Part shown: piece by piece, positions 1-64,000 of the stretch
Numbering within the stretch: position 1 is the stretch's first letter
Layout of the letters: the number at the start of each line of letters is the position of its first letter
NCBI GenBank assembly: GCA_965223265.1
Contig: OZ244999.1
Span: 6,688,001-6,752,000 of the forward strand
DNA length: 64,000 bases
Source: Planctomycetota bacterium
GTDB taxonomy: Bacteria > Planctomycetota > UBA8108 > SXIK01
Direction of reading: 5' to 3'
Translations under genes and position numbers: made by a program
Notes under the pieces: model-generated
The model's database searches: none
Told to the model about the DNA's origin: nothing
Seen by the model: the letters and a program-made list of their open reading frames with translations, nothing else

Positions 1-741
1 CGTACGCCTGCTGGGTCGAGGTGGCATGGGGATCGTCTACGAGGCCACACAGATCTCGGTAGGTCGACGCGTCGCACTCAAGGTTCTCCCGGTGGGTCTG
101 TTGGCAAACCGTCAGGCTGTGACCCGGCTCATGCGAGAGGCCCGCACCGCGTCGAAGATCGACCATCCTTACATATGCACTGTCTTCGACGCAGGCGTGG
201 TCGACGACGTTCCCTACATAGCCATGCGCTTCGTCGAGGGTGACACCCTGTCCAAAAGGGTCTCGGAGGCGAAGGGCAACAGAAAACCTATTTCTGTGTC
301 GACAGAGTGGGTTTTGGACCTCGAACTCTCAGACGACGAGGAGCATGAAAACGCCGATCTCGACGAGTCCGCACCCTCGACTCAATCGGAGATCTATTCG
401 GTGCTGCATTTCATCGAGCGCGTCGCCAGAGCACTCCACGTCACCCACGAGGCAGGACTCATTCACCGTGACATCAAGCCGAGCAACATCATGGTGACCA
501 AAGAAGACGCGCCCGTCATCCTCGACTTTGGACTGGCACGCGAGGACAGTCCCGATTCCTCGACTGTGACTCAAAGCGGGATTCTACTCGGCACGCCGGC
601 CTACATGTCACCCGAGCAAATTGTAGCGGCAGGGATGACTGAGGACGGGGACGGGGGGGATTCCAATCCCAAAGAAGAGAGACCAGCGATCGATCGGCGC
701 TGCGACGTGTTCTCCCTCGGTGTCACCCTCTACGAATGCCT

Positions 742-2149
742 CATAGATTGGGAGGTTAGCCGTAACCGATTATGGGATCGATGTCTACGGTCTCGAAGGC
801 GTTCTTCGTTTGCGGATTCGTTCGTCCGGCTGTCGATCGCAAGAGGAGAAGAACGCGTTTGAGCATCGCGACAAGGGAGCGCGGCTTCGAGATGCAAGCT
901 CGCCCGACGTCCCTGAAGAATGTCCAGCTCAGGTCGGCGGCGATGAACGGTGCGGCATGCTTCCCTGTGTTTCGAAACGCTGAATAGAGTAGGAACCTTC
1001 GGACAAGCACGGCGAGCATGCTCGCCCAGACGAGTCCTTCGACGATGTGAGGATCCTTTGTCTGGAACTTCCGCAAGTTGGTGAACGACTTGCATTCTTT
1101 GAAAAAGAGCTCGATCTGCCAACGCAGTCTGTAGAGAGCCGCGACGATGCTCGGTGGAAACGCTCTAGGGCACAGCGTAGTCAACAGGTACACGTGGACG
1201 TCCTTGTGTCTCACATAGAAGATGACGAGCCGAAGGCAGTGGCCTTTCCCTTCGATAAGCAGATCGACGTTGCTCTTGGGAAGTTTCAGATCGCGAAGTT
1301 TCATCCCTTCCGTTGTGCGGTGCTTGAAGGGACCACGGTAGCACTTGCGGATCTTGGGATTGAACGCCTTGTGGCTCATGCGGCCGAGGAAATCCCCGCC
1401 CGCGGCTCTCACCCGAGCGGGATACTCGTAACTGGTGTACCCCTTGTCCCCCAGGATGAGTTTGCCGGCAACCTCTTCCGGCTCAGGAAGGAAGTCTCGC
1501 TCTGTTTCACTATCGGGCGCGACAGCCACCGCTACCGGTTGGCCGTCGTAGAGACTGTACGTGCAGTGCACTTCGATCGCTGCAGGGGAGATCTTCGTAA
1601 ATCGTCCTGGGAAGTAATCGACGAGTGAATCATTTACCTCGAACGAGCTCCCGTCCTGCGCAACGATGTCTTCGAATCGCCGAAGATACCGTGATCTGCC
1701 GTGTCGAATGGGATCGGACAACTCGCTCATGAACAAGGCCAGCGTCTTACGCATGAACTCCGGAAAGCCGGGAACTGAAAGGCGATCGTGGAACGGCTTG
1801 TAGGACATCGACTCGCCCGTCAGATCGGTAAACAGTCTCAAGACTGCCGCGAGACTGTTTGTCGTTCCCGATCCCATCGCGGTCACGAACGTCCAGACCG
1901 CACGAATAGGCGTGAACTTTCGCAGCCGCTCGAAGAAAACTGCTTCGGACGCGATCGTGTTGATGCTTTTTTCCGAGAGGACCCGTTTCAACGCAGACGC
2001 ACACCGGATAAAATCGTGGCTCATTGTTTGCCCTCCACTTCTTGTTTGGCGATGAGCTGTGGAGGGTTTTTTTACGCGAAAACCAGCGCCCCGTCGATGA
2101 ATCGTCGTAAGTCATCGCCACGATGAGACTTACTAACATCCAATCTATG
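742..2149 (-). mobile_element. IS4-family insertion sequence, 1408 bp
   Basis: Imperfect terminal inverted repeats catagattgggaggttag (from 742) and ctaacatccaatctatg (to 2149); 10-bp direct repeat acgaatgcct at 732-741 and 2150-2159; encloses one transposase gene. Confidence 0.95.
756..2024 (-). CDS. IS4-family DDE transposase
   Basis: 422 aa; QDGS, GDKGY and YRLRWQIELFFK (IS4 YREK-type motif); stop codon lies inside the inverted repeat. Confidence 0.93.
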   Translation of the reverse strand: MSHDFIRCASALKRVLSEKSINTIASEAVFFERLRKFTPIRAVWTFVTAMGSGTTNSLAAVLRLFTDLTGESMSYKPFHDRLSVPGFPEFMRKTLALFMSELSDPIRHGRSRYLRRFEDIVAQDGSSFEVNDSLVDYFPGRFTKISPAAIEVHCTYSLYDGQPVAVAVAPDSETERDFLPEPEEVAGKLILGDKGYTSYEYPARVRAAGGDFLGRMSHKAFNPKIRKCYRGPFKHRTTEGMKLRDLKLPKSNVDLLIEGKGHCLRLVIFYVRHKDVHVYLLTTLCPRAFPPSIVAALYRLRWQIELFFKECKSFTNLRKFQTKDPHIVEGLVWASMLAVLVRRFLLYSAFRNTGKHAAPFIAADLSWTFFRDVGRACISKPRSLVAMLKRVLLLLRSTAGRTNPQTKNAFETVDIDPIIGYG

Positions 2150-3622
2150 ACGAATGCCTAACCTTGACGCATCCCTTTAGCGTCAAAAGTCGAGACGTGA
2201 CGTATCAGAGAATCCTTCACGCTGATCCCGTCAACCCGAGGCGCATCAACCGCAGCATTTCGCGCGACCTCCAGGGTGTCATTGAGAAGGCGCTCGAGAA
2301 AGATGTAAAGCTCCGCTATCAGACAGCGCTCGAGTTTGCCGAAGACCTGCGACGGATCCGAGAGCACGAGCCGACAATTGCGCGCCGGGTTGGGATGGCG
2401 GTTCGAACAGGTCGCTGGATACAAAGGAACCCGCTCGCAGCGACGTTAATCTTAGTTCTGACGCTCGGCTTTGGCGCGTTCGCGGCCTTCGTCCACCAAT
2501 GGGTTGAGGCGGCAAGGCGAGGCGAGATTCTCAAAATCTTAAGTGAGCATCAGACGTCGATCCCTTCCGAATACAGAGCCGAGAGGGCGGCGAGACCTGC
2601 CATGGACCCGGCGTCCAAGCAGATCACCTTCGGCATGTACGAGTACATCAGCGCAAACAAGATAATGGAGAAGTTCGATCCTCTCCTGGCACACTGCGAG
2701 AGGGAGTTAGGGGTTCGTATCAACGTTGCAGTGTATGACTCCTATTCCATCGGCCGAGAGGCGCTTCGACGAGGCATCGTTGATTTCGCTCGTTTTGGCC
2801 CGGTGTCCTACGTTCTGGCCAAAGAGGAGGACCCTGGCATCACAATCCTAGCTATAGAAGAGCGAGACGGAGGAGCGTTGTTCAGCGGGTACATCGCAGT
2901 TCATGAGGACAGCGACATTCAAAGCCTCGCCGATTTGAAGGGGAAGGCTTTTGCCTTCGGCAACACCGACTCTACCTCCGGACGCTATTTGTCACAGGCG
3001 TTGCTGGCGACTCATGACATCTTCGCTGACGACTTGAAATCATACGACTACCATGCCAACCATGAGGAAGTAGCGAAGGCGGTCCTCTCTCGCGATTTCG
3101 ACGCTGGCGCAATGACCGAAAGCACATTCAAGACGTACGAAAGTAAGGGGCTCAGGTCCATCGCCAGCTTTCCGATCCGCACCAAGCCCGTGGTGGCGAG
3201 GAGTCAGCTTGACCCAGAGATCATCTCAGCGCTCAAGAAAGCGCTTCTGACCCTCAAATTCTCAGACGATGAGAACATCCTCAAAGCGCTGTCAAGCAAA
3301 TCCACCGGATTCCGCCCGGGAGAAGACGCGGCGTACGAGAAGACGCGAGAGGGAATGCGCGATGCGAAGAGATTCCTAAACCGCTGACGACAGGGTCGTG
3401 GCGCACGCCCGTGGCAGAGTAGCAGACACACCCCCGCGTGCCAGCGCAGCGAAGCGTGGAACACATCGCGCTGTGCGTCCTTGAGAGGTTAGCCAGTCAG
3501 GTTCTCAGGTTCCGACGGAATTCGACGTGCTGTCGACACACGGAGGCGGTACGATCGTCTTTTTCGTACCGGCCGTTCGTCGAGCCTGGTGACCCGCTAC
3601 TGTTTGTGCTTCGACCCGCGCA

Positions 3623-4270
3623 ATGCCCGACTACGCTCTGATGAACCAATTGCTCTACCTCGGCAAGGCTGCGGAGGTCAAAGCGATGACCGAGACAGCT
3701 CTTACGGACGGGCGCCCAGTTGAGGAAATTCTCGAGGACGGGTTGATCTGTGGGATGAACGTCGTCGGCGAAGACTTCAAACACAACCGCCTCTATGTGC
3801 CTGAGGTGTTAATCGCGGCGCGGGCAATGAAGGCAGGCGTCGAGGTGTTGCGGCCGCTCTTGACCAAATCCGACAATGTCAAACCGGCGGGTACGCTCGT
3901 CATGGGCACCGTCAAGGGAGACTTGCACGACATTGGAAAAAACCTCGTCTGCATGATGGCCGAAGGCGCCGGATTTAAGGTGATCAACCTTGGGGTCGAC
4001 CAGGCAGCCGAGAACTTTGTCAACGCCGTGAAGGAACACAACGCAGACATCGTCGGCATGAGCGCGCTGCTCACGACAACGATGGTCTACATGAAAACTG
4101 TTGTAGATGCTTTCAAAGAATCTGGGCTCGACCAAGTGAAGACGTGCGTTGGTGGCGCGCCGGTCAGTCAGATGTTCGCCGACGAGATCGGCGCCGATGG
4201 GTATGCGGCGGATGCTTCGAGCGCGGTGGAGCTGTTCAAGTCGCTACGCCCAGCAGCGGTTGACGGTTAG
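3623..4270 (+). CDS. Cobalamin-binding corrinoid protein (MtaC/MttC-like; MetH cap plus B12-binding domain)
   Basis: YVPEVLIAARAM cap motif, GDLHDIGKNLV (DxHxxG), GMSALLTTT, GGAPVS, IGADGYA. Confidence 0.92.
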   Translation: MPDYALMNQLLYLGKAAEVKAMTETALTDGRPVEEILEDGLICGMNVVGEDFKHNRLYVPEVLIAARAMKAGVEVLRPLLTKSDNVKPAGTLVMGTVKGDLHDIGKNLVCMMAEGAGFKVINLGVDQAAENFVNAVKEHNADIVGMSALLTTTMVYMKTVVDAFKESGLDQVKTCVGGAPVSQMFADEIGADGYAADASSAVELFKSLRPAAVDG

Positions 4271-4449
4271 CAGCCTGCCTGAAAAAGTGCTTCGAGCCGA
4301 AAACTGGTCTCTTCGCGTCCAGATCGGCCGCGGCAAACGCAGGCAATCTTCGGGCCCTCTTCTTTCGATTCTGATGGCGAGTTTGACGCGGCCCGTCTGG
4401 GCGTGAAGAGACCAGTTTCTTCGGCCGAATGACTTTTTCAGGCGGGCTG
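4271..4449. mobile_element. Palindromic MITE-like element, 179 bp, TTAG target duplication
   Basis: Arms cagcctgcctgaaaaagt...aactggtctcttcgcgtccaga and tctgggcgtgaagagaccagtt...actttttcaggcgggctg form a long imperfect inverted repeat; ttag at 4267-4270 and 4450-4453; related sequence at 52043-52088. Confidence 0.75.
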
Positions 4450-4497
4450 TTAGCTCGAGTCATCAGCCGTTGAGTGTGCGCCATGAAAATGGGAGCT

Positions 4498-6126
4498 ATG
4501 CCCCTGAAGCTTGAAATCAATGCTCGATCGATCCCGGCTGAGAAAGGCCGCTCGCTCTTCGATCACGCAGAGTCAGTCGGAATCCACGTGCCGACCTCGT
4601 GTCGAAAGCAAGGCAAATGCCGCGAGTGTCTTGTCGAAGTGACCGCCGGCATGGATCTCCTCAACCCTCGCTGCCGTGAGGAAGAGCATCTAAGCGGCGC
4701 GTTCCGTCTTTCGTGCCGAGCACACCCGGTCGAGACAAACGGAACGGTGCGTTGCCACACGTTGCGTCGAGCCGCTATGCGCATCGACGAAGGAATGACA
4801 CAGCCGCGCCGCCGTTTTCCGCTCGAGCCCGCAGTGGTTCGCCGGGCTGACACGGTCCTGCTCGATGGTCGAGAAATCGGGACGTCGAACAAACCACTCT
4901 ACGGTCTCGCCGTCGACCTCGGAACCACTACCGTCGTGATGCGTTTAGTGAACCTCGAGACCGGAGAGATCACCGCGGCGCAGTCGTTCGAAAACCCGCA
5001 GCGATTTGCTGGCTCCGACGTCATGGCTCGCATTTGCTTCGACACCGAGCATCCCGGACGGCTGCAACAGCGAACACTTCTCGGCTATATGTCGCGAGCC
5101 ATCGAGTCGTTTCCGTGTTCTTCAGACACGATCTACGAGATGGTCGTCGCCGGTAACGCTACCATGCGCGACCTGTTCTTCGGTCTTGACGTTCGCTCCA
5201 TTGGTCAGCGCCCCTACCGTTCGTTGACCGAACACGAGCTTCTGGCCGGGAAACGGCAGACCACGAGCCTCGTGGCCGCAGCACGTCGCCTGCGGTTGCC
5301 GCTGCACGCCGAAGCGCGTATCTACGGCCTTCCGCTCGTTGGCTGCCACGTCGGAGCTGACGCCGCTGCGTGCTTACTCGCGATCGACCTCATGAACGAA
5401 CGACGAACAGTCGCCCTCATGGACATCGGCACCAACAGTGAGCTCATCGTCGGCCATCGCGACCGGGCACTCGCTGCTTCTTGTCCCGCCGGACCCGCTT
5501 TCGAAGGCGGCAGTATCGCATGTGGCATGCCTGGTCTCGACGGCGCCATCGAAGGCGTCAAGCTCGCATTGGGAGACGCACCACACCTCAAGATCATCGG
5601 TGACGGTCGCGCCGCCGGCATTTGCGGTTCAGGTCTCGTAGAACTGTTGAGTGAACTGCTGCGGACCGAACAGATGACGGAGCTCGGCCGCCTTGGGCAC
5701 GGCGTGCCACGATTCGATCTCGACAACTCAGGCAAAATCTTCCTCGAAGAACGCGACATCAGCGAACTCGCGCAGGCGAAGGGCGCCAACGTGGCCGGGC
5801 TTCGCATCGTAACGAAGAACTACGGCATCGACTTTGATGAAATCGACACCTTCTATCTCGCCGGCGGATTCGGGCGGCATCTCTCCGTCGACGCGGCTCG
5901 ACGCATCGGTCTGATCCCTGATCTACCTGACGATAGAATCGTACAGCTAGGAAATGCTTCGATCGAAGGCGCCACGTACGCACTTCTTTCGGTACCGCAG
6001 CGCATGCAATTAGAGGATTTCGTGTGTAGAATCGGTCACGTTGAACTCGAGACGGACTCCGACTTTTTCGACCATTTTGTCGAAGGCTGCCAATTTCAGC
6101 GCTTGCAGAGTGTGGCGAAGGAATAG
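4498..6126 (+). CDS. Reductive activator of corrinoid proteins (RACo/RamA-like; 2Fe-2S plus ASKHA ATPase)
   Basis: CRKQGKCREC...RLSC ferredoxin motif; VDLGTTT, MDIGTNSE, AGPAFEG, GICGSG, LAGGFG; gggag RBS before ATG 4498. Confidence 0.9.
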   Translation: MPLKLEINARSIPAEKGRSLFDHAESVGIHVPTSCRKQGKCRECLVEVTAGMDLLNPRCREEEHLSGAFRLSCRAHPVETNGTVRCHTLRRAAMRIDEGMTQPRRRFPLEPAVVRRADTVLLDGREIGTSNKPLYGLAVDLGTTTVVMRLVNLETGEITAAQSFENPQRFAGSDVMARICFDTEHPGRLQQRTLLGYMSRAIESFPCSSDTIYEMVVAGNATMRDLFFGLDVRSIGQRPYRSLTEHELLAGKRQTTSLVAAARRLRLPLHAEARIYGLPLVGCHVGADAAACLLAIDLMNERRTVALMDIGTNSELIVGHRDRALAASCPAGPAFEGGSIACGMPGLDGAIEGVKLALGDAPHLKIIGDGRAAGICGSGLVELLSELLRTEQMTELGRLGHGVPRFDLDNSGKIFLEERDISELAQAKGANVAGLRIVTKNYGIDFDEIDTFYLAGGFGRHLSVDAARRIGLIPDLPDDRIVQLGNASIEGATYALLSVPQRMQLEDFVCRIGHVELETDSDFFDHFVEGCQFQRLQSVAKE

Positions 6127-6179
6127 CGGACTCGTTGACCGCCGGGGGCACGATAATCAGAGGCACTAACTCGCAAGCG

Positions 6180-7502
6180 ATGATCAGACGACATTTGCGT
6201 AACGTGATGGCCTCTGCGATGGCAGTTGAGAAACCGGATATTGTTCGACTCCTCGGCTATCCGCAAGGCCACGCATGCAGTGAGGAGGTCGAAGAACTCA
6301 TCCACTCAGCGCGACAGTGGTACGCTGAGAACGGTCGTCCGTGGGTCTGCATGAGCGCTCACCGCATCAACTCGATCGCGAGCGGCGAGGTGCGTCTCGA
6401 CTGTGGCTCTATCCTCAAGAGCGAGACCCTATCAAGAAGATTCGACGAGGCCGGGGTCGACGTGGCTGTCGCTGCCGGCATCAGCGCAGGCGACGAACTT
6501 AGCCGCGAGGTCCATGGGCTTTGGCAAGCCGGTCGACCCGATGCAGCATTCGTCCTCGACTCCGTTGGTTCCGCGATCGCGGAACAGCTTGTGCAGGCTG
6601 TCCGAGTTCAACTGTGCGAAGACGTCGAAGAAGACGGCTATGGGGTTCTGTCTCACTATAGTCCCGGGTACGCCGGCTGGAGCCTCGACGATCAACGCAC
6701 TCTTTTCGCCCTACTGCGGGAACGTGAATCGACTGCTGTCAAGGACGCCGCGCCCGACGCAATCGAAGTTCTCGAGTCGGGAGCGCTGCGACCTCCGAAG
6801 TCCCTCCTGGCTCTGTTCGGATGCACTCCACGCCACTTGGCTCGCGGCGCAACACGGGTGCCGTGCAGAGATTGCACCCATTCGCCGTGCACCTATCGCC
6901 GAGCACCGTTCGAGTCCCGCTCGGTGTCAGAGATCGCAAGCGCAGTGCCGGCCGAGACTGCAGCGCGCAAATCCCGACGGTTGGAGCAGAAACACCGGCG
7001 CGACGTTCTGTCTGAATTCGCGTTCCCCGAGAAAGCACTCTCACGCTGGTCGCGTGACCATCTGACGTTGAGCAAAACTGCTGACGGAAGCGTTCACGCT
7101 CGATTCCTCTATCATGGTACCACTTGCACCAATCTCGGCGTTCCTGTGACGATTCCGTTCGACGTTGACCTTGTTCGCACCGCTGATAAAGACTACATTG
7201 TCGCGCGCGCCTCATACAGTTTCGACGAAGAGCTTCAAGGCTTTCGAGCGATGTGCGCTTACCTGACAGACCCAAATTCGATCTCGGGATCGTCTGCCTG
7301 CCCACCGCTCGAAGGTCAAAGATTGAGCGCTGCCCTCGACTGGCACCCCGAAGTCACTCCGTCGGGCTGTGTTTGCTCACAAACGGACCGTGATCATAAG
7401 TGGCGCATCGTCCTACAAACGATTCTTTACGCCCTCTCTGCTCCGGTCGAGTCCACCGCCTCGCAGGGAAGCGACGAGATTCGAGGCTACGTTGCAACAT
7501 GA
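6180..7502 (+). CDS. Methionine-synthase reactivation-domain-like protein with Cys-rich C-terminal extension
   Basis: YSPGYAGWSLDDQ and LRPPKS motifs, CRDCTHSPCTYR; stop overlaps next start (ATGA at 7499-7502). Start uncertain (6135-6219). Confidence 0.7.
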   Translation: MIRRHLRNVMASAMAVEKPDIVRLLGYPQGHACSEEVEELIHSARQWYAENGRPWVCMSAHRINSIASGEVRLDCGSILKSETLSRRFDEAGVDVAVAAGISAGDELSREVHGLWQAGRPDAAFVLDSVGSAIAEQLVQAVRVQLCEDVEEDGYGVLSHYSPGYAGWSLDDQRTLFALLRERESTAVKDAAPDAIEVLESGALRPPKSLLALFGCTPRHLARGATRVPCRDCTHSPCTYRRAPFESRSVSEIASAVPAETAARKSRRLEQKHRRDVLSEFAFPEKALSRWSRDHLTLSKTADGSVHARFLYHGTTCTNLGVPVTIPFDVDLVRTADKDYIVARASYSFDEELQGFRAMCAYLTDPNSISGSSACPPLEGQRLSAALDWHPEVTPSGCVCSQTDRDHKWRIVLQTILYALSAPVESTASQGSDEIRGYVAT

Positions 7503-8407
7503 CCTACGCCTTCATCGAGGCTCTCAGCGAGAAAGTACTTTTGGGCGACGGCGCCATGGGGACTCAGCTTCAACAGAGTGGACTCGAACCCGGTGGCTGT
7601 GGTGAAGCATGGAACGCCGACGCGCCGGCGCGTGTACTGGCGATTCACCAAGCGTACGTTGAGGCGGGCTCTGACTGTCTGATCACCAACACCTTTGGTG
7701 GCTCTCGCATCATGCTTGAGCGTCACGGTTTTGGCGACCGTGTGAGCGAAATCAACCGCGCTGCCGCGCAGCTTGCGCGCCAAGCTTTCGGTGAACGCCC
7801 GGGTTTCGTACTCGGCGATATAGGCCCGTTCGGCGGCCTCATGGAGCCGTACGGCGAGATCAAACCGGAGGCTGTCCAGTCGGCTTTCCTGGAGCAGGCA
7901 GAAGCGCTTGTCGCCGGCGGAGTTGACGCCATTATCATAGAGACTCAAACGTCGCTCGAAGAGCTCGAGATCGCGATCGAAGCTGCTCGCGCCGCCGGTG
8001 CGCGCTGTGTCATCGGCTCGGTGGCGTTCGACGTCACACTTGACGGCTCCGAAGCCCGGACGATGATGGGAGTCGACCCCGAAGCGGCAGCGAAGTTCAT
8101 GGCGGCGCTGGGAGTGGATGTCATCGCCCTCAACTGCGGCACCGGCATCGACATGGAATGGGCCGCAAAGATTGCTGCGCGGTACCGAAATGTGTGTGAT
8201 TCACCGCTGATGGCTCAACCCAACGCGGGCACCCCCTCTCTCGAAGACATGCGAGTCGTGTATAAGCAGCGTCCCGAAGAAATGGCGTCGACGTGCGGCG
8301 CCGTGCTGACGGCAGGTGTGGGAGTCATTGGGGCATGTTGCGGGAGCACACCAGAGCACATTCGAGCGCTGCGCGCCAAACTCGACGAATACAACAGAGA
8401 GGCGTGA
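7499..8407 (+). CDS. Homocysteine S-methyltransferase family protein (stand-alone MetH Hcy-binding domain)
   Basis: LLGDGAMGTQL, IHQAYVEAGSD, TNTFG, ALNCG, QPNAG, GACCGSTPEHI (three Zn-ligand Cys present). Confidence 0.92.
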   Translation: MTYAFIEALSEKVLLGDGAMGTQLQQSGLEPGGCGEAWNADAPARVLAIHQAYVEAGSDCLITNTFGGSRIMLERHGFGDRVSEINRAAAQLARQAFGERPGFVLGDIGPFGGLMEPYGEIKPEAVQSAFLEQAEALVAGGVDAIIIETQTSLEELEIAIEAARAAGARCVIGSVAFDVTLDGSEARTMMGVDPEAAAKFMAALGVDVIALNCGTGIDMEWAAKIAARYRNVCDSPLMAQPNAGTPSLEDMRVVYKQRPEEMASTCGAVLTAGVGVIGACCGSTPEHIRALRAKLDEYNREA

Positions 8408-8413
8408 ACCGAC

Positions 8414-8749
8414 GTGAGAGTACGCATCGGACCTGTGAACGCGGAGGCCGAGAAACTCATTCCGCCCGCACAACCAGACGGCTCGAAGATCGGCGTCAAC
8501 CACGCCGACGCGTATATCAAGGCGATCAATACGACTCTCGAAGACGGCAGACAAGTATCGTGCAAACGGCGTGGCCTAAGCATTATCCTGACGATCGGCG
8601 ATCGCCAAGGTGAAGGTCTTATGAGGCGAATCGAACATGGCCCGGACGTACGACAGATCCTTCGTCATGCTCTTGAGACGGCGGCACTCGACGCCGGAGC
8701 GCGGCTGACGGTTGAAGGGGGAGAGATCTTCCTGTCGCTTGACGAGTAG
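8414..8749 (+). CDS. Hypothetical protein, 111 aa
   Basis: Co-oriented, 6 bp after the previous stop, gagg upstream, protein-like composition; no recognisable motif. Confidence 0.6.
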   Translation: MRVRIGPVNAEAEKLIPPAQPDGSKIGVNHADAYIKAINTTLEDGRQVSCKRRGLSIILTIGDRQGEGLMRRIEHGPDVRQILRHALETAALDAGARLTVEGGEIFLSLDE

Positions 8750-8811
8750 TTCGCCCGATTCCATTTCGCCGGGAGCGCGAAGAGTCCGAGAACAAGAGAT
8801 CGAGGAAACCC

Positions 8812-9924
8812 GTGTCCGAACGAACCTACAACCAACTCGTCAGCTACATTGCGCCTGCGGCGCCGGCAACGAGGCGACCATACCGCGGCGACGAGGCATT
8901 AGTGCGGCCGGAGATCGGCTTCACGCCCAAATGGTATCGCCAGCACGTGGATGTCGAGTTTGGAGAGCGTTGGCACACGGACCCGGCATACCGCCATGAA
9001 ACGGTTCGTCGGATGAGCAAGGTACTCGCGGAACGATTCCCGGGTACAAACATTGGGAACGTCAAAGACGTAGATGATCCTGCGGACATTCTCACTGGTA
9101 CGTTCGGGGCTTCTTTCGTCGCAGCGATTTACGGCGTTCCGATCGACTACCAGGAAGAAAACTGGCCTTGGAGCCAACACAAGTTCCTCAGCGACGAGGA
9201 GGCGGGCCGCTTGCAGCCGGCTGATCTCGACTCGAACCCCTTCTTCGCTGAGTTCATGGAGCAAGTCGAGTGGATCGCGCGCCAAAAGGGTCACGTCGAA
9301 GGCTACGTCAATTGGCAAGGAATCATCAACAATGCGTATCGACTCCGCGGTGAAGAGCTCTTCATCGACATGGTTGCTGAGCCAGAGCGGGCTCGAAACG
9401 TCTTCGAATGCATTACGCAAACCATGATCGATGGAGCTCGACGCCTCTACGCGCGACAACGCGACAGCGGCGTCGACAACCAGCATTTCACCGTGAGCAA
9501 TTGTTTAGCCAACATGGTGTCGCCGGAACACTACGCGGAGTTCTTGCTGCCATGTGACCGGAGGTTGTCGGAAGAGTTCGGAATCCTCGGAGTTCACAAC
9601 TGCGCGTGGAACGCTGACGGACTCATTGATCACTACGCCTCAATTCCGAATGTCGCTTACGTCGATATGGGCCAGGACTCAGATCTAGATCGAGCCACCG
9701 CCGCGTTCCCTAACACCCGCCGCGCCATCATGTACACCCCGATGGATGTGAAGGATAAGTCGAGCGAGGAAATTCGGAGAGACTTCGAGGCGATCGCACG
9801 CAAATTCGGGAGCTGCGACATCGTCTGCGCTGATATCGAGGCAGGAACTCCGGACAACCGAGTCCTCGAGCTTGTACGCATCTGCGCGGATCTGTCAGAG
9901 CGACTCGCCGACGATCGGCTTTGA
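8812..9924 (+). CDS. URO-D / MtaA-CmuA-like methyltransferase-fold protein
   Basis: NNAYRLRGEELFIDM, MVSPEHYAEFLLPCD, VHNC (HxC), IEAGTPDNRV; gagga RBS; located in the corrinoid cluster. Confidence 0.75.
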   Translation: MSERTYNQLVSYIAPAAPATRRPYRGDEALVRPEIGFTPKWYRQHVDVEFGERWHTDPAYRHETVRRMSKVLAERFPGTNIGNVKDVDDPADILTGTFGASFVAAIYGVPIDYQEENWPWSQHKFLSDEEAGRLQPADLDSNPFFAEFMEQVEWIARQKGHVEGYVNWQGIINNAYRLRGEELFIDMVAEPERARNVFECITQTMIDGARRLYARQRDSGVDNQHFTVSNCLANMVSPEHYAEFLLPCDRRLSEEFGILGVHNCAWNADGLIDHYASIPNVAYVDMGQDSDLDRATAAFPNTRRAIMYTPMDVKDKSSEEIRRDFEAIARKFGSCDIVCADIEAGTPDNRVLELVRICADLSERLADDRL

Positions 9925-9938
9925 CATGTCGAGGCGCG

Positions 9939-11450
9939 TCAGGAAACAACCGCCTCAATTCTCACCGACAGTTGCGACCACCTGACAACGCGATTTCGTC
10001 CCCCGTTCTTCGCGGCGTAGAGTGCTCGATCGGCGCGATCGATGAGGACTGCGAGATCCCTGAGTTCGTGTTGTCTCTGAGCGACCCCAAAACTCGAAGT
10101 CACGGTGAATCCGAACTCGTTGCAAGACGCCACTCGCCGACGAATCTCCTCAGCCACCTCAGCTGCACCTGACTCGTTGACATCGCGCAGCGCGACGCAA
10201 AACTCCTCTCCTCCATAGCGGCACACCGCGTCACTGTCATTGACAACTTCTTGCACGATGTCAGAGACACGTTGGATCACCTTGTCTCCCATCGCGTGAC
10301 CGTGCGTGTCGTTGATACTCTTGAATCGATCGATGTCTAGCATAATGCATGAAAGAGGAGCACCCGAATTCTGAGCGATCAACAGCTCTGTTTCAAAGAT
10401 CTCAAAGAAAGAACGTCGATTCAGGCACCCAGTTAATGGATCTCGCGTCGCGAGATAGCGAAGCTCCTTGTTCTTGCGGTCCACATCGTCACGCGATCGC
10501 TTGAGCATCAGTACCATCTGCTGCAGTTGATCGTTCTTCTCCTCTATATTTGTCACGTCATCGAAAGTTACCAACGCGCCGCGAACTCTACCGTCCGGTG
10601 ATTGAATCACCGAGCTGTTGATCACCAGCGTTCGTGTTCCGGCGGCTGGCGTCGACAAGAACAGCGGCACACCGACGATGCCGCGCCCTTCTTTGATCGT
10701 GTCTAACCACGGAAAATTGGCTTCTTCACGTGCATCCCGTGCGTTGACCCAAGGGAGCTTCGACAGCCGCTCCCCCATCAACGACGAAGAAGGTCGTCCA
10801 ACTTTTTGCGCAAACGCCAGATTAGCAAGAACGATCTGTCCTTTAGCGTCGATCAGGACGACACCTTCGGCAAGCGCATCCAACGTACGTTTGACGCGCT
10901 TCGGCACGACGCTTGATGGATCCAACTGACGGAGAGTGCGTTTGATGAAGGTGAGGAAGAGAAAAAAACCCATCACACCGACGAAAAGTGCCGTCGCGAT
11001 AAAGTGACTCACGCCGGTCCCGAAAACGCCTCGGCGGAACTTCTCGAAACGAAGTTCCAGTGTTCCCCACCGACTGCCCGCATTAAAAATTGGAACTTTT
11101 GCGTGCGTCGGGGTCGAATACTCCCCCGCCTGTCGCCCCCAGTACTCTGCGTGGTTCTCGGTGTTGATGAGGAGCTCTCCATCGAGGCTTCTCAGGCCCA
11201 CCGATCGGATGTCCGAGTTTCGGCTCGTTACTGCGACGATCGTTTGGCGCACGGCCTCATAGTCGCTACGGCCTGCCGCCATCGAGACTTGAACGGCCAA
11301 CGACTCACAAAACCGCTTGCGTGCGTCCATGGCCGACCGATTCGGATCCGGCATCAACCCGATCCATTCGGCGATCACGAGGACGCTGACAGTCAGCAGC
11401 GCCAAACCTAAACTGATTCCGACCGAGGGTGACAGGCGACTCAGTCTCAT
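9939..11450 (-). CDS. Membrane-bound PAS-GGDEF diguanylate cyclase
   Basis: Two hydrophobic helices flanking a periplasmic region; PAS (LDALAEGVVLID...LANLAF); DPLTGCLNRR, DIDRFKSINDTHGH, RYGGEEF, AKNGGRNR; gggag RBS before ATG 11450. Confidence 0.93.
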   Translation of the reverse strand: MRLSRLSPSVGISLGLALLTVSVLVIAEWIGLMPDPNRSAMDARKRFCESLAVQVSMAAGRSDYEAVRQTIVAVTSRNSDIRSVGLRSLDGELLINTENHAEYWGRQAGEYSTPTHAKVPIFNAGSRWGTLELRFEKFRRGVFGTGVSHFIATALFVGVMGFFLFLTFIKRTLRQLDPSSVVPKRVKRTLDALAEGVVLIDAKGQIVLANLAFAQKVGRPSSSLMGERLSKLPWVNARDAREEANFPWLDTIKEGRGIVGVPLFLSTPAAGTRTLVINSSVIQSPDGRVRGALVTFDDVTNIEEKNDQLQQMVLMLKRSRDDVDRKNKELRYLATRDPLTGCLNRRSFFEIFETELLIAQNSGAPLSCIMLDIDRFKSINDTHGHAMGDKVIQRVSDIVQEVVNDSDAVCRYGGEEFCVALRDVNESGAAEVAEEIRRRVASCNEFGFTVTSSFGVAQRQHELRDLAVLIDRADRALYAAKNGGRNRVVRWSQLSVRIEAVVS

Positions 11451-11544
11451 CCGCACTCCCGACCCGAGGGTCTGACGCGGGAGGACGAGACGGTGGCGAT
11501 CTTCCCGTCAGGCGGTAAGTCGCGATCTCTGGCGGTTTTGCCTC

Positions 11545-14500
11545 TCATCCAAGCAAGTCTCCCAACTGTTCACCTTCCTCTTCTTCTTCTCGGCGTACCT
11601 CCCGTTCGCGCTTCGTCTTTTCATGCGCCGATAACGCGAGGATCGGCATGGGATCGAACCACACCCAGATCGGCACCGTCGACAGGAAGCTCGTCAGCAA
11701 GGACCCGGCCCGAAGCAGCCAAGTGACGAACCCAACGCTCAAGACCAGCGACGTTACTTGGAGCGAGGTTGAAAAGAAGCTTTGACCATCGTCATCGTCC
11801 GACTCGCTCGCGTCGATCTCATTTCCCATAACATCCAAAGCTTCCCAAAACGCGGCGCTCATAGGAGAGAGTCTCTCGACGATACGCACCTCGGTGGCTA
11901 GCTCGTCTTCGAGTTCCACATCTGGCACGTGGACGTCGATGTCGCTCGTGGTGTAGACCACTTCGACGGGATCAATCGGTGCTATCGGGTCGATCGCAGG
12001 GACGATGCGCGGACGAGGATCCGTTGGGCGAGGCTGCCCGGGAGTGGGACTTTGGTTGGGCGCTACAGGCCCTGGGCTGTCCTCACTCGGCGGCTGAGGA
12101 AGATCCGGCGATTCGTTGGGCGAGGGGGCGTCGACGTCGACGTCGCCGCCGGAGCCGTCGCTATCATCGGTTCCGTCGCTGTCGGACCCCGTATCGTCGG
12201 GAGTCTCTGGCGCGGTCGATTCGGGTTCTTCGCCGGGTGGCGGCGGCTCGGGATCGTCAAACGGATCACTATCCGGAGGACCGGCGTCTGGCACGAACGT
12301 CGAGCCACTCAATTGCACCGTGACGACGGCCGCTGTCGAAAGCGTAGGCACGCCCGAGTCTTCTACAAGCACCACCAGGTTGTAGGTCGGTAGGGCGACT
12401 GGGTCGAGAGCGGTGCTGTCGTTGACACTTACCACGCCGCTGTTCGGATCGATCGCGAATGCGTTACCGGTATTGCCGGACACGAAAGAGAACGTTAGGA
12501 CGTCGCCCATGTCAGGGTCACTGGCCGGCACGATTCCGACCACGGTGCCATTGACACTGCTCGCCACATCGAGAGTGACGGTGAAAGATGAAGCAACGGG
12601 CACGTCGTTGACGCTGGTCACGTCGATCGTCATCATGCGTGCGGCGGTGTCCGTATCGGTGCCGCTGTTGAGCGTGCCGCCATCGTCTTGAACTTGGAAC
12701 GTGAACGAGTCGTAGCCTGTGCCGTGGGCATCAGCCACGGGCTTAAACTTCAGGCGTCCCGCGGCGATGTCAGCGGCGCTGATCGCATCGAGCGCCGAGG
12801 CCGCCTCGCCGGCGTCCACCACGCCGTCGAGGTCTGTGTCTACATAGAGCGTGCCTGTTGACGTCGTTGTCGTCGCGATCACATTGAGGAGCGCGTTGGC
12901 CGGGCTGTCGCTGGGGTCGGTGAAGCCGAAGTCGCCTGTAGTGAACACATAGTCTGTGTCCTCTAGCGTCGTCACCGTGTTCGCTGTGCCCACCGGTGCA
13001 TCGTTGACGCTGGTAACGTCGATCGTCATCGTCCGAGGCGTCGGATCGGTGTCGACGCCGCTGTTCAGCGTGCCGCCGTCGTCTTGCACTTGGAACGTGA
13101 ACGACTCGTAGCCCGCGCCGTGGGCATCCGCCACCGGCCGGAACTTCAGGCGTCCCGCGGCGATGTCGCCGGCGCTGATGGCGTCGAGCGCCACCACAGC
13201 CTCTCCAGCGTCTACGACACCATCGAGGTCGGCATCGACGTAGAGCGAGCCAGTCGACGTTGTCGTCGTGGCGATCACATTGAGGAGCGCGTTCGCCGGG
13301 CTGTCGCTGGGGTCGGTGAAGCCGAAATCACCAGCCGTGAACACGTAGTCTGTGTCCTCTAGCGTCGTCACCGTGTTCGCTGTGCCCACCGGTGCGTCGT
13401 TGACGCTGGTGGCGTCGATCGTCATCACGCGCGCCGTGGTGTCCGTATCCACGCCGCTGTTCAGCGTGCCGCCATCGTCCTGAACCTGGAATGTGAACGA
13501 GTCGTAGCCCGTACCGTGAGCGTTCGGCGCTGGCTGGAACTTCAGCTGGCCAGCGGCGATGTCGGCGGCGCTGATCGCGTCGAGTGCCGAGACTGCTTCC
13601 CCAGCGTCGACCACGCCGTCGAGGTCAGCGTCGACGTAAAGCGTGCCGACCGATGGCGTCGTCGTGGCGACTATATTGAGGAGCGCGTTGGCTGGACTGT
13701 CGTTCGGATCGGTGAAGCCGAAATCGCCCGCGGTGAACACGTAGTCCGTGTCTTCAAGTGTCGTCACCGTGTTCGCCGTGCCTACGGGCGCGTCGTTAAC
13801 ACTCGTCACATCGATCGTCATGCTCCGCGGCGTCGGATCGGTGTCGACGCCGCTGTTCAGCGTGCCGCCGTCATCCTGAACCTGGAACGTGAACGAGTCG
13901 TAGCCCGCGCCATGGGCATCCGCCACAGGCCGGAACTTCAGACGACCCGCGGCGATGTCGGCGGCGCTGATCGCGTCGAGCGCAGCGACTGCCTCGCCGG
14001 CATCGACGACGCCGTCGAGGTCCGCGTCAACATACAGCGTGCCCGTTGACGTCGTCGTCGTGGCGATCACGTTCAGAAGTGCGTTCGCCGGGCTGTCGTT
14101 CGGGTCCGTGAAGCCGAAATCGCCCGCGGTGAACACGTAGTCCGTGTCTTCAAGTATCGTCACCGTGTTCGCCGTGCCGACGGGCGCGTCGTTGACACTC
14201 GTCACATCGATGGTCATCACCCGCGCGGTGGTGTCTGTATCAGCGCCGCTGTTGAGCGTGCCGCCATCGTCTTGAACTTGGAACGTGAACGAGTCGTAGC
14301 CTGTGCCGTGGGCATCCGCCACAGGCTGGAACTTCAGGCGGCCAGCCGCGATGTCGGCGGCGCTGATCGCGTCGAGTGCGGCGACGGCTTCCCCAGCGTC
14401 GACGACGCCATCGAGGTCGGCGTCCACATAGAGCGTACCTGTTGACGACGTCGTCGTGGCGATTACATTGAGGAGCGCGTTGGCTGGACTGTCGTTCGGA

Positions 14501-17500
14501 TCGGTGAAACCGAAATCGCCCGCGGTGAACACGTAGTCCGTGTCTTCAAGTGTCGTCACCGTGTTCGCCGTGCCTACGGGCGCGTCGTTAACACTCGTCA
14601 CATCGATCGTCATGCTCCGCGGCGTCGGATCGGTGTCGACGCCGCTGTTCAGCGTGCCGCCGTCATCCTGAACCTGGAACGTGAACGAGTCGTAGCCCGC
14701 GCCATGGGCATCCGCCACAGGCCGGAACTTCAGACGACCCGCGGCGATGTCGGCGGCGCTGATCGCGTCGAGCGCAGCGACTGCCTCGCCGGCATCGACG
14801 ACGCCGTCGAGGTCCGCGTCAACATACAGCGTGCCCGTTGACGTCGTCGTCGTGGCGATCACGTTCAGAAGTGCGTTCGCCGGGCTGTCGTTCGGGTCCG
14901 TGAAGCCGAAATCGCCCGCGGTGAACACGTAGTCCGTGTCTTCAAGTATCGTCACCGTGTTCGCCGTGCCGACGGGCGCGTCGTTGACACTCGTCACATC
15001 GATGGTCATCACCCGCGCGGTGGTGTCTGTATCAGCGCCGCTGTTGAGCGTGCCGCCATCGTCTTGAACTAGGAACGTGAACGAGTCGTAGCCTGTGCCG
15101 TGGGCATCCGCCACAGGCTGGAACTTCAGGCGGCCAGCCGCGATGTCGGCGGCGCTGATCGCGTCGAGTGCGGCGACGGCTTCCCCAGCGTCGACGACGC
15201 CATCGAGGTCGGCGTCCACATAGAGCGTACCTGTTGACGACGTCGTCGTGGCGATTACATTGAGGAGCGCGTTGGCTGGACTGTCGTTCGGATCGGTGAA
15301 ACCGAAATCGCCCGCGGTGAACACGTAGTCCGTGTCTTCAAGTGTCGTCACCGTGTTCGCCGTGCCGACGGGCGCGTCGTTGACGCTCGTCACATCGATG
15401 GTCATGGTCCGAGGCGTCGGATCGGTGTCGACGCCGCTGTTCAAAGTGCCGCCGTCGTCCTGAACCTGGAACGTGAACGAGTCGTAGCCCGTGCCCGTAG
15501 CGCCTGGCACCGGCTGGAACTTCAGGCGGCCAGCTGCGATGTCGGCGGCGCTGATCGCGTCGAGCGCCGCGACGGCTTCCCCAACGTCGACGACGCCATC
15601 GAGGTCCGTGTCGACATAGAGCGTGCCCGTTGACGTCGTTGTCGTCGCGATCACATTGAGGAGCGCGTTGGCGGGGCTGTCGCTGGGGTCGGTGAAGCCG
15701 AAGTCGCCTGTAGTGAACACATAGTCTGTGTCCTCTAGCGTCGTCACCGTGTTCGCCGTGCCGACGGGCGCGTCGTTGACACTCGTCACGTCGATGGTCA
15801 TCACCCGCGCGGTGGTGTCAGTATCAGCACCGCTGTTGAGCGTGCCGCCATCGTCTTGCACTTGGAACGTAAAGGAGTCGTAACCCGCGCCATGGGCATC
15901 CGCCACCGGCTGGAACTTCAGGCGACCTGCGGCGATGTCGGCCGCGCTGATCGCGTCGAGTGCCGCGACGGCTTCCCCAGCGTCGACCACACCGTCGAGG
16001 TCGGCATCGACATACAGCATGCCGACCGACGTCGTTGTCGTCGCGATCACATTGAGGAGCGCGTTGGCGGGGCTGTCGCTGGGGTCGGTGAAGCCGAAAT
16101 CACCAGCCGTGAACACGTAGTCTGTGTCCTCTAGCGTCGTCACCGTGTTCGCCGTGCCCACCGGTGCGTCGTTGACGCTGGTGACGTCGAGCGTCATCGT
16201 CCGAGGCGTCGGATCGGTGTCGACGCCGCTGTTCAGCGTGCCGCCGTCGTCCTGAACCTGGAACGTGAACGAGTCGTAGCCCGTGCCCGTCGCACCTGGT
16301 ACCGGCTGGAACTTCAGGCGACCGGCGGCGATGTCCGCCGCACTGATCGCATCGAGCGACGCGACTGCTTCGCCGACGTCGACTACGCCATCGAGATCCA
16401 CGTCGACATATAGCGTGCCGACCGATGTCGTCGTCGTGGCGATCACGTTCAAGAGTGCGTTGGCTGGACTATCGTTCGGATCGGTGAAACCGAAATCGCC
16501 CGCGGTGAACACGTAGTCCGTGTCCTCAAGTGTCGTCACGGTGTTCGCTGTGCCCACCGGTGCATCGTTGACGCTGGTGACATCGATCGTCATGGTCCGC
16601 GGCGTCGGATCGGTATCAACGCCGCCATTCAAAGTGCCGCCGTCGTCCTGAACCTGGAACGTGAACGAGTCGTAGCCCGTGCCCGTCGCACCTGGCACCG
16701 GCTGGAACTTTAGGCGGCGAGCGGCGATGTCGGCGGCGCTGATCGCGTCGAGCGCCGAGACTGCTTCGCCGGCGTCGACCACGCCGTCGAGGTCAGCGTC
16801 AACATACAGTGTGCCCGTTGACGTCGTCGTCGTGGCGATCACATTGAGGAGCGAGTTGGCCGGGCTGTCGTTCGGGTCCGTGAACCCGAAATCGCCCGCG
16901 GTGAACACGTAGTCCGTGTCTTCAAGTGTCGTCACCGTGTTCGCCGTGCCGACGGGCGCGTCGTTGACACTCGTCACATCGATGGTCATCACCCGCGCGG
17001 TGGTGTCTGTATCAGCGCCGCTGTTGAGCGTGCCGCCATCGTCTTGAACTTGGAACGTGAACGAGTCGTAGCCTGTGCCGTGGGCATCCGCCACAGGCTG
17101 GAACTTCAGGCGGCCAGCCGCGATGTCGGCGGCGCTGATCGCATCGAGCGACGCGACTACTTCGCCGACGTCGACTACGCCATCGAGATCCACGTCGACA
17201 TATAGCGTGCCTGTTGACGTCGTTGTCGTCGCGATCACATTGAGGAGCGCGTTGGCCGGGCTGTCGTTCGGGTCGGTGAAGCCGAAGTCGCCTGTAGTGA
17301 ACACATAGTCTGTGTCCTCTAGCGTCGTCACCGTGTTCGCTGTGCCCACCGGTGCATCGTTGACGCTGGTGACGTCGATCGTCATCGTCCGAGGCGTCGG
17401 ATCGGTGTCGACGCCGCTGTTCAAAGTGCCGCCGTCGTCCTGAACCTGGAATGTGAACGAGTCGTAGGTCGTGCTGTGAGCGTTCGCTGCCGGCTGGAAC

Positions 17501-20500
17501 TTCAGGCGTCCCGCGGCGATGTCGCCGGCGCTGATGGCGTCGAGCGCCACCACAGCCTCTCCAGCGTCTACGACACCGTCGAGGTCGGCATCGACATACA
17601 GCGTGCCGACCGACGTCGTCGTCGTGGCGATCACGTTCAAGAGTGCGTTCGCCGGGCTGTCGTTCGGGTCCGTGAACCCGAAATCGCCCGCGATGAACAC
17701 GTAGTCCGTGTCTTCTAGCGTCGTCACCGTGTTCGCCGTGCCGACCGGTGCGTCATTGACGCTCGTCACGTCGATGGTCATCACCCGCGCGGTGGTGTCT
17801 GTATCAGCGCCGCTGTTGAGCGTACCGCCATCGTCCTGGACCTGAAACGTGAACGAGTCGTAACCCACGCCCGTAGCGCCTGGCACCGGCCGGAACTTCA
17901 GACGACCCGCGGCGATGTCGGCCACACTGATCGAGTCCAAGGCCGTCACTGCTTCACCGCCGTCCACGACACCGTCGAGGTCGGCATCGACATACAGCGT
18001 GCCGACCGACGTCGTCGTCGTGGCGATCACGTTCAAGAGTGCGTTCGCCGGGCTGTCGTTCGGGTCCGTGAACCCGAAATCGCCCGCGATGAACACGTAG
18101 TCCGTGTCTTCAAGTGTCGTCACCGTGTTCGCCGTGCCTACGGGCGCGTCATTGACGCTCGTCACATCGATGGTCATCGTCCGCGGCGTCGGATCGGTGT
18201 CGACGCCGCCATTCAAAGTGCCGCCGTCGTCCTGGACCTGGAACGTGAACGAGTCGTAGCCCGCTCCATGGGCATCCACCGCGGGCTGGAACTTCAGACG
18301 ACCGGCAGCGATGTCGGCGACGCTGATCGCGTCAAGCGCAGCGACAGCTTCACCTGCGTCGACCACGCCGTCGAGGTCAGCGTCGACGTAGAGCGTTCCC
18401 GTCGAGGTAGTCGTGCTTGCGATCACGTTCAGTAGCGCGTTCGCCGGACTGTCGTTCGGATCACTGAAGCCAAAGTCACCCGCCCCAAAAACGTAGTCCG
18501 CGCCCTCGAGAGTTGTGACCGTATTCGCTGTGCCCGCGGGCGCATCGTTCACCGCGGTGATGTCCACGTTGACGCTGCCGAGGATCACTGTTCCGCCACC
18601 GCCGCTTCCGGTGTGCCCGCCGTCACTGATTTCTATTTGGATAGCGTCGGCGTTGTCGCCGGCGGTGTGGATCGTCCCATGCTGGTATAGAATCCGTACG
18701 GGCGAATCGATGAACGAATTGAGGTCGGCGACCGACCCGATCAGCGACAAAATCCCGGTACCACTTCCGAACACGGTGACGTCGACATCGGAAGACGACA
18801 CAAGATTCCCACCAGTACTCGTACGCAACGTCAAAGTGACCAACTGATTGCCAGAGTCGACGTCACTGAGATCGATGGCAGACAGGTCGATGAAGCTAGC
18901 AACGTCCTCGATCACGGTCAAATCGGTTGGTAGTGATCCAACGTTGGTGGGGTCGTCGTTAACGGCTGTCACGTCAATCGTCATCGTCCGTGGCGTCGGA
19001 TCAGTGTCGACGCCGCTGTTCAGCGTGCCGCCATCATCCTGAACCTGGAAAGTAAACGTCGTGTACGGCGTCCCACTTGCATCCGCCACGGGCTGGAACT
19101 TCAGGTTCCCTGCCGCGATGTCAGCACTGCCAATCGAATCGAGCGCTGCGACAGCCTCGCCAGCGTCGACGGTGCCATCAGCGTCGGCGTCGACATAGAG
19201 CGTGCCAGCTGACGGTGCTGTTGCCACCACCACGTTCAGAAGCGTGTTCGAAGGGCTGTCGTTCGGGTCCGTGAAGCCAAAATCTCCGGCGACGAAGACG
19301 TAGTCGGTGTCTTCGTTTGTGGTCACGGTATTGTTCGAACCAACAGGTGCATCATTGACGCTCGTCACATCGATTGCCATCGTCCGCGCGGTGGTGTCCG
19401 TGTCGACGCCACCGTTGAGCGCACCACCATCATCCTGCACTTGGAACGTGAACGAGTCGTAGCCCGTGCCGTGGGCATCCGCCACCGGCTGGAACTTCAG
19501 GCGGCCAGCGGCGATGTCGGTCGCACTGATCGCATCGAGCGCAACGACTGCTTCGCCGACGTCGACTACGCCATCGAGATCTGCGTCTACATAGAGCGTG
19601 CCAGCCGTCGTCGTCGTCGCGGCAATCACGTTGAGCAGCGCGTTCGCTGGGCTGTCGTTCGGATCAGTGAAACCGAAGTCGCCCGCAGCGAACACATAGT
19701 CCGTGTCCTCCAGCGTCGTCACCGTGTTCGCTGTGCCGACGGGTGCGTCGTTGACGCTGGTGACGTCGATGGTCATCGTCCGCGGCGTCGGATCGGTGTC
19801 CATGCCGCTGTTGAGCGTGCCGCCGTCATCCTGCACTTGGAACGTAAACGAGTCGTAGCCCGTGCCATGGGCATCAGCCACCGGCTGGAACTTCAGGCGG
19901 CCAGCTGCGATGTCGGCCGCACTGATCGAGTTCAGGGCAACCACCGCTTCACCCGCGTCCACCACGCCGTCAAGATCCGCGTCAACATAGAGCGTGCCCG
20001 TTGACGTCGTCGTCGTGGCGATCACATTGAGAAGTGCGTTCGACGGGCTGTCGTTCGGGTCAGTGAAACCGAAATCGCCCGCCGTGAACACGTAGTCTGT
20101 GTCTTCCAGTGTCGTCACGGTGTTCGCGGTGCCCACCGGCGCGTCGTTAACGCTCGTCACGTCGATCGTCATGGTCCGCGGCGTCGGATCGGTGTCCACG
20201 CCGCCGTTGAGCGTACCACCATCATCCTGCACCTGGAACGTGAAGGAGTCGTAGCCCGTGCCGTGGGCATCAGCCACCGGCTGAAATTTGAGACGACCAG
20301 CAGCAATGTCCACGGCACTGATGGAGTCCGAAGCCGCCACCGTTTCACCCGCATCCACAACACCGTCGAGATCCGCGTCGACGTAAAGCGTTCCCACCGA
20401 CATCGTTGTCGTTGCGATCACGTTGAGGAGCGCGTCCGCCGGGCTGTCGTTCGGGTCACTGAAGCCAAAGTCGCCGGTCGTGAACACGTAGTCCGTGTCC

Positions 20501-23500
20501 TCCAGTGTCGCCACCGTGTTCGCCGTGCCTACCGGAGCATCGTTGACTGAAGCTACCGTTAGATTCACCGTGGTACGAGTCTGATTCGACGTTAGGTCAG
20601 CGACCTGCGTGCTGCCAAGCTCCGTGCTGAAGATCTGGAGTGAATCGAGAAAGCCGCCGAAACGTCGGTCCGGGTCGAAATCCTGGCGCACACCGACATA
20701 AGCGTTGCCCGCCGGGTCCACACCGTCTGAGCCTCGAGAGTCGCTGGAAGCGAACGTGCCGTCAACGTACACACGCGCTCCGGTCGCACCAACGGTCAGT
20801 GTGTAAGTGTGCCACTGGCCGTCGCCAACGAGCGCGTTGATATCGACCTCGAGAGCAAAATTGTCCAGAGTATCGTTACCATCCCGGACCACCGTCCGCA
20901 GCATTCCCGGAGATGTCGCGTGTGCGTCCTCGACGATGAAGACGTTAAGACTATTGAAATCGTTGATATCGCCATGGCTGTAGAGGTACTGAAATAGGCC
21001 ACCGTTGATTTCGTCGACTTTGAACTCGAGCGAGAGCGTGAACTCACTGTTGTACGAGATGTCCGGAAGTTCTACGTATTCGCCGCTGACTTCATCGAAG
21101 CCGAGCGCACTCCCGAAGTCACCCGCGACGGTGCTCGTGCCATTGAGCGTGCCGTCCGCACCGCCGATCGCATCCACCGCGTTGCCGTCGAATCCCCAGT
21201 AGTTCTGCACCCCAGCACCCGCGTCCGCGACGACGTAATCGAAGCTATCTGCACCCAAGAAACCCGGGTCTGGAGTGTAGGTCAACGTTCCATCGCCGTT
21301 ATCGATCACCGAACCGTTCGCCGGCTGTGTGAAGTCAACGACCGAGATCGCATCTCCATCTGCGTCCGTGTCATTGGTCGTTGGATCGAAGACGAGCGGA
21401 GTGTCCTCGTCAGTGTTGAGAGAGTCTGCCACCGCGACGGCGAGGCTGTTGGACACTGGAAGTGCGGCGATCACGTTTAACGAGAATTCAGATGTCGATC
21501 CGTACGCCAATCCGTCGTCGACACCAACCTGACCTGCATCCGTGATCTCCGTCGCGGTGGCTGAGATTCGGTCGGCAGCAGGGACTCCGACTCCGAATAG
21601 CGTCGTGTCAATCGTCGCATCGCCGGATCCATCCGTCGTGACACTCACAGTGCCAAGGTAGACACTCCCCTCTCCGTGGCCGCTGGCGTCCTCGGTGCCC
21701 AAGGGGCTGTTGAAAAAGTCGATGCGGTACTCTGCAGCGACCTTGGTGCTGAGCGTCCCAACGACGTGAAGATCACTCCCCAGCACTTCGGCAAGCGTCA
21801 ACACCGGAAAGTTCTGCAGGTCGTTGCCACCCAAGTCTGCGTCGCCCCCGTCGTTCGCGGTGACGAAATCACCAGTCATCGTTGCATTTGCGCTCAGATC
21901 GATTCCCAGGTCGCCGTTGCCAAAAATCTGGTTTCGCAGGAACGTGTGTCCAGACGCTCCTGTGAGGACGACGATTCCATCACCCGAGTTCCCAGAAACC
22001 TCATTGTCACGAACTACCGAATCGATTCCGGCGCGGATTCCGATCCCGGCGGTCTGATCTGCATCACCAAAGCCGTTGCCCTTGATGACGTTGTTTTCGA
22101 CGATGATGTTCGAGAGCGCACCAGACGCGAAATCGATACCGAAGCCGCTGTTACCGATGACTTCGTTTCCAGAGATCAAGAGGCCAATAGCGCCGTTGAG
22201 GAGCGTGACACCGTCACCTATCGTCGCGACAGCTCCATTGTCTCTCAAAACGCTGTTGCTGACTTGTCCACCACTGGTGCTGTCGAAGACGATTCCCACT
22301 TCCCCGCTTCGGGTGACCGTCACTCCGTCGATGAGCGCGTTGTCACCCGTGACGACAATTCCGTGGCCCGTCGGTGCCGCCGTGGCAACGCCATTGATGC
22401 CGATGGAGTAGATCGACACGTCATCTGCTACGACGTCGAAGCCAGGCCCTGCAACAGTCTCCGTATAGTCGACCACAACTTCGGGGCCCGTCGTGACTTC
22501 CACGACCGCTGGATTGTTATCGCCTGAGAACGACTCCTGGGTTCGGCCGTCAATGACAACTGCGTCGGTGATCGCCGGCAGAGCGGAACTGACCGTGATC
22601 GTGTGCAGCGCGGCTCCAGGGATGTTGAAGTGGATCTCGTCAGGTGTAGCTCCGTTAGCCGTGTTGTTCGCCGCTATGATCGCCTCACGCAGTGAGATCA
22701 AACCATCCCCCTTCGTCGCCGCAAGATTCGCAATGCTGGAGGTATCACCGTTGACCAGATCGTCTGTGGTGTCTACGATCACGATGGATCCTGTCATCGC
22801 CACGAGACTGACAGCAAACTCCGACGTCGATGACGTCGTGAGATCCGTCGCTGTCGCACTGACGAATTCTCCTGCGGCTACCGTCGCGCTGAGCGAGAGG
22901 CCAAAACTTCCGCTGCCGGCGCCATCCGTCGTGACGGTGAGAGACCCGAGGTAGCGCTCTCCTTCGCCGCTGCCACTGCCGTCAACTGATGCGTTGGCGA
23001 ACAATTCAATCCGAAAGGCCCTGGAAGCGGTACTTTCAAGCGTTCCCGAGATTGACAACGTTCCTACGCCATCGGTGAAAGCGGTCGCGATCACCGGAAC
23101 ATTCTGCAGTCCATTCGCTCCGACGTCCCCGTCGCCGGCGTCGTTCGCAGTCACTCCGAACCCGTCTTCGCTACCGCCGACCAGATCGACTCCAAGGCCA
23201 ACGTTCGAGTGGATGGCATTCCCAAGGATGCTCACTCCAGAGGCCGCGCCGCGAACCTCGATCCCGTTCTCGCCGTTGAAGGCGATCACGTTCCCTTCAC
23301 CGGCAGCGGTGCTGCCGATGGCTACCCCGGTCCCCTCAACGCGAATACCGTCGCTGCCATTCGCCACTGGCGACGTCCCGGTGGCGTCGGTGCCGATCAA
23401 GTTGCCGAAGATGTCGCTGCTCGTGCTCCCGACCACGACATCGATTCCCCATCGGGTGTTGCCGGAGATGACGTTCCCCAAAGCCCCAGCTCCGCCGATC

Positions 23501-26500
23501 GTGTTCGACGACGAACTGCCCGTCAGCCGGATCCCCAGGTCGTTGGCCACGGCTCCTGTTCCGCTAGCATTCGTTCCGATGTAGTTGCCGTACACGACGT
23601 TGTTGGCCGTGGCCATGGCCAGTCCTGTTTGCACGTTGCCGGAGATCACATTGCCTTCGCCCGGTGCGCTGCCACCAATGGTGTTGCCGTCAGCGCCCGT
23701 GGAGAGAAACACACCCTCGCCCTGGTTCGAAACAGCAGACGATCCGGTGACGTCGGTACCGATGAGATTGCCGAGAAGCGTGTTCCCCGTCGTGCCTGCG
23801 TCCGAGAGATTGACGCCCTGGTTCAGGTTGCCTGAGATCAAATTACTCTCGCCGACCCCGGAGCCTCCAATCGCGTTGTTCGCAGACCCGCTGCGCAGAT
23901 TGATTCCGTCTTGACCGTTGCCTAAAGCACTTGTGCCAGCTGCGTCCGTACCAATGCGATTGCCGAGAATGGAGTTGTTCGAGGCCCCGCTCAGACTAAT
24001 GCCATTCTGTGTGTTCCCTGAAATCACGTTGTCGCGGAGCGTGTTGCCGTCGGTGAACAGGGCAACACCGTTCGCGCCATTGCCCACGGACGCCGAGCCT
24101 GCTGCGCTGACGCCGATGTAGTTCCCCAAAACGGTGTTGCTCGTCGCGGACGCGCCTGTGATCTGCACACCATCATCGTCGTTTCCTGAGATGACATTGC
24201 GGTCCGTCGCTAGAACACCGCCAATGATATTGTTTGCCCCATCGCTCACTCTGACGCCGTCCGTCGCGTTGCCAAGATCGACAGCTCCGGTGACGTCGGT
24301 GCCGATGTAGTTGCCCACGATCGAGTTGCCATCGGAACTTGTGATCTCAATCCCGTCGTCGCCGAATCGATTGATCACGAGCCCACGGACCGTGCTGCCG
24401 TCGCTCCCTGCCGTGAGTCGCAGGCCGTCGACCGCGCCGGCCGAAGCTCCATCCAGCTCAATGACAGGTGAACCGGAGAAGTCTGGTTCAGTCGTCCCGT
24501 CGATCACAACCGCGTCTGTTATGTCTGGGAGCGCCGAGGCAAGCGTGATGGTGTGAGGTCCGACACCAGAGATATCGAAGTGAATTTCATCCGGCCCACC
24601 TGTATTGGCTGTGTTGTTCGCAGCGATGATCGCCTCACGCAGCGAGATGAGCCCGTCGGCTCCACGGTTTGCCGCAAGTGCCGCGATCGAAGACAGGTCG
24701 GGCGCGTTGACGACGTCGCTGGCGGTATCCACGACAACGATGCTCACTGCTTGGACGCTCATCGAAAACTCAGATGTGTCGCTCGTACCTGAGTCCGTCG
24801 CTGTCGCGGAAACGAATTCTCCTGCTGCGACCGCGGCACTCACGGTCGCCTCAAAGCTGGCGTTGCCACTTACATCCGTTACAACGTTCGCAAAGCCGAG
24901 GTAGACCTCGCCCTCGCCATGGCCTGAAGCGTCTACAGCGGCGGTCGAGAAGAATTCGACGCGAACCGCCGTCGACGCGGTCGTGTTGAGCGTACCGCGG
25001 ACAAGTACCGTGGTGCCGGTTGTACCAACACCCGTAAGCACTGGAAAATTCTGTAGATTGTTGGCACCGCTATCCCCATCACCCGTGTCATTCGGCGTCA
25101 CGATCCCGTCGCCCGACAAGTCTATGCCGAGCTGACCGTTCGCGTAGATCGAGTTCCCCGAGATCTCGTTCCCCGCGCCAGCCGTTGGGGCCAATCTAAC
25201 GCCTACGCCGTTGTTGTTCGCAATGATGTTGCCCGCGCCAGGGGCAGTACCGCCAAGCGTATTGCTGGCCGCATTGTCGCCGACGAACACTCCGTCCTGG
25301 AGGTTGCCAAACGCGACCGTCCCAGTGCTGTCCGTGCCGATGAAGTTACCCTGCACAACGTTTCCGGTGGTACCGGAATTCGTCAGAATCAACCCTTCGA
25401 ACGTGTTCCCCGAAAGAACGTTACTCGCCCCGGGAGTCGTACCACCGATCGTGTTTCCTGTCGCGCCGCCGTTGATCGTGATGGCGCGGGTATTCGGCAG
25501 CACACCCGACTCTCCCGCGTTGAGACCAACGATGTTGCCTTCGACAACGTTGCCGCTGGAGGTGTTAAAAATCCAGAGCGCGGCGCCGGAGTTCCCGGAG
25601 ATCACGTTGCCCTCTCCCGGCGCGGCGCCGCCGATCTGGTTGTTGTCACTCAGCGACATTTGAATTCCACCGATGTTGGCGATCGCCACACTACCAGTGG
25701 CGTCGGTGCCGATGTAGTTCCCCTGAATCGTGTTGCCGTCGGAGGACGTCAGACTCACGCCCGCCGATCCGTTTCCAGAGATCACATTGCGCGCCTCTGG
25801 CGAGTCACCGCCGATCAAGTTCCCGGCGGAGGAATTCGTGATCTCGATCCCTTGCGATCCGTTACCGAGAATGACGGCGCCGCTGAGGTCAAGGCCGATC
25901 GTGTTGCCCTGGACGACGTTGTTGCTCGTCTGGCTCATGTGAACGCCTCGGGACGTGTTCCCCGAAATGACGTTTCCGGCGCCGGGCGCAGTGCCGCCGA
26001 TCGTGTTGCTAGCAGCATTGCCGTTGATGGAAACACCGTTGCCGCTGTTTCCGATGGCGCTTGAACCTCCGACGTCCGTACCAATCAAATTGCCGAGGAC
26101 GCTGTTACCGTCGGAGCCGGCGCCGGTGATCTGCACCCCACCCCCATCGTTTCCGGAGATGACGTTGCCCGCGCCCACTCCTGTGCCACCGATCGTGTTT
26201 CCTGTCGACCCCGACGCGACGTTGATGCCGTTGAGGTTGTTTCCGAGGTCCTGGGTCCCCGTCACATCAACCCCGATGAAGTTTCCGATGATGTTGTTAC
26301 CCGTGACACCAATCAGTCGGACGCCGTATTGGTCGTTTCCCGAAATGACGTTTCGGTCAACGGACGAAACACCGCCGATGACGTTGTTGTTGGAGCTGAG
26401 GGAGATCAGAATTCCATCTAAGGTATTCCCCAGATCGATCGTCCCTGTCACATCCGTGCCGACGTAGCTTCCGGCGATCGTGTTGCCGTCTCCCGTGCCA

Positions 26501-29500
26501 AGTTGAACACCGTCAGACGAGAATTGGTTGATGACGAGCCCACGCACGGTGCTGCCGCCGCCCAGTACTCGGAGGCCCTCCATGCCGCCACCGACGAGGA
26601 GGCTGCCGTCAATTTCGATGACCGGCTTGCCGTTGAATCCCGTTTGAGTGGCTGCGTCGAGAACGACGGGGTCGTTGAGAGATGGTAGCTCTGTGGTGGT
26701 CACTTGGATGCGCCACCAACTGTAGCCGACCCCACCTGGATAGTCAGGGTCGAAGTCGACGATACTAGCATCGTCGAGCGTCGTCGCTGCCACTGTCGTC
26801 AGCGAATTCGCGATCCCGTCGTCTTGATAGTAGAGATGGTTAGGATCTGACAGGGGAATGTCGAACTGAATCTCGTCGGGCGAGATGCCGTTCGCGGAAG
26901 CATTCGCAGCGATGATGGCCTCCCGTAGCGACACCAATCCATCAGGCCCCTTGTTGCCCATGAGCGCGGCGATCGACGAGAGGTCGGGAGCGTCGGCAAC
27001 ATCGCTGGTGGTGTCGACGACCACCGCAGTTACCGCCTGAACGTTGGCGGCGAACTCCGAAGTATCGCTCGTCGTCAAGTTGGTCGCAGTGGCCGAGATG
27101 AAGTCTCCGGCCGCCACGCTAGCGGTCAACGACACACTGAAGCTCGCGTTTCCGGTCGCGTCCGTCGTCACGTTCGCGAATCCAAGGTAGGTTTCGCCTT
27201 CGCCGTGGCCACTGCCGTCGGTCACAGCGTTCGAAAAGAACTCCACTCGTAGCGTCGTGGACGCGCTTGTGTCGAGGCTGCCATGGATCCGAATCGTCGT
27301 GCCGGTCGTGCCTGCGTTCGTCAGCACTGGGTGATTCTGAAGATTGTTTGCCCCCGCGTCACCGTCGCCAACGTCGTTGGCGTCGACGGTGCCATTCGCG
27401 TCGAGATCAATCCCGAGACTACTATTGGCGAAGAATGAATTGCCGAGAATCTGATTCCCCGTCCCCGACAAGATCTGCACGGCGTTCAGGTTGTTCGCAA
27501 TGACGTTGCCATCGTTTGCTCCGGTGCCGCCGATCGTATTGTTGGAGGCGCTCATCCGGATGCCGTGGCCGTTACCGAAATCTCCGCTACCGTTGATGTC
27601 GACTCCGATGTAGTTGCCACGAATGACATTTCCTGAAGACGCCGTGATCTCCATGCCAGCGAAGCTGTTAGAGGAAATCACGTTCCGCTCACCCACTGTC
27701 GCACCGCCGACGATCGAATTGCTCGAAGTGATCAGGACGATGCCGGAAAAGCCGTTGCCGAGCGCTGACAAGCCATCCGCCGACAGCCCAACGAGATTGC
27801 CCTGAATGACGGTGCCATCTGCAGAGCCAGAGACCATGAGTCCATTGCTCGAGTTCCCCGAGATCAAGTTCTCGATGACTTGCGTACCGGCCGCGCCGGA
27901 GATTGTGACCCCGGTTGAGTTCGAGATCGCTGCGGATCCTAAGGAGTCCGTACCGACGTAGTTGCCTCGGATGATGTTGTCGTCAGATCCAACGGTGGTG
28001 ACGGCGATCCCCGTTGAGCCATTGCCGGACACGACGTTCCGTTGGTCGGAAGTCGTACCACCGATCGTATTGTTGTTCGCACCGTTGGAGATAGCGACTC
28101 CGTCCGCATTGCCAAGAGCCGCGGTTCCTGTCACGTCGAGGCCGACCAGGTTTCCACGCACAGTGTTGAAATCAGCGTTGGTGATCTCGATTCCTGTTGA
28201 GTCATTGCCAGAGATCAAGTTGCCCGCTCCAGCGACTCCGGTACCGACGCTGTTCCCCGAGGCGCTGTTGGCAATCCGCACGCCGACAAAGAGGTTGCCT
28301 CGATCGAGAAGACCAGTCACATCCGTGCCGATGAGATTGTTGACGATTGAATTGCCGCTCGTCCCCACACCTTCGAACTGGACGCCGTGGACGTCGTTAC
28401 CCGAAATGACGTTCCCCGCAGCGCCCAAACTTCCGATGACATTGCTTGAAGCACCTAGGGAGAGGTGGACTCCGTCGCCGCCGTTGCCGCGCACGATGTC
28501 GCCGTCCGCAGCCAACCCAATGAAGTTGGCCTGGATGACGTTCGAGCTTGTGCCGATGCCTGATATCTCTATGCCGTCGCCATCATTGGCGGAGATCACA
28601 TTGCGTTCGCTGACGCTGCCGCCGATCTGGTTGCTCTGTGCGCCGGCTTCGATCCTCACTCCGTCCAGCGAATTGCCGCGCTCGCCCGCGCCGTCGGCTG
28701 CCAGGCCGATGTAGTTCCCCTGGAGCAGATTGCTGTCAGCACCCGCGCCGGTGATCAGAATGCCGTTGCCGCCGTTCGCCGAGATGATGTTGCGCTCGGC
28801 GATGTCTGCCCCACCGACGCGCCCGCCGCTACTGCCAGCGGATATTTGGATCCCGTCACCGCCGTTGGGAAGCGCAGAAGAACCGTTGAGGTCAAGGCCG
28901 ATGACGTTGTCCGTGACCACGGTATTCGTGCCGAAGATGGCAATCCCATCGTCAGTGTTGGCTGAGATGACATTCCCGTCGACGAGTGTGCCGTCTGCCG
29001 TGGCCGAAATCGTGACACCAACGTCGTTGCCGAAAGTCCCAGTGCCAGCGCCGTCAACACCGATGTGGTTAGCCTCGATGCGAACGTTGTCGGCGTTGAC
29101 GACGATGCCACTCTCTCCAATGTCGGCGAAACCGCCAATCGCGAACCCCTTGACGCGGACACCGTCTGCGTCGATGACGAGACCATCATCGCTGACACCG
29201 CCAGCCGTGCCGTCGAGGACGATGACCGGTAGGCCAGCGTAATCCGGCTCGGTCGTGGCATCGATGAAAAGGGTATCTGAGATGGCCGGCAACGCAGAGC
29301 CGACCTGAATCGTGTGCGCACCCCCCACAAGTGGATCGCTGATGTTGAACTGAATGACGTCTGGTCCAGCCGTGCCGTTCGTGGCAGTGATCGCCTCACG
29401 CAGCGAGATCCTGCCGTCACCGCCAACATCTCCCAGCAGATTCGCCACAGTTGACGGATCCGGCGCGTCGATCGTGTCGCTCGTCGTGTCGACGACCAAC

Positions 29501-32500
29501 ACCGCACCGGAGGCAGCCGCCAAACTGAGTGAAAACTCTGAAGTGTCGTTTGTCGTCAGGTCAGTCGCGGTCGCAGAGATCACCGCCCCTGGAGCGACTA
29601 CGGCAGAAAAAGTGGAACCAAAGGTCGCGTCACCCAGGACGTCCGTAGTGACGTTGACGGATCCGACAAAGACCTCTCCTTCTCCGTAGCCGGAGCCGTC
29701 ACCTACGGTACTAGCGTAGAACTCGACGCGGAAGGTGCGTGAAGCCGTGCTGTCAAGCGACCCACTGAGATAGATCGTGTCCAGCCCGTTTGTGATTGCA
29801 GCGTCTACAACCGGAAAATTCTGCAGCGCGTTCGGACCGGTGTCAACGTCGCCGGCATCGTTGACCGTCGGACCGGTCGCCCCAAGATCTATCCCAAGCG
29901 CTCCGTTGGAGTGAATGGAGTTGCCAAGAACGGCGTTCCCCGCCCCCGCGGAGTCAACGAAGACTCCTCGTGCAGAATTATTGGCGATCGTATTGGCCGT
30001 GCCAACTGCCGTTCCGCCAACAGTATTGTTCGCGGCTCCGTTGACGATGCGGACTCCGTTGTTGGCATTGCCAATCGCAATGGCGCCCGTGATATCGGTG
30101 CCGATGAAGTTCCCCTCGGCAACGTTGCCGTCGGTTCCCGCGTCGCCGAATTGCAAGCCATCGTCGAGATTGCCAGAAAGGACGTTCGCCGCTCCTGCCG
30201 ACGCGCCGCCGACCGTGTTGTTGGCGGCTCCCAGCTTGATCTGGACTCCGTCGTCTCCATTCCCTAGAGCCACTGCGCCCGCCGCGTCGGTGCCAACGAA
30301 ATTGCCTTGGATGACGTTGTTGTCCGTACCGACTCCAGTGACAACGATGCCATCGCTAAGGTTCCCAGAGACGAGGTTGCCCGCTCCAGAGACTGTTCCA
30401 CCGATCGTGTTCGATGCGGCAGCGTTGGAGATCACGATACCGGCGAGCGAGTTTCCAATCGCCAGGCTACCAGTGACGTCGGTACCGATGTAGTTGCCCA
30501 AAAGGACGTTGCCCGATGTGCCAGCGTCTTGAAACTCGACTCCGTCGTTGTCGTTTCCAGAGATGATGTTCCGCGCCCCGGCAGTCGTGCCGCCGACGGT
30601 GTTGCCGGTGGCGCCGCCGCGGATCTCGACCCCCTTGCCGGTGTTGCCGAGATCGACGCTTCCGGTGACGTCGACACCGATGAAGTTTCCAAGCACGGTG
30701 TTGCCTGTCGCAGCGACGCCGATGATCTGGACGCCACGTCCGGTGTTTGCCGAAACAACGTTGCGATCGGCTGGGTTCATGCCGCCGATCGTGTTGAGAG
30801 ACGATTCCACCAGGATGCCATGGCCGCCGTTTCCGATGGCGATGGTGCCAGACACATCCGTACCGATGTACGAACCGACCACGGAATTCGCACTTCCCGA
30901 GCTGATCGCAATGCCTTCGTCCCCAAATCCGTTGATCACCAGTCCGCGCAGAGAGGAGGCGGACGTGGAGAACTTCACACCGTCAGCGGTCGGCCCTGCC
31001 AGCGCGCCATTCAGTTCGATCTTGAGAATGGCGTCGGAGACCCCAGGCGCCGCAATTGTGTTTTCCTGCGCCCCGGACTGCGTGTAGCCGTCAATGACTA
31101 CTGGATCCGTCAGCGTCGGCAAATCCGTCGTCGGCTGGATCGTGAACCAACTGAAAGGAGTGCCGACGTAGTCAGGGTCAAAATCGACAATCGACCCGTC
31201 GTCGAGAGTCGTTGTCGAGATCAACGTCAGCGAGTTGGCGATGCCATCGTCCTGATAGTAGAAGTGATTGGCGTCTCCCAGAGGAATGGCGAAGTGGATT
31301 TCGTCAGGTCGACCCGAGTTCGCCGTATTGTTGACCGCGGTGATCGCCTCACGCAGCGATATGTGGCCGTCGGCACCACTGTCTGAGAGAAGAGCAGTGA
31401 TCGACGAAAGATCCGGCGCATCCGCAACGTCGCTCGTGGTCGTCACGACGACGGCGGCGCCTGCCTGGACGTTCGCCGCGAACTCCGACGTCGCACCGTA
31501 GTCTCCGCCGCCCAAGTCGACCGTCGCGGTGGCGCTAATGTAGTCGCCGGCGGCCACCGCAGCGCTCAAAGCTGTAGAGAAAGTAGCGTCGCCATTGGCA
31601 TCAGTCGTTACGCTGGTGAAACCAAGATACGTCTCACCCTCGCCGCTGCTCGATCCGTCCGAGGTCGTGTTCGAGAAAAACTCGATGCGCAGTGTCGTGC
31701 TCGCCGCGCCGTTGAAACTGCCGCGGACGACGATTTCGCTTCCCGTGGTGCCTGCGCTCGTGATGACAGGCGAGTTTTGCAGGCCGTTCGCACCGACGTC
31801 GGCGTCGCCGACATCATTCGCGGTGACGTCGAACGCGTCTTCCGTTCCACCGATGATGTCGATCCCTAAATCGCCGTTGGAGTAGATCGAGTTACCGAGA
31901 AACGTGTTGTCGACACTGCCAGCAACCGAGACGACAATCCCGTCGTTGGCGTTAAATGCTATGGTATTGCCTGCACCCGCCGCGGTGCCGCCGATCGTCT
32001 GACCGGACGACGAGCTCATAAGCACGCCGTGTTGCCCATTCCCGAGATCGAGCGTCCCCGTTTTGTCGGTGCCAATGAAGTTGCCGACAACTTGATTCCC
32101 GCTGCCGGATCCGAAGAGAGTCACGCCGTTGACGTTGTCCCCGATGACGTTGGCGTCGCTGAAACTCGTCGAACCGACCACATTGCTCGCTCCGCCGCTG
32201 ACGAATACACCATTACTTGTGTTACCAAGCGCAAGAGTGCCGCTTACGTCGACTCCAAGATGGCTTGCGACGATGGTGTTGGAGTCTGAGAGAATGAGGA
32301 CACCGTTACCGGACGCGCGGTTGATCGTCAGCGCACGAAGTGTACTCCCCGAGCTGGCGGCCTGCAGCTCAAGACCATCACCGGGTCCGGCAGACGAGCC
32401 ATCGATCTCGACGATCGGAGCGTCGACATACCCAGGCTGCGAAGACCCGTCGATTACGACCGTGTCGGTGATCGCGGGCAGCGGTGAGGTCGGAGCGATG

Positions 32501-35500
32501 CTCCACCAGCTTCTCGCGAAGTCAGGGTCGGGGTTGACCAGCGCTGCGTCCGTGGCCGCGGTCGTCGCCGTGACGTTTGCCAGTGACACTTGCCCAGCGA
32601 CGCCGTCGTCGACGTAGTAGAAGTGCCCCGCGTCAATCGCCGGAATGTTGAAGAGAATCGACACCGTACCCCCCGTAGCGTTGGCGGCCAGGATCGCCTC
32701 AGGCAACGAGATACCGTCGCCTCCATCGCTCGCAATGAGCGACGCGACGGAAGTCGTGACTCCATTGACAGCGTCGCTGGTCGTTGTCACGGTGAGGATC
32801 AACGGCGTCGTCGCGAGGTTTTGCGCAAACTCCGACGTGTCGGCGTAGGTGTCGGCGCCTGTCTTGACCGTCGCTGTCGCCGTGACTAACTCGCTAACGG
32901 CGACGGTAGCGCTCAGGGTGACGTCGAAAGTCGCGCTGCCGCCTCCATCCGTGGTCACCTCGGTGAAACCGAGTAAGTTCTCTCCTTCGCCGTGACTTGG
33001 GACGGTAGAGGTATCGCCGGTCACGTTGGCGAAGAACTCGATGCGGAAAGTTGTCGCCGCCGTACTCGACAGAGAGCCAGAGATGGTGACCGAGTCCACA
33101 CCGTCGGTTCCCGCGTAATCGATCACCGGGAAGTTCTGGAGGTTGTTCGAGCCAACGTCGATGTCACCCGCGTCGTTGGCAGTCAATCCGTCCGCGGTGC
33201 TCGTGTTGCTAAGATCGATTCCGAGACCGCTATTCGAGTGGATCGTGTTGCCGAGAATGGCATTCCCTGCCCCGTCGAAGACGAACACACCTTCGTCGCC
33301 GTTGCCGACGATGACGTTCCCTTCACCGACCCCTGTTCCGCCAATCAGATTGTTATTCGACGGCGGATTTCCACCAACCGAATCGCCGAAGACGACCACA
33401 CCTTCGTCAGTGTTGCCGATGAGAACTGTCTGTGTCGCGTCGTAGCCGATGATGTTGCCTTGGACGACGTTCCCATCGGAGCCGTCGGTGATCGTGACGC
33501 CGTCGTCGTCGTTCCCGGAGATGAGGTTGTTGAGGACGAAGTTGCCGTCCCCGAAGAAAATGTTGATGCCATCGCCAAGGTTGCCGAGGTCAAACGCCCC
33601 GTTGACGTCGGTGCCGATGTAATTCCCCTGGATCACATTGCCGGTGCCAAGATCGATACCGACACCAGAGAGGGTGTTCGCGGAGATAATGTTTCGATCA
33701 CTGACGTTGGGCCCACCGATCGTGTTGTTGTTGCCACCGTCAATGTTGACGCCGGTCGCCTCGTTGCGGAGCGACGGCACGCCGGTGCCGGCCGCGTCCG
33801 GTCCAATGTAGTTGCCGGCGATGGTGTTGTTATCGCCTGTGATGTAGATACCGTCGTCGCCGAACTGACTGACGATGAGGCCGCGGATCGTGCTGTCGTT
33901 CGTATTCAACACCAGGCCGTCGATGCCAACGGCAGTCGAGCTGCCGTCGAGCTCGACGACAGGCGCACCGGCATAGCTCGGCTCACTGGTGCCGTCGATG
34001 ATGATGGGGTCGGTGATCGCCGGCAGCGCACCGAGCCCGGTCGAATCGACCACGATGGTGTGCGGCCCGCCACCCGCGATGTTGAAGAGGATCGTGTCCG
34101 TGCCAATGGTCGCATTCGCGGCGGTGATCGCCTCGCGGAGAGAGATTTGCCCGTCCACGCCTGGATTCGAGAGCAGCGCTGCCACCGAGGATGTATCCGG
34201 AGCGTCGAGCGTGTCCGCAGTCGTGTCGACGACAAGAGCCGTCACGAGTCGGGCGACGAATGCATCCTCGGCGCCGCCAAGCGGCCCGTGAGTGATCGGG
34301 CCGGCAACGGAATCGAAGACGGTGTTCGTCGTGTGGCCGGAGACTGATGCTCGACCGTCCGTGTCGACTGCGATGCCCGTGGCAACGTCGGTGCCGGTGC
34401 CGCCAAGGAAAGTCAAATAATGCAAACGTTCCAGGTCGGCTGAGAAGATCGCAGCGAAAGCATCCGTCCCACCGTCGAAGTCGCCGTCGTGAGCATGTGG
34501 TGTAGCTGGGAGGTTAGAAGAAGCCGTCGATCCGACGACATGCACTCGCCCAATCGCGTCGACGAAGATTTCACGCGCGTCGTCGTTATCACTGCCTCCC
34601 AAGAACGTCGAGGCGACAAGCGTCGCCGCACCGCTTTGGGTTGTGTCGATCCGCAGGACAAACGCCTCCTCGGCGCTGTCGAACGAAGTGTCGAATCCAT
34701 CGACCGTGGTCGGGAACAGAGGCGACGCGGTCTTTCCTGTAACGTAGACGCTTCCGTCTGCGGCGAGAGCCACCGCGAGCGCCTCGTCAACTCCGACGTC
34801 ACCTAGGAACGTTCCATAGAGGAGCGAGGTACCGGAACTTTCAAGAACGGCCAAGAAACCGTCGGACGTTCCGCCGCCGAACGTCGAGTCGAACGCATTT
34901 GGCGTCGCGAAATCGGTCGAGTCGGTGATGCCGGTGATGTAGATGTCGCCGGCGGTATCCACCGCGACGTCAGTCGCGTTGTCGACCGCGCTGCCACCGA
35001 GATAGGTCGATATGAGCAGCGACGAGTCGCCTGACTGTGAAGAGTCAAACGTGGCAACCCAGGCGTCGTCCGTCCCATCGAGAACGGTATCGTACGCACT
35101 GCGTGTTGTCAGGTCCGAAGATGTGGTGCCTCCCACTACGTACGTGATGGCGGCGGCATCGACGACGAGGTCTCCCACTGACTCGGAACCCGTTCCACCA
35201 AAGTACGTAGAGTAGTCGAGTGTGTTGCCGCTGGAGTTGATGCGGGCGACGAAAGCGTCGTTTGTGCCGGAAAGACTGCCTTGGAAGGCACCAGAGACCG
35301 GCAGGTCGTTCGAACTTGTCGTCCCGGCGAAGTGAACGTTACCGCTCGCGTCGACGGCAATCCCCTCGACGCTGTCCGCCGCCCCGCCACCAAAGTAGAG
35401 CGAGTAGAGCAGACTTCCGGTCGCGTCCAACTTCATCACGAACCCGTCCTGGCCACCAGCTGGGGTGAGCCCTAGCGTGCCCGCGGTCGGGAAGTCGGTA

Positions 35501-37668
35501 GAATCAGTCTGACCGGCAACGTAAACGTTTCCGGACGCATCCACTGCGATATCGTTGGCTCGATCGACGGCCGTGCCGCCGAGAAAGGCGACGTAGTCAA
35601 GGATCGGATCGATGACGAGCGGCACGCTTGGGTCGTAGGCACCCAATGCGAATCCCACGCTACCGTCTTCGAAGTGGCTGTAGCTGCTAGCGACAAGTTG
35701 CCGACCTTCAGCGCTGTCCTGATAACTCACGGGCGCCTTGAAGCGTACCGTTTCGCTAGATCCGGAAAGCGTCAGCACGAGGTCGCCGTTCTCCGCCACC
35801 ACCACATGATCGGCACCGGAGAACCGAAGCCTGATCGCGTCGGTGTCGGCGCCAGGCGCGACCTCAAAGTCGAACTCGAGGCGGCCGTCGCTCCCATAGT
35901 ATCGGACGTCGACTCCGTCGTAGACGTCGGTGTAGGAGACCTCACCGTAGTTGGCAATTCCGGTCAGCCAAGCCTCCGGGTCACGACCGAGAAAATAGCT
36001 CGTCGTGCTCTCGAGGAGGTCTCCGCCTGAGGCGCGGGCCAGTGCGTCACCGCCGACCAGATCCATACGCAGGACGTGATCGGAATCACCCGCGTCGAGC
36101 GCCACGACGGCGCCGGCGTCGGCCAGGAAGATCGAGTAACCGCTTCCTTGCGCGAGAAAGTCTACCGCGGCGTCGCTCTGGCCGACATTCGCTTCGAAGC
36201 GAATCGGAACGTCCGTGAACACCGACGTGGAAGCGGACGTTTGAGGCAGCTCAGCGTCGTCGGCGTCGAGTGTCGCGGTGTCAGTCGGCGAGTGTTCTTG
36301 GGCTAAGCTCTCTTGTTCCGGCTCTTCAGTAGCGTCGAGTTCCAGGTCCGACAACGCGACCTGGTCCGGTGACGCGTCGGTCGTGATCTCAGCGCTGAGA
36401 TCTTCATCCGTCTCCGCTGCGACGCTTTCCGTCGCTTCGGGGACGGAGACGCCGTCAGCGCCAGCCCCTGACTGCTCCGCGGGCGTGGTTTCTGCTATTT
36501 GGTCAGAGGCTCCGTCGTCAACGTCGGTTTCTTGCAAGAGAGCATCCGACTCGTTCCTGGGATACTCGCCGGCATCGTCTTTGCTCACTGCTTGATCTGA
36601 ATCAAAGTTCTTGGCCGGCTCCAGCGGCACCTCAGCGGGATCGGTCTCTGTCGCCGACTCAGACGGTTCAGAGCCCGAAAGAGCCGCTTCGACGAGAACT
36701 GACGCCGAGTCGGCGTCCGTCGTCGGTTGACTCTCTCCAAGTGCAGACGCGTCGACGACCTCGGTGTCGTTCGAGGTCGTGATGATATCTGTGACGTCCT
36801 GTTCCGGCGCTACGGCGGAGACACCGTCGTCGTGCACGGTCGTCCCATCGATCGCATCGTCAGCGAAGTCGCGAACGACGGCGCTAACAAGTCGCTCGAC
36901 GGTGACGCCGTGCTCCGCCGTCTTCTCCGCGGCGACGCGAAGACCCGGCGCCTCGGGATGCGGATGCAGGCGCGGCTTGGACGGTGCATCGAGATGAGAG
37001 TCTCCGCGTGAGTTCGCTTCGGCGATCTGCGTCGCGACGGCCGGCAACATGGTGCCGCGGCTCCAAAGCGCCGCGACCGAGTCGTCACTCGTCCCGTCGA
37101 CCGCTGCATCGGTGGTACGATCCGACGGATCGATGGCATCGATGGTGACATCGATAACGTTGCCGCCAACGACCTCGTCGAGAGTGTCGACGTTGCCGAT
37201 CTCCGCGGAGTTGGCTTGCGCTGCGGAATCACTCGACGCACTCACGTGCTCTTCGGCGTCGGAAGACGGTTCAGAATCGAGAAACACGATGTCGAATCCG
37301 TCTCGATGGTCGGCCGCACCAGATGGGTGAGTCCTATCTGTCTCTCGATCGAGATGTTCCGATCGGTCACTCTCCGGAGTCGGAGTCGACGCATGACGCG
37401 AGTCGACCTCAACTTCCTCGAGCGCATCGGCCAGCTCAAGATGGAATCCTGCCGTGGCGTCGTAAGCACCGACGTCGATCACGACGCCGTCGACGACTGC
37501 GCTCTGACTTGCGGCAACCTCCGAGGCGAGTTCGATGCCCGGAACGCTGTCAAGAACACTGGCCGCACCGCTGCCGACCATCGCCATGGCATCGAGCGCG
37601 ACGCCGGCGGCATCAGCCGAGAGCAAAATCCTCGGTTCAAGTTCTTCCAGCGAGTAACTGTCGCGCAC
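11545..37668 (-). CDS. Giant (8707 aa) repetitive surface protein, probable adhesin: LEPR-xLL, SBBP beta-propeller, beta-helix modules, LamG, cadherin/Ig-like repeats, C-terminal hydrophobic motif
   Basis: 26-kb uninterrupted ORF; N-terminal LEELEPRILLSAD; IAVDASGNVYVAGQT.S.DFP repeats; seven SLREAI...LQNFPV-type modules; DGQWHTYTLT LamG-like domain; 19 NDAP repeats; LSVGFVTWLLRAGSLL near the C-terminus. Confidence 0.92.
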   Translation of the reverse strand: MRDSYSLEELEPRILLSADAAGVALDAMAMVGSGAASVLDSVPGIELASEVAASQSAVVDGVVIDVGAYDATAGFHLELADALEEVEVDSRHASTPTPESDRSEHLDRETDRTHPSGAADHRDGFDIVFLDSEPSSDAEEHVSASSDSAAQANSAEIGNVDTLDEVVGGNVIDVTIDAIDPSDRTTDAAVDGTSDDSVAALWSRGTMLPAVATQIAEANSRGDSHLDAPSKPRLHPHPEAPGLRVAAEKTAEHGVTVERLVSAVVRDFADDAIDGTTVHDDGVSAVAPEQDVTDIITTSNDTEVVDASALGESQPTTDADSASVLVEAALSGSEPSESATETDPAEVPLEPAKNFDSDQAVSKDDAGEYPRNESDALLQETDVDDGASDQIAETTPAEQSGAGADGVSVPEATESVAAETDEDLSAEITTDASPDQVALSDLELDATEEPEQESLAQEHSPTDTATLDADDAELPQTSASTSVFTDVPIRFEANVGQSDAAVDFLAQGSGYSIFLADAGAVVALDAGDSDHVLRMDLVGGDALARASGGDLLESTTSYFLGRDPEAWLTGIANYGEVSYTDVYDGVDVRYYGSDGRLEFDFEVAPGADTDAIRLRFSGADHVVVAENGDLVLTLSGSSETVRFKAPVSYQDSAEGRQLVASSYSHFEDGSVGFALGAYDPSVPLVIDPILDYVAFLGGTAVDRANDIAVDASGNVYVAGQTDSTDFPTAGTLGLTPAGGQDGFVMKLDATGSLLYSLYFGGGAADSVEGIAVDASGNVHFAGTTSSNDLPVSGAFQGSLSGTNDAFVARINSSGNTLDYSTYFGGTGSESVGDLVVDAAAITYVVGGTTSSDLTTRSAYDTVLDGTDDAWVATFDSSQSGDSSLLISTYLGGSAVDNATDVAVDTAGDIYITGITDSTDFATPNAFDSTFGGGTSDGFLAVLESSGTSLLYGTFLGDVGVDEALAVALAADGSVYVTGKTASPLFPTTVDGFDTSFDSAEEAFVLRIDTTQSGAATLVASTFLGGSDNDDAREIFVDAIGRVHVVGSTASSNLPATPHAHDGDFDGGTDAFAAIFSADLERLHYLTFLGGTGTDVATGIAVDTDGRASVSGHTTNTVFDSVAGPITHGPLGGAEDAFVARLVTALVVDTTADTLDAPDTSSVAALLSNPGVDGQISLREAITAANATIGTDTILFNIAGGGPHTIVVDSTGLGALPAITDPIIIDGTSEPSYAGAPVVELDGSSTAVGIDGLVLNTNDSTIRGLIVSQFGDDGIYITGDNNTIAGNYIGPDAAGTGVPSLRNEATGVNIDGGNNNTIGGPNVSDRNIISANTLSGVGIDLGTGNVIQGNYIGTDVNGAFDLGNLGDGINIFFGDGNFVLNNLISGNDDDGVTITDGSDGNVVQGNIIGYDATQTVLIGNTDEGVVVFGDSVGGNPPSNNNLIGGTGVGEGNVIVGNGDEGVFVFDGAGNAILGNTIHSNSGLGIDLSNTSTADGLTANDAGDIDVGSNNLQNFPVIDYAGTDGVDSVTISGSLSSTAATTFRIEFFANVTGDTSTVPSHGEGENLLGFTEVTTDGGGSATFDVTLSATVAVSELVTATATVKTGADTYADTSEFAQNLATTPLILTVTTTSDAVNGVTTSVASLIASDGGDGISLPEAILAANATGGTVSILFNIPAIDAGHFYYVDDGVAGQVSLANVTATTAATDAALVNPDPDFARSWWSIAPTSPLPAITDTVVIDGSSQPGYVDAPIVEIDGSSAGPGDGLELQAASSGSTLRALTINRASGNGVLILSDSNTIVASHLGVDVSGTLALGNTSNGVFVSGGASNVVGSTSFSDANVIGDNVNGVTLFGSGSGNQVVGNFIGTDKTGTLDLGNGQHGVLMSSSSGQTIGGTAAGAGNTIAFNANDGIVVSVAGSVDNTFLGNSIYSNGDLGIDIIGGTEDAFDVTANDVGDADVGANGLQNSPVITSAGTTGSEIVVRGSFNGAASTTLRIEFFSNTTSDGSSSGEGETYLGFTSVTTDANGDATFSTALSAAVAAGDYISATATVDLGGGDYGATSEFAANVQAGAAVVVTTTSDVADAPDLSSITALLSDSGADGHISLREAITAVNNTANSGRPDEIHFAIPLGDANHFYYQDDGIANSLTLISTTTLDDGSIVDFDPDYVGTPFSWFTIQPTTDLPTLTDPVVIDGYTQSGAQENTIAAPGVSDAILKIELNGALAGPTADGVKFSTSASSLRGLVINGFGDEGIAISSGSANSVVGSYIGTDVSGTIAIGNGGHGILVESSLNTIGGMNPADRNVVSANTGRGVQIIGVAATGNTVLGNFIGVDVTGSVDLGNTGKGVEIRGGATGNTVGGTTAGARNIISGNDNDGVEFQDAGTSGNVLLGNYIGTDVTGSLAIGNSLAGIVISNAAASNTIGGTVSGAGNLVSGNLSDGIVVTGVGTDNNVIQGNFVGTDAAGAVALGNGDDGVQIKLGAANNTVGGASAGAANVLSGNLDDGLQFGDAGTDGNVAEGNFIGTDITGAIAIGNANNGVRIVNGAANNTVGGTAVGTANTIANNSARGVFVDSAGAGNAVLGNSIHSNGALGIDLGATGPTVNDAGDVDTGPNALQNFPVVDAAITNGLDTIYLSGSLDSTASRTFRVEFYASTVGDGSGYGEGEVFVGSVNVTTDVLGDATFGSTFSAVVAPGAVISATATDLTTNDTSEFSLSLAAASGAVLVVDTTSDTIDAPDPSTVANLLGDVGGDGRISLREAITATNGTAGPDVIQFNISDPLVGGAHTIQVGSALPAISDTLFIDATTEPDYAGLPVIVLDGTAGGVSDDGLVIDADGVRVKGFAIGGFADIGESGIVVNADNVRIEANHIGVDGAGTGTFGNDVGVTISATADGTLVDGNVISANTDDGIAIFGTNTVVTDNVIGLDLNGSSALPNGGDGIQISAGSSGGRVGGADIAERNIISANGGNGILITGAGADSNLLQGNYIGLAADGAGERGNSLDGVRIEAGAQSNQIGGSVSERNVISANDGDGIEISGIGTSSNVIQANFIGLAADGDIVRGNGGDGVHLSLGASSNVIGSLGAAGNVISGNDVHGVQFEGVGTSGNSIVNNLIGTDVTGLLDRGNLFVGVRIANSASGNSVGTGVAGAGNLISGNDSTGIEITNADFNTVRGNLVGLDVTGTAALGNADGVAISNGANNNTIGGTTSDQRNVVSGNGSTGIAVTTVGSDDNIIRGNYVGTDSLGSAAISNSTGVTISGAAGTQVIENLISGNSSNGLMVSGSADGTVIQGNLVGLSADGLSALGNGFSGIVLITSSNSIVGGATVGERNVISSNSFAGMEITASSGNVIRGNYIGVDINGSGDFGNGHGIRMSASNNTIGGTGANDGNVIANNLNAVQILSGTGNQILGNSFFANSSLGIDLDANGTVDANDVGDGDAGANNLQNHPVLTNAGTTGTTIRIHGSLDTSASTTLRVEFFSNAVTDGSGHGEGETYLGFANVTTDATGNASFSVSLTASVAAGDFISATATNLTTSDTSEFAANVQAVTAVVVDTTSDVADAPDLSSIAALMGNKGPDGLVSLREAIIAANASANGISPDEIQFDIPLSDPNHLYYQDDGIANSLTTVAATTLDDASIVDFDPDYPGGVGYSWWRIQVTTTELPSLNDPVVLDAATQTGFNGKPVIEIDGSLLVGGGMEGLRVLGGGSTVRGLVINQFSSDGVQLGTGDGNTIAGSYVGTDVTGTIDLGNTLDGILISLSSNNNVIGGVSSVDRNVISGNDQYGVRLIGVTGNNIIGNFIGVDVTGTQDLGNNLNGINVASGSTGNTIGGTGVGAGNVISGNDGGGVQITGAGSDGNSVLGNLIGTDVGGSSAIGNSGNGVSINGNAASNTIGGTAPGAGNVISGNTSRGVHMSQTSNNVVQGNTIGLDLSGAVILGNGSQGIEITNSSAGNLIGGDSPEARNVISGNGSAGVSLTSSDGNTIQGNYIGTDATGSVAIANIGGIQMSLSDNNQIGGAAPGEGNVISGNSGAALWIFNTSSGNVVEGNIVGLNAGESGVLPNTRAITINGGATGNTIGGTTPGASNVLSGNTFEGLILTNSGTTGNVVQGNFIGTDSTGTVAFGNLQDGVFVGDNAASNTLGGTAPGAGNIIANNNGVGVRLAPTAGAGNEISGNSIYANGQLGIDLSGDGIVTPNDTGDGDSGANNLQNFPVLTGVGTTGTTVLVRGTLNTTASTAVRVEFFSTAAVDASGHGEGEVYLGFANVVTDVSGNASFEATVSAAVAAGEFVSATATDSGTSDTSEFSMSVQAVSIVVVDTASDVVNAPDLSSIAALAANRGADGLISLREAIIAANNTANTGGPDEIHFDISGVGPHTITLASALPDITDAVVIDGTTEPDFSGSPVIELDGASAGAVDGLRLTAGSDGSTVRGLVINRFGDDGIEITSSDGNSIVGNYIGTDVTGAVDLGNATDGVRVSDGANNIIGGVLATDRNVISGNDDDGVQITGASATSNTVLGNYIGVSAAGSASVGNGANGVALFTDGNTLRDNVISGNTQNGISLSGASNNSILGNRIGTDAAGTSALGNGQDGINLRSGSANNAIGGSGVGESNLISGNLNQGVNLSDAGTTGNTLLGNLIGTDVTGSSAVSNQGEGVFLSTGADGNTIGGSAPGEGNVISGNVQTGLAMATANNVVYGNYIGTNASGTGAVANDLGIRLTGSSSSNTIGGAGALGNVISGNTRWGIDVVVGSTSSDIFGNLIGTDATGTSPVANGSDGIRVEGTGVAIGSTAAGEGNVIAFNGENGIEVRGAASGVSILGNAIHSNVGLGVDLVGGSEDGFGVTANDAGDGDVGANGLQNVPVIATAFTDGVGTLSISGTLESTASRAFRIELFANASVDGSGSGEGERYLGSLTVTTDGAGSGSFGLSLSATVAAGEFVSATATDLTTSSTSEFAVSLVAMTGSIVIVDTTDDLVNGDTSSIANLAATKGDGLISLREAIIAANNTANGATPDEIHFNIPGAALHTITVSSALPAITDAVVIDGRTQESFSGDNNPAVVEVTTGPEVVVDYTETVAGPGFDVVADDVSIYSIGINGVATAAPTGHGIVVTGDNALIDGVTVTRSGEVGIVFDSTSGGQVSNSVLRDNGAVATIGDGVTLLNGAIGLLISGNEVIGNSGFGIDFASGALSNIIVENNVIKGNGFGDADQTAGIGIRAGIDSVVRDNEVSGNSGDGIVVLTGASGHTFLRNQIFGNGDLGIDLSANATMTGDFVTANDGGDADLGGNDLQNFPVLTLAEVLGSDLHVVGTLSTKVAAEYRIDFFNSPLGTEDASGHGEGSVYLGTVSVTTDGSGDATIDTTLFGVGVPAADRISATATEITDAGQVGVDDGLAYGSTSEFSLNVIAALPVSNSLAVAVADSLNTDEDTPLVFDPTTNDTDADGDAISVVDFTQPANGSVIDNGDGTLTYTPDPGFLGADSFDYVVADAGAGVQNYWGFDGNAVDAIGGADGTLNGTSTVAGDFGSALGFDEVSGEYVELPDISYNSEFTLSLEFKVDEINGGLFQYLYSHGDINDFNSLNVFIVEDAHATSPGMLRTVVRDGNDTLDNFALEVDINALVGDGQWHTYTLTVGATGARVYVDGTFASSDSRGSDGVDPAGNAYVGVRQDFDPDRRFGGFLDSLQIFSTELGSTQVADLTSNQTRTTVNLTVASVNDAPVGTANTVATLEDTDYVFTTGDFGFSDPNDSPADALLNVIATTTMSVGTLYVDADLDGVVDAGETVAASDSISAVDIAAGRLKFQPVADAHGTGYDSFTFQVQDDGGTLNGGVDTDPTPRTMTIDVTSVNDAPVGTANTVTTLEDTDYVFTAGDFGFTDPNDSPSNALLNVIATTTTSTGTLYVDADLDGVVDAGEAVVALNSISAADIAAGRLKFQPVADAHGTGYDSFTFQVQDDGGTLNSGMDTDPTPRTMTIDVTSVNDAPVGTANTVTTLEDTDYVFAAGDFGFTDPNDSPANALLNVIAATTTTAGTLYVDADLDGVVDVGEAVVALDAISATDIAAGRLKFQPVADAHGTGYDSFTFQVQDDGGALNGGVDTDTTARTMAIDVTSVNDAPVGSNNTVTTNEDTDYVFVAGDFGFTDPNDSPSNTLLNVVVATAPSAGTLYVDADADGTVDAGEAVAALDSIGSADIAAGNLKFQPVADASGTPYTTFTFQVQDDGGTLNSGVDTDPTPRTMTIDVTAVNDDPTNVGSLPTDLTVIEDVASFIDLSAIDLSDVDSGNQLVTLTLRTSTGGNLVSSSDVDVTVFGSGTGILSLIGSVADLNSFIDSPVRILYQHGTIHTAGDNADAIQIEISDGGHTGSGGGGTVILGSVNVDITAVNDAPAGTANTVTTLEGADYVFGAGDFGFSDPNDSPANALLNVIASTTTSTGTLYVDADLDGVVDAGEAVAALDAISVADIAAGRLKFQPAVDAHGAGYDSFTFQVQDDGGTLNGGVDTDPTPRTMTIDVTSVNDAPVGTANTVTTLEDTDYVFIAGDFGFTDPNDSPANALLNVIATTTTSVGTLYVDADLDGVVDGGEAVTALDSISVADIAAGRLKFRPVPGATGVGYDSFTFQVQDDGGTLNSGADTDTTARVMTIDVTSVNDAPVGTANTVTTLEDTDYVFIAGDFGFTDPNDSPANALLNVIATTTTSVGTLYVDADLDGVVDAGEAVVALDAISAGDIAAGRLKFQPAANAHSTTYDSFTFQVQDDGGTLNSGVDTDPTPRTMTIDVTSVNDAPVGTANTVTTLEDTDYVFTTGDFGFTDPNDSPANALLNVIATTTTSTGTLYVDVDLDGVVDVGEVVASLDAISAADIAAGRLKFQPVADAHGTGYDSFTFQVQDDGGTLNSGADTDTTARVMTIDVTSVNDAPVGTANTVTTLEDTDYVFTAGDFGFTDPNDSPANSLLNVIATTTTSTGTLYVDADLDGVVDAGEAVSALDAISAADIAARRLKFQPVPGATGTGYDSFTFQVQDDGGTLNGGVDTDPTPRTMTIDVTSVNDAPVGTANTVTTLEDTDYVFTAGDFGFTDPNDSPANALLNVIATTTTSVGTLYVDVDLDGVVDVGEAVASLDAISAADIAAGRLKFQPVPGATGTGYDSFTFQVQDDGGTLNSGVDTDPTPRTMTLDVTSVNDAPVGTANTVTTLEDTDYVFTAGDFGFTDPSDSPANALLNVIATTTTSVGMLYVDADLDGVVDAGEAVAALDAISAADIAAGRLKFQPVADAHGAGYDSFTFQVQDDGGTLNSGADTDTTARVMTIDVTSVNDAPVGTANTVTTLEDTDYVFTTGDFGFTDPSDSPANALLNVIATTTTSTGTLYVDTDLDGVVDVGEAVAALDAISAADIAAGRLKFQPVPGATGTGYDSFTFQVQDDGGTLNSGVDTDPTPRTMTIDVTSVNDAPVGTANTVTTLEDTDYVFTAGDFGFTDPNDSPANALLNVIATTTSSTGTLYVDADLDGVVDAGEAVAALDAISAADIAAGRLKFQPVADAHGTGYDSFTFLVQDDGGTLNSGADTDTTARVMTIDVTSVNDAPVGTANTVTILEDTDYVFTAGDFGFTDPNDSPANALLNVIATTTTSTGTLYVDADLDGVVDAGEAVAALDAISAADIAAGRLKFRPVADAHGAGYDSFTFQVQDDGGTLNSGVDTDPTPRSMTIDVTSVNDAPVGTANTVTTLEDTDYVFTAGDFGFTDPNDSPANALLNVIATTTSSTGTLYVDADLDGVVDAGEAVAALDAISAADIAAGRLKFQPVADAHGTGYDSFTFQVQDDGGTLNSGADTDTTARVMTIDVTSVNDAPVGTANTVTILEDTDYVFTAGDFGFTDPNDSPANALLNVIATTTTSTGTLYVDADLDGVVDAGEAVAALDAISAADIAAGRLKFRPVADAHGAGYDSFTFQVQDDGGTLNSGVDTDPTPRSMTIDVTSVNDAPVGTANTVTTLEDTDYVFTAGDFGFTDPNDSPANALLNIVATTTPSVGTLYVDADLDGVVDAGEAVSALDAISAADIAAGQLKFQPAPNAHGTGYDSFTFQVQDDGGTLNSGVDTDTTARVMTIDATSVNDAPVGTANTVTTLEDTDYVFTAGDFGFTDPSDSPANALLNVIATTTTSTGSLYVDADLDGVVDAGEAVVALDAISAGDIAAGRLKFRPVADAHGAGYESFTFQVQDDGGTLNSGVDTDPTPRTMTIDVTSVNDAPVGTANTVTTLEDTDYVFTTGDFGFTDPSDSPANALLNVIATTTTSTGTLYVDTDLDGVVDAGEAASALDAISAADIAAGRLKFKPVADAHGTGYDSFTFQVQDDGGTLNSGTDTDTAARMMTIDVTSVNDVPVASSFTVTLDVASSVNGTVVGIVPASDPDMGDVLTFSFVSGNTGNAFAIDPNSGVVSVNDSTALDPVALPTYNLVVLVEDSGVPTLSTAAVVTVQLSGSTFVPDAGPPDSDPFDDPEPPPPGEEPESTAPETPDDTGSDSDGTDDSDGSGGDVDVDAPSPNESPDLPQPPSEDSPGPVAPNQSPTPGQPRPTDPRPRIVPAIDPIAPIDPVEVVYTTSDIDVHVPDVELEDELATEVRIVERLSPMSAAFWEALDVMGNEIDASESDDDDGQSFFSTSLQVTSLVLSVGFVTWLLRAGSLLTSFLSTVPIWVWFDPMPILALSAHEKTKREREVRREEEEEGEQLGDLLG
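12607..20545 (-). repeat. Intragenic 396-bp (132-aa) tandem repeats: 15 units plus 4 units separated by one divergent Ig-like unit
   Basis: NDAP-encoding sites recur every 396 bp from ~12607 to ~18547 and from ~18958 to ~20542. Confidence 0.92.
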
Positions 37669-38565
37669 GGTGCAGTCAACCTAGAGAAGGCAAGAGAATC
37701 GATCGATTTGAAGGGAGGCGTTCCCTCATGGTTTCTATCGGACAGCCCAGGGAACGGCACCAGCACAGCAAACCTCATCCTCGTAATCAGCGTTTTCTTC
37801 ACGACTTCCGATGGGCCTGTAACCATCCGCGACCGACCAACGATCGACCAACGACCGTACGGACCGTCCCCTCCGTCCCCACCTCAGTGCACAAGACCTC
37901 GGCATCGACATCGAACGACGCTCGCACAGTGAACCCGTGACTCCGGGAAACGAAACCGCTGGAAGACGCCCTCGACGCGTAGCGAGGTAGCTGCGCTGTG
38001 ACCTCGCGTTGCGATTGGCGAAGCAAAGAGCAACACAATGCATGGACGCGAAGCAGCCGCGCGCGGCTTGCAGTTCGCAGTCAGATTCCAAGAGACGCAT
38101 CACAAGTGAACAGATTTCAGCGATCTGCTACGACCTCGCCCCAGAGCTGAGCGCAGGCTGTCGCGCGAGACTGTCGCACTTGCCACCGATCCAACCGCGG
38201 AAACCGCTCCGTCTGGACCACGCTGACATTCAGCGTGACTCGCCGTCACGCACCCCTTCCATGCTCAGATAGGCACTCGTTGCGAAACTACGTGAGAGTC
38301 GCAAACTAGACAAACACCGCCCGGGACGCGCGCGGAGATCCCGCGGTTCGCGGCGCCGATGCCAAGACCGCGGCAGCATCGCCGCGAGTCGCCGATTGCG
38401 GGGCAAGACGCCACGGCTGAAGTCGTCCCGTTAAAACTAGACGACGTTGTGACTGTTGTCTTGCCGGAGGCGCTGTTCGGCTCAACTGCCCTCTTGCAAC
38501 TTCTCGGGTACCGATCTAATCTCTCCCGAAACGCCCCCACCACCGACGCCTTCCTGGAGTTTGCC

Positions 38566-38970
38566 ATGAGCACCGATTCGTCGAGAGTCTTCCTGGAAAA
38601 ACTCGAAGAGCTCGAGTCTCTGCGCGCTGCCGAGATACCCGCCGACCGCCGCATCTCACCGCGTGTTCCGGTGCGTGGTGAAGCCGAGATGTTGGCTATC
38701 TCGGGAACCAGCGTGACGTCGAACCTTCTGCCGATCCAGATCCGTGACATCTCTTGGGCTGGGCTAGGATTCTTGTGTAGCGAAAAGCTCGTAGCGGATT
38801 CGCACTGGCGCATCTGCTTCATGGATCACGGCGAACAAATGGGGCAAGGCCGACTCATGGTGCGCCACTGTCGCGAAGTCAACGAGGGAATTTGTCTCGC
38901 TGGCGGCCTGTTCGTCATCGAAGCGTCGATTCCCGCACTTTTTGGTGTGCGCACGAGCGAACTTTCGTGA
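38566..38970 (+). CDS. Stand-alone PilZ-domain c-di-GMP receptor
   Basis: RRISPR (RxxxR) and DISWAG (DxSxxG); ggag RBS before ATG 38566 (the ORF track starts at 38359). Confidence 0.8.
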   Translation: MSTDSSRVFLEKLEELESLRAAEIPADRRISPRVPVRGEAEMLAISGTSVTSNLLPIQIRDISWAGLGFLCSEKLVADSHWRICFMDHGEQMGQGRLMVRHCREVNEGICLAGGLFVIEASIPALFGVRTSELS

Positions 38971-39591
38971 TTGGCGTGCTTTGCGCCCGCCGGTTTCGGC
39001 ACCTCGTCTGAAGCGCCAAGACGTCGCCTGCACGGTGCACGACCTCCGACGCCAGCGGCGGCTCGAAGACGGACGAAGGCGCTCTCGTCGTCACTCTTTT
39101 TCAGGCTCTCGGATTCGGGTGGGGTGAGCGAAAAGTGCCGCATGAGCCCCGACGCTCGTCTGCGGCAAAGAACTCGCGTGATCAGACAGAAAGAGTAGCG
39201 TACGAACACGCCTTCTGCAGCCATCGCGGGCGCCCCGCCCTCGCCGTCGGAAGCCTTCGCGCGGAGCTAAGGGCGCCACCGTCGTGACTACGCTTCGCGC
39301 CGACGAGTGCACAATCGCTCGGGGCGACGCCATAGGTTCTCCGCGATCATATCTTCCTTGCTCCGTGCTTATCGGAAGCGTCCAAACGCGGTCCGTTTGT
39401 CGCTCCGTCTTACGTTCGCCACAGCCGCTGAACGCGAATAGACGACTTTCAGCTCGAAGCACCATTTCTCCACAGACTGCATATATATCATCGTCACGGT
39501 CTACCCCGCGGGGAAGGGCCGAAACAGTTGAAGATTCCATCAAAGTTCAGCCGATCTTTGTTGTGTCCAACATCGGTACTCGACCGACGCA

Positions 39592-41574
39592 ATGTCAAAT
39601 TTGGTGACCACATTCACGTCGCCAGAGAGAACGCGCTCTGGGCAACCAAAGATCATGAAGAGTCACTCGTCTACGCAGTCAATTACCGAACCGCTCGAGC
39701 ATACCGAACGGGCGAGGCAACACTCAGCTGACAATGCGGAGAACAAGAGCCCCTCATCTCTTGCTCAACTGTGTGCCGCCTGGATCGAGAATCAATGCCG
39801 CAACACGGGCGCAATTAGCTCAGCGTTCGCAACCCTCTTGAGTGCCGAGTCAGGCGACGCGATCAAACTTTCGTGGCCGCACTCGATCGCCACATCTTCG
39901 GAAGTCGAGCTGACAGCGGCTTCCGTCGAGAAGGAACAGCGCGTTGTTGTTCGCCGAGTTACGCGGAAGACCACAGACACGTCGACGGGGGAGGCGGCCA
40001 AGTCGATCCACATCGGACTGCCGCTCAACCGCGGCTCCGATCGTATCGGCACCGCGGTATTCGTTACGCACGATCAGTCCGACGGTTCGACGCATGCTCT
40101 TGCCAAGAGGCTCTATCAGAGCAGCGATTGGATCGATGAGCTCGCAGGGCCGATAACATCGCGGTCGCCAACCGAGAACTCCGCCTCAACAACCTCTCCC
40201 GATCTCCGCTTCGTGTTCGAGAGGTTTTGCACGCTGCTGGAGCAGGACCACTGGGAGACCGCATTGACTGCGTTCATGACGGAGTTGGCCTCTCACTTCG
40301 ACTGCGATCGCGCCAGCCTCGGGTTCGCGCAGCGCGGGCAGATTCGCCTCGCCGTCGTCTCAAGCACGGTGGAACTCGATCGCAAGACGAATGCAGCCCG
40401 CGCGATCGAGCGCTGCATGGACGAATGCTATCACCAAAGCGCGATCATAAAGTATCCGGCATCCGCGGCTGCGAGTGGGTCAGAATTTCGACTGACACGA
40501 GCTCACGATGAGTTGGCAAGGGAACTCAAGGCCGCTGCCATCTACTCCCTCCCCATTGTCGCTCACGGGGAAGTGATCGGGGTCGCAACCTTCGAGCATC
40601 GCGGCGCGGACGGACTCAGCGACCGAGCCATCTCGCTGTGCGATCTGGTGCTCGGAATGGCAGCTCCCTACCTACGACTGAGGCTTCGTGAACAGCGCCC
40701 GTGGTCAATCCGCGCGGCAGACGCGGCTGCAGACCTCAAGTCACGCTTCGCCTCGAAGGGCCATCGCGGCTGGAAAATCGGCGCTGCCTGCGCAGTGTTA
40801 GGTAGCCTCTTTCTATTCTTTGCCCACGGAGACTTCAGAGTTACGTCCCCTGGAATCCTGGAAGGATCGGTACAACGCTCACTCGTCGCCCCGTTTGACG
40901 GGTTCGTGCGAAGCTCCGAGATCCGGGCCGGTGAGGTCATTGCACAAGGCACAACACTTTGCACTCTGGATGATCGAGACCTCACACTCGAGGAGAGTAA
41001 GTGGCGCAGTGAGAAAGAGCAGATCGACAAACAGTACCAACAAGCCCTAGCCGAGCATGACGCCGTCGGACTCAAGATGCTCGCCGCGCGGAGCCGGCAG
41101 GCCGAGGCGCAGTTGAACTTGATTCGTGATCACATCAGGAAGACCCGTGTGGTTGCACCATTCGATGGAGTTGTCGTCCGCGGCGACTTGAGTCAGTCGA
41201 TCGGGGCGCCGGTGGCGCGTGGTGACGTACTCTATCAGATCGCTCCGCTCGATGGGTATCGAGTCAGCTTGCTGGTGGATGAACGAGATATCGCACACGT
41301 GAGCGAGTCGCAGCACGGCCGACTTGTGCTTCCGGCGTTTCCAGGTGAAAGCCTGCCGTTTGTTGTCACGAACGTCACGCCTGTCTCCACGACCGAGGAA
41401 GGACGAAATCACTTTCGCGTCGAAGCGAAACTGACTGAGAGGCCGAGTATTCGACTTCGTCCTGGTATGGAAGGTGTCGCCAAAATCGAAGTCGGTTCAA
41501 GAAACCTGTTCTACATCTGGACCCGCGGCGCCATTGAATGGCTGCAGCTGTGGTCATGGAAGTGGCTCCCATAG
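39592..41574 (+). CDS. GAF-domain HlyD-family membrane fusion protein
   Basis: GAF-like region (CDRASLG, AIERCMDEC, SLPIVAHGEVIGVATFE), one TM, APFDGFV...IRAGEVI, VVAPFDGVVVRGDL, LRPGMEGVAKI. Confidence 0.85.
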   Translation: MSNLVTTFTSPERTRSGQPKIMKSHSSTQSITEPLEHTERARQHSADNAENKSPSSLAQLCAAWIENQCRNTGAISSAFATLLSAESGDAIKLSWPHSIATSSEVELTAASVEKEQRVVVRRVTRKTTDTSTGEAAKSIHIGLPLNRGSDRIGTAVFVTHDQSDGSTHALAKRLYQSSDWIDELAGPITSRSPTENSASTTSPDLRFVFERFCTLLEQDHWETALTAFMTELASHFDCDRASLGFAQRGQIRLAVVSSTVELDRKTNAARAIERCMDECYHQSAIIKYPASAAASGSEFRLTRAHDELARELKAAAIYSLPIVAHGEVIGVATFEHRGADGLSDRAISLCDLVLGMAAPYLRLRLREQRPWSIRAADAAADLKSRFASKGHRGWKIGAACAVLGSLFLFFAHGDFRVTSPGILEGSVQRSLVAPFDGFVRSSEIRAGEVIAQGTTLCTLDDRDLTLEESKWRSEKEQIDKQYQQALAEHDAVGLKMLAARSRQAEAQLNLIRDHIRKTRVVAPFDGVVVRGDLSQSIGAPVARGDVLYQIAPLDGYRVSLLVDERDIAHVSESQHGRLVLPAFPGESLPFVVTNVTPVSTTEEGRNHFRVEAKLTERPSIRLRPGMEGVAKIEVGSRNLFYIWTRGAIEWLQLWSWKWLP

Positions 41575-41585
41575 GGATCGACGCG

Positions 41586-43769
41586 ATGGCGGGAACAAAT
41601 CACACAACCACGACCGACCGCGGCGCTGGAAGCTCCACAGCGAGCCCTTGGTGGGCACGTGTGGCCGATTTGCGTCCGCGGGTGCGGTCTCACGTCCGCC
41701 TCCATCGCCATGAGTATCGAGGTCAGGTCTGGTATGTCCTACAAAACCTGTTCAATTCACGGCACTTTCGACTGCCACCCAACTCCTATCTTCTTCTGGA
41801 GCTGATGAATGGCGTTCGAACAGTTGACGACATCTGGCAGGAAGCGAAGAGTCGCTTAGAAGACGAAGCTCCAAGCCAATCTCAGTGCATCCATCTGCTG
41901 TCGCAGCTTCACGTCGCCGATGCAATGACGTGTGACACGTCGCCCGACATCTCTCAGATGCTCACTCGATTCGAAAAGCGACATCGGCGTAAGTGGCACG
42001 AAGTATTGATGTCACCCCTGTTCTGGAAGCTGCCCTGCTTCGACCCAGAAAAATTTCTAGAAAAGGCCGCACCGTTGGCGAGGCCACTCTTCGCAAAGTG
42101 GGGCTTGCTCGCCTGGATTTCGGTAGTGGGATACGCAGCATCGCTGGTGGTCACCCACTGGCCTGATCTGACGGAGAACATCAGGGATCGAGTCTTTACC
42201 CCACAAAGCCTATTTCTGCTTTGGATTCTCTTCCCGATCTTGAAGACGATCCACGAGTTCGGCCACGCGATCGCCGTCAAGGTGTACGGCGGCGAAGTTC
42301 ACCGCGTCGGACTAATGCTTCTCGTCCTGACGCCGTTGCCATACATCGACGCCTCGGCTGCTTCCACCTTTCGCCGCAAACGAGAACGCGTAATCGTCGG
42401 ACTCGCGGGCATGATGGTCGAGCTTTTCGTTGCATCGATAGCGTTCTTTCTGTGGCTAAACGTCGAAGCCGGTACCGTCAAGACGATCCTCTACAACGTC
42501 ATTCTCCTCGCCGGTGTCACGACGGTCCTTTTCAACATCAACCCACTTCTGCGCTTCGACGGCTACTATGTTCTCTCCGACCTGATCGAAATCCCAAACC
42601 TTCGATCGCGATCGACCCAGTATCTACGCTACTTGATTGAACGCTACGTCTTCGGAGTTCGATTGCCTGCGTTCAATGCGGCCAAGAATGAACGCATGTG
42701 GCTTGTCAGCTACTCCGTTCTCTCGTTTCTCTACCGGATGATGATTCTCACAGGAATCATCATCTTCATCGCCGGGAAGTTCTTCTTCGTCGGCATCCTC
42801 TTGGCACTCTGGGGTTTCTCGTGTTGGATCGCCTGGCCGCTCTGGAAGAGTGGCCGCTACATCTTGACGCATCCCCGTCTCGATGCCGTTCGAGTGCGAG
42901 CTGCAGCGTCGGCGGCGGCAATCTTGCTTGCAGGCATCGTCCTTGTCTGCGCGATTCCTTTCCCCCTTGGTACGTACTGCGAGGGTGTCGTGTGGGTACC
43001 GAACGAGGGCGCCGTTCGTTCGACGGCAGACGGGTTCGTCACTTCGGTGCCGGCCGCTTCCGGGTCGACGGTGACCAAGGGTACGACGCTCATCGTTTGC
43101 GAGGATCCGATCGTCGACACGGGAATCGTGGCTCTTGAGGCAGAGCTTGAGGCACTGCAAGCGGAGTACGACAACGTCTGGAGACACGATCACGCCAAGG
43201 CAAAGATCGTCGATGAGAAGATCTCCCAAATCAAATCTAAGCTCTCCCGACAGATCGAGCGGCGCGCAGACCTCACCGTCGCGGCGCATTGCGACGGCAC
43301 CTTGGTGCTCCCTGTTTCTCAAGATCTCGTAGGGCGTTTCGTGGAGCAGGGAACGCTACTGGGCCACGTGCTCGATCTTGAGCAGGTGAAAGTACGCGTC
43401 GTCGTACCAGAGGGGTCGATCGATCTTGTTCGCGACACAACGAGGGCTGTTGAGCTTCGTCTAGCCGAGCGCGTCGGCGCGACCGTCCCGGCAAAGGTGG
43501 TTCGGGAAGTACCAGCTGTCTCGCAGGAGCTTCCGAGCGTCGCACTCGGAACGAGCGGCGGCGGCAGTATCGCGGTCGACCCTGCAGACGCCAAAGGCCT
43601 CACCGCACTGGATCGGTTCTATCAATTGGAACTCGAATGTGCGACGGCGGGTGGTGTCGTCAACGTCGGTGGCCGGGCGTTCGTACGCTTCGACCACGGC
43701 TGGGAACCGCTCGCGTGGCGCTGGTACCGCAGTGTTCGCCGACTTTTCTTGCGCCGCTTCAGCGTTTAA
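41586..43769 (+). CDS. M50 (site-2) metalloprotease fused to an HlyD-like domain, with a possible N-terminal PqqD-like domain
   Basis: HEFGH (HExxH) in a TM region, NINPLLRFDGYY (NxxPxxxxDG), several TMs, C-terminal STADGFV...GSTVTKG lipoyl-like hairpin and coiled coil; N-terminal LMNGVRTVDDIW resembles a PqqD-like winged helix. Confidence 0.88.
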   Translation: MAGTNHTTTTDRGAGSSTASPWWARVADLRPRVRSHVRLHRHEYRGQVWYVLQNLFNSRHFRLPPNSYLLLELMNGVRTVDDIWQEAKSRLEDEAPSQSQCIHLLSQLHVADAMTCDTSPDISQMLTRFEKRHRRKWHEVLMSPLFWKLPCFDPEKFLEKAAPLARPLFAKWGLLAWISVVGYAASLVVTHWPDLTENIRDRVFTPQSLFLLWILFPILKTIHEFGHAIAVKVYGGEVHRVGLMLLVLTPLPYIDASAASTFRRKRERVIVGLAGMMVELFVASIAFFLWLNVEAGTVKTILYNVILLAGVTTVLFNINPLLRFDGYYVLSDLIEIPNLRSRSTQYLRYLIERYVFGVRLPAFNAAKNERMWLVSYSVLSFLYRMMILTGIIIFIAGKFFFVGILLALWGFSCWIAWPLWKSGRYILTHPRLDAVRVRAAASAAAILLAGIVLVCAIPFPLGTYCEGVVWVPNEGAVRSTADGFVTSVPAASGSTVTKGTTLIVCEDPIVDTGIVALEAELEALQAEYDNVWRHDHAKAKIVDEKISQIKSKLSRQIERRADLTVAAHCDGTLVLPVSQDLVGRFVEQGTLLGHVLDLEQVKVRVVVPEGSIDLVRDTTRAVELRLAERVGATVPAKVVREVPAVSQELPSVALGTSGGGSIAVDPADAKGLTALDRFYQLELECATAGGVVNVGGRAFVRFDHGWEPLAWRWYRSVRRLFLRRFSV

Positions 43770-43779
43770 GGAACCCCTG

Positions 43780-45501
43780 ATGTTTACCACGCACTTCATA
43801 CCGCGTCCTCTACGAGGCGCCTATGCCGAGCGGTCTCCCGACGAGAGAGTCTTGCGAAGAATTCCGCTCGCACCTCTAGCAACAAAAGCCATCGCCCGCC
43901 TACAGCTTCACAAGGTCAACAGTATCATTCGGCACGTGTTGGAACATGAAGAGACCTTCTACGGCCTCTCCATGGACAAACTTCGATGCGAGATCGCCGC
44001 GACGCGATCCGCCTTACGAAGCGAAGGCATGACCCGTGCCGTCGTTGGCCGCTGTATCGCACTCCACCGCGAGGCATTCACACGCTTGGAGTCACGTCAT
44101 CCTCCGATTTCGCACGCTCTCGCGACACTCGAGTTGCTGCGGGGACGCGCAGTCGAAGTCGATGACCCGTCGGCGCGCCGCTTCGCGGTTCTCGCCGCAA
44201 GCTCGATCGCAGCCCTCGCGGGTGTGCCCGTTCACGTGATTTCCACAACAGACGACGACGCCAAAAGGAATGCAAACGATGCTGAGGAACTCTGCAGCAT
44301 CACTGGGGTGCGAATCGGAACGATCCGTTCCGGTTTGTGTGCTACTGAACGACGCGCAGCGTACGCTCAAGACATCACGTTCGTGGCCGCCGACGAAGTC
44401 GCCCTCGATTCATTGCGAGATCAACAACTTCTCGGCGGTTCGCCGAGCAGGCTTCGCCTGAATCTCGAGAACGTCGCGTCGTCACGACCTCGAGAACGCT
44501 TCCTTCTCCTTCGAGGACTTCACTGCGCCATCATCGACGGTATCGACGATGTCCTCCTGAGTGCGAACGCCAGACCTGTTCAGCTCCACGCGCCGGTCGC
44601 GTCCTCCTCCGAGAGACCCGACAGCTCGGCGAACAGACAGCCGCTTGCGGTGAGCAGCTATCCAGCATTCTTCACGCGATACTTGCAGATTGCGGGCGTC
44701 GGCTCCTCGCTTAGTCAAAGGGTCGACGAGCTCACCGCGAGTTACAATCTCTCTGTAGTCAGTGTAGCTGGCTGCAAAGCTAGAGTGGCGAACGTTACAG
44801 AACGACAAGGTCAGCGCAGGATCTTTCGAAGGGACGGAGACTACTGGCAGGCGCTCGTCGACCGCGTCGGCTCACTCTGCCGTGCCGGCAATAGGCCGAT
44901 CGTCGCCATGGCAACCGTAGAGTCTCTAGACGAGCTCGCCGCCCGCCTGGCGACAACGCACGTCCCCTTCCAGACGCTCCCCATGAGTCGCGAGTCACAA
45001 GGGACACCGTCAAGGAAAGAGTCGGAGCTCACGTCGCGATGCTCAAGTAAGACCGCTGCGGCCATCCTAACGACCGACACGGCGTTGAGCCAAGTGGAGG
45101 TCGCTCGGCTGTCGCAGATCGGAAGCGGTGGAAGCCACCTCATCACCACTTACTGCGGCGGCGCGGCAACGGCACGGCGATTCTTTCACCGACTGCCGCG
45201 AACGGAACAACCCATCGTTCACGAGGAGTACCTGTCGTGCGAGAGCGAACTCGCCCTGGCGAAGCTTCCGTGGTGGTGTCGATTGCTGGAGCGCTCGCCT
45301 CGGCTGCAGCGACAACTCTGGGTAGGGAGGGTTCTTCTTTGGTCGGCGCAAAAACGATCCGAACGTCTTGCCCGCGCCATGCGACGCCGAACGGCGCGCC
45401 AAAGTGACCTTCTCCAAGAGCAAGTGAAACAAACACTCGCGTTCTCCGGAACCTACACAAAACCACAAACGCGACCAGACCCGTCTATCGCGAAACGGTA
45501 G
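43780..45501 (+). CDS. Degenerate SecA DEAD-like protein
   Basis: SecA-like segments ALAGVPVHVIS, RRAAYAQDITF, DSLRD, LRGLHCAIID, FFTRYLQIAG; catalytic motifs are altered; aagga RBS before ATG 43780. Confidence 0.8.
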   Translation: MFTTHFIPRPLRGAYAERSPDERVLRRIPLAPLATKAIARLQLHKVNSIIRHVLEHEETFYGLSMDKLRCEIAATRSALRSEGMTRAVVGRCIALHREAFTRLESRHPPISHALATLELLRGRAVEVDDPSARRFAVLAASSIAALAGVPVHVISTTDDDAKRNANDAEELCSITGVRIGTIRSGLCATERRAAYAQDITFVAADEVALDSLRDQQLLGGSPSRLRLNLENVASSRPRERFLLLRGLHCAIIDGIDDVLLSANARPVQLHAPVASSSERPDSSANRQPLAVSSYPAFFTRYLQIAGVGSSLSQRVDELTASYNLSVVSVAGCKARVANVTERQGQRRIFRRDGDYWQALVDRVGSLCRAGNRPIVAMATVESLDELAARLATTHVPFQTLPMSRESQGTPSRKESELTSRCSSKTAAAILTTDTALSQVEVARLSQIGSGGSHLITTYCGGAATARRFFHRLPRTEQPIVHEEYLSCESELALAKLPWWCRLLERSPRLQRQLWVGRVLLWSAQKRSERLARAMRRRTARQSDLLQEQVKQTLAFSGTYTKPQTRPDPSIAKR

Positions 45502-45526
45502 TCCAACAAAAGATCGGGACAAGACC

Positions 45527-46414
45527 ATGCTGCAACGATTCACCTCCAACCCTCTAGCGCCTCCCCTACTGAAGAGAGTTTCGCGCCGCGTAAAGCTAGC
45601 CCTGCCTCTCGCTCTCGCCGTCGTGCTGACGGGACTGAGAAGCCAGGGTGACGAGCCAGGGCAACGCCTCACAGAGTTCGACGGGGTGACGGAGCCCTCG
45701 CAAGAAGTCCTCGTCGCCGCCGCTGCGGATGGACTGATCGCATCGATCGAAGTCGATCGTGGCAGCACGGTGGCGAAGGGACAGATCGTTGCGACGCTCG
45801 AGTCGAGCGTTCAAGCAACACTTTTAGACGTCGCCGAAGCACGAACAGAGTTGACTGCCGATCTCAGACGACAGGAGGCGAGCCTCGAATTCCACCGACT
45901 GAAGGAGCAGCGGGATGAACGCCTTTTCCAAAAAGGAATCATCTCTGATCAGGTCTTCGCCCAAAGCCATCGCGATCGACGCCTGGCCGAAGCGAACCTG
46001 CTCCAAGCCGAAGAAGATTTGCGTCTCGCCAAGCTCGAGAGAGATCACGCTCAGGCAAGGTTGACCCAGCGAACCATCCGCAGTCCTCTCGACGGCGTCG
46101 TGGTGGAGCGTCTTATGTCACCTGGCGAACTGGTCACTCAAGGTCGCAACGCAGAGATTCTGAAAGTTGCGCAGATCAATCCTCTCCACGTCGAAGTCAT
46201 TCTCCCGGTTGAGATCTTCGGCTCCGTCGAGGTTGGAATGCTGGCTGAGATTCGACTTGATTCTTCTGCCGACACTCACCCGGCGGCTGTCACTGTTGTC
46301 GATCGCGTCGTCGACGCCGCCAGTGGCACGTTCGGAATCAGGCTCGAGCTCGCCAACGAAAACGGTGATATACCGGCCGGAGTCAAATGTCGCGTTCGAC
46401 TGGTGCGGGAATGA
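45527..46414 (+). CDS. RND/HlyD-type periplasmic adaptor (membrane fusion protein)
   Basis: ADGLIASIEVDRGSTVAKGQ, IRSPLDGVVVER, VDRVVDAASGTF, IPAGVKC. Confidence 0.9.
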   Translation: MLQRFTSNPLAPPLLKRVSRRVKLALPLALAVVLTGLRSQGDEPGQRLTEFDGVTEPSQEVLVAAAADGLIASIEVDRGSTVAKGQIVATLESSVQATLLDVAEARTELTADLRRQEASLEFHRLKEQRDERLFQKGIISDQVFAQSHRDRRLAEANLLQAEEDLRLAKLERDHAQARLTQRTIRSPLDGVVVERLMSPGELVTQGRNAEILKVAQINPLHVEVILPVEIFGSVEVGMLAEIRLDSSADTHPAAVTVVDRVVDAASGTFGIRLELANENGDIPAGVKCRVRLVRE

Positions 46415-48159
46415 CCATCGTCTCCCCCCGCCTTCCCACCACTGAACCCACGAACCGTTTGGTCTACCTCACGAACGCGCGGAGAACCTGTCTGGATGCG
46501 TCCGTGAGCCGCCTGACGCTGCTGTGGGCAACTCTCTGCCTGGGCCTCGCGACGCAGCATAGCGACGCCGCGCCACGCAGCAGCGCGAAATCGACGGCGA
46601 TTGCGCCGAAAGACATGTCATCGTCTGTCGACGTCGCAACGCGATCGAGCGGCGCACAAGCGGAGAAGGCGATCATAGAGATTTCCGTCGAGGAAGCGAT
46701 TCGCATGGCACTCGCGAATAGCTTTGACGTCAAAATCGCTTCGACCGGCCACAGAATTCGACAGCGCGAAGTGGCGATCGAGAGAGCCGAGTTCGACCCT
46801 TTCTTCTTCGGAGGTACGGACTACTCCAAGAATCGCAAGCCGACAGCCAGCTTTCTTGATGTAGGCAATACCGCACTTCAAGGCGTCACGAATAACCCGT
46901 TCGAGACGTGGAGCTACCACGTTGGCATCGGCGGAAAGTCCTGGCTGGGAACGCTCTACAGTGTGGAGCTGCGCCACTCAGCCCTCGATCAACCACTGGC
47001 CAACCAAACAATCTTCGGCATCAACCCGCAGGAACAGGTCACCGCGACATTTGAGGTCACACAGCCCCTCCTACGTGGAGGTTGGCAGCAGTACAACTCT
47101 GCGCGAATCCGCATCGCCGCAAACGACGAGCAGATCTCGCAGCACGACCTGAAGCACCGCGCTACCGAAATCCTATACTCCGTCGAAGTCACCTATTGGC
47201 GACTTAGCTATGCAATCAAGAACTACGAGTCGAAGCAAAAAGCTCTTCAAGCGACGAACGACTACCTCGCGATCGTACGGACAGCTCACGAGGCTGGCGC
47301 CATGTCTGTCAGCGATTTGCTGTCCGCGAAGAGCCAACTGGCGCTGCGCAAAGTAGAACTCAACGAAAGCCTTGTTCTCGTTCGCGACACACGCGATCGG
47401 CTGCTTCTTTTGGTCAATCGCGGCGGCGGCGAAGAATCGCTCAAGGAAAAGTGGCGCAACGGCGTTCTCGAACCGACCTTTGACGACGTCTGGGTCATCC
47501 CGACGTCGGAACCTGACACGACTCCGATGTCACCGAGCCGAACTCAGTCTCTCGAAATCGCATTCGATCAGCGCGCCGACTACAGACAACTACTTCTCCA
47601 CGACAAAAGCCATCGAGTCGGTGCTCAAGTAGCAAAGAACGAGTCGCTCCCGGATCTCAACGCCCTGTTTCGGTGGCAACAATTCGGCCTTGACGACGAC
47701 TTCGGTGCGTCGTATTCCTCGCTGGGTGACGGGGACTTTTACGGCTGGACGGTTGGGGTGGAGCTTCGATTTCCGCTCTTCAATCGCGGCCCCAAGGAGC
47801 GTTACTGGCAAGCTCTCGACCGGATCTCTGAGACCAATCTCCGACGCAGAAAGCTGGAGAATCAAATCGTCGCACAAGTCGACCAGAGCATTCGCAACCT
47901 CGCGGCGATCCAGGAGAGGCTGGCGGATTTGGCCGAACGGGTCGAGCTTCAAAACGAGCTTCTGCAGCAAGAGCGCGACAAGCTCCAGCTCGGAAACGCG
48001 ACCGTCTACAACATCACGCTGATGGAAAACGATTTGTTAGAAAGCGAGGCTCTCTCGCTTCGAGCAAAGTCAGAATATCAGGCGGCGAAGGCCGACTACG
48101 CACGAGCGATTGGCACACTACTCTCTGATCGCGGCGTTGAAACAATGGGGACCGAGTAA
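46411..48159 (+). CDS. TolC-family outer membrane channel
   Basis: ISVEEAIRMALANS, VTQPLLRGG, VEVTYWRL, LPDLNA, VGVELRFPLFNR; ATGA overlap with the upstream gene. Confidence 0.88.
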   Translation: MTIVSPRLPTTEPTNRLVYLTNARRTCLDASVSRLTLLWATLCLGLATQHSDAAPRSSAKSTAIAPKDMSSSVDVATRSSGAQAEKAIIEISVEEAIRMALANSFDVKIASTGHRIRQREVAIERAEFDPFFFGGTDYSKNRKPTASFLDVGNTALQGVTNNPFETWSYHVGIGGKSWLGTLYSVELRHSALDQPLANQTIFGINPQEQVTATFEVTQPLLRGGWQQYNSARIRIAANDEQISQHDLKHRATEILYSVEVTYWRLSYAIKNYESKQKALQATNDYLAIVRTAHEAGAMSVSDLLSAKSQLALRKVELNESLVLVRDTRDRLLLLVNRGGGEESLKEKWRNGVLEPTFDDVWVIPTSEPDTTPMSPSRTQSLEIAFDQRADYRQLLLHDKSHRVGAQVAKNESLPDLNALFRWQQFGLDDDFGASYSSLGDGDFYGWTVGVELRFPLFNRGPKERYWQALDRISETNLRRRKLENQIVAQVDQSIRNLAAIQERLADLAERVELQNELLQQERDKLQLGNATVYNITLMENDLLESEALSLRAKSEYQAAKADYARAIGTLLSDRGVETMGTE

Positions 48160-48242
48160 CCCTCGACTCTGACGAGAATCGTCGGTTAATATGGGTTATC
48201 CGTAGATTGAATACCCCCATCCATCCGTAGGAGGAGCGCGGG

Positions 48243-49535
48243 ATGGCGACGGAAATCCGCATGCCGCAGTTGGGCGAGAGCATTGCCGAGGCGACTCTGG
48301 TCCGATGGTTCAAATCGGCTGGGGAGTTCATCGAACGAGATGAGCCGCTCTTCGAGGTTTCCACCGACAAAGTCGACACGGAGGTGCCTTCGACAACGAG
48401 CGGCTACCTGAGTCGCATCCTCGTCGAGGAGGGAGAGACGGTGGCGGTGAACACCGTCGTCTGCGTCTTGTCCCAGACTCCGGAGGAACCTCAAGGCAAA
48501 GGTGGGCAAGACGAGACGAAGTCTCACGGCCAAAGTGACGTCGCAGTCGGAGCAGTCCCCGCCAGCGCAGCGACGGCGGCGGCTACAACGTCGCCGGGTT
48601 CGAGTCTGACGTCGTCCGCGACGATCGAATCGTTTCCGAAGACGCCGGAATCGGAACTCAAGGAACGCTTACGGGCCAAGTCGTCACCACTCGTGCGCCG
48701 TCTGGCGGCCGAGCACGGCATAGACCTTTCGACCCTCCGCGGCACGGGAATTCACGGGCGCGTGACGAAGAAGGACTTGCTCGCTCACTTGGCAAGGACT
48801 GATACGAAATCATCAACTGGTGATTCGCCGACTTCGGGCGATCGTGTCGAGCCTCTGTCGCCGATGCGTCGGCAGATCGCTGAGCACATGGTTCTGAGTC
48901 GACGCACGTCGGCTCATGTGACAACCGTTTTCGAGGTGGACATGTCTCGCGTCAGAGCGGCGCGCGATAGTCTCCGCCCTCTCATGCAGGAGAGATGGGG
49001 CACTAAACTGAACGATCTGGCAATCATTTTGAAGATCGTCGCCGAAGGCCTGCAAGCCTTTCCGATCTTAAATGCGTCCCTCGAAGAAGGACAGATCCGC
49101 TACCACGGCAACGTCAACATCGGTGTTGCCGTAGCCGTCGAGCATGGCTTGCTGGTCCCAGTTGTGCGTGACGTCGATCGCCAGGCGTTAGCCGAGGTGT
49201 CGCGGACGGTGGAAGACCTCGCCGGGCGGGCGCGCACGAAGAAACTGAAGCCTGACGAGGTGCACGGCGGAACCTTCACGGTCACGAATCCAGGGGCCTT
49301 TGGGGCGATCATCGGAACACCGATCATCCATCAACCGCAGGTCGGGATTCTCTGCGTCGGCAAGATTGAAAAGCGGCCCGTAGTTCTTCCCGAATCGGAC
49401 GCGATCGCCGTGCGCACGATGGCCTATCTGAGCCTCAGCTACGACCATCGACTCATCGATGGTGTCACGGCGGATCAGTTCCTCGCGACGCTCAAAGATC
49501 GAATGGAAACGACGACCCCCGCTGATTGGGCATAG
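48243..49535 (+). CDS. 2-oxoacid dehydrogenase E2 dihydrolipoamide acyltransferase (SucB-like)
   Basis: Lipoyl domain EVSTDKVDTEV, E3-binding SSPLVRRLA...GTGIHGRVTK, catalytic GGTFTVTN and DHRLIDG; aggag RBS. Confidence 0.93.
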   Translation: MATEIRMPQLGESIAEATLVRWFKSAGEFIERDEPLFEVSTDKVDTEVPSTTSGYLSRILVEEGETVAVNTVVCVLSQTPEEPQGKGGQDETKSHGQSDVAVGAVPASAATAAATTSPGSSLTSSATIESFPKTPESELKERLRAKSSPLVRRLAAEHGIDLSTLRGTGIHGRVTKKDLLAHLARTDTKSSTGDSPTSGDRVEPLSPMRRQIAEHMVLSRRTSAHVTTVFEVDMSRVRAARDSLRPLMQERWGTKLNDLAIILKIVAEGLQAFPILNASLEEGQIRYHGNVNIGVAVAVEHGLLVPVVRDVDRQALAEVSRTVEDLAGRARTKKLKPDEVHGGTFTVTNPGAFGAIIGTPIIHQPQVGILCVGKIEKRPVVLPESDAIAVRTMAYLSLSYDHRLIDGVTADQFLATLKDRMETTTPADWA

Positions 49536-49577
49536 TGCATACTGGGCGTCTTCAGCGAAACAGTTTTTGCCGACAAC

Positions 49578-50735
49578 ATGACTGAATCCAACCACCGCAA
49601 GCCTCGTGTCATCATCGGCGACAGCCACTCGGTCACCGACCTCTACTACGCGACTCAGTTCGAGGTGACAGGGCCGGTGGTCTACGTCGAACTCAATGGA
49701 CAAAAGCTCCTCTTGGTGAACGACCTGGAATACGGCCGAGCCAAGAGCGAAGCACGCGTCGATGAAGTCGTCTCGACAACACCCTATGAAAACGCCCTGC
49801 ACGCAGAGTCAAAAGCACCAACTCTCGTCAATCTTCTCCACGTCTTCTTGAAAGAAAAGGTTGGAGGAGGCGGGAATGGCGCTTCGCCGGTGCAGATCAC
49901 TGTCCCCACAGGATTTCCAATTGGTTACGCTGACAGTCTCCGCGACCTCGGCTACAAACTTGAGGTTCAGACCGATCCGTTCATCCCGGAACGCTCAGTC
50001 AAAACGGCCACGGAGATTGAGCTCATCGAATCGGCCCAGGCGCACGCTGAATCTGCGATGTCGCTGGCAGTCGACATCATCGGCGCGGCGGAAATCCGTG
50101 GTAACGCGCTATGGCGAGACGACGAACCGCTGACCGCTGAACACGTCCGGCGCGAGATGCAAAAACTCCTGCTCGACCGTGACTGCGAAGCCTCTGGAAT
50201 CATCGTCGCCGGTGGTGACCAAGGTGCCGATCCGCACCAACGCGGGTTCGGGCCACTGCCCGCGAACGACACGATCATCATCGACGTCTTTCCACATTCG
50301 ATGACGAATTTTTACTGGGGTGACATGACTCGTACGGTCGTGAGAGGGAGAGCGTCGGCCGAGGCGCATGGTATCTACGAAGCAGTCCTCGGTGCCCAGG
50401 AACTCGCGATCTCGCTCGTCAAGCATGGCGCGAGTGGCGTCGACATCCACTCCGCCGTTGTCGAGCACTTCGAACGGAGCGGTCACAAGACCGGTGAAGA
50501 GAACGGCAAGAAAGTCGGCTTCATTCACGGCACGGGCCACGGTGTCGGACTCGACATTCATGAGCTGCCCCGCGTTGGTCGGCTCGGCTCGCAGCTCGCA
50601 GCCGGGCAAGTCGTGACAATTGAACCCGGCCTCTATTACCCCGGTGTCGGCTCGGTGCGTTTAGAAGACATCGTGATCGTCACCGAGAACGGCTGTCGCA
50701 ATCTCAATCGCTTCCCGAAGGTTCTTGAGATCTAG
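49578..50735 (+). CDS. Xaa-Pro aminopeptidase (M24 family)
   Basis: DMTRT, HGTGHGVGLDIHE, TIEPGLY, VRLED. Confidence 0.93.
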   Translation: MTESNHRKPRVIIGDSHSVTDLYYATQFEVTGPVVYVELNGQKLLLVNDLEYGRAKSEARVDEVVSTTPYENALHAESKAPTLVNLLHVFLKEKVGGGGNGASPVQITVPTGFPIGYADSLRDLGYKLEVQTDPFIPERSVKTATEIELIESAQAHAESAMSLAVDIIGAAEIRGNALWRDDEPLTAEHVRREMQKLLLDRDCEASGIIVAGGDQGADPHQRGFGPLPANDTIIIDVFPHSMTNFYWGDMTRTVVRGRASAEAHGIYEAVLGAQELAISLVKHGASGVDIHSAVVEHFERSGHKTGEENGKKVGFIHGTGHGVGLDIHELPRVGRLGSQLAAGQVVTIEPGLYYPGVGSVRLEDIVIVTENGCRNLNRFPKVLEI

Positions 50736-50987
50736 CTGGGAGTTTGGCCACTCAGCACCGAAGTGGCAAGCACTTCGTTTGCGTGAGCGCGGGCGTGCGG
50801 CCGGCACAAGTTTTCGCTAGAACGGCTCGGAAACCCTTGTCCTACGGCTCGATCTCGGTTGTGGAACCCGGTGCCCTTGCTACTTGACCGCCCTCGCACA
50901 CGCAGACGCGCACCGACGTGAAGCGCTTCTCTTTCGCGAGCCAATCGATCTGAGGTCCGGCGAAGCGCAGCGCGCGACATCACTCGA

Positions 50988-51893
50988 TCAGGAGAGCATC
51001 TTGAGCATCGCCGCAATGCGGTGCGCACGTCGCGTGTCGCTCTGATCCCAGTAGACCTTGAACAAATTGTTCAACGTTCGAATCAGGATCGCGTCGTCTG
51101 TGGCCGAGTCGAAATGCTCGTCCCGGAAACCAACGCCAGCAACGTTCAGGAGCCGAACGCAATCATGTACGGTGAGAAGTCTGCCGCGGTTGAATGCATC
51201 GATGAATAGTTCGCCGCTGTCGCCTTGGTACTTGAGGAGGAAATGCTGCGGCATACACACGCCATGCACTTGGAGCGACAGCCGTCGGCAAACGAGGAGC
51301 ACAACCGTCGCCAGGCTGATCGGGATGCCGCGTTTCTCATCGATGACTCGGTTGACGTAGCTGTTCTCGGGACGGTAGTAGTCCTTCAGCGGCCGCCCTG
51401 AATAGCCAAGTTCATCGAAGAAAAGCTTACGCAACTTGTTCATGGCATCATCGAGGCTACCCCCAGACAAGCGCAAGCGAAGCGTGGCGGCGTAGTCGTC
51501 GAGAATGTCCGCATAGCGCTCGACGTCGCAGTAAGGATCCTCCGTCCGGGCTAAGAGAAACACACCGGTCTCTAGGTCACGGTCCTTTTGACGGCAATAC
51601 TGTACCCACTCTCGGAACACCTCACGGCGACGCCACTCCAGTACGAACCTCTGAGCCTGCACCTTGACGCGTTCGTCTGTCGATTCCCGTGCGGCGTGGC
51701 GAATACTTGGCAGCGCGGGACCGCCGATCCGCTCTAATTCCTCCCATGCCACCGTCAAGATCTTGCGATCCTCGTCCCCGAGCAAGGAGACGAGCGCCTC
51801 GATGCGCGAGAGCGGCACTCGCTGTCCGCGGTTTGCCCCTGATGAAGGCAACGGCGTGCCCCCTCGTTCACTCGCTGATCTGTTTTCGGACAT
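50988..51893 (-). CDS. SirB1 / transglutaminase-like domain protein with N-terminal helical repeat
   Basis: YYRPENSYVNRVIDEKRGIPISL, MPQHFLL, FIDAFNRG, ILIRTLNNL. Confidence 0.82.
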   Translation of the reverse strand: MSENRSASERGGTPLPSSGANRGQRVPLSRIEALVSLLGDEDRKILTVAWEELERIGGPALPSIRHAARESTDERVKVQAQRFVLEWRRREVFREWVQYCRQKDRDLETGVFLLARTEDPYCDVERYADILDDYAATLRLRLSGGSLDDAMNKLRKLFFDELGYSGRPLKDYYRPENSYVNRVIDEKRGIPISLATVVLLVCRRLSLQVHGVCMPQHFLLKYQGDSGELFIDAFNRGRLLTVHDCVRLLNVAGVGFRDEHFDSATDDAILIRTLNNLFKVYWDQSDTRRAHRIAAMLKMLS

Positions 51894-52042
51894 CACATTC
51901 TGACGAAAGTTCGACCCAAAGCGCGGCTCGTCGCCCGCCGACGACTTTCGCAATGCGGAGCATATGTAGGCGATATGAGGAGCATCGAGTGTATCTCCCC
52001 TCTCATCCAGTGTTCCAAGCGCGCAGCCCGGCGCTCGACGAC

Positions 52043-52088
52043 CAGCCTGAGACCAGTTTTCGGCTCGAAGCACTTATTCAACAGGCTG
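52043..52088. repeat. Short relative of the 4271-4449 palindromic element
   Basis: gagaccagttttcggctcgaagcacttattcaacaggctg closely matches the reverse complement of 4271-4311; bounded by cagcctg/caggctg and abuts a TAG stop codon. Confidence 0.75.
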
Positions 52089-52757
52089 CTAGCTGAGAAT
52101 ACCCCATGCGTCTGGCGCCGCGTCACAGAATTCTGCAGTCGTGTCGATGATTTCCCTCAACACCGCTTCCATACGTTCGTTCGAAACTTCGGCAGGAAAC
52201 CACGCCACGACGAGAGCGCGCACAGTTCCCTCGTCGACCTTGGTGCGCTGGGCGTCTCGTCCAGGATTACCGAAAAGACTCTCGCCATCGACGAGGACCA
52301 ATCGACCTTCGACCTTGTAGACCTTGCCACCAATGGCAACGTAAGATTCGTCGGGACGGCCAACTCGCATCAGCACAGGCGGCGACACCTTGTCCCAATC
52401 GTAGACCCCGAATGGGCACTGCAGTGACAAGCTCGCCAAATTGATGGCATCGACCAATTGATTCACTTTCGGGAAAGGGCGTTTCTGAACCACCCGTCTG
52501 AGTAGACGCTCCGATGCTGGTCGATCTTTCGTCGGGTCGATGCCAAGAGCGTGGTACAGCTTACGATTGAGCTGCACCCCTTCAAGCGACGAGATGACTC
52601 GTCCTTCGATCGAATGCGCAATCTCGGAGCACATCGAATCGATCCTGGATCGCAAATCAGGAGACGTTGGACCGTTCGTCAGGCCTTTCAGGAAGACCGC
52701 TCCAACGCGGCAAATCCCTTCCAAAGATTCCGAACGCTGTAGCTCGCTGAGTTTCAT
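52089..52757 (-). CDS. B3/B4-domain protein (PheT editing-domain related)
   Basis: GIDPTKDRPASERLLRR, VNQLVDAINLASL, GVYDWD. Confidence 0.85.
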   Translation of the reverse strand: MKLSELQRSESLEGICRVGAVFLKGLTNGPTSPDLRSRIDSMCSEIAHSIEGRVISSLEGVQLNRKLYHALGIDPTKDRPASERLLRRVVQKRPFPKVNQLVDAINLASLSLQCPFGVYDWDKVSPPVLMRVGRPDESYVAIGGKVYKVEGRLVLVDGESLFGNPGRDAQRTKVDEGTVRALVVAWFPAEVSNERMEAVLREIIDTTAEFCDAAPDAWGILS

Positions 52758-52908
52758 TCCGCTCTCTTGACTCGAGCCTGCCGGCCGCTGGGGCCTGAAT
52801 TCCGATCGCCTCGGGGGCGTTTCTCAGAGATTTCGCCGACTGCTCGTCGCAGATCCAATCGCCAACGTGACGCGCCGTGAGCTCCACCGCGGAGCCCGAA
52901 AGTGCACT

Positions 52909-52956
52909 CTCGACGATTCAGCTCGACGATTCAGCTCGACGATTCAGCCCGACGAC
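52909..52956. repeat. 13-bp tandem repeat ctcgacgattcag x3 plus a partial fourth copy
   Basis: Exact copies at 52909, 52922 and 52935; cccgacgac at 52948. Confidence 0.9.
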
Positions 52957-53349
52957 ACAGTTGAAAACTAGTGAGAAACGTCTTCCCGCTTTCAAAAGCC
53001 AGCAAAGGCCGCAACTCGACCTTTCAGACTATTCTACGATCTCCTCGCTTGCTGTCGCCGCCCCGCCTCAAGACGAAGACATAAAGAATTCCCGCAAAAC
53101 ATCTTACGCACCCAAGCTGACGCCGCCGAGAAGGCAAGACAAACGCGGTGTAAGGGTCGAAAGTGGCCCGGCGACCACGTCCGCGCCGGCCAACGCTTCG
53201 CTTGGCGAGCGAACGCGCGGCGAGCCCGTCAGTGGCAGTGCCTCGAGACGCCGCGGCACCCGCGCCTCGCCGACGGGACTCGACGTCGATCACGCGCACT
53301 CTTCGTCGAAGCTAGGCCGTGCCTTGCCGTCGCTCCTCTGTGCGTTCGG

Positions 53350-53979
53350 TCAACCACGCGTTCGCCGATACTCGTCGAGAAGGTCGGAGTAGTCTTGCGG
53401 ACGATCCATGTCGCGCGCCACCGCGGCATTCGGTGTTTCGACCTCGAGGCGCTTGGCGGCGCGGATCACGTCACGTGCCGTTTGGCCCGGAACCAGTGCC
53501 AGGAACGGCTCGCGGAGCGAGCCTCGGCACAGAACGGGATGCCCACGCCGCTCGCCGTAGCGCGGGATGAACACCTCACAGCCGTCGGTGTCGGACCGCA
53601 CGGCGCTCACAAGGAGCTCATAGTCTTGAGCGAGGACAAGAGGACAATCGACGGGATGAATAGCGAAGACAAAACAGCCGCCCTCCGGCAGTGCGCGGAG
53701 ACCGAGCTGCAGCGAGCGTAACTGGTCGCTGTCGGGATCTGGGTTGACGACCCATTCGACGCGCGGCACTGCTTTTACGTGAGCCTCGATGACTCTATCG
53801 CGCTCAACACCCACGACAACGATGCTGCGGCAGACTCCAGCTGCCGCACCAGCCTCAAGCACAAGGTCCAGCGCTGTCCTACCATCGAACTGTAGGAGCG
53901 GCTTCGACGTCCCCATGCGACTCGATTTGCCAGCCGCCAGAACGATTTGAAAAACCTCAAGCTCTGCAGATCGCATCAC
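53350..53979 (-). CDS. MocA/MobA-like nucleotidyltransferase (NTP_transf_3)
   Basis: IVLAAGKSSRMGTSKPLL, HPVDCP, RRGHPV, DMDRPQDY. Confidence 0.88.
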   Translation of the reverse strand: MMRSAELEVFQIVLAAGKSSRMGTSKPLLQFDGRTALDLVLEAGAAAGVCRSIVVVGVERDRVIEAHVKAVPRVEWVVNPDPDSDQLRSLQLGLRALPEGGCFVFAIHPVDCPLVLAQDYELLVSAVRSDTDGCEVFIPRYGERRGHPVLCRGSLREPFLALVPGQTARDVIRAAKRLEVETPNAAVARDMDRPQDYSDLLDEYRRTRG

Positions 53980-54521
53980 AGCTCCTCAGGACCCGACGCT
54001 GATGTCGCACTCGCATCAAGGCCGTCCACGCGAGTGAGAATCTCGCCCAGATCAGCAGCATGAATTTGCAGCGGTGCGACATAGGAAAACACGACGTAGC
54101 CGCAGCGATCGAGGAGAAAACTACTCGGTCGAGCGATGTTCCATACCGGCAAGGACAGACGCTGCCAAACTCCGTAGGCGCGGCTGACGCGGCGGTCGGA
54201 ATCGACGACGACGGGAAACGATACCGGTTTCTCCGTGAGATAATGGGCCAAACTCTCGGTGCGTTCACAGACAACGGCGACAAGGCTGCAAGACGCTTTC
54301 TCGAACCGCTCATGATAGTCGGTGAGCAGCTGCAATCGCGCCCGCGTGTTCGGGTCCCACGAACCGCGAAGGAAATCGATGAGAACCGGGCCTCGCATGA
54401 GCCGGCTCGTTAGGCTCACCTCGATTCCAAACGGCGTTGACAGCGCAAATCCGGGCGCCGTGTCGCCGACAGCGAGTGGCGACTTGCGCCACGGAATCTG
54501 ATCGTTTGTTCCTCGACTCAT
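53976..54521 (-). CDS. AhpC/TSA redoxin-fold protein lacking the CxxC motif
   Basis: VGDTAPGFAL, GPVLIDFLRGSWDPNT, FPVVVDSDRRVSRAYGV, RPSSFLLD. Confidence 0.8.
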   Translation of the reverse strand: MSRGTNDQIPWRKSPLAVGDTAPGFALSTPFGIEVSLTSRLMRGPVLIDFLRGSWDPNTRARLQLLTDYHERFEKASCSLVAVVCERTESLAHYLTEKPVSFPVVVDSDRRVSRAYGVWQRLSLPVWNIARPSSFLLDRCGYVVFSYVAPLQIHAADLGEILTRVDGLDASATSASGPEEL

Positions 54522-57187
54522 CGCCCAAGAAACCTCGCAATTTCAGAGACGACGGCGGCGAGGTCGCCCCGTAACACCCGAGCCTCAGGCAACGACTCAA
54601 GAAACAGGCGACCATACGACTTCGACACGATGCGCTGATCGAGAATGACGACCACGCCTCGATCCGAGGTCGACCGAATCAGTCGTCCGAACCCCTGCTT
54701 GAGTTTCAGCACGGCTTGCGGCAGAGAAAAACTCCTGAACGGATGGATGCCGCGGCGTTCGAGGTCCTCAACCCGCGCTTCCTGAATCGGCTCGGTCGGG
54801 ACGCGAAATGGTAGACGTGTGATCACGACGCACTCGAGCGCGCGGCCTTTGACATCAACGCCTTCCCAGAAGCTGTCTGTTCCAAAGAGTACGCCGCGCT
54901 CTTCGGCGACGAAACGCCGCACAAGCTGACCTCGCGGGGACTCTCCTTGCGCCATCGGATCGAGTCCAAGCTCGCGGAGCGGCCCCGCCAGGGCGTCATA
55001 AGTCTTTCTCAGCAATCGATACGACGTGAACAGGATGAACGCTCGACCGCCGCTCGCCTTGACGACCGCGTACACTGCTTCGACCAAAGCTCCCTCATAC
55101 GAACCAGAACTCGGCGGCGGCAAATCCGTCGGCGTCGCGGTAATGGCTTGGCTTTGATAGTCGAACGGAGAAGCAAACGAGCGAAAGACGAAGCGCTCTC
55201 TTTCGATGGCGTCCAGCCCAAGGCGCTCGGCAAAGTACTGGATCCTCCCGGCTACCGAAAGTGTTGCCGAGGTCAGCACCACCGTTTCGACGCGGTTGAA
55301 GAGATTTCGGCGCAGCTCGCCCGCAACTCGAATGGGCGCAGCTCCGAATCGGAGGCTCGGAATCGCGTCGCCGCGGCGCTGGCGAAGCGTCAGCCATCGT
55401 GCCAAGTTGCGATCCGTCAGCGTACAAAACGTTCCCATCTGCTCCACCAGCGCCTGCAGCCGGCTCCCAAACGAAGTCAACTCCAAGAGCAGCGAGGCGC
55501 TCTTCGACTCGGGCAACCTCGATCCTGAGAGGGCCTGGACGGCGCGCTGGTTCGTCCGCAGCACGACCCCGAGCTCCTTTTGCACGGCGGCGAGCCGTGT
55601 CTGAACGCCGCGCCAGAGCTGGCGCTCCTTTCCCTCACGGTAGCGAAGCTTGGTCTCCCCCGCGAAGGTCTCTAAACCTTCACGCCCTCCGTCGTCGGCG
55701 CCCTCTTCGTTCGCCGCGGGCGGCGGGGCGCTCGCCTCGACCACGTCGAGCGCACTCAACGTGAGCTCATCAAACTCCGCGTCGATCCGCTGCAAGGCGC
55801 TGGGCACAGCGACCGGCAGCCCGGATTTCAGGGACACCGCCGTGGTCTCGTCGACGGCCTCAACCTCACGGATCACGCGCCAAATGGCCCCTTGATTCGC
55901 CTCGGACTGTGAGCACATGCGGCTGAGCCGACGCCGCACACCCAACGGCGAGAACTCCAGTCCCAAGTGTTCACTCGCGACCTCCTCGAGATGCTGCGCC
56001 TCGTCGAAAATGACGCGTTGGTACGCCGGCAAAACGCCGTCAGCGCCAAAATCATCGGCGACTCGACGAACGGCCAGGTCAGCGAAAAAGAGATGATGGT
56101 TGACGACAAGGATCGCCGCGCTCGAGGCGTGTCGACGCGCCGAGTAGAAGAAACAGTTGCCATAGTGGCGGCAGTTCGACCGCAGCGACTTGTCCGACTC
56201 CGACATGACCTGCTCCCACGCATCGGGGTGCGGCGACCAGTTGAGGTCCGCCAAACTGCCGTCGGCCGTTCGTGCACTCCAATCGATCAGGCTGCGAAAC
56301 TGCGCGTCCCACTTCTCCGCACTCTCTCCTGTCGACTGCACCAAGTCGGCGTCGAGGCTGGCTGCAAGTTCTTCGATCTTACGCCGACAGGCGTATTGTC
56401 CACGGCCTTTGACGAGCGCGAACGCGAACTGGTACGGCAGAGCACGTCGCAGGAAGGGGAGGTCTTTCGTGACCAACTGCTCCTGCAGCTGAATCGTTCC
56501 AGTCGAGATCACCACGCGCTGGCGATTTCTCACCGCCCAAAGGATTGCCGGCACCAGGTAGGCAAAGCTCTTCCCAACGCCGGTTCCGGCCTCGAGCGCG
56601 GCGACTTCGTCCCGATTCAGCGCCGCGGCAACGGCACGCGCCATGTCGACCTGCCCACTTCTGGACTCGTAGTCGTCGAAAGCGCTGCCGAGCGCGCCGG
56701 AGGCGGCGAATAGCTCCTGCACTTCTTCCAGGTCGATAGGAACCGCCTCTGCCGCCACGAAACGTGGCGCCGTGACGAGATAGTGGCGGCTCGCGTCGCT
56801 CGAGATGATCGCAAAGCCGACGCCGTGGCAGCGCAGCGACGCAGCGACCTGCAGATCCGGATCCGATGGCTCGAGATTGCCGCTCGGATGATTGTGGAGA
56901 GCAAGATCCCAGCCGCCCACGTCTTCGATCACGGCCGGCACCGCAGTTTCGTGACCACGCGCCATGACCTCGGCGGCGTGGACCGTCGCGATCCGCTGGT
57001 CACCGTCGACCCGCCAGCGCACTTTGGCTAGGAAAAACACCTCGCGTCCCGACGCGGCCTCAATGAGCTCGGCGACGCGCCGCTTCAGGCCCGGCTCGAA
57101 ACGAAGCTCGACGTCCGTCACGCTGCTCAAAGTTGACTCCGTAAAAGACGTCACTTTTCGACGCCGACAGCGGGCCTCCGGAGACAC
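54518..57187 (-). CDS. DinG/YoaA-family helicase with N-terminal JAB/MPN domain
   Basis: HNHPSGNLEPSDPD (JAMM); EAGTGVGKS, KGRGQYAC, DEAQH, LTSATL, LFTSY, SFWEGVD, QGFGRLIR. Start uncertain. Confidence 0.9.
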   Translation of the reverse strand: MSPEARCRRRKVTSFTESTLSSVTDVELRFEPGLKRRVAELIEAASGREVFFLAKVRWRVDGDQRIATVHAAEVMARGHETAVPAVIEDVGGWDLALHNHPSGNLEPSDPDLQVAASLRCHGVGFAIISSDASRHYLVTAPRFVAAEAVPIDLEEVQELFAASGALGSAFDDYESRSGQVDMARAVAAALNRDEVAALEAGTGVGKSFAYLVPAILWAVRNRQRVVISTGTIQLQEQLVTKDLPFLRRALPYQFAFALVKGRGQYACRRKIEELAASLDADLVQSTGESAEKWDAQFRSLIDWSARTADGSLADLNWSPHPDAWEQVMSESDKSLRSNCRHYGNCFFYSARRHASSAAILVVNHHLFFADLAVRRVADDFGADGVLPAYQRVIFDEAQHLEEVASEHLGLEFSPLGVRRRLSRMCSQSEANQGAIWRVIREVEAVDETTAVSLKSGLPVAVPSALQRIDAEFDELTLSALDVVEASAPPPAANEEGADDGGREGLETFAGETKLRYREGKERQLWRGVQTRLAAVQKELGVVLRTNQRAVQALSGSRLPESKSASLLLELTSFGSRLQALVEQMGTFCTLTDRNLARWLTLRQRRGDAIPSLRFGAAPIRVAGELRRNLFNRVETVVLTSATLSVAGRIQYFAERLGLDAIERERFVFRSFASPFDYQSQAITATPTDLPPPSSGSYEGALVEAVYAVVKASGGRAFILFTSYRLLRKTYDALAGPLRELGLDPMAQGESPRGQLVRRFVAEERGVLFGTDSFWEGVDVKGRALECVVITRLPFRVPTEPIQEARVEDLERRGIHPFRSFSLPQAVLKLKQGFGRLIRSTSDRGVVVILDQRIVSKSYGRLFLESLPEARVLRGDLAAVVSEIARFLGR

Positions 57188-57293
57188 AGTGCAAAACCGT
57201 CTTTACACCTTCGCACCGCATCTGCAATGCCAGACGCCTCCACTAACCTCTTGAAATTATACGAAGTTACAAAAAGCGGCCCATCTCTTTTTC

Positions 57294-57310
57294 GTGGAAC
57301 GGAGTTTGCT
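57294..57310 (+). promoter_or_regulatory. Putative sigma-54 (-24/-12) promoter
   Basis: gTGGAACggagtTTGCt: GG at 57296-57297 and GC at 57308-57309 with exact 10-nt spacing, in an AT-richer intergenic region. Confidence 0.55.
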
Positions 57311-57320
57311 CTTTAATGCT

Positions 57321-57463
57321 CCCAGCTCCCCTGGAATGAGGTGCATTTCGGGAGTCGGAGAAGGCTGTTTCAAGCAATTGTCGTTGATTGGTTTATCCAG
57401 TGGACAAGGAAGGAGCTTGGACGCGTGCCTCGGTCTCCAGGGGAGCGGATTCTTCCCGCTTTG
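57321..57463 (+). ncRNA. Candidate structured small RNA (GGA-rich)
   Basis: Starts ~12 nt after the sigma-54 motif; 11-bp perfect inverted repeat gctcccctgga (57325-57335) / tccaggggagc (57436-57446); nine GGA trinucleotides; ends in agcgg-loop-ccgct-tt hairpin. Confidence 0.45.
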
Positions 57464-57568
57464 ATGCGCCCCGCGTCGACGAAAAGCGCGCGGCGACTGG
57501 AACCGCCAGTCCAGTGATCGAGCGCATAGCGCCGCTTTCAGTCTTCGATCCAACGCTCGGCAGTCTCG

Positions 57569-58441
57569 TTAGCGCTTCACGCCGACCGCGTCGAAAATGC
57601 GCTCCATGTGCAGCGCTCGATTGAGCACGTAGAAATGGATGCCGGGCACGCCGCGGTCGATGAGATCACGCACCTGGATCGAAGCCCACTCGACACCGAT
57701 CTGGCGCACACGCGCAGCATCGTCGCCCGCCGCGATCAGCTGCTGCTCAAGCGGTGCAGGAATCCGCGCACCACACAGTTGCGCGATGCGTTGAATCTGA
57801 CCGAACGACTGAATCGGCAGCAGCCCGGCCACGATCGGCACGTCAATTCCCAGCGCCTGAGCCTTGTCAACGAAGTTGAAGTAGTCGCTGTTGTCGTAGA
57901 AGAGCTGCGTGATGACGATATCCGCACCACAGTCGACTTTAGCCTTGAGAAAGCGTAGATCGCTGTCGAAGTCCGGCGCTTCAATGTGCTTCTCAGGGTA
58001 GCCGGCAACCGCCACTCCAAAGTCGCCGCGCTCATGAATGTGGGTGACGAGCTGGCTCGCGTGCTGATAGCCGCCCTCAACCGCGACGAACTTCTCCTCG
58101 CCTTGAGGTGGATCACCGCGAAGCGCGACAATGTTTTCGATGCCGCCCTGGCGCAAGCGATCGAGGATGCCGTCGATCTCTTCCCGCGTCGATCCGACAC
58201 AGGTGAGATGAGAGGCGGTTTCGATCCCGAAGTCCGACTTGATTCCGGCGGCGATGTCGAGAGTCTTCTCCTGCGTCGACCCGAAGGCGCCGTAAGTCAC
58301 TGTCATATAGTCCGGTGCCAGCGCGATCAATCGCGGCAAGACGTCGCGAAGCTGAGCCTCTGCCTTCTCGCTCTTGGGAGGGAAGACTTCAAAGGAGACA
58401 ACCGGCCGTGTGGCGCCGTCGAAGAACTCTGCGAACCGCAT
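57569..58441 (-). CDS. metF: 5,10-methylenetetrahydrofolate reductase
   Basis: SFEVFPPK, VTYGAFGS, SHLTC, ALRGDPP, AGYPEKH, ITQLFYD, IHFYVLN. Start at 58441 or 58450. Confidence 0.95.
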   Translation of the reverse strand: MRFAEFFDGATRPVVSFEVFPPKSEKAEAQLRDVLPRLIALAPDYMTVTYGAFGSTQEKTLDIAAGIKSDFGIETASHLTCVGSTREEIDGILDRLRQGGIENIVALRGDPPQGEEKFVAVEGGYQHASQLVTHIHERGDFGVAVAGYPEKHIEAPDFDSDLRFLKAKVDCGADIVITQLFYDNSDYFNFVDKAQALGIDVPIVAGLLPIQSFGQIQRIAQLCGARIPAPLEQQLIAAGDDAARVRQIGVEWASIQVRDLIDRGVPGIHFYVLNRALHMERIFDAVGVKR

Positions 58442-58604
58442 CGAAAGCATCTCTTCAGGAAAAGGGGGCGATCTGACCGACCCGCCAGACCTGCCGGCGG
58501 GCCATGCCCATACACAGAATTCGGGGCACAAGATGGTTATCGGTGGAAACTCCGCCGTTCGCCACCCCAAAACCGCCCGTGTCGAAGACTCTCGTGTGCG
58601 CGCC

Positions 58605-59009
58605 TTACCGTCGCACGAGACGCAGTCGCGTCTTGGCGACGCGGATGCGCTCGTAGTGCGCGGCCAATGTTTCTGCGTCGCGACTCTCGGGTCGGTCGGC
58701 GCGCGCTGCCTCTAGATTCGCCTCAGCAGCTGCGACGTCCGCTTCGGCGAGGTCCTCGACGTCAGCGGCCAACACCGTGACGCGGTTCTTCGCTACCTCG
58801 ACGAAACCACCGCCGCGCACAAAGTAACGCTGTTTGCTACCGTCCTCACGTTCGATGCGGAGCTCGCCGAAGCTCAGCGCTCCCACCAGCGCCGCATGTC
58901 CCGGTAAGATTCCCATCTCACCGTCGAGCGCCGGGACAACGACGGACCGCGCCCCACCCTCGAAGACCATTTCTTCCGGACTGGTGACGACGCACTCTAG
59001 AGTAGCCAT
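58605..59009 (-). CDS. atpC: F1 ATP synthase epsilon subunit
   Basis: VVTSPE, GEMGILPGHAAL, GGFVEV; position in operon. Confidence 0.95.
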   Translation of the reverse strand: MATLECVVTSPEEMVFEGGARSVVVPALDGEMGILPGHAALVGALSFGELRIEREDGSKQRYFVRGGGFVEVAKNRVTVLAADVEDLAEADVAAAEANLEAARADRPESRDAETLAAHYERIRVAKTRLRLVRR

Positions 59010-59064
59010 GGATTCATCTCACGCTGTCGTTCGTTACTTGTCGTCGCGGCACTGAGCAGCCTGT

Positions 59065-60561
<1,497 letters not shown>

Positions 60562-60623
60562 TTAACGGTTGATTTCAGTTTCGATCGACGGCTCATCGCC
60601 AACGACCCACAGCGCAACTCCTG

Positions 60624-61493
60624 CTAATCGAGAGCATCCGCGCCTGTGACGATCTCCATGATTTGCTGGGTGATACTGGCTTGGCGCTCGCGATTGTACT
60701 GCCGCGTGTAGAGACCAATCATCTCGTCGGCGTTGTCGCTGGCGAGTTTCATCGCCATCCGGCGCGCGAGCTGCTCGCTGACGGCGGCTTCGAGAAAGAG
60801 ACGGTAAACCATCTGTTTGACGGAAAGTGGCAGAAGCGTCTCGAGAATCTCCGCTCTGCCAGGCTCGAAGAGCACGTCCACGTTGCGCGGGGACGATTCA
60901 CCCGCGTCGCTCGTCGCCTCGATCGGCAGCACCTGCACGGCCTCGGGTGACTGCTGAGCCGCCGAATAGTAACGCGTTGAGGCGACGACAACGCGGTCGA
61001 CTTCGCGGGCGACAAAGCGCTCGAGAAACAGCTGCGACAATTCCTCGGTCTCTTTGAATGTCGGCTTGTCCTCAAAGTGGGTGTACTGTGCGACGGACGA
61101 CAACTTGAGATAACGGAAGCGCCCGATGCCCTTGCGACCGACGAGATAGACGTCGGTCTCACGTCCTGCCTCACGCTCCTGGCGGAGCCAACGTTCGGCG
61201 AGCGACATCACGTTCGAGTTGTACCCACCACAAAGACCGCGGTTGGCAGTGATGATGAGGAATGCGGTTCGAGTCACATTCTCGCGCGACTCGAGGAGCG
61301 GATGTTCAACGGTACCGGAGGCGCGAAGGTTGCTGAGGATCTCCGCCAGCTTGTTCGAGTAGGGCAGTGTCGCCTCGATGCGGCTCTGCGCCCGCTTCGA
61401 TTTCGCCGTGGCCACCATTTCCATGGTGCGGGTGATCTTCTGCGTGTTGGAGATACTGCGTATCTTTTTCCTGAGATCCCTGGCACTCGCCAT
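60624..61493 (-). CDS. atpG: F1 ATP synthase gamma subunit
   Basis: KITRTMEMVA, RGLCGGYN, YNRERQASITQQIMEIV. Confidence 0.97.
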   Translation of the reverse strand: MASARDLRKKIRSISNTQKITRTMEMVATAKSKRAQSRIEATLPYSNKLAEILSNLRASGTVEHPLLESRENVTRTAFLIITANRGLCGGYNSNVMSLAERWLRQEREAGRETDVYLVGRKGIGRFRYLKLSSVAQYTHFEDKPTFKETEELSQLFLERFVAREVDRVVVASTRYYSAAQQSPEAVQVLPIEATSDAGESSPRNVDVLFEPGRAEILETLLPLSVKQMVYRLFLEAAVSEQLARRMAMKLASDNADEMIGLYTRQYNRERQASITQQIMEIVTGADALD

Positions 61494-61547
61494 CGATGGG
61501 TTCCGCGTTCAGTTTGGGGGGGTCGAAAAGAGAAAACGTAGAGAGCC

Positions 61548-63080
61548 TTAGGCCGCTGAATCCGCCGTCAGAGTCTTGGCGAAATCGCCGACGAACTCGT
61601 CGAGAACCTTCTTGAGGAGCGCTTCAGTCTCGTCGGAGAGATCTTTGTCTTTGTTGATCGCCTCGGGGAGTTCGCTGTAGGCTGAGTGGACGAACTTCAG
61701 GAGCTCGCTCTCGAAGCGACTCACTTCGCTGACCGGGATCTTGTCGAGATAGCCCTTGGTCCCGGCCCAGATCGAAATCACCTGGTCGATGACGTCCATC
61801 GGCACGTACTGATCCTGCTTGAGCAGCTCGACCATGCGGAAACCGCGATCGAGCTGGGCCTGCGTCGCCTTGTCGAGCTCTGTCCCGAGCTGGGCAAAGG
61901 CCTCGAGCTCGCGGAACTGCGCCAGGTCGAGCCGCAGTGATCCTGCGACCTTTTTCATCGCCTTGATCTGAGCGTTGCCACCGACGCGTGACACCGAGAT
62001 GCCAACGTCGACGGCCGGCCGCACGCCGGCGAAGAAGAGATCCGGCTGCAGATAGATCTGGCCGTCGGTGATCGAAATCACATTGGTGGGAATGTACGCC
62101 GACACTTCACCTTCCTGCGTCTCGATGACTGGCAGCGCGGTGAGCGACCCGGCGCCGAGGTCGTCCGAGAGCTTGGCAGCGCGTTCGAGGAGTCGTGAGT
62201 GCAAGTAAAACACGTCTCCCGGATACGCTTCGCGACCCGGGGGGCGACGCAAGAGAAGCGACATCTGTCGATACGCCGCGGCCTGCTTGGTCAAATCGTC
62301 GTAGACGCAAAGGGAATGTCCGCCCTTGTAGGTAAAGTACTCAGCCATGGCGACGCCCGAGTACGGCGCGATGTACTGCATCGGTGCTGGCGAGGACGCC
62401 GGCGCGCTCACCACGATGGTGTAGTCCATGGCGCCCATCTCGTGCAGTCGTTCCACGACGCCCGCAACCGTCGACGCCTTTTGACCAATGGCAACGTAGA
62501 CGCAAATGACGCCTTGACCCTTCTGATTGATGATCGCATCGACACCGATCGCGGTTTTCCCGGTGCCGCGGTCGCCGATGATGAGCTCGCGCTGCCCGCG
62601 CCCGATCGGGATCATGCTATCGATCGCCTTGAGGCCCGTCTGCAGCGGCTCAGACACCGGCTGACGGTCGGCGATGCCGGGGGCGTTCGACTCCACGGGT
62701 CTCTCTTCCGTCGCGTTGATCGGCCCCTTGCCGTCGATCGGGTTGCCGAGCGGATCGACGACGCGACCGACCAATGCATCACCGACTGGCACACGAACGA
62801 CGCCTCCGGTGCGCTTGACGGTGTCGCCTTCGCGTAGATCTTCGTACTCGCCCAAGATCACCGCGCCGATGCTGGACTCCTCCAAGTTGAAGGCAAGGCC
62901 CATCGAGCCGTTCGAGAACTCGAGCATCTCACCGGCGCAGGCTTTCGACAGGCCATAGATCCGCGCGATACCGTCACCGACTTCGACGATCGTGCCTTCT
63001 TCTTCGAGTTGAAAGTCGGACTCGAAACGATCGAGCTCCTTCTTCAGGACGGAAGTAATTTCGCTCGGATTAATTTTCAT
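61548..63080 (-). CDS. atpA: F1 ATP synthase alpha subunit
   Basis: [40 protein letters not shown]. Confidence 0.98.
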
Positions 63081-63639
63081 GGACCAACTCGCTTCCTAAC
63101 TTGAGAGATGACATGCGCTGGCCGATCTCGTCCACCGCAGTGCGCAGACTGCTGTCGGCTACCATTCCGGAGAAGCGCACCACCATGCCGCCCAGGATTT
63201 CTGCGTCGACTTCGCTCTCGAGCTCGACCCGTTTGTCGAGCCGCTTCTCGAGGGTCGTCTGGAGCTGCTCGCGCACGTCCGCTTCGAGCGGGACCGCCGT
63301 CGTCACGTTGACGTGCACCAGTCCGATCTTCTCGTCATAGAGAACTCTGAACTCTTCAAAGATCTCGTCAAGACTCGAAGCGCGGCCGTTGCGAACGACA
63401 AGCAACACGAACTTGTAAAGCGTGTCGCTTGTCTTTCCCTTCAAGGTCTTCGAGAGGACCTCAAGCTTCTCGTCCGTTTCAACGCGCGGGCTCTCGAGAA
63501 AAAGTCGCAGTCGCGGTTCCACTTCGAGAAAGTGAGCGAAGAAGTCCGCCTCTTCACGCACCGCCTCCAGGTCGCCTTTTTCTTCAGCGGCCTCGAGGAG
63601 AGTTCGAGCGTAGGTTACGACGAAGGTCTCAGTCTTCAT
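63070..63639 (-). CDS. atpH: F1 ATP synthase delta subunit
   Basis: [28 protein letters not shown]...DSSLR; overlaps the atpA start. Confidence 0.93.
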
Positions 63640-63741
63640 GCGCTCTCTGGAGAATGGTCGTTTGAAAAACGGTGCTCAGTCTGAACAGCAACAAGCATTG
63701 CGGCAGGTCATCCAGACGCAGAACGGCAGCCAAAAGGCCGC

Positions 63742-64000
63742 TCAGCCGACTGGAAAACTCTTGATACGATCCTCGATCAATTGCTTCTGGTCTTCGACGG
63801 TGAGGTTCTTGCGGATTAACTCGTTCGCGATGTCAACCGCCAGTTGTGATGACAGATCCTTGAGCTCGGCGACCGCCTGGTTCTTGGTGTGCTCGATCTC
63901 ACGGCGCGAGCGCGCTGTGATCTCCTCAGCGTCGCGCCGTGCACCTTCGACGATGGAGTTCTTCAGCTTCTGAGCGTCGGAGCGTCCCTCTTCGATGATC
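63742..64000 (-). CDS. atpF: F0 ATP synthase subunit b (3' part; runs off the window)
   Basis: Reverse strand reads IIEEGRSDAQKLKNSIVEGARRDAEE...EIEHTKNQAVAELKDLSSQLAVDIA...SFPVG*, immediately upstream of atpH; not in the ORF track. Confidence 0.9.
   Translation of the reverse strand, partial: IIEEGRSDAQKLKNSIVEGARRDAEEITARSRREIEHTKNQAVAELKDLSSQLAVDIANELIRKNLTVEDQKQLIEDRIKSFPVG

Follow-up and report, generated by a model that had tools for sequence, protein, structure and literature searches.

A giant LEPR-XLL protein beside an ABC-less secondary SecA_DEAD-type operon: a candidate locus for leader-guided export and tail-sensor signalling

Giant adhesins and RTX proteins are exported by type I systems such as HlyBD-TolC and LapEBC-LapA, the latter with LapD and LapG, while peptides with double-glycine leaders are served by peptidase-containing ABC transporters (PCATs). 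A further arrangement, a locus of GAF-HlyD, M50-HlyD, SecA_DEAD and HlyD genes (with or without OEP), was described computationally by Kamneva, Poudel & Ward (PLoS One 2015, PMC4452313), who proposed that SecA_DEAD acts as the ATPase and that the M50 protein forms a membrane pore replacing the ABC transporter; the idea of ABC-less export through an M50 protein is thus already present in that work. The portion of the paper available to us names no substrate, leader, RRE-like domain or tail-sensor pair.

The window analyzed here, a 64,000-nucleotide stretch of planctomycete DNA, contains a plus-strand operon (39592–48159) whose Pfam domains identify, in order, GAF-HlyD, M50-HlyD, SecA-like, HlyD and TolC genes, in agreement with the original prediction of three membrane fusion proteins together with TolC, M50 and SecA-like genes. 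The first gene (39592–41574) encodes a cytoplasmic GAF domain, a single transmembrane segment (about residues 393–411, from hydropathy) and a periplasmic adaptor, and is followed by an RRE-like/M50/HlyD fusion (41586–43769), a 573-residue SecA-like protein (43780–45501), a small HlyD-type periplasmic adaptor of 295 residues (45527–46414; NCBIfam RND_mfp, 126 bits against a cut-off of 94.9) and a TolC-family outer-membrane factor (46411–48159, with an alternative start at 46387; Pfam OEP in two stretches, 128 bits). The genes are as tightly packed as had been claimed: if 41586, 43780, 45527 and 46411 are taken as the probable ATG starts, the intergenic spacings are 11, 10 and 25 nt, and the HlyD and TolC genes overlap by ATGA; the longest open reading frames span 41538–43769 for M50-HlyD, 43639–45501 for the gene matching SecA_DEAD only, and 46387–48159 for TolC. 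Pfam finds no ABC or RND gene in the operon, as noted before, nor in its flanks, and the neighboring genes encode a 2-oxoacid dehydrogenase E2 component and an M24 peptidase. The operon belongs to the secondary SecA_DEAD modules of Kamneva et al. (PMC4452313), a family that is still uncharacterised; the two share the same gene set, including HlyD/Biotin_lipoyl and sometimes OEP, and overlapping taxa (Planctomycetes, Proteobacteria and Nitrospirae), and they differ in that the SecA_DEAD protein here is catalytically dead and lacks the preprotein cross-linking domain (PPXD).

We favor, with moderate confidence, the interpretation that the region comprises one cargo and a dedicated envelope-spanning machine, combining leader-guided export, trimming and signaling through a tail and its sensor. 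The candidate cargo is an 8,707-residue protein encoded divergently from the operon on the minus strand (11545–37668), and its 26-kb reading frame is intact. From its N-terminus it contains a LEPR-XLL leader, an acidic region, DUF7948, an SBBP propeller, repeated beta-helix modules, Laminin_G_3, about 24 tandem-95/cadherin-like repeats and a membrane tail; there is not a single cysteine, and aspartate plus glutamate number 1164 against 216 lysines and arginines. As previously described, its N-terminus has no hydrophobic signal peptide, and a domain search gives no HemolysinCabind/RTX match. The leader, with a LEELEPRILLSA core at about residues 6–27 (37588–37653, minus strand), matches NF012209 at 24.3–30.6 bits against a cut-off of 17, the 24.3-bit match covering residues 7–27, and was aligned with 25 other N-termini; the giant is the sole LEPR-XLL protein above cut-off in the 9.18-Mb genome, and it adjoins the only module there. 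The leader had gone unnoticed in the original prediction, as had the PqqD/RRE-like domain and the C-terminal tail with its sensor described below.

The resemblance to type I secretion of adhesins and RTX proteins lies in the combination of membrane fusion proteins with a TolC duct, in cell-surface tethering, in the link to c-di-GMP and in a giant, cysteine-free, acidic and repeat-rich cargo. In contrast to those systems, the locus lacks an ABC transporter, and the genome has no PrtD-type transporter above cut-off (best 230 bits versus 510); the cargo lacks RTX repeats, the signal is most likely N-terminal rather than C-terminal, and the retained end would be the C-terminus rather than the N-terminus as in giant adhesins. 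The analogy with the Lap system fails where it was tested, in that no LapG-type protease is found in the genome.

The component predicted to handle the giant is the M50-HlyD fusion, which consists of a PqqD/RRE-like domain (residues 1–135), a polytopic M50 domain (about 160–460) and an HlyD adaptor (about 470–727). Its Pfam match to Peptidase_M50 is weak; the HEFGH (223–227) and NxxPxxxxDG (317–326) motifs are both present and conserved among 30 homologues, in line with the claim of an intact site-2 protease. Among NCBIfam models, the two nearest to the M50 part describe RiPP leader peptidases, and both score below their cut-offs: daptide_HExxH (1.6e-48, 165.7 bits, cut-off 300) and YydH/LiaK (6.7e-11, 42.3 bits, cut-off 225). 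The N-terminal domain is modeled at a pLDDT of 86, its profile matches PqqD 3g2b weakly (E 0.0089) but across the full domain length, and Foldseek returns PqqD, the PbtF RRE, TbiB1 and lasso B1 leader complexes, likewise weakly (E 0.02–0.1). Complex prediction of the leader with M50-HlyD scores 0.62 against 0.00 for the best control, the runs sharing at least 78% of contacts with a partner pLDDT of at least 54; for comparison, 116 of 157 solved complexes attain the mark used for this score, as do 2 of 215 mismatched pairs. In the model, leader residues 2–23 contact RRE-like residues 51–67 and 94–111, and the same leader residues also contact residues 220–227, 251–260 and 312–341 at the catalytic site, although likeness to RRE-leader complexes of known structure, and not this particular pair, may account for the score. 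The end of the giant that is recognized is most likely its N-terminal LEPR-XLL leader, and not the C-terminus for which the original prediction had suggested complex modeling. This is reminiscent of PCATs and of RiPP leader peptidases (daptide, YydH-LiaK), in which the exporter itself recognizes and removes an N-terminal leader, and with which the locus shares an RRE-type leader-binding domain and an HlyD-type adaptor partner; unlike in PCATs, the protease role falls to an intramembrane HExxH enzyme joined to an adaptor rather than to a C39 domain on an ABC pump, and the cargo runs to thousands of residues.

The RiPP-like character of the M50 part, and an RRE-like domain typical of RiPP pathways, could also mean that the operon handles a small RiPP-like peptide or acts in efflux, with the adjacent giant being incidental. 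We consider this very improbable, as neither a small precursor gene nor a RiPP tailoring enzyme is seen in the operon, and the distribution of LEPR-XLL proteins argues against it. Among 80 module loci of other phyla, GAF-HlyD is present at 73, the SecA-like gene at 66 and HlyD at 57. In other phyla, 46 of 50 genomes with the module have a LEPR-XLL match above cut-off, against none of 14 control genomes. Within a 401-genome sample of the phylum, the M50 domain is found in 59 of 65 LEPR-positive genomes and in 53 of 336 LEPR-negative ones, and LEPR is present in 15 of 27 M50-positive and 8 of 154 M50-negative genomes of a further, 181-genome sample. There are discordant genomes in both directions, many of them representing weak matches or incomplete assemblies: no LEPR-XLL match is seen in 53 of the 112 M50-positive genomes of the 401-genome sample or in 12 of the 27 of the 181-genome sample, and M50 is missing from six and eight LEPR-positive genomes respectively. 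Because related genomes are not independent, Fisher values for this strong association overstate the case. A motif scan, on the face of it favorable to incidental adjacency, places a LEPR N-terminus within 10 kb at only about one in ten of the 80 loci; however, giant ORFs of at least 1,500 residues adjoin the module at 29 of 37 loci with full flanks, and the low count is therefore an artefact of gene length, the LEPR-XLL matches mapping to the far ends of these ORFs.

Alignments show that the SecA-like protein lacks Walker A, Walker B, motif VI and the entire PPXD, as the original designation of pseudo-SecA implied, and it has neither wing nor C-terminal domains; judged by these motifs it cannot hydrolyse ATP. 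It shares with SecA and SecA2 the NBD1, NBD2 and long scaffold helix fold (AF2 model pLDDT 81; best Foldseek match SecA 3jv2, E 8.5e-26), while the NCBIfam SecA model gives 83 bits against a cut-off of 800. In the related loci Walker A is kept at 64 of 66. One explanation is that the system is decaying, with a non-functional module, an early and still-open SecA-like pseudogene, and a giant that is unexported or a relic. We regard this as fairly unlikely, although several features fit it: beyond the loss of the ATPase motifs and PPXD, the protein keeps 47 of 134 family-conserved columns (20 are deleted), it is a singleton without a close relative in 5.8 billion clusters (the nearest is 37% identical over 49% of its length), its GC1/2/3 codon-position pattern is flatter than in neighboring genes, and DUF3467, encoded beside the module at two other loci examined, is not found in this genome. 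On the other hand, the frame is open over 573 codons although 15 and 9 stops interrupt the two alternative frames (chance 2e-8), and the giant ORF, the M50 catalytic motifs and the four other genes are intact. ATPase-dead copies also recur in the otherwise intact operons G174 and L145 and as protein P0031, they arose at least twice according to the M50-HlyD tree, and all of them retain N-terminal G-x-Y-P-E-R-like and C-terminal LAFSG-like motifs. The features of the pseudo-SecA are as compatible with decay as with a scaffold role.

Since the one ATPase candidate dedicated to the module is catalytically dead, the locus cannot be taken as an established, functioning route of export in this genome; what stands of the proposed route is an ABC-less set of TolC and membrane fusion proteins tied to a giant protein. 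A protein-conducting role of the six-TM M50 domain is conjectural, and an M50 domain with about six transmembrane segments, as in S2P enzymes, is not known to serve as a protein channel. Together with the dead motor, this would suit a module that trims the leader and organizes anchoring or quality control, leaving translocation to Sec or to an unlinked ABC exporter; the genome does encode a canonical SecA and, outside the locus, generic ABC exporters, and at four planctomycete loci SecA-less versions of the module adjoin LEPR proteins. Such a limited role seems improbable to us, given that the giant has no hydrophobic signal peptide, that no T1SS-type ABC transporter exceeds its cut-off, that the SecA-like gene retains Walker A at nearly all related loci, and that three membrane fusion proteins and TolC in a single operon argue for a trans-envelope duct.

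In the favored interpretation of a cargo with its own machine, the giant would be synthesized in the cytoplasm and its short leader bound as an added beta-strand by the PqqD/RRE-like domain of M50-HlyD, which would hand it to the intramembrane HExxH site, where it is probably cut off. The M50-HlyD, GAF-HlyD and HlyD adaptors and TolC would together provide passage through the periplasm and outer membrane. The set includes, in relatives, a SecA-like ATPase that is shortened but intact; here the corresponding protein is a pseudo-enzyme kept as an open frame, and translocation must be either powered otherwise or impaired. The gene content, the motifs, the missing ATPase motifs and the statistics on co-occurrence and neighborhood are observed, whereas binding, cleavage, passage, topology, signaling and activity in this organism are inferred.

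The conserved C-terminal hydrophobic tail of the giant (11548–11898, minus strand) would be retained in the inner membrane. It consists of a hydrophobic core with W-x-LR-x-GSL and P-x-W-x(3)-DP-x-P-x-L motifs and then a charged tail; no Pfam or NCBIfam model matches it at E≤1, whereas 2,900 representative proteins match it at E≤1e-3, at the extreme C-terminus in all 150 listed. A LEPR-type motif opens nine of the ten tail-bearing proteins with a real N-terminus, and the tail is also present on an 11,600-residue LEPR giant in genome G200. The next gene, separated from the giant by 88 nt, encodes a membrane sensor diguanylate cyclase (9939–11456, minus strand; Pfam PAS+GGDEF), as predicted, with a sensor part (residues 1–325) of two transmembrane segments, a periplasmic part, PAS and a coiled coil, and a GGDEF domain (330–495) with an intact GGEEF at residue 415. 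Tail and sensor are both present in the same 16 of 50 module-bearing genomes and both absent from the other 34, and about 20 of the 26 sensor matches in these 50 genomes immediately follow a tail. A PAS histidine kinase beside the module in G200 shares 48% identity with the sensor part; in that genome giant, module and sensor are not all adjacent. In other phyla, none of the roughly 30 giants adjoining a module has the tail, which is therefore no universal element of the route; only seven of 80 modules have a GGDEF gene nearby, and none has a PilZ gene.

The retained tail would pair with this sensor, with the GGDEF cyclase as the output here, so that c-di-GMP probably signals the condition of the tethered giant. 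The tail-sensor pair gives this link to c-di-GMP a better foundation than it had in the original prediction, where it depended on adjacency. A nearby 134-residue protein (38566–38970, plus strand) perhaps reads the resulting c-di-GMP. Pfam gives no match for it even at E≤1, and no homologue is found in 100 related loci, and its earlier designation as a PilZ gene is best taken as probable, because PilZ clusters make up 28 of its 30 protein-atlas neighbors, with a top score of 0.97; RxxxR and DxSxxG can be recognized in it by eye.

The giant gene of the window is an intact open reading frame of 8,707 codons (11545–37668, minus strand) and, as originally predicted, is divergent from a module of five genes on the plus strand (39592–48159). 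By Pfam, these encode a GAF+HlyD protein (39592–41574), a protein with a weak Peptidase_M50 match joined to HlyD (M50-HlyD, start at 41586), a protein with a SecA_DEAD domain alone (start at 43780), a small HlyD protein (45527–46414), and an OEP/TolC protein (start at 46411), with the starts at 41586, 43780, 45527, and 46411 all being ATG codons that fit the homologues. The operon is as compact as had been proposed, with intergenic gaps of 11, 10, and 25 nt and an ATGA overlap joining the HlyD and TolC genes, and beyond it are genes matching the 2-oxoacid dehydrogenase E2 and M24 peptidase families; the window covers bases 6,688,001–6,752,000 of a single 9.18-Mb contig. The same module gene order is found in the window's relatives G200, G023, and G174, and in most of 80 loci from other phyla, which are those encoding the closest M50-HlyD relatives.

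All of the components by which Kamneva (2015) defined this type of locus (SecA_DEAD, M50+HlyD, GAF+HlyD, and HlyD co-encoded, with OEP optional) are encoded in the window, as judged by Pfam. The locus type has been in print since 2015, and what the window adds is a variant with an ATPase-dead SecA-like protein. The sections of that paper (PMC4452313) that concern the locus remark on the missing ABC transporter, propose that SecA_DEAD acts as the ATPase and that the M50 protein is the membrane component, and name no substrate, and the module has since been known solely as a gene neighbourhood; in the accessible text of a preprint (10.1101/2023.11.21.568195), SecA_DEAD is mentioned only within giant Omnitrophota proteins. 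The accessible literature on LEPR-XLL holds passing mentions only, and our searches, which covered few subscription journals, brought up no published account of a link to the leader, of the RRE-like domain, of tail-sensor pairing, or of the ATPase-dead variants described below. The module resembles classical type I secretion in having membrane fusion proteins (HlyD_3/HlyD_D23 on three proteins) and a TolC-type factor (OEP on one), but the window lacks any HlyB/PrtD-type ABC transporter. Generic ABC exporters are present in the genome, where the best match to the PrtD-type model TIGR01842 reaches 230.6 bits, with the cut-off at 510. The cargo also differs, in that classical substrates carry a C-terminal signal or RTX nonapeptides, whereas the giant has no HemolysinCabind (RTX) match and its C-terminus is a hydrophobic tail.

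A candidate link between the giant and the module is its N-terminus. Residues 7–27 of the 8,707 match the NCBIfam LEPR-XLL model NF012209 (24.3 and 30.6 bits, cut-off 17), and the giant is the only protein in its genome with such a match above the cut-off; the module is also single-copy. The giant contains no cysteine and has 1164 Asp plus Glu versus 216 Lys plus Arg residues, and a cysteine-free, strongly acidic composition is typical of proteins exported through the envelope in an unfolded state. Between the leader and DUF7948 lies an acidic, low-complexity stretch of 460 residues. P0112, another of the tail-bearing proteins compared, instead has DUF4347 (residues 56–220, Pfam) directly behind its LEPR-XLL leader, and several other tail-bearing proteins have stretches there that resemble DUF4347 by eye. 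The giant's roughly 24 tandem-95/cadherin-like repeats (11545–19700, minus strand) contain, by eye, successive units of about 200 residues that are nearly identical, which suggests recent repeat homogenisation or expansion.

We have compared the distribution of the leader with that of the M50 domain of the fusion in two sets of genomes. Among 401 genomes sampled from the phylum, the leader is present in 65 and the M50 domain in 112, with both in 59, the leader only in 6 (mostly weak matches, E 0.004–0.04), the M50 domain only in 53, and neither in 283. The second sample comprised 181 genomes of the class to which a Marinobacterium genome belongs; 15 have both, 12 the M50 domain only (among them the unpublished genome G591), 8 the leader only, and 146 neither. 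Fisher tests of co-occurrence give 3e-32 and 2e-9 respectively, values that overstate the case because related genomes are not independent. The window's SecA-like protein was also tried as the genome probe, finding only 20 of the 401 genomes; this undercounts because the query is degenerate, and it was replaced by the M50 domain as the marker. Fifty of the 80 loci from other phyla were taken for whole-genome searches, and 46 of the 50 module-bearing genomes have a LEPR-XLL match over the cut-off, versus none of 14 controls. A motif scan places LEPR N-termini within 10 kb at only 8–9 of the 80 loci, but this low count is misleading, since the giants are longer than the flank: 29 of the 37 loci with full flanks are entered by an open reading frame of 1,500 aa or more, which usually ends 2–4 kb upstream of M50-HlyD on the same strand, and the LEPR matches lie at the far ends of open reading frames of 4,000–14,440 aa whose coordinates agree with those abutting the modules.

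The M50-HlyD protein has about six hydrophobic segments, and its HEFGH motif (residues 223–227) and the NxxPxxxxDG motif (N317–G326) vary little or not at all across 30 sequences. The PF02163 match (17.9 bits) is below the gathering threshold of 27.2, and by sequence the M50 part is a distant relative of that family. The best NCBIfam match is daptide_HExxH (NF041824; 165.7 bits against a cut-off of 300, E 1.6e-48, covering model positions 1–354 of 379), followed by YydH/LiaK (E 6.7e-11), also under its curated cut-off; judged by these profiles RiPP leader peptidases are the closest match, although with both scores below the cut-offs the M50 part is a relative and not a member. Residues 1–135 are modelled by AF2 (pLDDT 86) as a small domain in which three strands (37–44, 47–54, and 59–63) precede three helices; PqqD-like RRE domains have a winged fold of a three-stranded sheet and three helices and bind the leader as an extra strand. 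A profile of the domain matches PqqD (3g2b) over its full length, weakly (E 0.0089), and Foldseek, with E-values of 0.004–0.1 overall, returns PqqD, the PbtF RRE, TbiB1, and a lasso-peptide B1 protein in leader complexes, also weakly (E 0.02–0.1). We consider this domain to be RRE-like, with moderate confidence.

In a complex prediction, residues 1–460 of M50-HlyD paired with the N-terminal 45 residues of the giant, each supplied as an alignment, score 0.62 in three runs, while the highest of three controls scores 0.00; at least 78% of the contacts recur between runs, and the pLDDT of the partner is at least 54. In the calibration of this score, 116 of 157 solved complexes reached the mark, as did two of 215 mismatched pairs. 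Leader residues 2–23 are modelled on strand 58–64 and helix 94–111 of the RRE-like domain, and the leader also spans protease residues 220–227, 251–260, and 312–341. Because RRE-leader complexes have already been solved, the pass may reflect likeness to those structures rather than binding by this particular pair. We infer that M50-HlyD cleaves the leader.

The SecA-like protein of the window departs from SecA ATPases in lacking Walker A, Walker B, motif VI, and PF01043. Where its homologues have TGEGKTLTA (Walker A), DEADSVLIDEA (Walker B), and TNMAGRGTDI (motif VI) it has DPSARRFAV, DGIDDVLLSAN, and ILTTDTALSQV respectively, while GEGKT, DExD, and motif VI are kept in all 16 of the aligned homologues. 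It also lacks about 130 residues corresponding to the preprotein cross-linking domain (PF01043); in precomputed Pfam assignments this domain is on nearly all relatives (though not protein P0031), whereas the window protein has PF07517 alone. At 134 columns conserved in at least 90% of 31 intact proteins, the window protein keeps 47 and has 20 deleted, versus 122–134 kept in intact members, and the closest relative in a set of 5.8 billion clusters shares 37% identity with it over 49% of its length. The reading frame is open for 573 codons, with 15 and 9 stops in the other two frames (chance 2e-8); GC2 is higher and GC3 lower than in the neighbouring genes. The predicted structure has a SecA fold (pLDDT 81; top Foldseek match 3jv2, E 8.5e-26), with an alignment of intact relatives underlying the model.

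ATPase-dead copies are also present in G174, in an intact operon with a giant upstream, in locus L145 from a Burkholderiales MAG, and as protein P0031. Of the 66 loci that have a SecA-like gene, by contrast, 64 keep GEGK[ST], and of the two that do not, one has a split frame. Trees of M50-HlyD, one of them from a quick tree search, group the window with G174, G200, and G023 (SH-aLRT 100); the motors of G200 and G023 are intact, and L145 falls outside the group with intact loci between. A tree of the SecA-like proteins instead groups the four dead copies, which we read as long-branch attraction because on the M50-HlyD trees intact-motor loci lie between them, and for the same reason we conclude that the motor was lost at least twice. 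A G-x-Y-P-E-R-like motif near the N-terminus and a LAFSG-like motif near the C-terminus are kept in all dead copies, suggesting a retained docking role. The window reveals which parts of the SecA-like protein are retained after catalysis is lost, which bears on whether this subunit is a motor or a scaffold. A profile of the SecA-like proteins cannot separate the paralogues, since canonical SecA (775 bits) outscores the window's own copy (562 bits).

At its other end, the giant finishes in a stretch of 117 residues in which a charged tail follows a hydrophobic core. This stretch matches neither a Pfam nor an NCBIfam model at E≤1, and word-index searches recover only two and one proteins, whereas exhaustive HMMER finds 2,900 representative proteins at E≤1e-3, of which 159 reach E≤1e-10; every one of the 150 matches listed lies at the extreme C-terminus. 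We fetched 24 tail-bearing proteins, of which ten have a real N-terminus, nine being LEPR-type and one a Sec-type signal; both ends are likewise present in a protein of 7,426 aa and in the LEPR giant of G200 (11,600 aa). The tail is absent from about 30 module-adjacent giants of other phyla and is one class among several. Proteobacterial giants at six loci (L146, L159, L176, L178, L179, and L191) have a C-terminal W-x-x-D-F/Y-L/V-N-H ... Q-R-N-P-N-A-x-L-R/K motif unlike that of the window, and giants at four others (L163, L167, L188, and L189) end in a short hydrophobic stretch and then G-Q-R-G-W-R-L-like residues; because of these other end motifs, LEPR giants seem to have several C-terminal classes.

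The diguanylate cyclase that had been proposed to flank the giant is a PAS-GGDEF gene (9939–11456, minus strand) 88 nt beyond it, which on the strength of its domain (PF00990, 143 bits) and motif (GGEEF at residue 415) is a predicted GGDEF diguanylate cyclase. Residues 1–325, here termed the sensor, share 48% identity with the corresponding part of a PAS histidine kinase beside the G200 module and also match the one in G023. In the 50 module-bearing genomes, the tail is present in 16, the sensor (E≤1e-15) in the same 16, and neither in 34. As we read the coordinates, about 20 of 26 sensor matches lie immediately downstream of a tail and on its strand, as in the window, while the G200 sensor adjoins the module and not the giant. 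We consider the cyclase to be a conserved partner, because tail and sensor share the same 16 genomes and are mostly adjacent, with a variable output domain that is a histidine kinase in G200 and G023 and GGDEF in the window and locus L161. GGDEF genes in general, by contrast, are near only 7 of the 80 modules, and PilZ genes are near none.

A PilZ gene between the giant and the operon had also been proposed, and the open reading frame at 38566–38970 (plus strand) has both the RxxxR and D/NxSxxG motifs by eye and PilZ clusters as 28 of its 30 atlas neighbours (top score 0.97), but no Pfam match (PF07238, E≤1); it is probably a PilZ gene. Minus-strand open reading frames in the same interval (37735–38103, 38265–38822, 38826–39224, and 39091–39543) are taken as spurious because they have no family matches and overlap the PilZ frame. 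The stretches on either side of the PilZ-like gene, of about 900 nt (37669–38565) and 620 nt (38971–39591), are non-coding; an Rfam search of 37400–39800 finds no family, c-di-GMP riboswitches included, and promoter and terminator pattern scans give nothing above chance. The analogy with Lap systems, whose c-di-GMP-controlled adhesin release uses a LapG protease and a LapD receptor, does not hold for these two components: LapG (Peptidase_C93, PF06035) was not found in this genome (91.65% complete), and the LapD model matches through the GGDEF domain alone (46.6 bits against 1020).

The module bears on how the largest bacterial proteins leave the cell when they have neither Sec signals nor RTX/ABC systems. 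Our favoured reading, held with moderate confidence, is that the giant is the cargo of this module, that M50-HlyD binds its leader and probably cuts it off, and that the tail pairs with the neighbouring sensor in the inner membrane. A more far-reaching reading, undescribed in the literature searched, is that LEPR-XLL proteins are sorted by both ends: the RRE-M50-adaptor fusion would dock and cut the leader and gate a TolC duct, and the C-terminal tail would stay in the inner membrane and be read by a dedicated sensor that in the window makes c-di-GMP. Since ATPase-dead SecA-like proteins recur in intact operons, the window's being the most reduced, the motor would then be dispensable and the threading of 8,707 residues driven mainly from outside, by folding of calcium-type repeats. 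Taken as a whole we think this extended reading improbable. Now that its leader is defined and both a leader-binding protease and a tether-sensor pair are predicted, the module is open to biochemistry, and the window is a natural experiment in which an otherwise intact system has a motor stripped of its ATPase and clamp.

Several further features of the module loci can be noted. Four planctomycete loci, L089–L092 (in G397, G256, G292, and G157), have a module without SecA, consisting of HlyD, GAF-HlyD, and a longer M50-HlyD (823–1306 aa) beside LEPR-type RTX/PKD proteins, and in two of them large open reading frames (599–967 aa) without a Pfam family might replace the motor. In the G174 locus with a dead SecA-like protein (L087), there is an RTX-repeat giant upstream (3–6137) and a DUF3467 gene (6241–6675) that precedes GAF-HlyD; a search of the window's genome gave no DUF3467 match. 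A Transglut_core2 (transglutaminase-like) protein with HEAT repeats is encoded 3 kb downstream of the window's operon (50988–52073, minus strand). A homocysteine S-methyltransferase gene is near the system both in the window (7400–8407, plus strand) and in G200 (L085:19002–20000), and may be left over from synteny once shared around the module in this family.

Follow-up and report, generated by a model that had tools for sequence, protein, structure and literature searches.

A widespread C-terminal membrane domain of giant bacterial surface proteins, encoded beside a membrane sensor in a Planctomycetota genome

The locus

The window, by which we mean the whole stretch of 64,000 nucleotides that was analysed, carries a giant gene with a sensor gene downstream on the same strand and an export cluster on the opposite strand. 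The genes, together with two landmarks within the giant gene, are as follows.

9939–11456, minus strand: sensor gene of 505 aa, 88 nt downstream of the giant gene; transmembrane (TM) segment, periplasmic PAS/PDC-like domain of about 115 aa, second TM segment, PAS domain, GGDEF domain
11545–37668, minus strand: giant gene, an open reading frame (ORF) of 8707 aa
11956–12306, minus strand: Pro/Asp-rich linker, residues 8455–8571 of the giant protein, with 31 Pro and 20 Asp in 117 residues
37588–37650, minus strand: LEPR-XLL motif, residues 7–27 of the giant protein; 25.6 bits against NCBIfam NF012209 (LEPR-8K), cutoff 17
39592–41574, plus strand: GAF-HlyD adaptor (Pfam, NCBIfam), first gene of the divergent export cluster
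41538–43769, plus strand: M50-type intramembrane metalloprotease fused to HlyD, with HEFGH at residue 239 and N-x-x-P...DG at residue 333 intact
43639–45501, plus strand: SecA_DEAD-only protein, whose Walker A and DEAD motifs are degenerate in the window
45527–46414, plus strand: short HlyD-family periplasmic adaptor (Pfam, NCBIfam)
46387–48159, plus strand: TolC/OEP outer-membrane channel (Pfam, NCBIfam)

Pfam and NCBIfam models give the layout of the giant protein. The LEPR-XLL N-terminus is followed by DUF7948 and beta-propeller repeats, by blocks of right-handed beta-helix, and then by about 20 cadherin-like/tandem-95 repeats of 132 aa and one Pfam Cadherin domain. The last parts are the Pro/Asp-rich linker and a conserved C-terminal membrane domain. 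The protein belongs to the tandem-95 repeat family NF012211 of NCBIfam (264.3 bits, cutoff 90), and Pfam Cadherin_4 matches 18 stretches of it. No Pfam match to RTX repeats (HemolysinCabind) was found in either half. The linker is a candidate spacer spanning the cell envelope. In 91 of 93 relatives, the 140 residues ahead of the domain contain more proline than the sequence further upstream.

Architecture and distribution of the C-terminal domain

The initial annotation had described the giant ORF as ending in a Pro/Asp linker, a hydrophobic stretch and a charged tail, and the translated sequence bears this out. The linker leads into approximately 60 residues that contain a conserved amphipathic helix, then into a hydrophobic stretch of approximately 49 residues, and finally into the charged tail. 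Kyte–Doolittle means over 19 residues rise to 1.62 in the hydrophobic stretch and fall to −3.0 in the tail. The parts of the domain are listed below, with residues in fragment numbering.

11548–11898, minus strand: conserved C-terminal domain, the last 117 aa, which is the unit for which relatives exist
11803–11865, minus strand: amphipathic helix with the pattern L..LD.M...L (alignment A1, column statistics, AlphaFold2 helix at residues 12–32), predicted to be periplasmic
11713–11778, minus strand: membrane helix of 22 residues, many of them small, with near-invariant Gly56 and Trp60
11638–11712, minus strand: signature segment with near-invariant Arg63, Gly65 and Leu67, a short hydrophobic piece, Pro76-x-Trp78 and Asp82-Pro83-x-Pro85
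11548–11637, minus strand: charged tail with a basic cluster, an acidic cluster and a terminal L-x-x-L-(F/L), predicted to be cytoplasmic

The interval first marked, 11545–11790, comprises the stop codon and the 81 residues before it, and the conserved unit extends beyond this interval. In alignment A1 (39 members), W78 and D82 are invariant, and G56, W60, R63, G65, L67, P76 and P83 are each conserved in at least 90% of the members. Column statistics were taken from 272 C-termini and are partly biased by the search pattern; in these, Lys and Arg make up 36–68% of columns 98–104. The second hydrophobic piece is 15 residues long, ends in P-x-W and is flanked by Arg63 and by a Lys or Arg at position 79 (69% of sequences).

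The last 110 or so residues of the giant protein are a widespread, conserved C-terminal membrane module of very large surface proteins, for which neither Pfam nor NCBIfam holds a model. A phmmer search of 1.84 billion representatives, with the last 117 aa as query, gave 2900 matches at E≤1e-3, of which 159 reach E≤1e-10, and BLASTP aligned the C-terminal region with two Marinobacter proteins (E 5e-22 and 4e-17). The core motif ends 24–64 residues (median 45) from the C-terminus in 142 of 151 retrieved sequences. The number of relatives and this fixed position support the initial proposal of a specific, conserved C-terminal membrane signal as opposed to a generic hydrophobic tail. A pattern back-translated from the motif matches the window once, with none expected from shuffled sequences. 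In 121 genomic stretches among the matches listed, every match to this pattern lies 14–80 codons ahead of a stop. Genomic loci were gathered with the same pattern, which demands the conserved residues; they come mostly from metagenome-assembled genomes and exclude the TPS class described below. All locus counts given here (the 121 stretches, the 78 loci and their subsets) refer to the matches listed.

The end of the giant protein was also said to be unlike LPxTG, PEP-CTERM and RTX signals, and the searches agree. NCBIfam models for C-terminal sorting signals gave no match at E≤10 on its last 101 or 351 residues, nor at E≤1 in the 39 members of A1 (PEP-CTERM, GlyGly-CTERM, MYXO-CTERM and others), and its last 120 residues lack an LPxTG motif. 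Solved structures searched with the A1 profile gave no match below E 0.18, the ESM Atlas returned only unnamed clusters, and tblastn against plasmids was negative. A word-indexed search with the C-terminal region among proteins of 4788–15238 aa was empty, which reflects the sensitivity limit of that method, as the exhaustive search gave thousands. The domain is not described in the literature searched on LEPR-XLL, on SecA_DEAD/HlyD/M50 and on tandem-95 proteins with a C-terminal transmembrane segment.

Two classes of N-terminus

The C-terminal domain ends proteins of two N-terminal types, one with LEPR-XLL and one with a Sec signal peptide and a TPS domain. The giant protein is of the first type: a scan of its N-terminal half places it in NF012209 at 24.1 bits. 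A relaxed LEPR motif occurs in 23 of the 39 carrier ORFs with an upstream stop, among the matches listed, versus 10 of 525 background ORFs. Of 20 long representatives, many of them N-terminally truncated, 4 pass the curated LEPR model. The second class, with TPS and/or MBG_2 domains, makes up 10 of 29 profile matches. Its members with complete N-termini begin with a signal peptide, and a TPS domain is present in five of the six examined. The C-terminal domain of this class is a variant that ends D-P-L-M/V. On reading its sequence, no Sec signal peptide is evident in the giant protein of the window.

Form and orientation of the membrane helix

The hydrophobic stretch had been thought to form a membrane hairpin. 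AlphaFold2 instead predicts a single continuous helix over fragment residues 41–74 with a pLDDT of approximately 96. The most conserved positions (53, 56, 60, 63, 67, 70 and 74) recur every three to four residues and thus fall on one face of one helix. The second hydrophobic piece offers a hairpin only 15 residues between Arg63 and the Lys/Arg at position 79. Family consensus and prediction both favor one long helix, and we rejected the hairpin for the family.

The charge distribution suggests which way the helix lies. The 23 residues before it hold on average 2.2 Lys/Arg and 5.6 Asp/Glu, and the first 20 residues of the tail hold 5.5 Lys/Arg. Proteins of the TPS family cross the inner membrane N-terminus first via Sec, so that a C-terminal helix in the TPS-type carriers would lie N-out/C-in. 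From this bias and this analogy, we infer that the helix is N-out/C-in with its tail in the cytoplasm. The signature segment would then sit at the inner face of the membrane.

The adjacent sensor gene

The tightest neighbor of the carrier gene is a membrane sensor gene and not the M50 protease: among the matches listed, it is found in 62 of 78 loci. In 58 of these loci the N-terminal module of the sensor follows directly after the stop codon on the same strand, and four further loci have it with a start that the ORF caller had over-extended. The commonest gap between carrier and sensor is −4 nt (19 loci among the matches listed). In the window, the 88-nt gap between the two genes contains no terminator-like site. 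The remaining 16 of the 78 listed loci have no sensor gene after the stop, and the sensor is therefore not obligatory in cis.

The first 310 or so residues of the window's sensor correspond to the conserved neighbor found in other genomes, and its GGDEF domain spans the full Pfam model (positions 1–161 of 161). The input module is constant and the output varies. Among the matches listed, 55 sensors were scanned and comprise 28 hybrid histidine kinases, three proteins with HATPase only, 11 GGDEF-EAL, six GGDEF-HD and seven GGDEF proteins. The correspondence of domain subtypes with sensor output types is no proof of contact, because adjacent genes share ancestry. The predicted complex of the sensor input module with the C-terminal domain scored 0.22–0.23, against a mark of 0.32, which counts neither for nor against contact. 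Foldseek gave no match to the input module at E≤1e-3. Its weak top matches are periplasmic sensor domains of the PAS/PDC type (WalK, the LapD orthologue CdgS9 and CpxA), which hint at the fold class only.

The export cluster and the M50 protease

Genes for HlyD, M50-HlyD or SecA-like proteins adjoin the carrier gene in 12 of the 17 testable loci among the matches listed, where a testable locus shows the 5′ end of the carrier and at least 1 kb of upstream DNA. The M50 domain of the window matches its Pfam model weakly (E 0.002). Its nearest named relatives in NCBIfam are daptide_HExxH (E 1.6e-48) and YydH/LiaK (E 6.7e-11), both scoring below the cutoffs of those models. The daptide and YydH/LiaK peptidases remove N-terminal leaders of peptide natural products. 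HExxH is kept in all nine listed locus homologues that cover the site, which places M50 catalysis under selection. By analogy with the leader peptidases, the LEPR-XLL motif would be an equally good candidate substrate for this enzyme.

Around the giant gene, 25 ORF scans revealed no ABC transporter (the ORFs at 50988–63639 lie outside these scans), and the ORFs scanned there included no site-1 protease. No sortase-, exosortase- or rhombosortase-like gene was found in the neighborhoods scanned. A LapG-type protease or an N-terminal retention module was likewise absent from the neighboring ORFs and from the N-terminal half of the giant protein.

The cluster itself has a precedent in the secondary SecA_DEAD/type-I-secretion-like locus of Kamneva, Poudel and Ward (2015, PMC4452313). 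At 39592–48159 the window has the same five genes as that locus, namely GAF-HlyD, Peptidase_M50-HlyD, SecA_DEAD-only, HlyD and OEP/TolC, and this cluster is an instance of it. A weak Pfam M50 match in such loci is stated in that paper too. The taxa overlap with those of the carriers among the matches listed (Planctomycetes, Proteobacteria, Nitrospirae). The listed carriers include Cellvibrio fontiphilus, Ramlibacter alkalitolerans and Denitromonas halophila, and Kamneva et al. name Methylobacterium extorquens AM1. The available portion of PMC4452313 names no cargo, C-terminal domain or linked sensor; the word 'substrate' appears there once, in a general sentence, and 'Walker' does not appear. 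In contrast, a LEPR-XLL class of giant cargo with the C-terminal domain adjoins the module here, together with a sensor gene. In the literature searched, no cargo has been named for this secondary SecA_DEAD/M50/HlyD locus since 2015.

A proposed anchor and docking module

Giant surface proteins are common in bacteria, yet little has been learned of the ways in which cells export, hold and sense them. Our preferred reading, which we hold with about as much doubt as confidence, is that the domain is a stop-transfer anchor in the inner membrane (N-out/C-in) and a docking module of a fibre exported N-terminus first, the adjacent sensor being the likeliest partner. The divergently encoded export module would pass the giant protein out of the cell with its N-terminus leading, unlike classical type I systems, which begin with the C-terminus, and the Pro/Asp linker would span the envelope. 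The C-terminal helix would stop transfer in the cytoplasmic membrane and keep the charged tail on the cytoplasmic side. The conserved stripe of the helix and the P-x-W/D-P-x-P segment at the inner face could form the docking surface for a dedicated partner. This would most probably be the co-transcribed sensor, a diguanylate cyclase in the window, which would couple the state of the surface fibre to a c-di-GMP or phosphorelay output. Regulated proteolytic release may come in addition to anchoring.

The domain is a sequence marker of a cargo class across several phyla. It would offer these proteins a topology, that of a fibre passing through both membranes and ending in the cytoplasm, and it points to a conserved neighboring sensor whose outputs are c-di-GMP synthesis, c-di-GMP breakdown or a phosphorelay. 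If tether and sensor do work together, bacteria would have a new way to link attachment at the surface with signalling inside the cell. With a profile of the domain, thousands of proteins that at present carry the label hypothetical or VCBS would be better annotated.

A broader proposal, of which we are rather doubtful, joins these elements: the tethered, N-first fibre signals via its helix to the sensor, the M50 protease trims the LEPR-XLL leader, and two export routes share one tether. Ligand binding or mechanical load would act by way of the conserved face of the helix on a diguanylate cyclase, phosphodiesterase or histidine kinase, giving integrin-like outside-to-inside signalling across the envelope. 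The T1SS-like module and two-partner secretion, which are unrelated export routes, would each have taken up the tether module.

Alternative explanations

It is possible, in our view rather unlikely, that the C-terminal membrane segment is the substrate of the neighboring M50 site-2-type protease and that the cut releases or matures the giant protein. Regulated intramembrane release of an adhesin would follow if this were so. The link to the M50 gene had been proposed in the initial annotation, and its genetic side stands: M50-HlyD or HlyD genes lie beside the carriers in those 12 of 17 listed loci, and the catalytic motifs are intact. The exclusivity of the link is weakened, since the domain is likewise carried by TPS-type proteins, which are exported by a different route, and since the sensor is the closest conserved neighbor. 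The helix itself resembles that of site-2 protease substrates. It contains many Gly, Ser and Thr residues and has invariant Pro residues behind it, so that helix-destabilising residues are conserved in and after it, and the conserved residues gather near the inner face, where site-2 proteases cut. However, the known substrates of these enzymes (RseA, RsiW, FtsL and signal peptides) are N-in helices, opposite to the orientation inferred here. No site-1 step is evident among the ORFs scanned, and the nearest named M50 relatives trim N-terminal leaders, a role that LEPR-XLL as an alternative substrate would fit. As judged from these sequence features, M50 cleavage of the helix is less supported than anchoring and docking.

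We consider it improbable that the domain is a C-terminal type I secretion signal, read in the cytoplasm, exported first and not kept in the inner membrane. HlyD adaptors and a TolC channel are encoded nearby, a Sec signal peptide is not evident in the giant protein, and type I signals are C-terminal and uncleaved. Nevertheless, known signals of this kind show little conservation and do not take the form of a 22-residue hydrophobic helix followed by basic clusters. The TPS-type carriers are exported N-first. The lack of RTX repeats in the giant protein and of an ABC transporter in the 25 ORF scans also speaks against this explanation.

Less probable still is a sorting signal for a sortase- or exosortase-like enzyme that would remove the domain and attach the protein to the envelope. 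The domain shares with the tripartite signals (LPXTG/sortase, PEP-CTERM/exosortase, GlyGly-CTERM/rhombosortase) a C-terminal position on large surface proteins, a family signature, a membrane helix and a basic cluster. It differs from them in that its signature comes after the helix and not before, and in its long tail of 24–64 residues with a terminal motif of its own. No NCBIfam sorting-domain model matches it, and the scanned neighborhoods hold no gene for a cognate enzyme.

An ordinary hydrophobic tail, without specific function and alike by chance or composition, would account for the low-complexity flanks only and is refuted by invariant residues across several phyla at a position fixed at the C-terminus.

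Comparison with known systems

The anchor and docking reading recalls the LapA/LapD/LapG system. LapA carries a C-terminal RTX signal, leaves through an ABC exporter and is held in the outer-membrane channel by an N-terminal plug; the periplasmic protease LapG releases it. Both systems involve a giant repetitive adhesin held by one terminus and a conduit of the HlyD-TolC type, and in both an inner-membrane c-di-GMP protein of the TM-periplasmic-TM type is encoded nearby. The model of the sensor's periplasmic domain matches the output domain of the LapD orthologue CdgS9 (4u64) weakly, with an E value of 0.013 and a target-normalised TM-score of 0.48. Unlike in the LapA system, no RTX repeats, ABC exporter, LapG or N-terminal retention module were found around the giant gene, the conserved end of the giant protein is a C-terminal inner-membrane helix, and the sensor of the window has a GGDEF domain that matches the whole Pfam model.

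The carriers with a signal peptide and a TPS domain are similar to the TpsA proteins FhaB and CdiA. In these, the C-terminal part stays inside the cell and the N-terminal part is displayed. We know of no described TpsA protein with a conserved C-terminal inner-membrane helix.

Two reports on giant proteins were also compared. The 'MtxA-like C-terminal domain' of the Chlorochromatium giant proteins (bioRxiv 10.64898/2026.03.19.712371) was considered and set aside; from the part of the preprint available, it appears to be a long beta-helix region and not the domain described here. The giant extracellular proteins of Omnitrophota, as described in the accessible part of bioRxiv 10.1101/2023.11.21.568195, have C-terminal transmembrane and intracellular regions and are associated with SecA_DEAD. 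There, SecA-like domains are fused to the giant protein itself.

A conserved domain ends the giant protein

11545–37668, minus strand: giant gene, one open frame of 8707 codons

The end of the giant protein has the layout described in the initial annotation: linker, hydrophobic stretch and charged tail. The linker comprises residues 8455–8571 (117 residues, 31 of them Pro and 20 Asp). A hydrophobic stretch of approximately 49 residues starts about 60 residues past it, with 19-residue Kyte–Doolittle means of up to 1.62, near the overall maximum of the protein, and a strongly charged tail is the last element. An upstream cadherin domain was the sole Pfam match seen for the C-terminal part. The earlier statement that no known sorting signal or RTX signal is present also held, since no C-terminal sorting-domain model of NCBIfam matched the last 101 or 351 residues (E≤10) and the Pfam search found no RTX repeats in the giant protein.

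This end is a conserved domain. In a word-indexed search, two Marinobacter C-termini aligned over 83–113 residues with 36–39% identity (E 5e-22 and 4e-17). With the last 117 residues as query, exhaustive phmmer against 1.84 billion cluster representatives gave 2900 proteins at E≤1e-3, 159 of them reaching E≤1e-10. The core motif ends 24–64 residues (median 45) before the C-terminus in 142 of 151 sequences. When the window fragment is aligned with 38 short matches (A1, 39 members), Trp78 and Asp82 are invariant, and at least 90% of the sequences share Gly56, Trp60, Arg63, Gly65, Leu67, Pro76 and Pro83 (numbers refer to the 117-residue fragment; adding 8590 gives the protein number). No Pfam or NCBIfam family is common to the A1 members (E≤1), none of the nearest 30 ESM Atlas clusters is named, and the A1 profile matched no solved structure.

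Column statistics were calculated on 272 non-redundant C-termini. As 121 of these are genomic and were picked by a pattern that demands the conserved residues, A1 serves as the unbiased source for conservation.

Elements of the C-terminal domain, in order, from the column statistics
Amphipathic helix, pattern L..LD.M...L, then an acidic stretch
Hydrophobic helix of 22 residues, rich in small residues
Arg63
Hydrophobic piece of 15 residues, terminating in Pro76-x-Trp78
Position 79, Lys/Arg in 69% of sequences; Val in the window
F-D-P-(L/M)-P-(V/I)-L
Tail: basic cluster, acidic cluster, terminal L-x-x-L-(F/L)

Because of the Val at position 79, the window tail looks more hydrophobic than that of the family. 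The best-conserved positions across the 272 C-termini (53, 56, 60, 63, 67, 70 and 74) recur every 3–4 residues and therefore fit one face of one helix. The AlphaFold2 model from A1 (mean pLDDT 80.9, pTM 0.37) has one helix at 41–74, a non-helical P-x-W...D-P-x-P segment and a tail helix. On these two grounds the two-helix membrane hairpin proposed in the initial annotation is unsupported for the family. Basic residues are commoner after the helix than before it.

Carriers of the domain

The N-terminus of the giant protein scores 25.6 bits with the curated LEPR-XLL model (cutoff 17). A LEPR-like motif lies 16–43 residues from the start in 9 of 20 representative carriers of at least 900 residues, 4 of which pass the curated model; most of the remaining long representatives start within repeats and are apparently truncated. 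Among the matches listed, a relaxed LEPR pattern occurs within the first 150 residues of 23/39 carrier ORFs with an upstream stop, versus 10/525 other ORFs (≥300 residues). In the 16 carrier ORFs that lack it, the start falls at an assembly gap or within a repeat domain.

A profile search among proteins of 288–2000 residues gave 29 matches, of which 19 are cadherin/VCBS-type and 10 belong to another class, named "filamentous hemagglutinin family protein" by one source. Carriers of this class with complete N-termini begin with a putative Sec-type signal peptide, and 5 of the 6 scanned have an N-terminal Pfam TPS secretion domain. The domain is thus common to cargo of two unrelated export routes, since both LEPR-XLL and TPS-type carriers possess it. 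In 91 of the 93 proteins of testable length, the domain comes after a spacer enriched in proline. In ten TPS-type carriers (P0173–P0182; signal peptide, TPS domain, MBG_2 domain) the C-terminal domain has D-P-L-M/V in place of D-P-L-P.

A back-translated motif pattern matched the window once (0 expected) and, with one genome per species, at least 121 stretches, 80 of them with flanks (loci L001–L080). The matched taxa listed include Burkholderiales, many Gammaproteobacteria, Planctomycetota, Nitrospira, Desulfobacterales and Gemmatimonadota. Every match listed is followed by a stop 14–80 codons further on. This sample was chosen by the pattern and is largely from metagenome-assembled genomes with mechanical ORF calls; flanks reach at most 10 kb per side, not far enough to show what lies 5' of the largest genes. 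Two tandem carrier genes occur in L067 and L074/L075, and a second giant ORF of approximately 3200 residues lies immediately downstream of the carrier in L027 and L058.

The neighbouring sensor

9939–11456, minus strand: sensor ORF, 88 nt downstream of the giant gene (TM, periplasmic domain of about 115 residues, TM, PAS, GGDEF)

The sensor is the tightest neighbour of the carrier gene. No terminator-like site was found in the 88-nt gap. An iterated profile of the first 186 sensor residues was searched against those 78 of the listed loci whose downstream DNA extends for 600 nt or more. A same-strand sensor-module ORF immediately follows the carrier stop in 58 of them (62 when four loci with over-extended ORF starts are included), most often with a 4-nt start/stop overlap (19 loci). 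Unrelated genes or another giant ORF follow in the other 16. In L009, sensors flank the carrier on both sides.

The input part of the sensor family is constant and its output part free. Of 66 matches, 55 were scanned with Pfam, 11 incomplete or duplicate ones being left out; the outputs are 28 hybrid histidine kinases, 3 HATPase only, 11 GGDEF-EAL, 6 GGDEF-HD and 7 GGDEF. In none of the 55 did a Pfam match at E≤1e-5 cover the first ~185 residues. The input module is predicted to fold as a mixed α/β domain between two membrane helices (pLDDT 88.7, pTM 0.72). Foldseek returned nothing at E≤1e-3; weak neighbours are the periplasmic PAS/PDC-type domains of WalK, the LapD orthologue CdgS9 and CpxA.

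Carriers (A1; F-D-P-L-P-V-L) and sensors (alignment A3; L-D-P-S-x-x-V-P) both have a conserved (L/F)-D-P a few residues beyond their final membrane helix, presumably in the cytoplasm. The common motif may indicate a shared partner or a contact between carrier and sensor.

The export module and the M50 protease

Opposite orientation to the giant gene: divergent cluster of GAF-HlyD, M50-HlyD, SecA_DEAD-only, short HlyD and TolC

This cluster is the locus described as conserved by Kamneva, Poudel and Ward 2015 (PMC4452313), the accessible portion of which names no cargo. In 17 loci among the matches listed, a LEPR-like N-terminus is visible together with 1 kb or more of upstream DNA. HlyD, M50-HlyD or SecA-like genes lie directly upstream or divergent in 11 of these and downstream of the sensor in L023; none is adjacent in L009, L010, L061, L064 and L067. 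The co-occurrence with M50-HlyD clusters raised in the initial annotation was thus borne out, for this wider gene set, at 12 of 17 loci and failed at 5. The SecA-like gene is absent from the Nitrospira loci. Alignment to SecA (1nkt) shows that both the Walker A GEGKT and the DEAD box are gone from the SecA_DEAD-only protein of the window (43639–45501, plus strand), which may be a non-catalytic variant; full-length homologues in L001, L054 and L077 keep both (3/3). A 1.9-kb region (37669–39591) separates the giant gene from the divergent cluster and contains a 185-codon ORF (38265–38822, minus strand), which matched nothing in Pfam or NCBIfam and, by tblastn, nothing in the 121 listed loci.

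The M50 domain in the window has intact HEFGH and N-x-x-P...DG motifs, and the HExxH-site motif is kept in all 9 locus homologues that cover it. These motifs make it probable that the protein is catalytically active and has its substrate within this system. The closest named relatives of the domain, both below curated cutoffs, are the daptide (E 1.6e-48) and YydH/LiaK (E 6.7e-11) maturation metalloproteases. These enzymes remove N-terminal leaders, and site-2 proteases cleave N-in helices, so the LEPR-XLL motif, which a short basic stretch precedes, would by analogy be as strong a candidate substrate as the C-terminal helix, or a stronger one. Cleavage of the C-terminal segment by M50, as suggested in the initial annotation, would suit the intact catalytic motifs but appears unlikely given this equally good N-terminal candidate.

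Proposed topology and alternatives

The domain would fall among C-terminal membrane anchor or sorting domains. It is previously undescribed as far as the searched literature goes: no account of the domain, its LEPR-XLL link or the linked sensor was found there, and other journals or preprint supplements may hold more.

TPS proteins traverse the inner membrane N-first via Sec. In TPS carriers the C-terminal hydrophobic helix would therefore have to stop transfer, in an N-out/C-in orientation, which by analogy would extend to LEPR-XLL carriers. The giant protein would exit N-first through an M50-HlyD/HlyD/TolC conduit and remain tethered in the inner membrane by its C-terminal helix. The Pro/Asp linker would thread the envelope, with the charged tail in the cytoplasm, and a dedicated partner would bind at the invariant surface. 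The co-transcribed sensor is the most plausible such partner, and the alternative is one of the export-module components. We give this reading as a whole an even chance.

The system somewhat resembles LapA/LapD/LapG as a mirror image, but RTX, ABC and LapG-type genes were all missing from the scanned neighbourhood; that the domain is a classical C-first secretion signal seems distinctly improbable. It has its form in common with C-terminal tripartite sorting signals, but no curated model matches and the signature follows the helix; with no sortase-like gene in the scanned neighbourhood of the giant gene, a signal for a sortase-like pathway with an unidentified enzyme is very improbable indeed.

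Other features of the window

The giant gene contains about 20 near-identical cadherin-like repeats of 132 residues (12640–20547, minus strand), in which a 7-residue marker occurs in 18 exact copies at 132-residue spacing. As such repeats are prone to collapse or expansion in assembly, the true gene length may differ. The G+C content is 0.63–0.64 over 12–18 kb, compared with approximately 0.59 elsewhere in the window.

756–2024, minus strand: IS-type DDE transposase gene

Beyond the sensor gene, within 756–9924, lies a corrinoid-dependent methyltransferase set: a phosphonate-type binding protein, a B12-binding protein, a RACo-type reductive activator, a homocysteine S-methyltransferase-family protein and a URO-D-family protein. 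The transposase and this set seem unrelated to the C-terminal domain.
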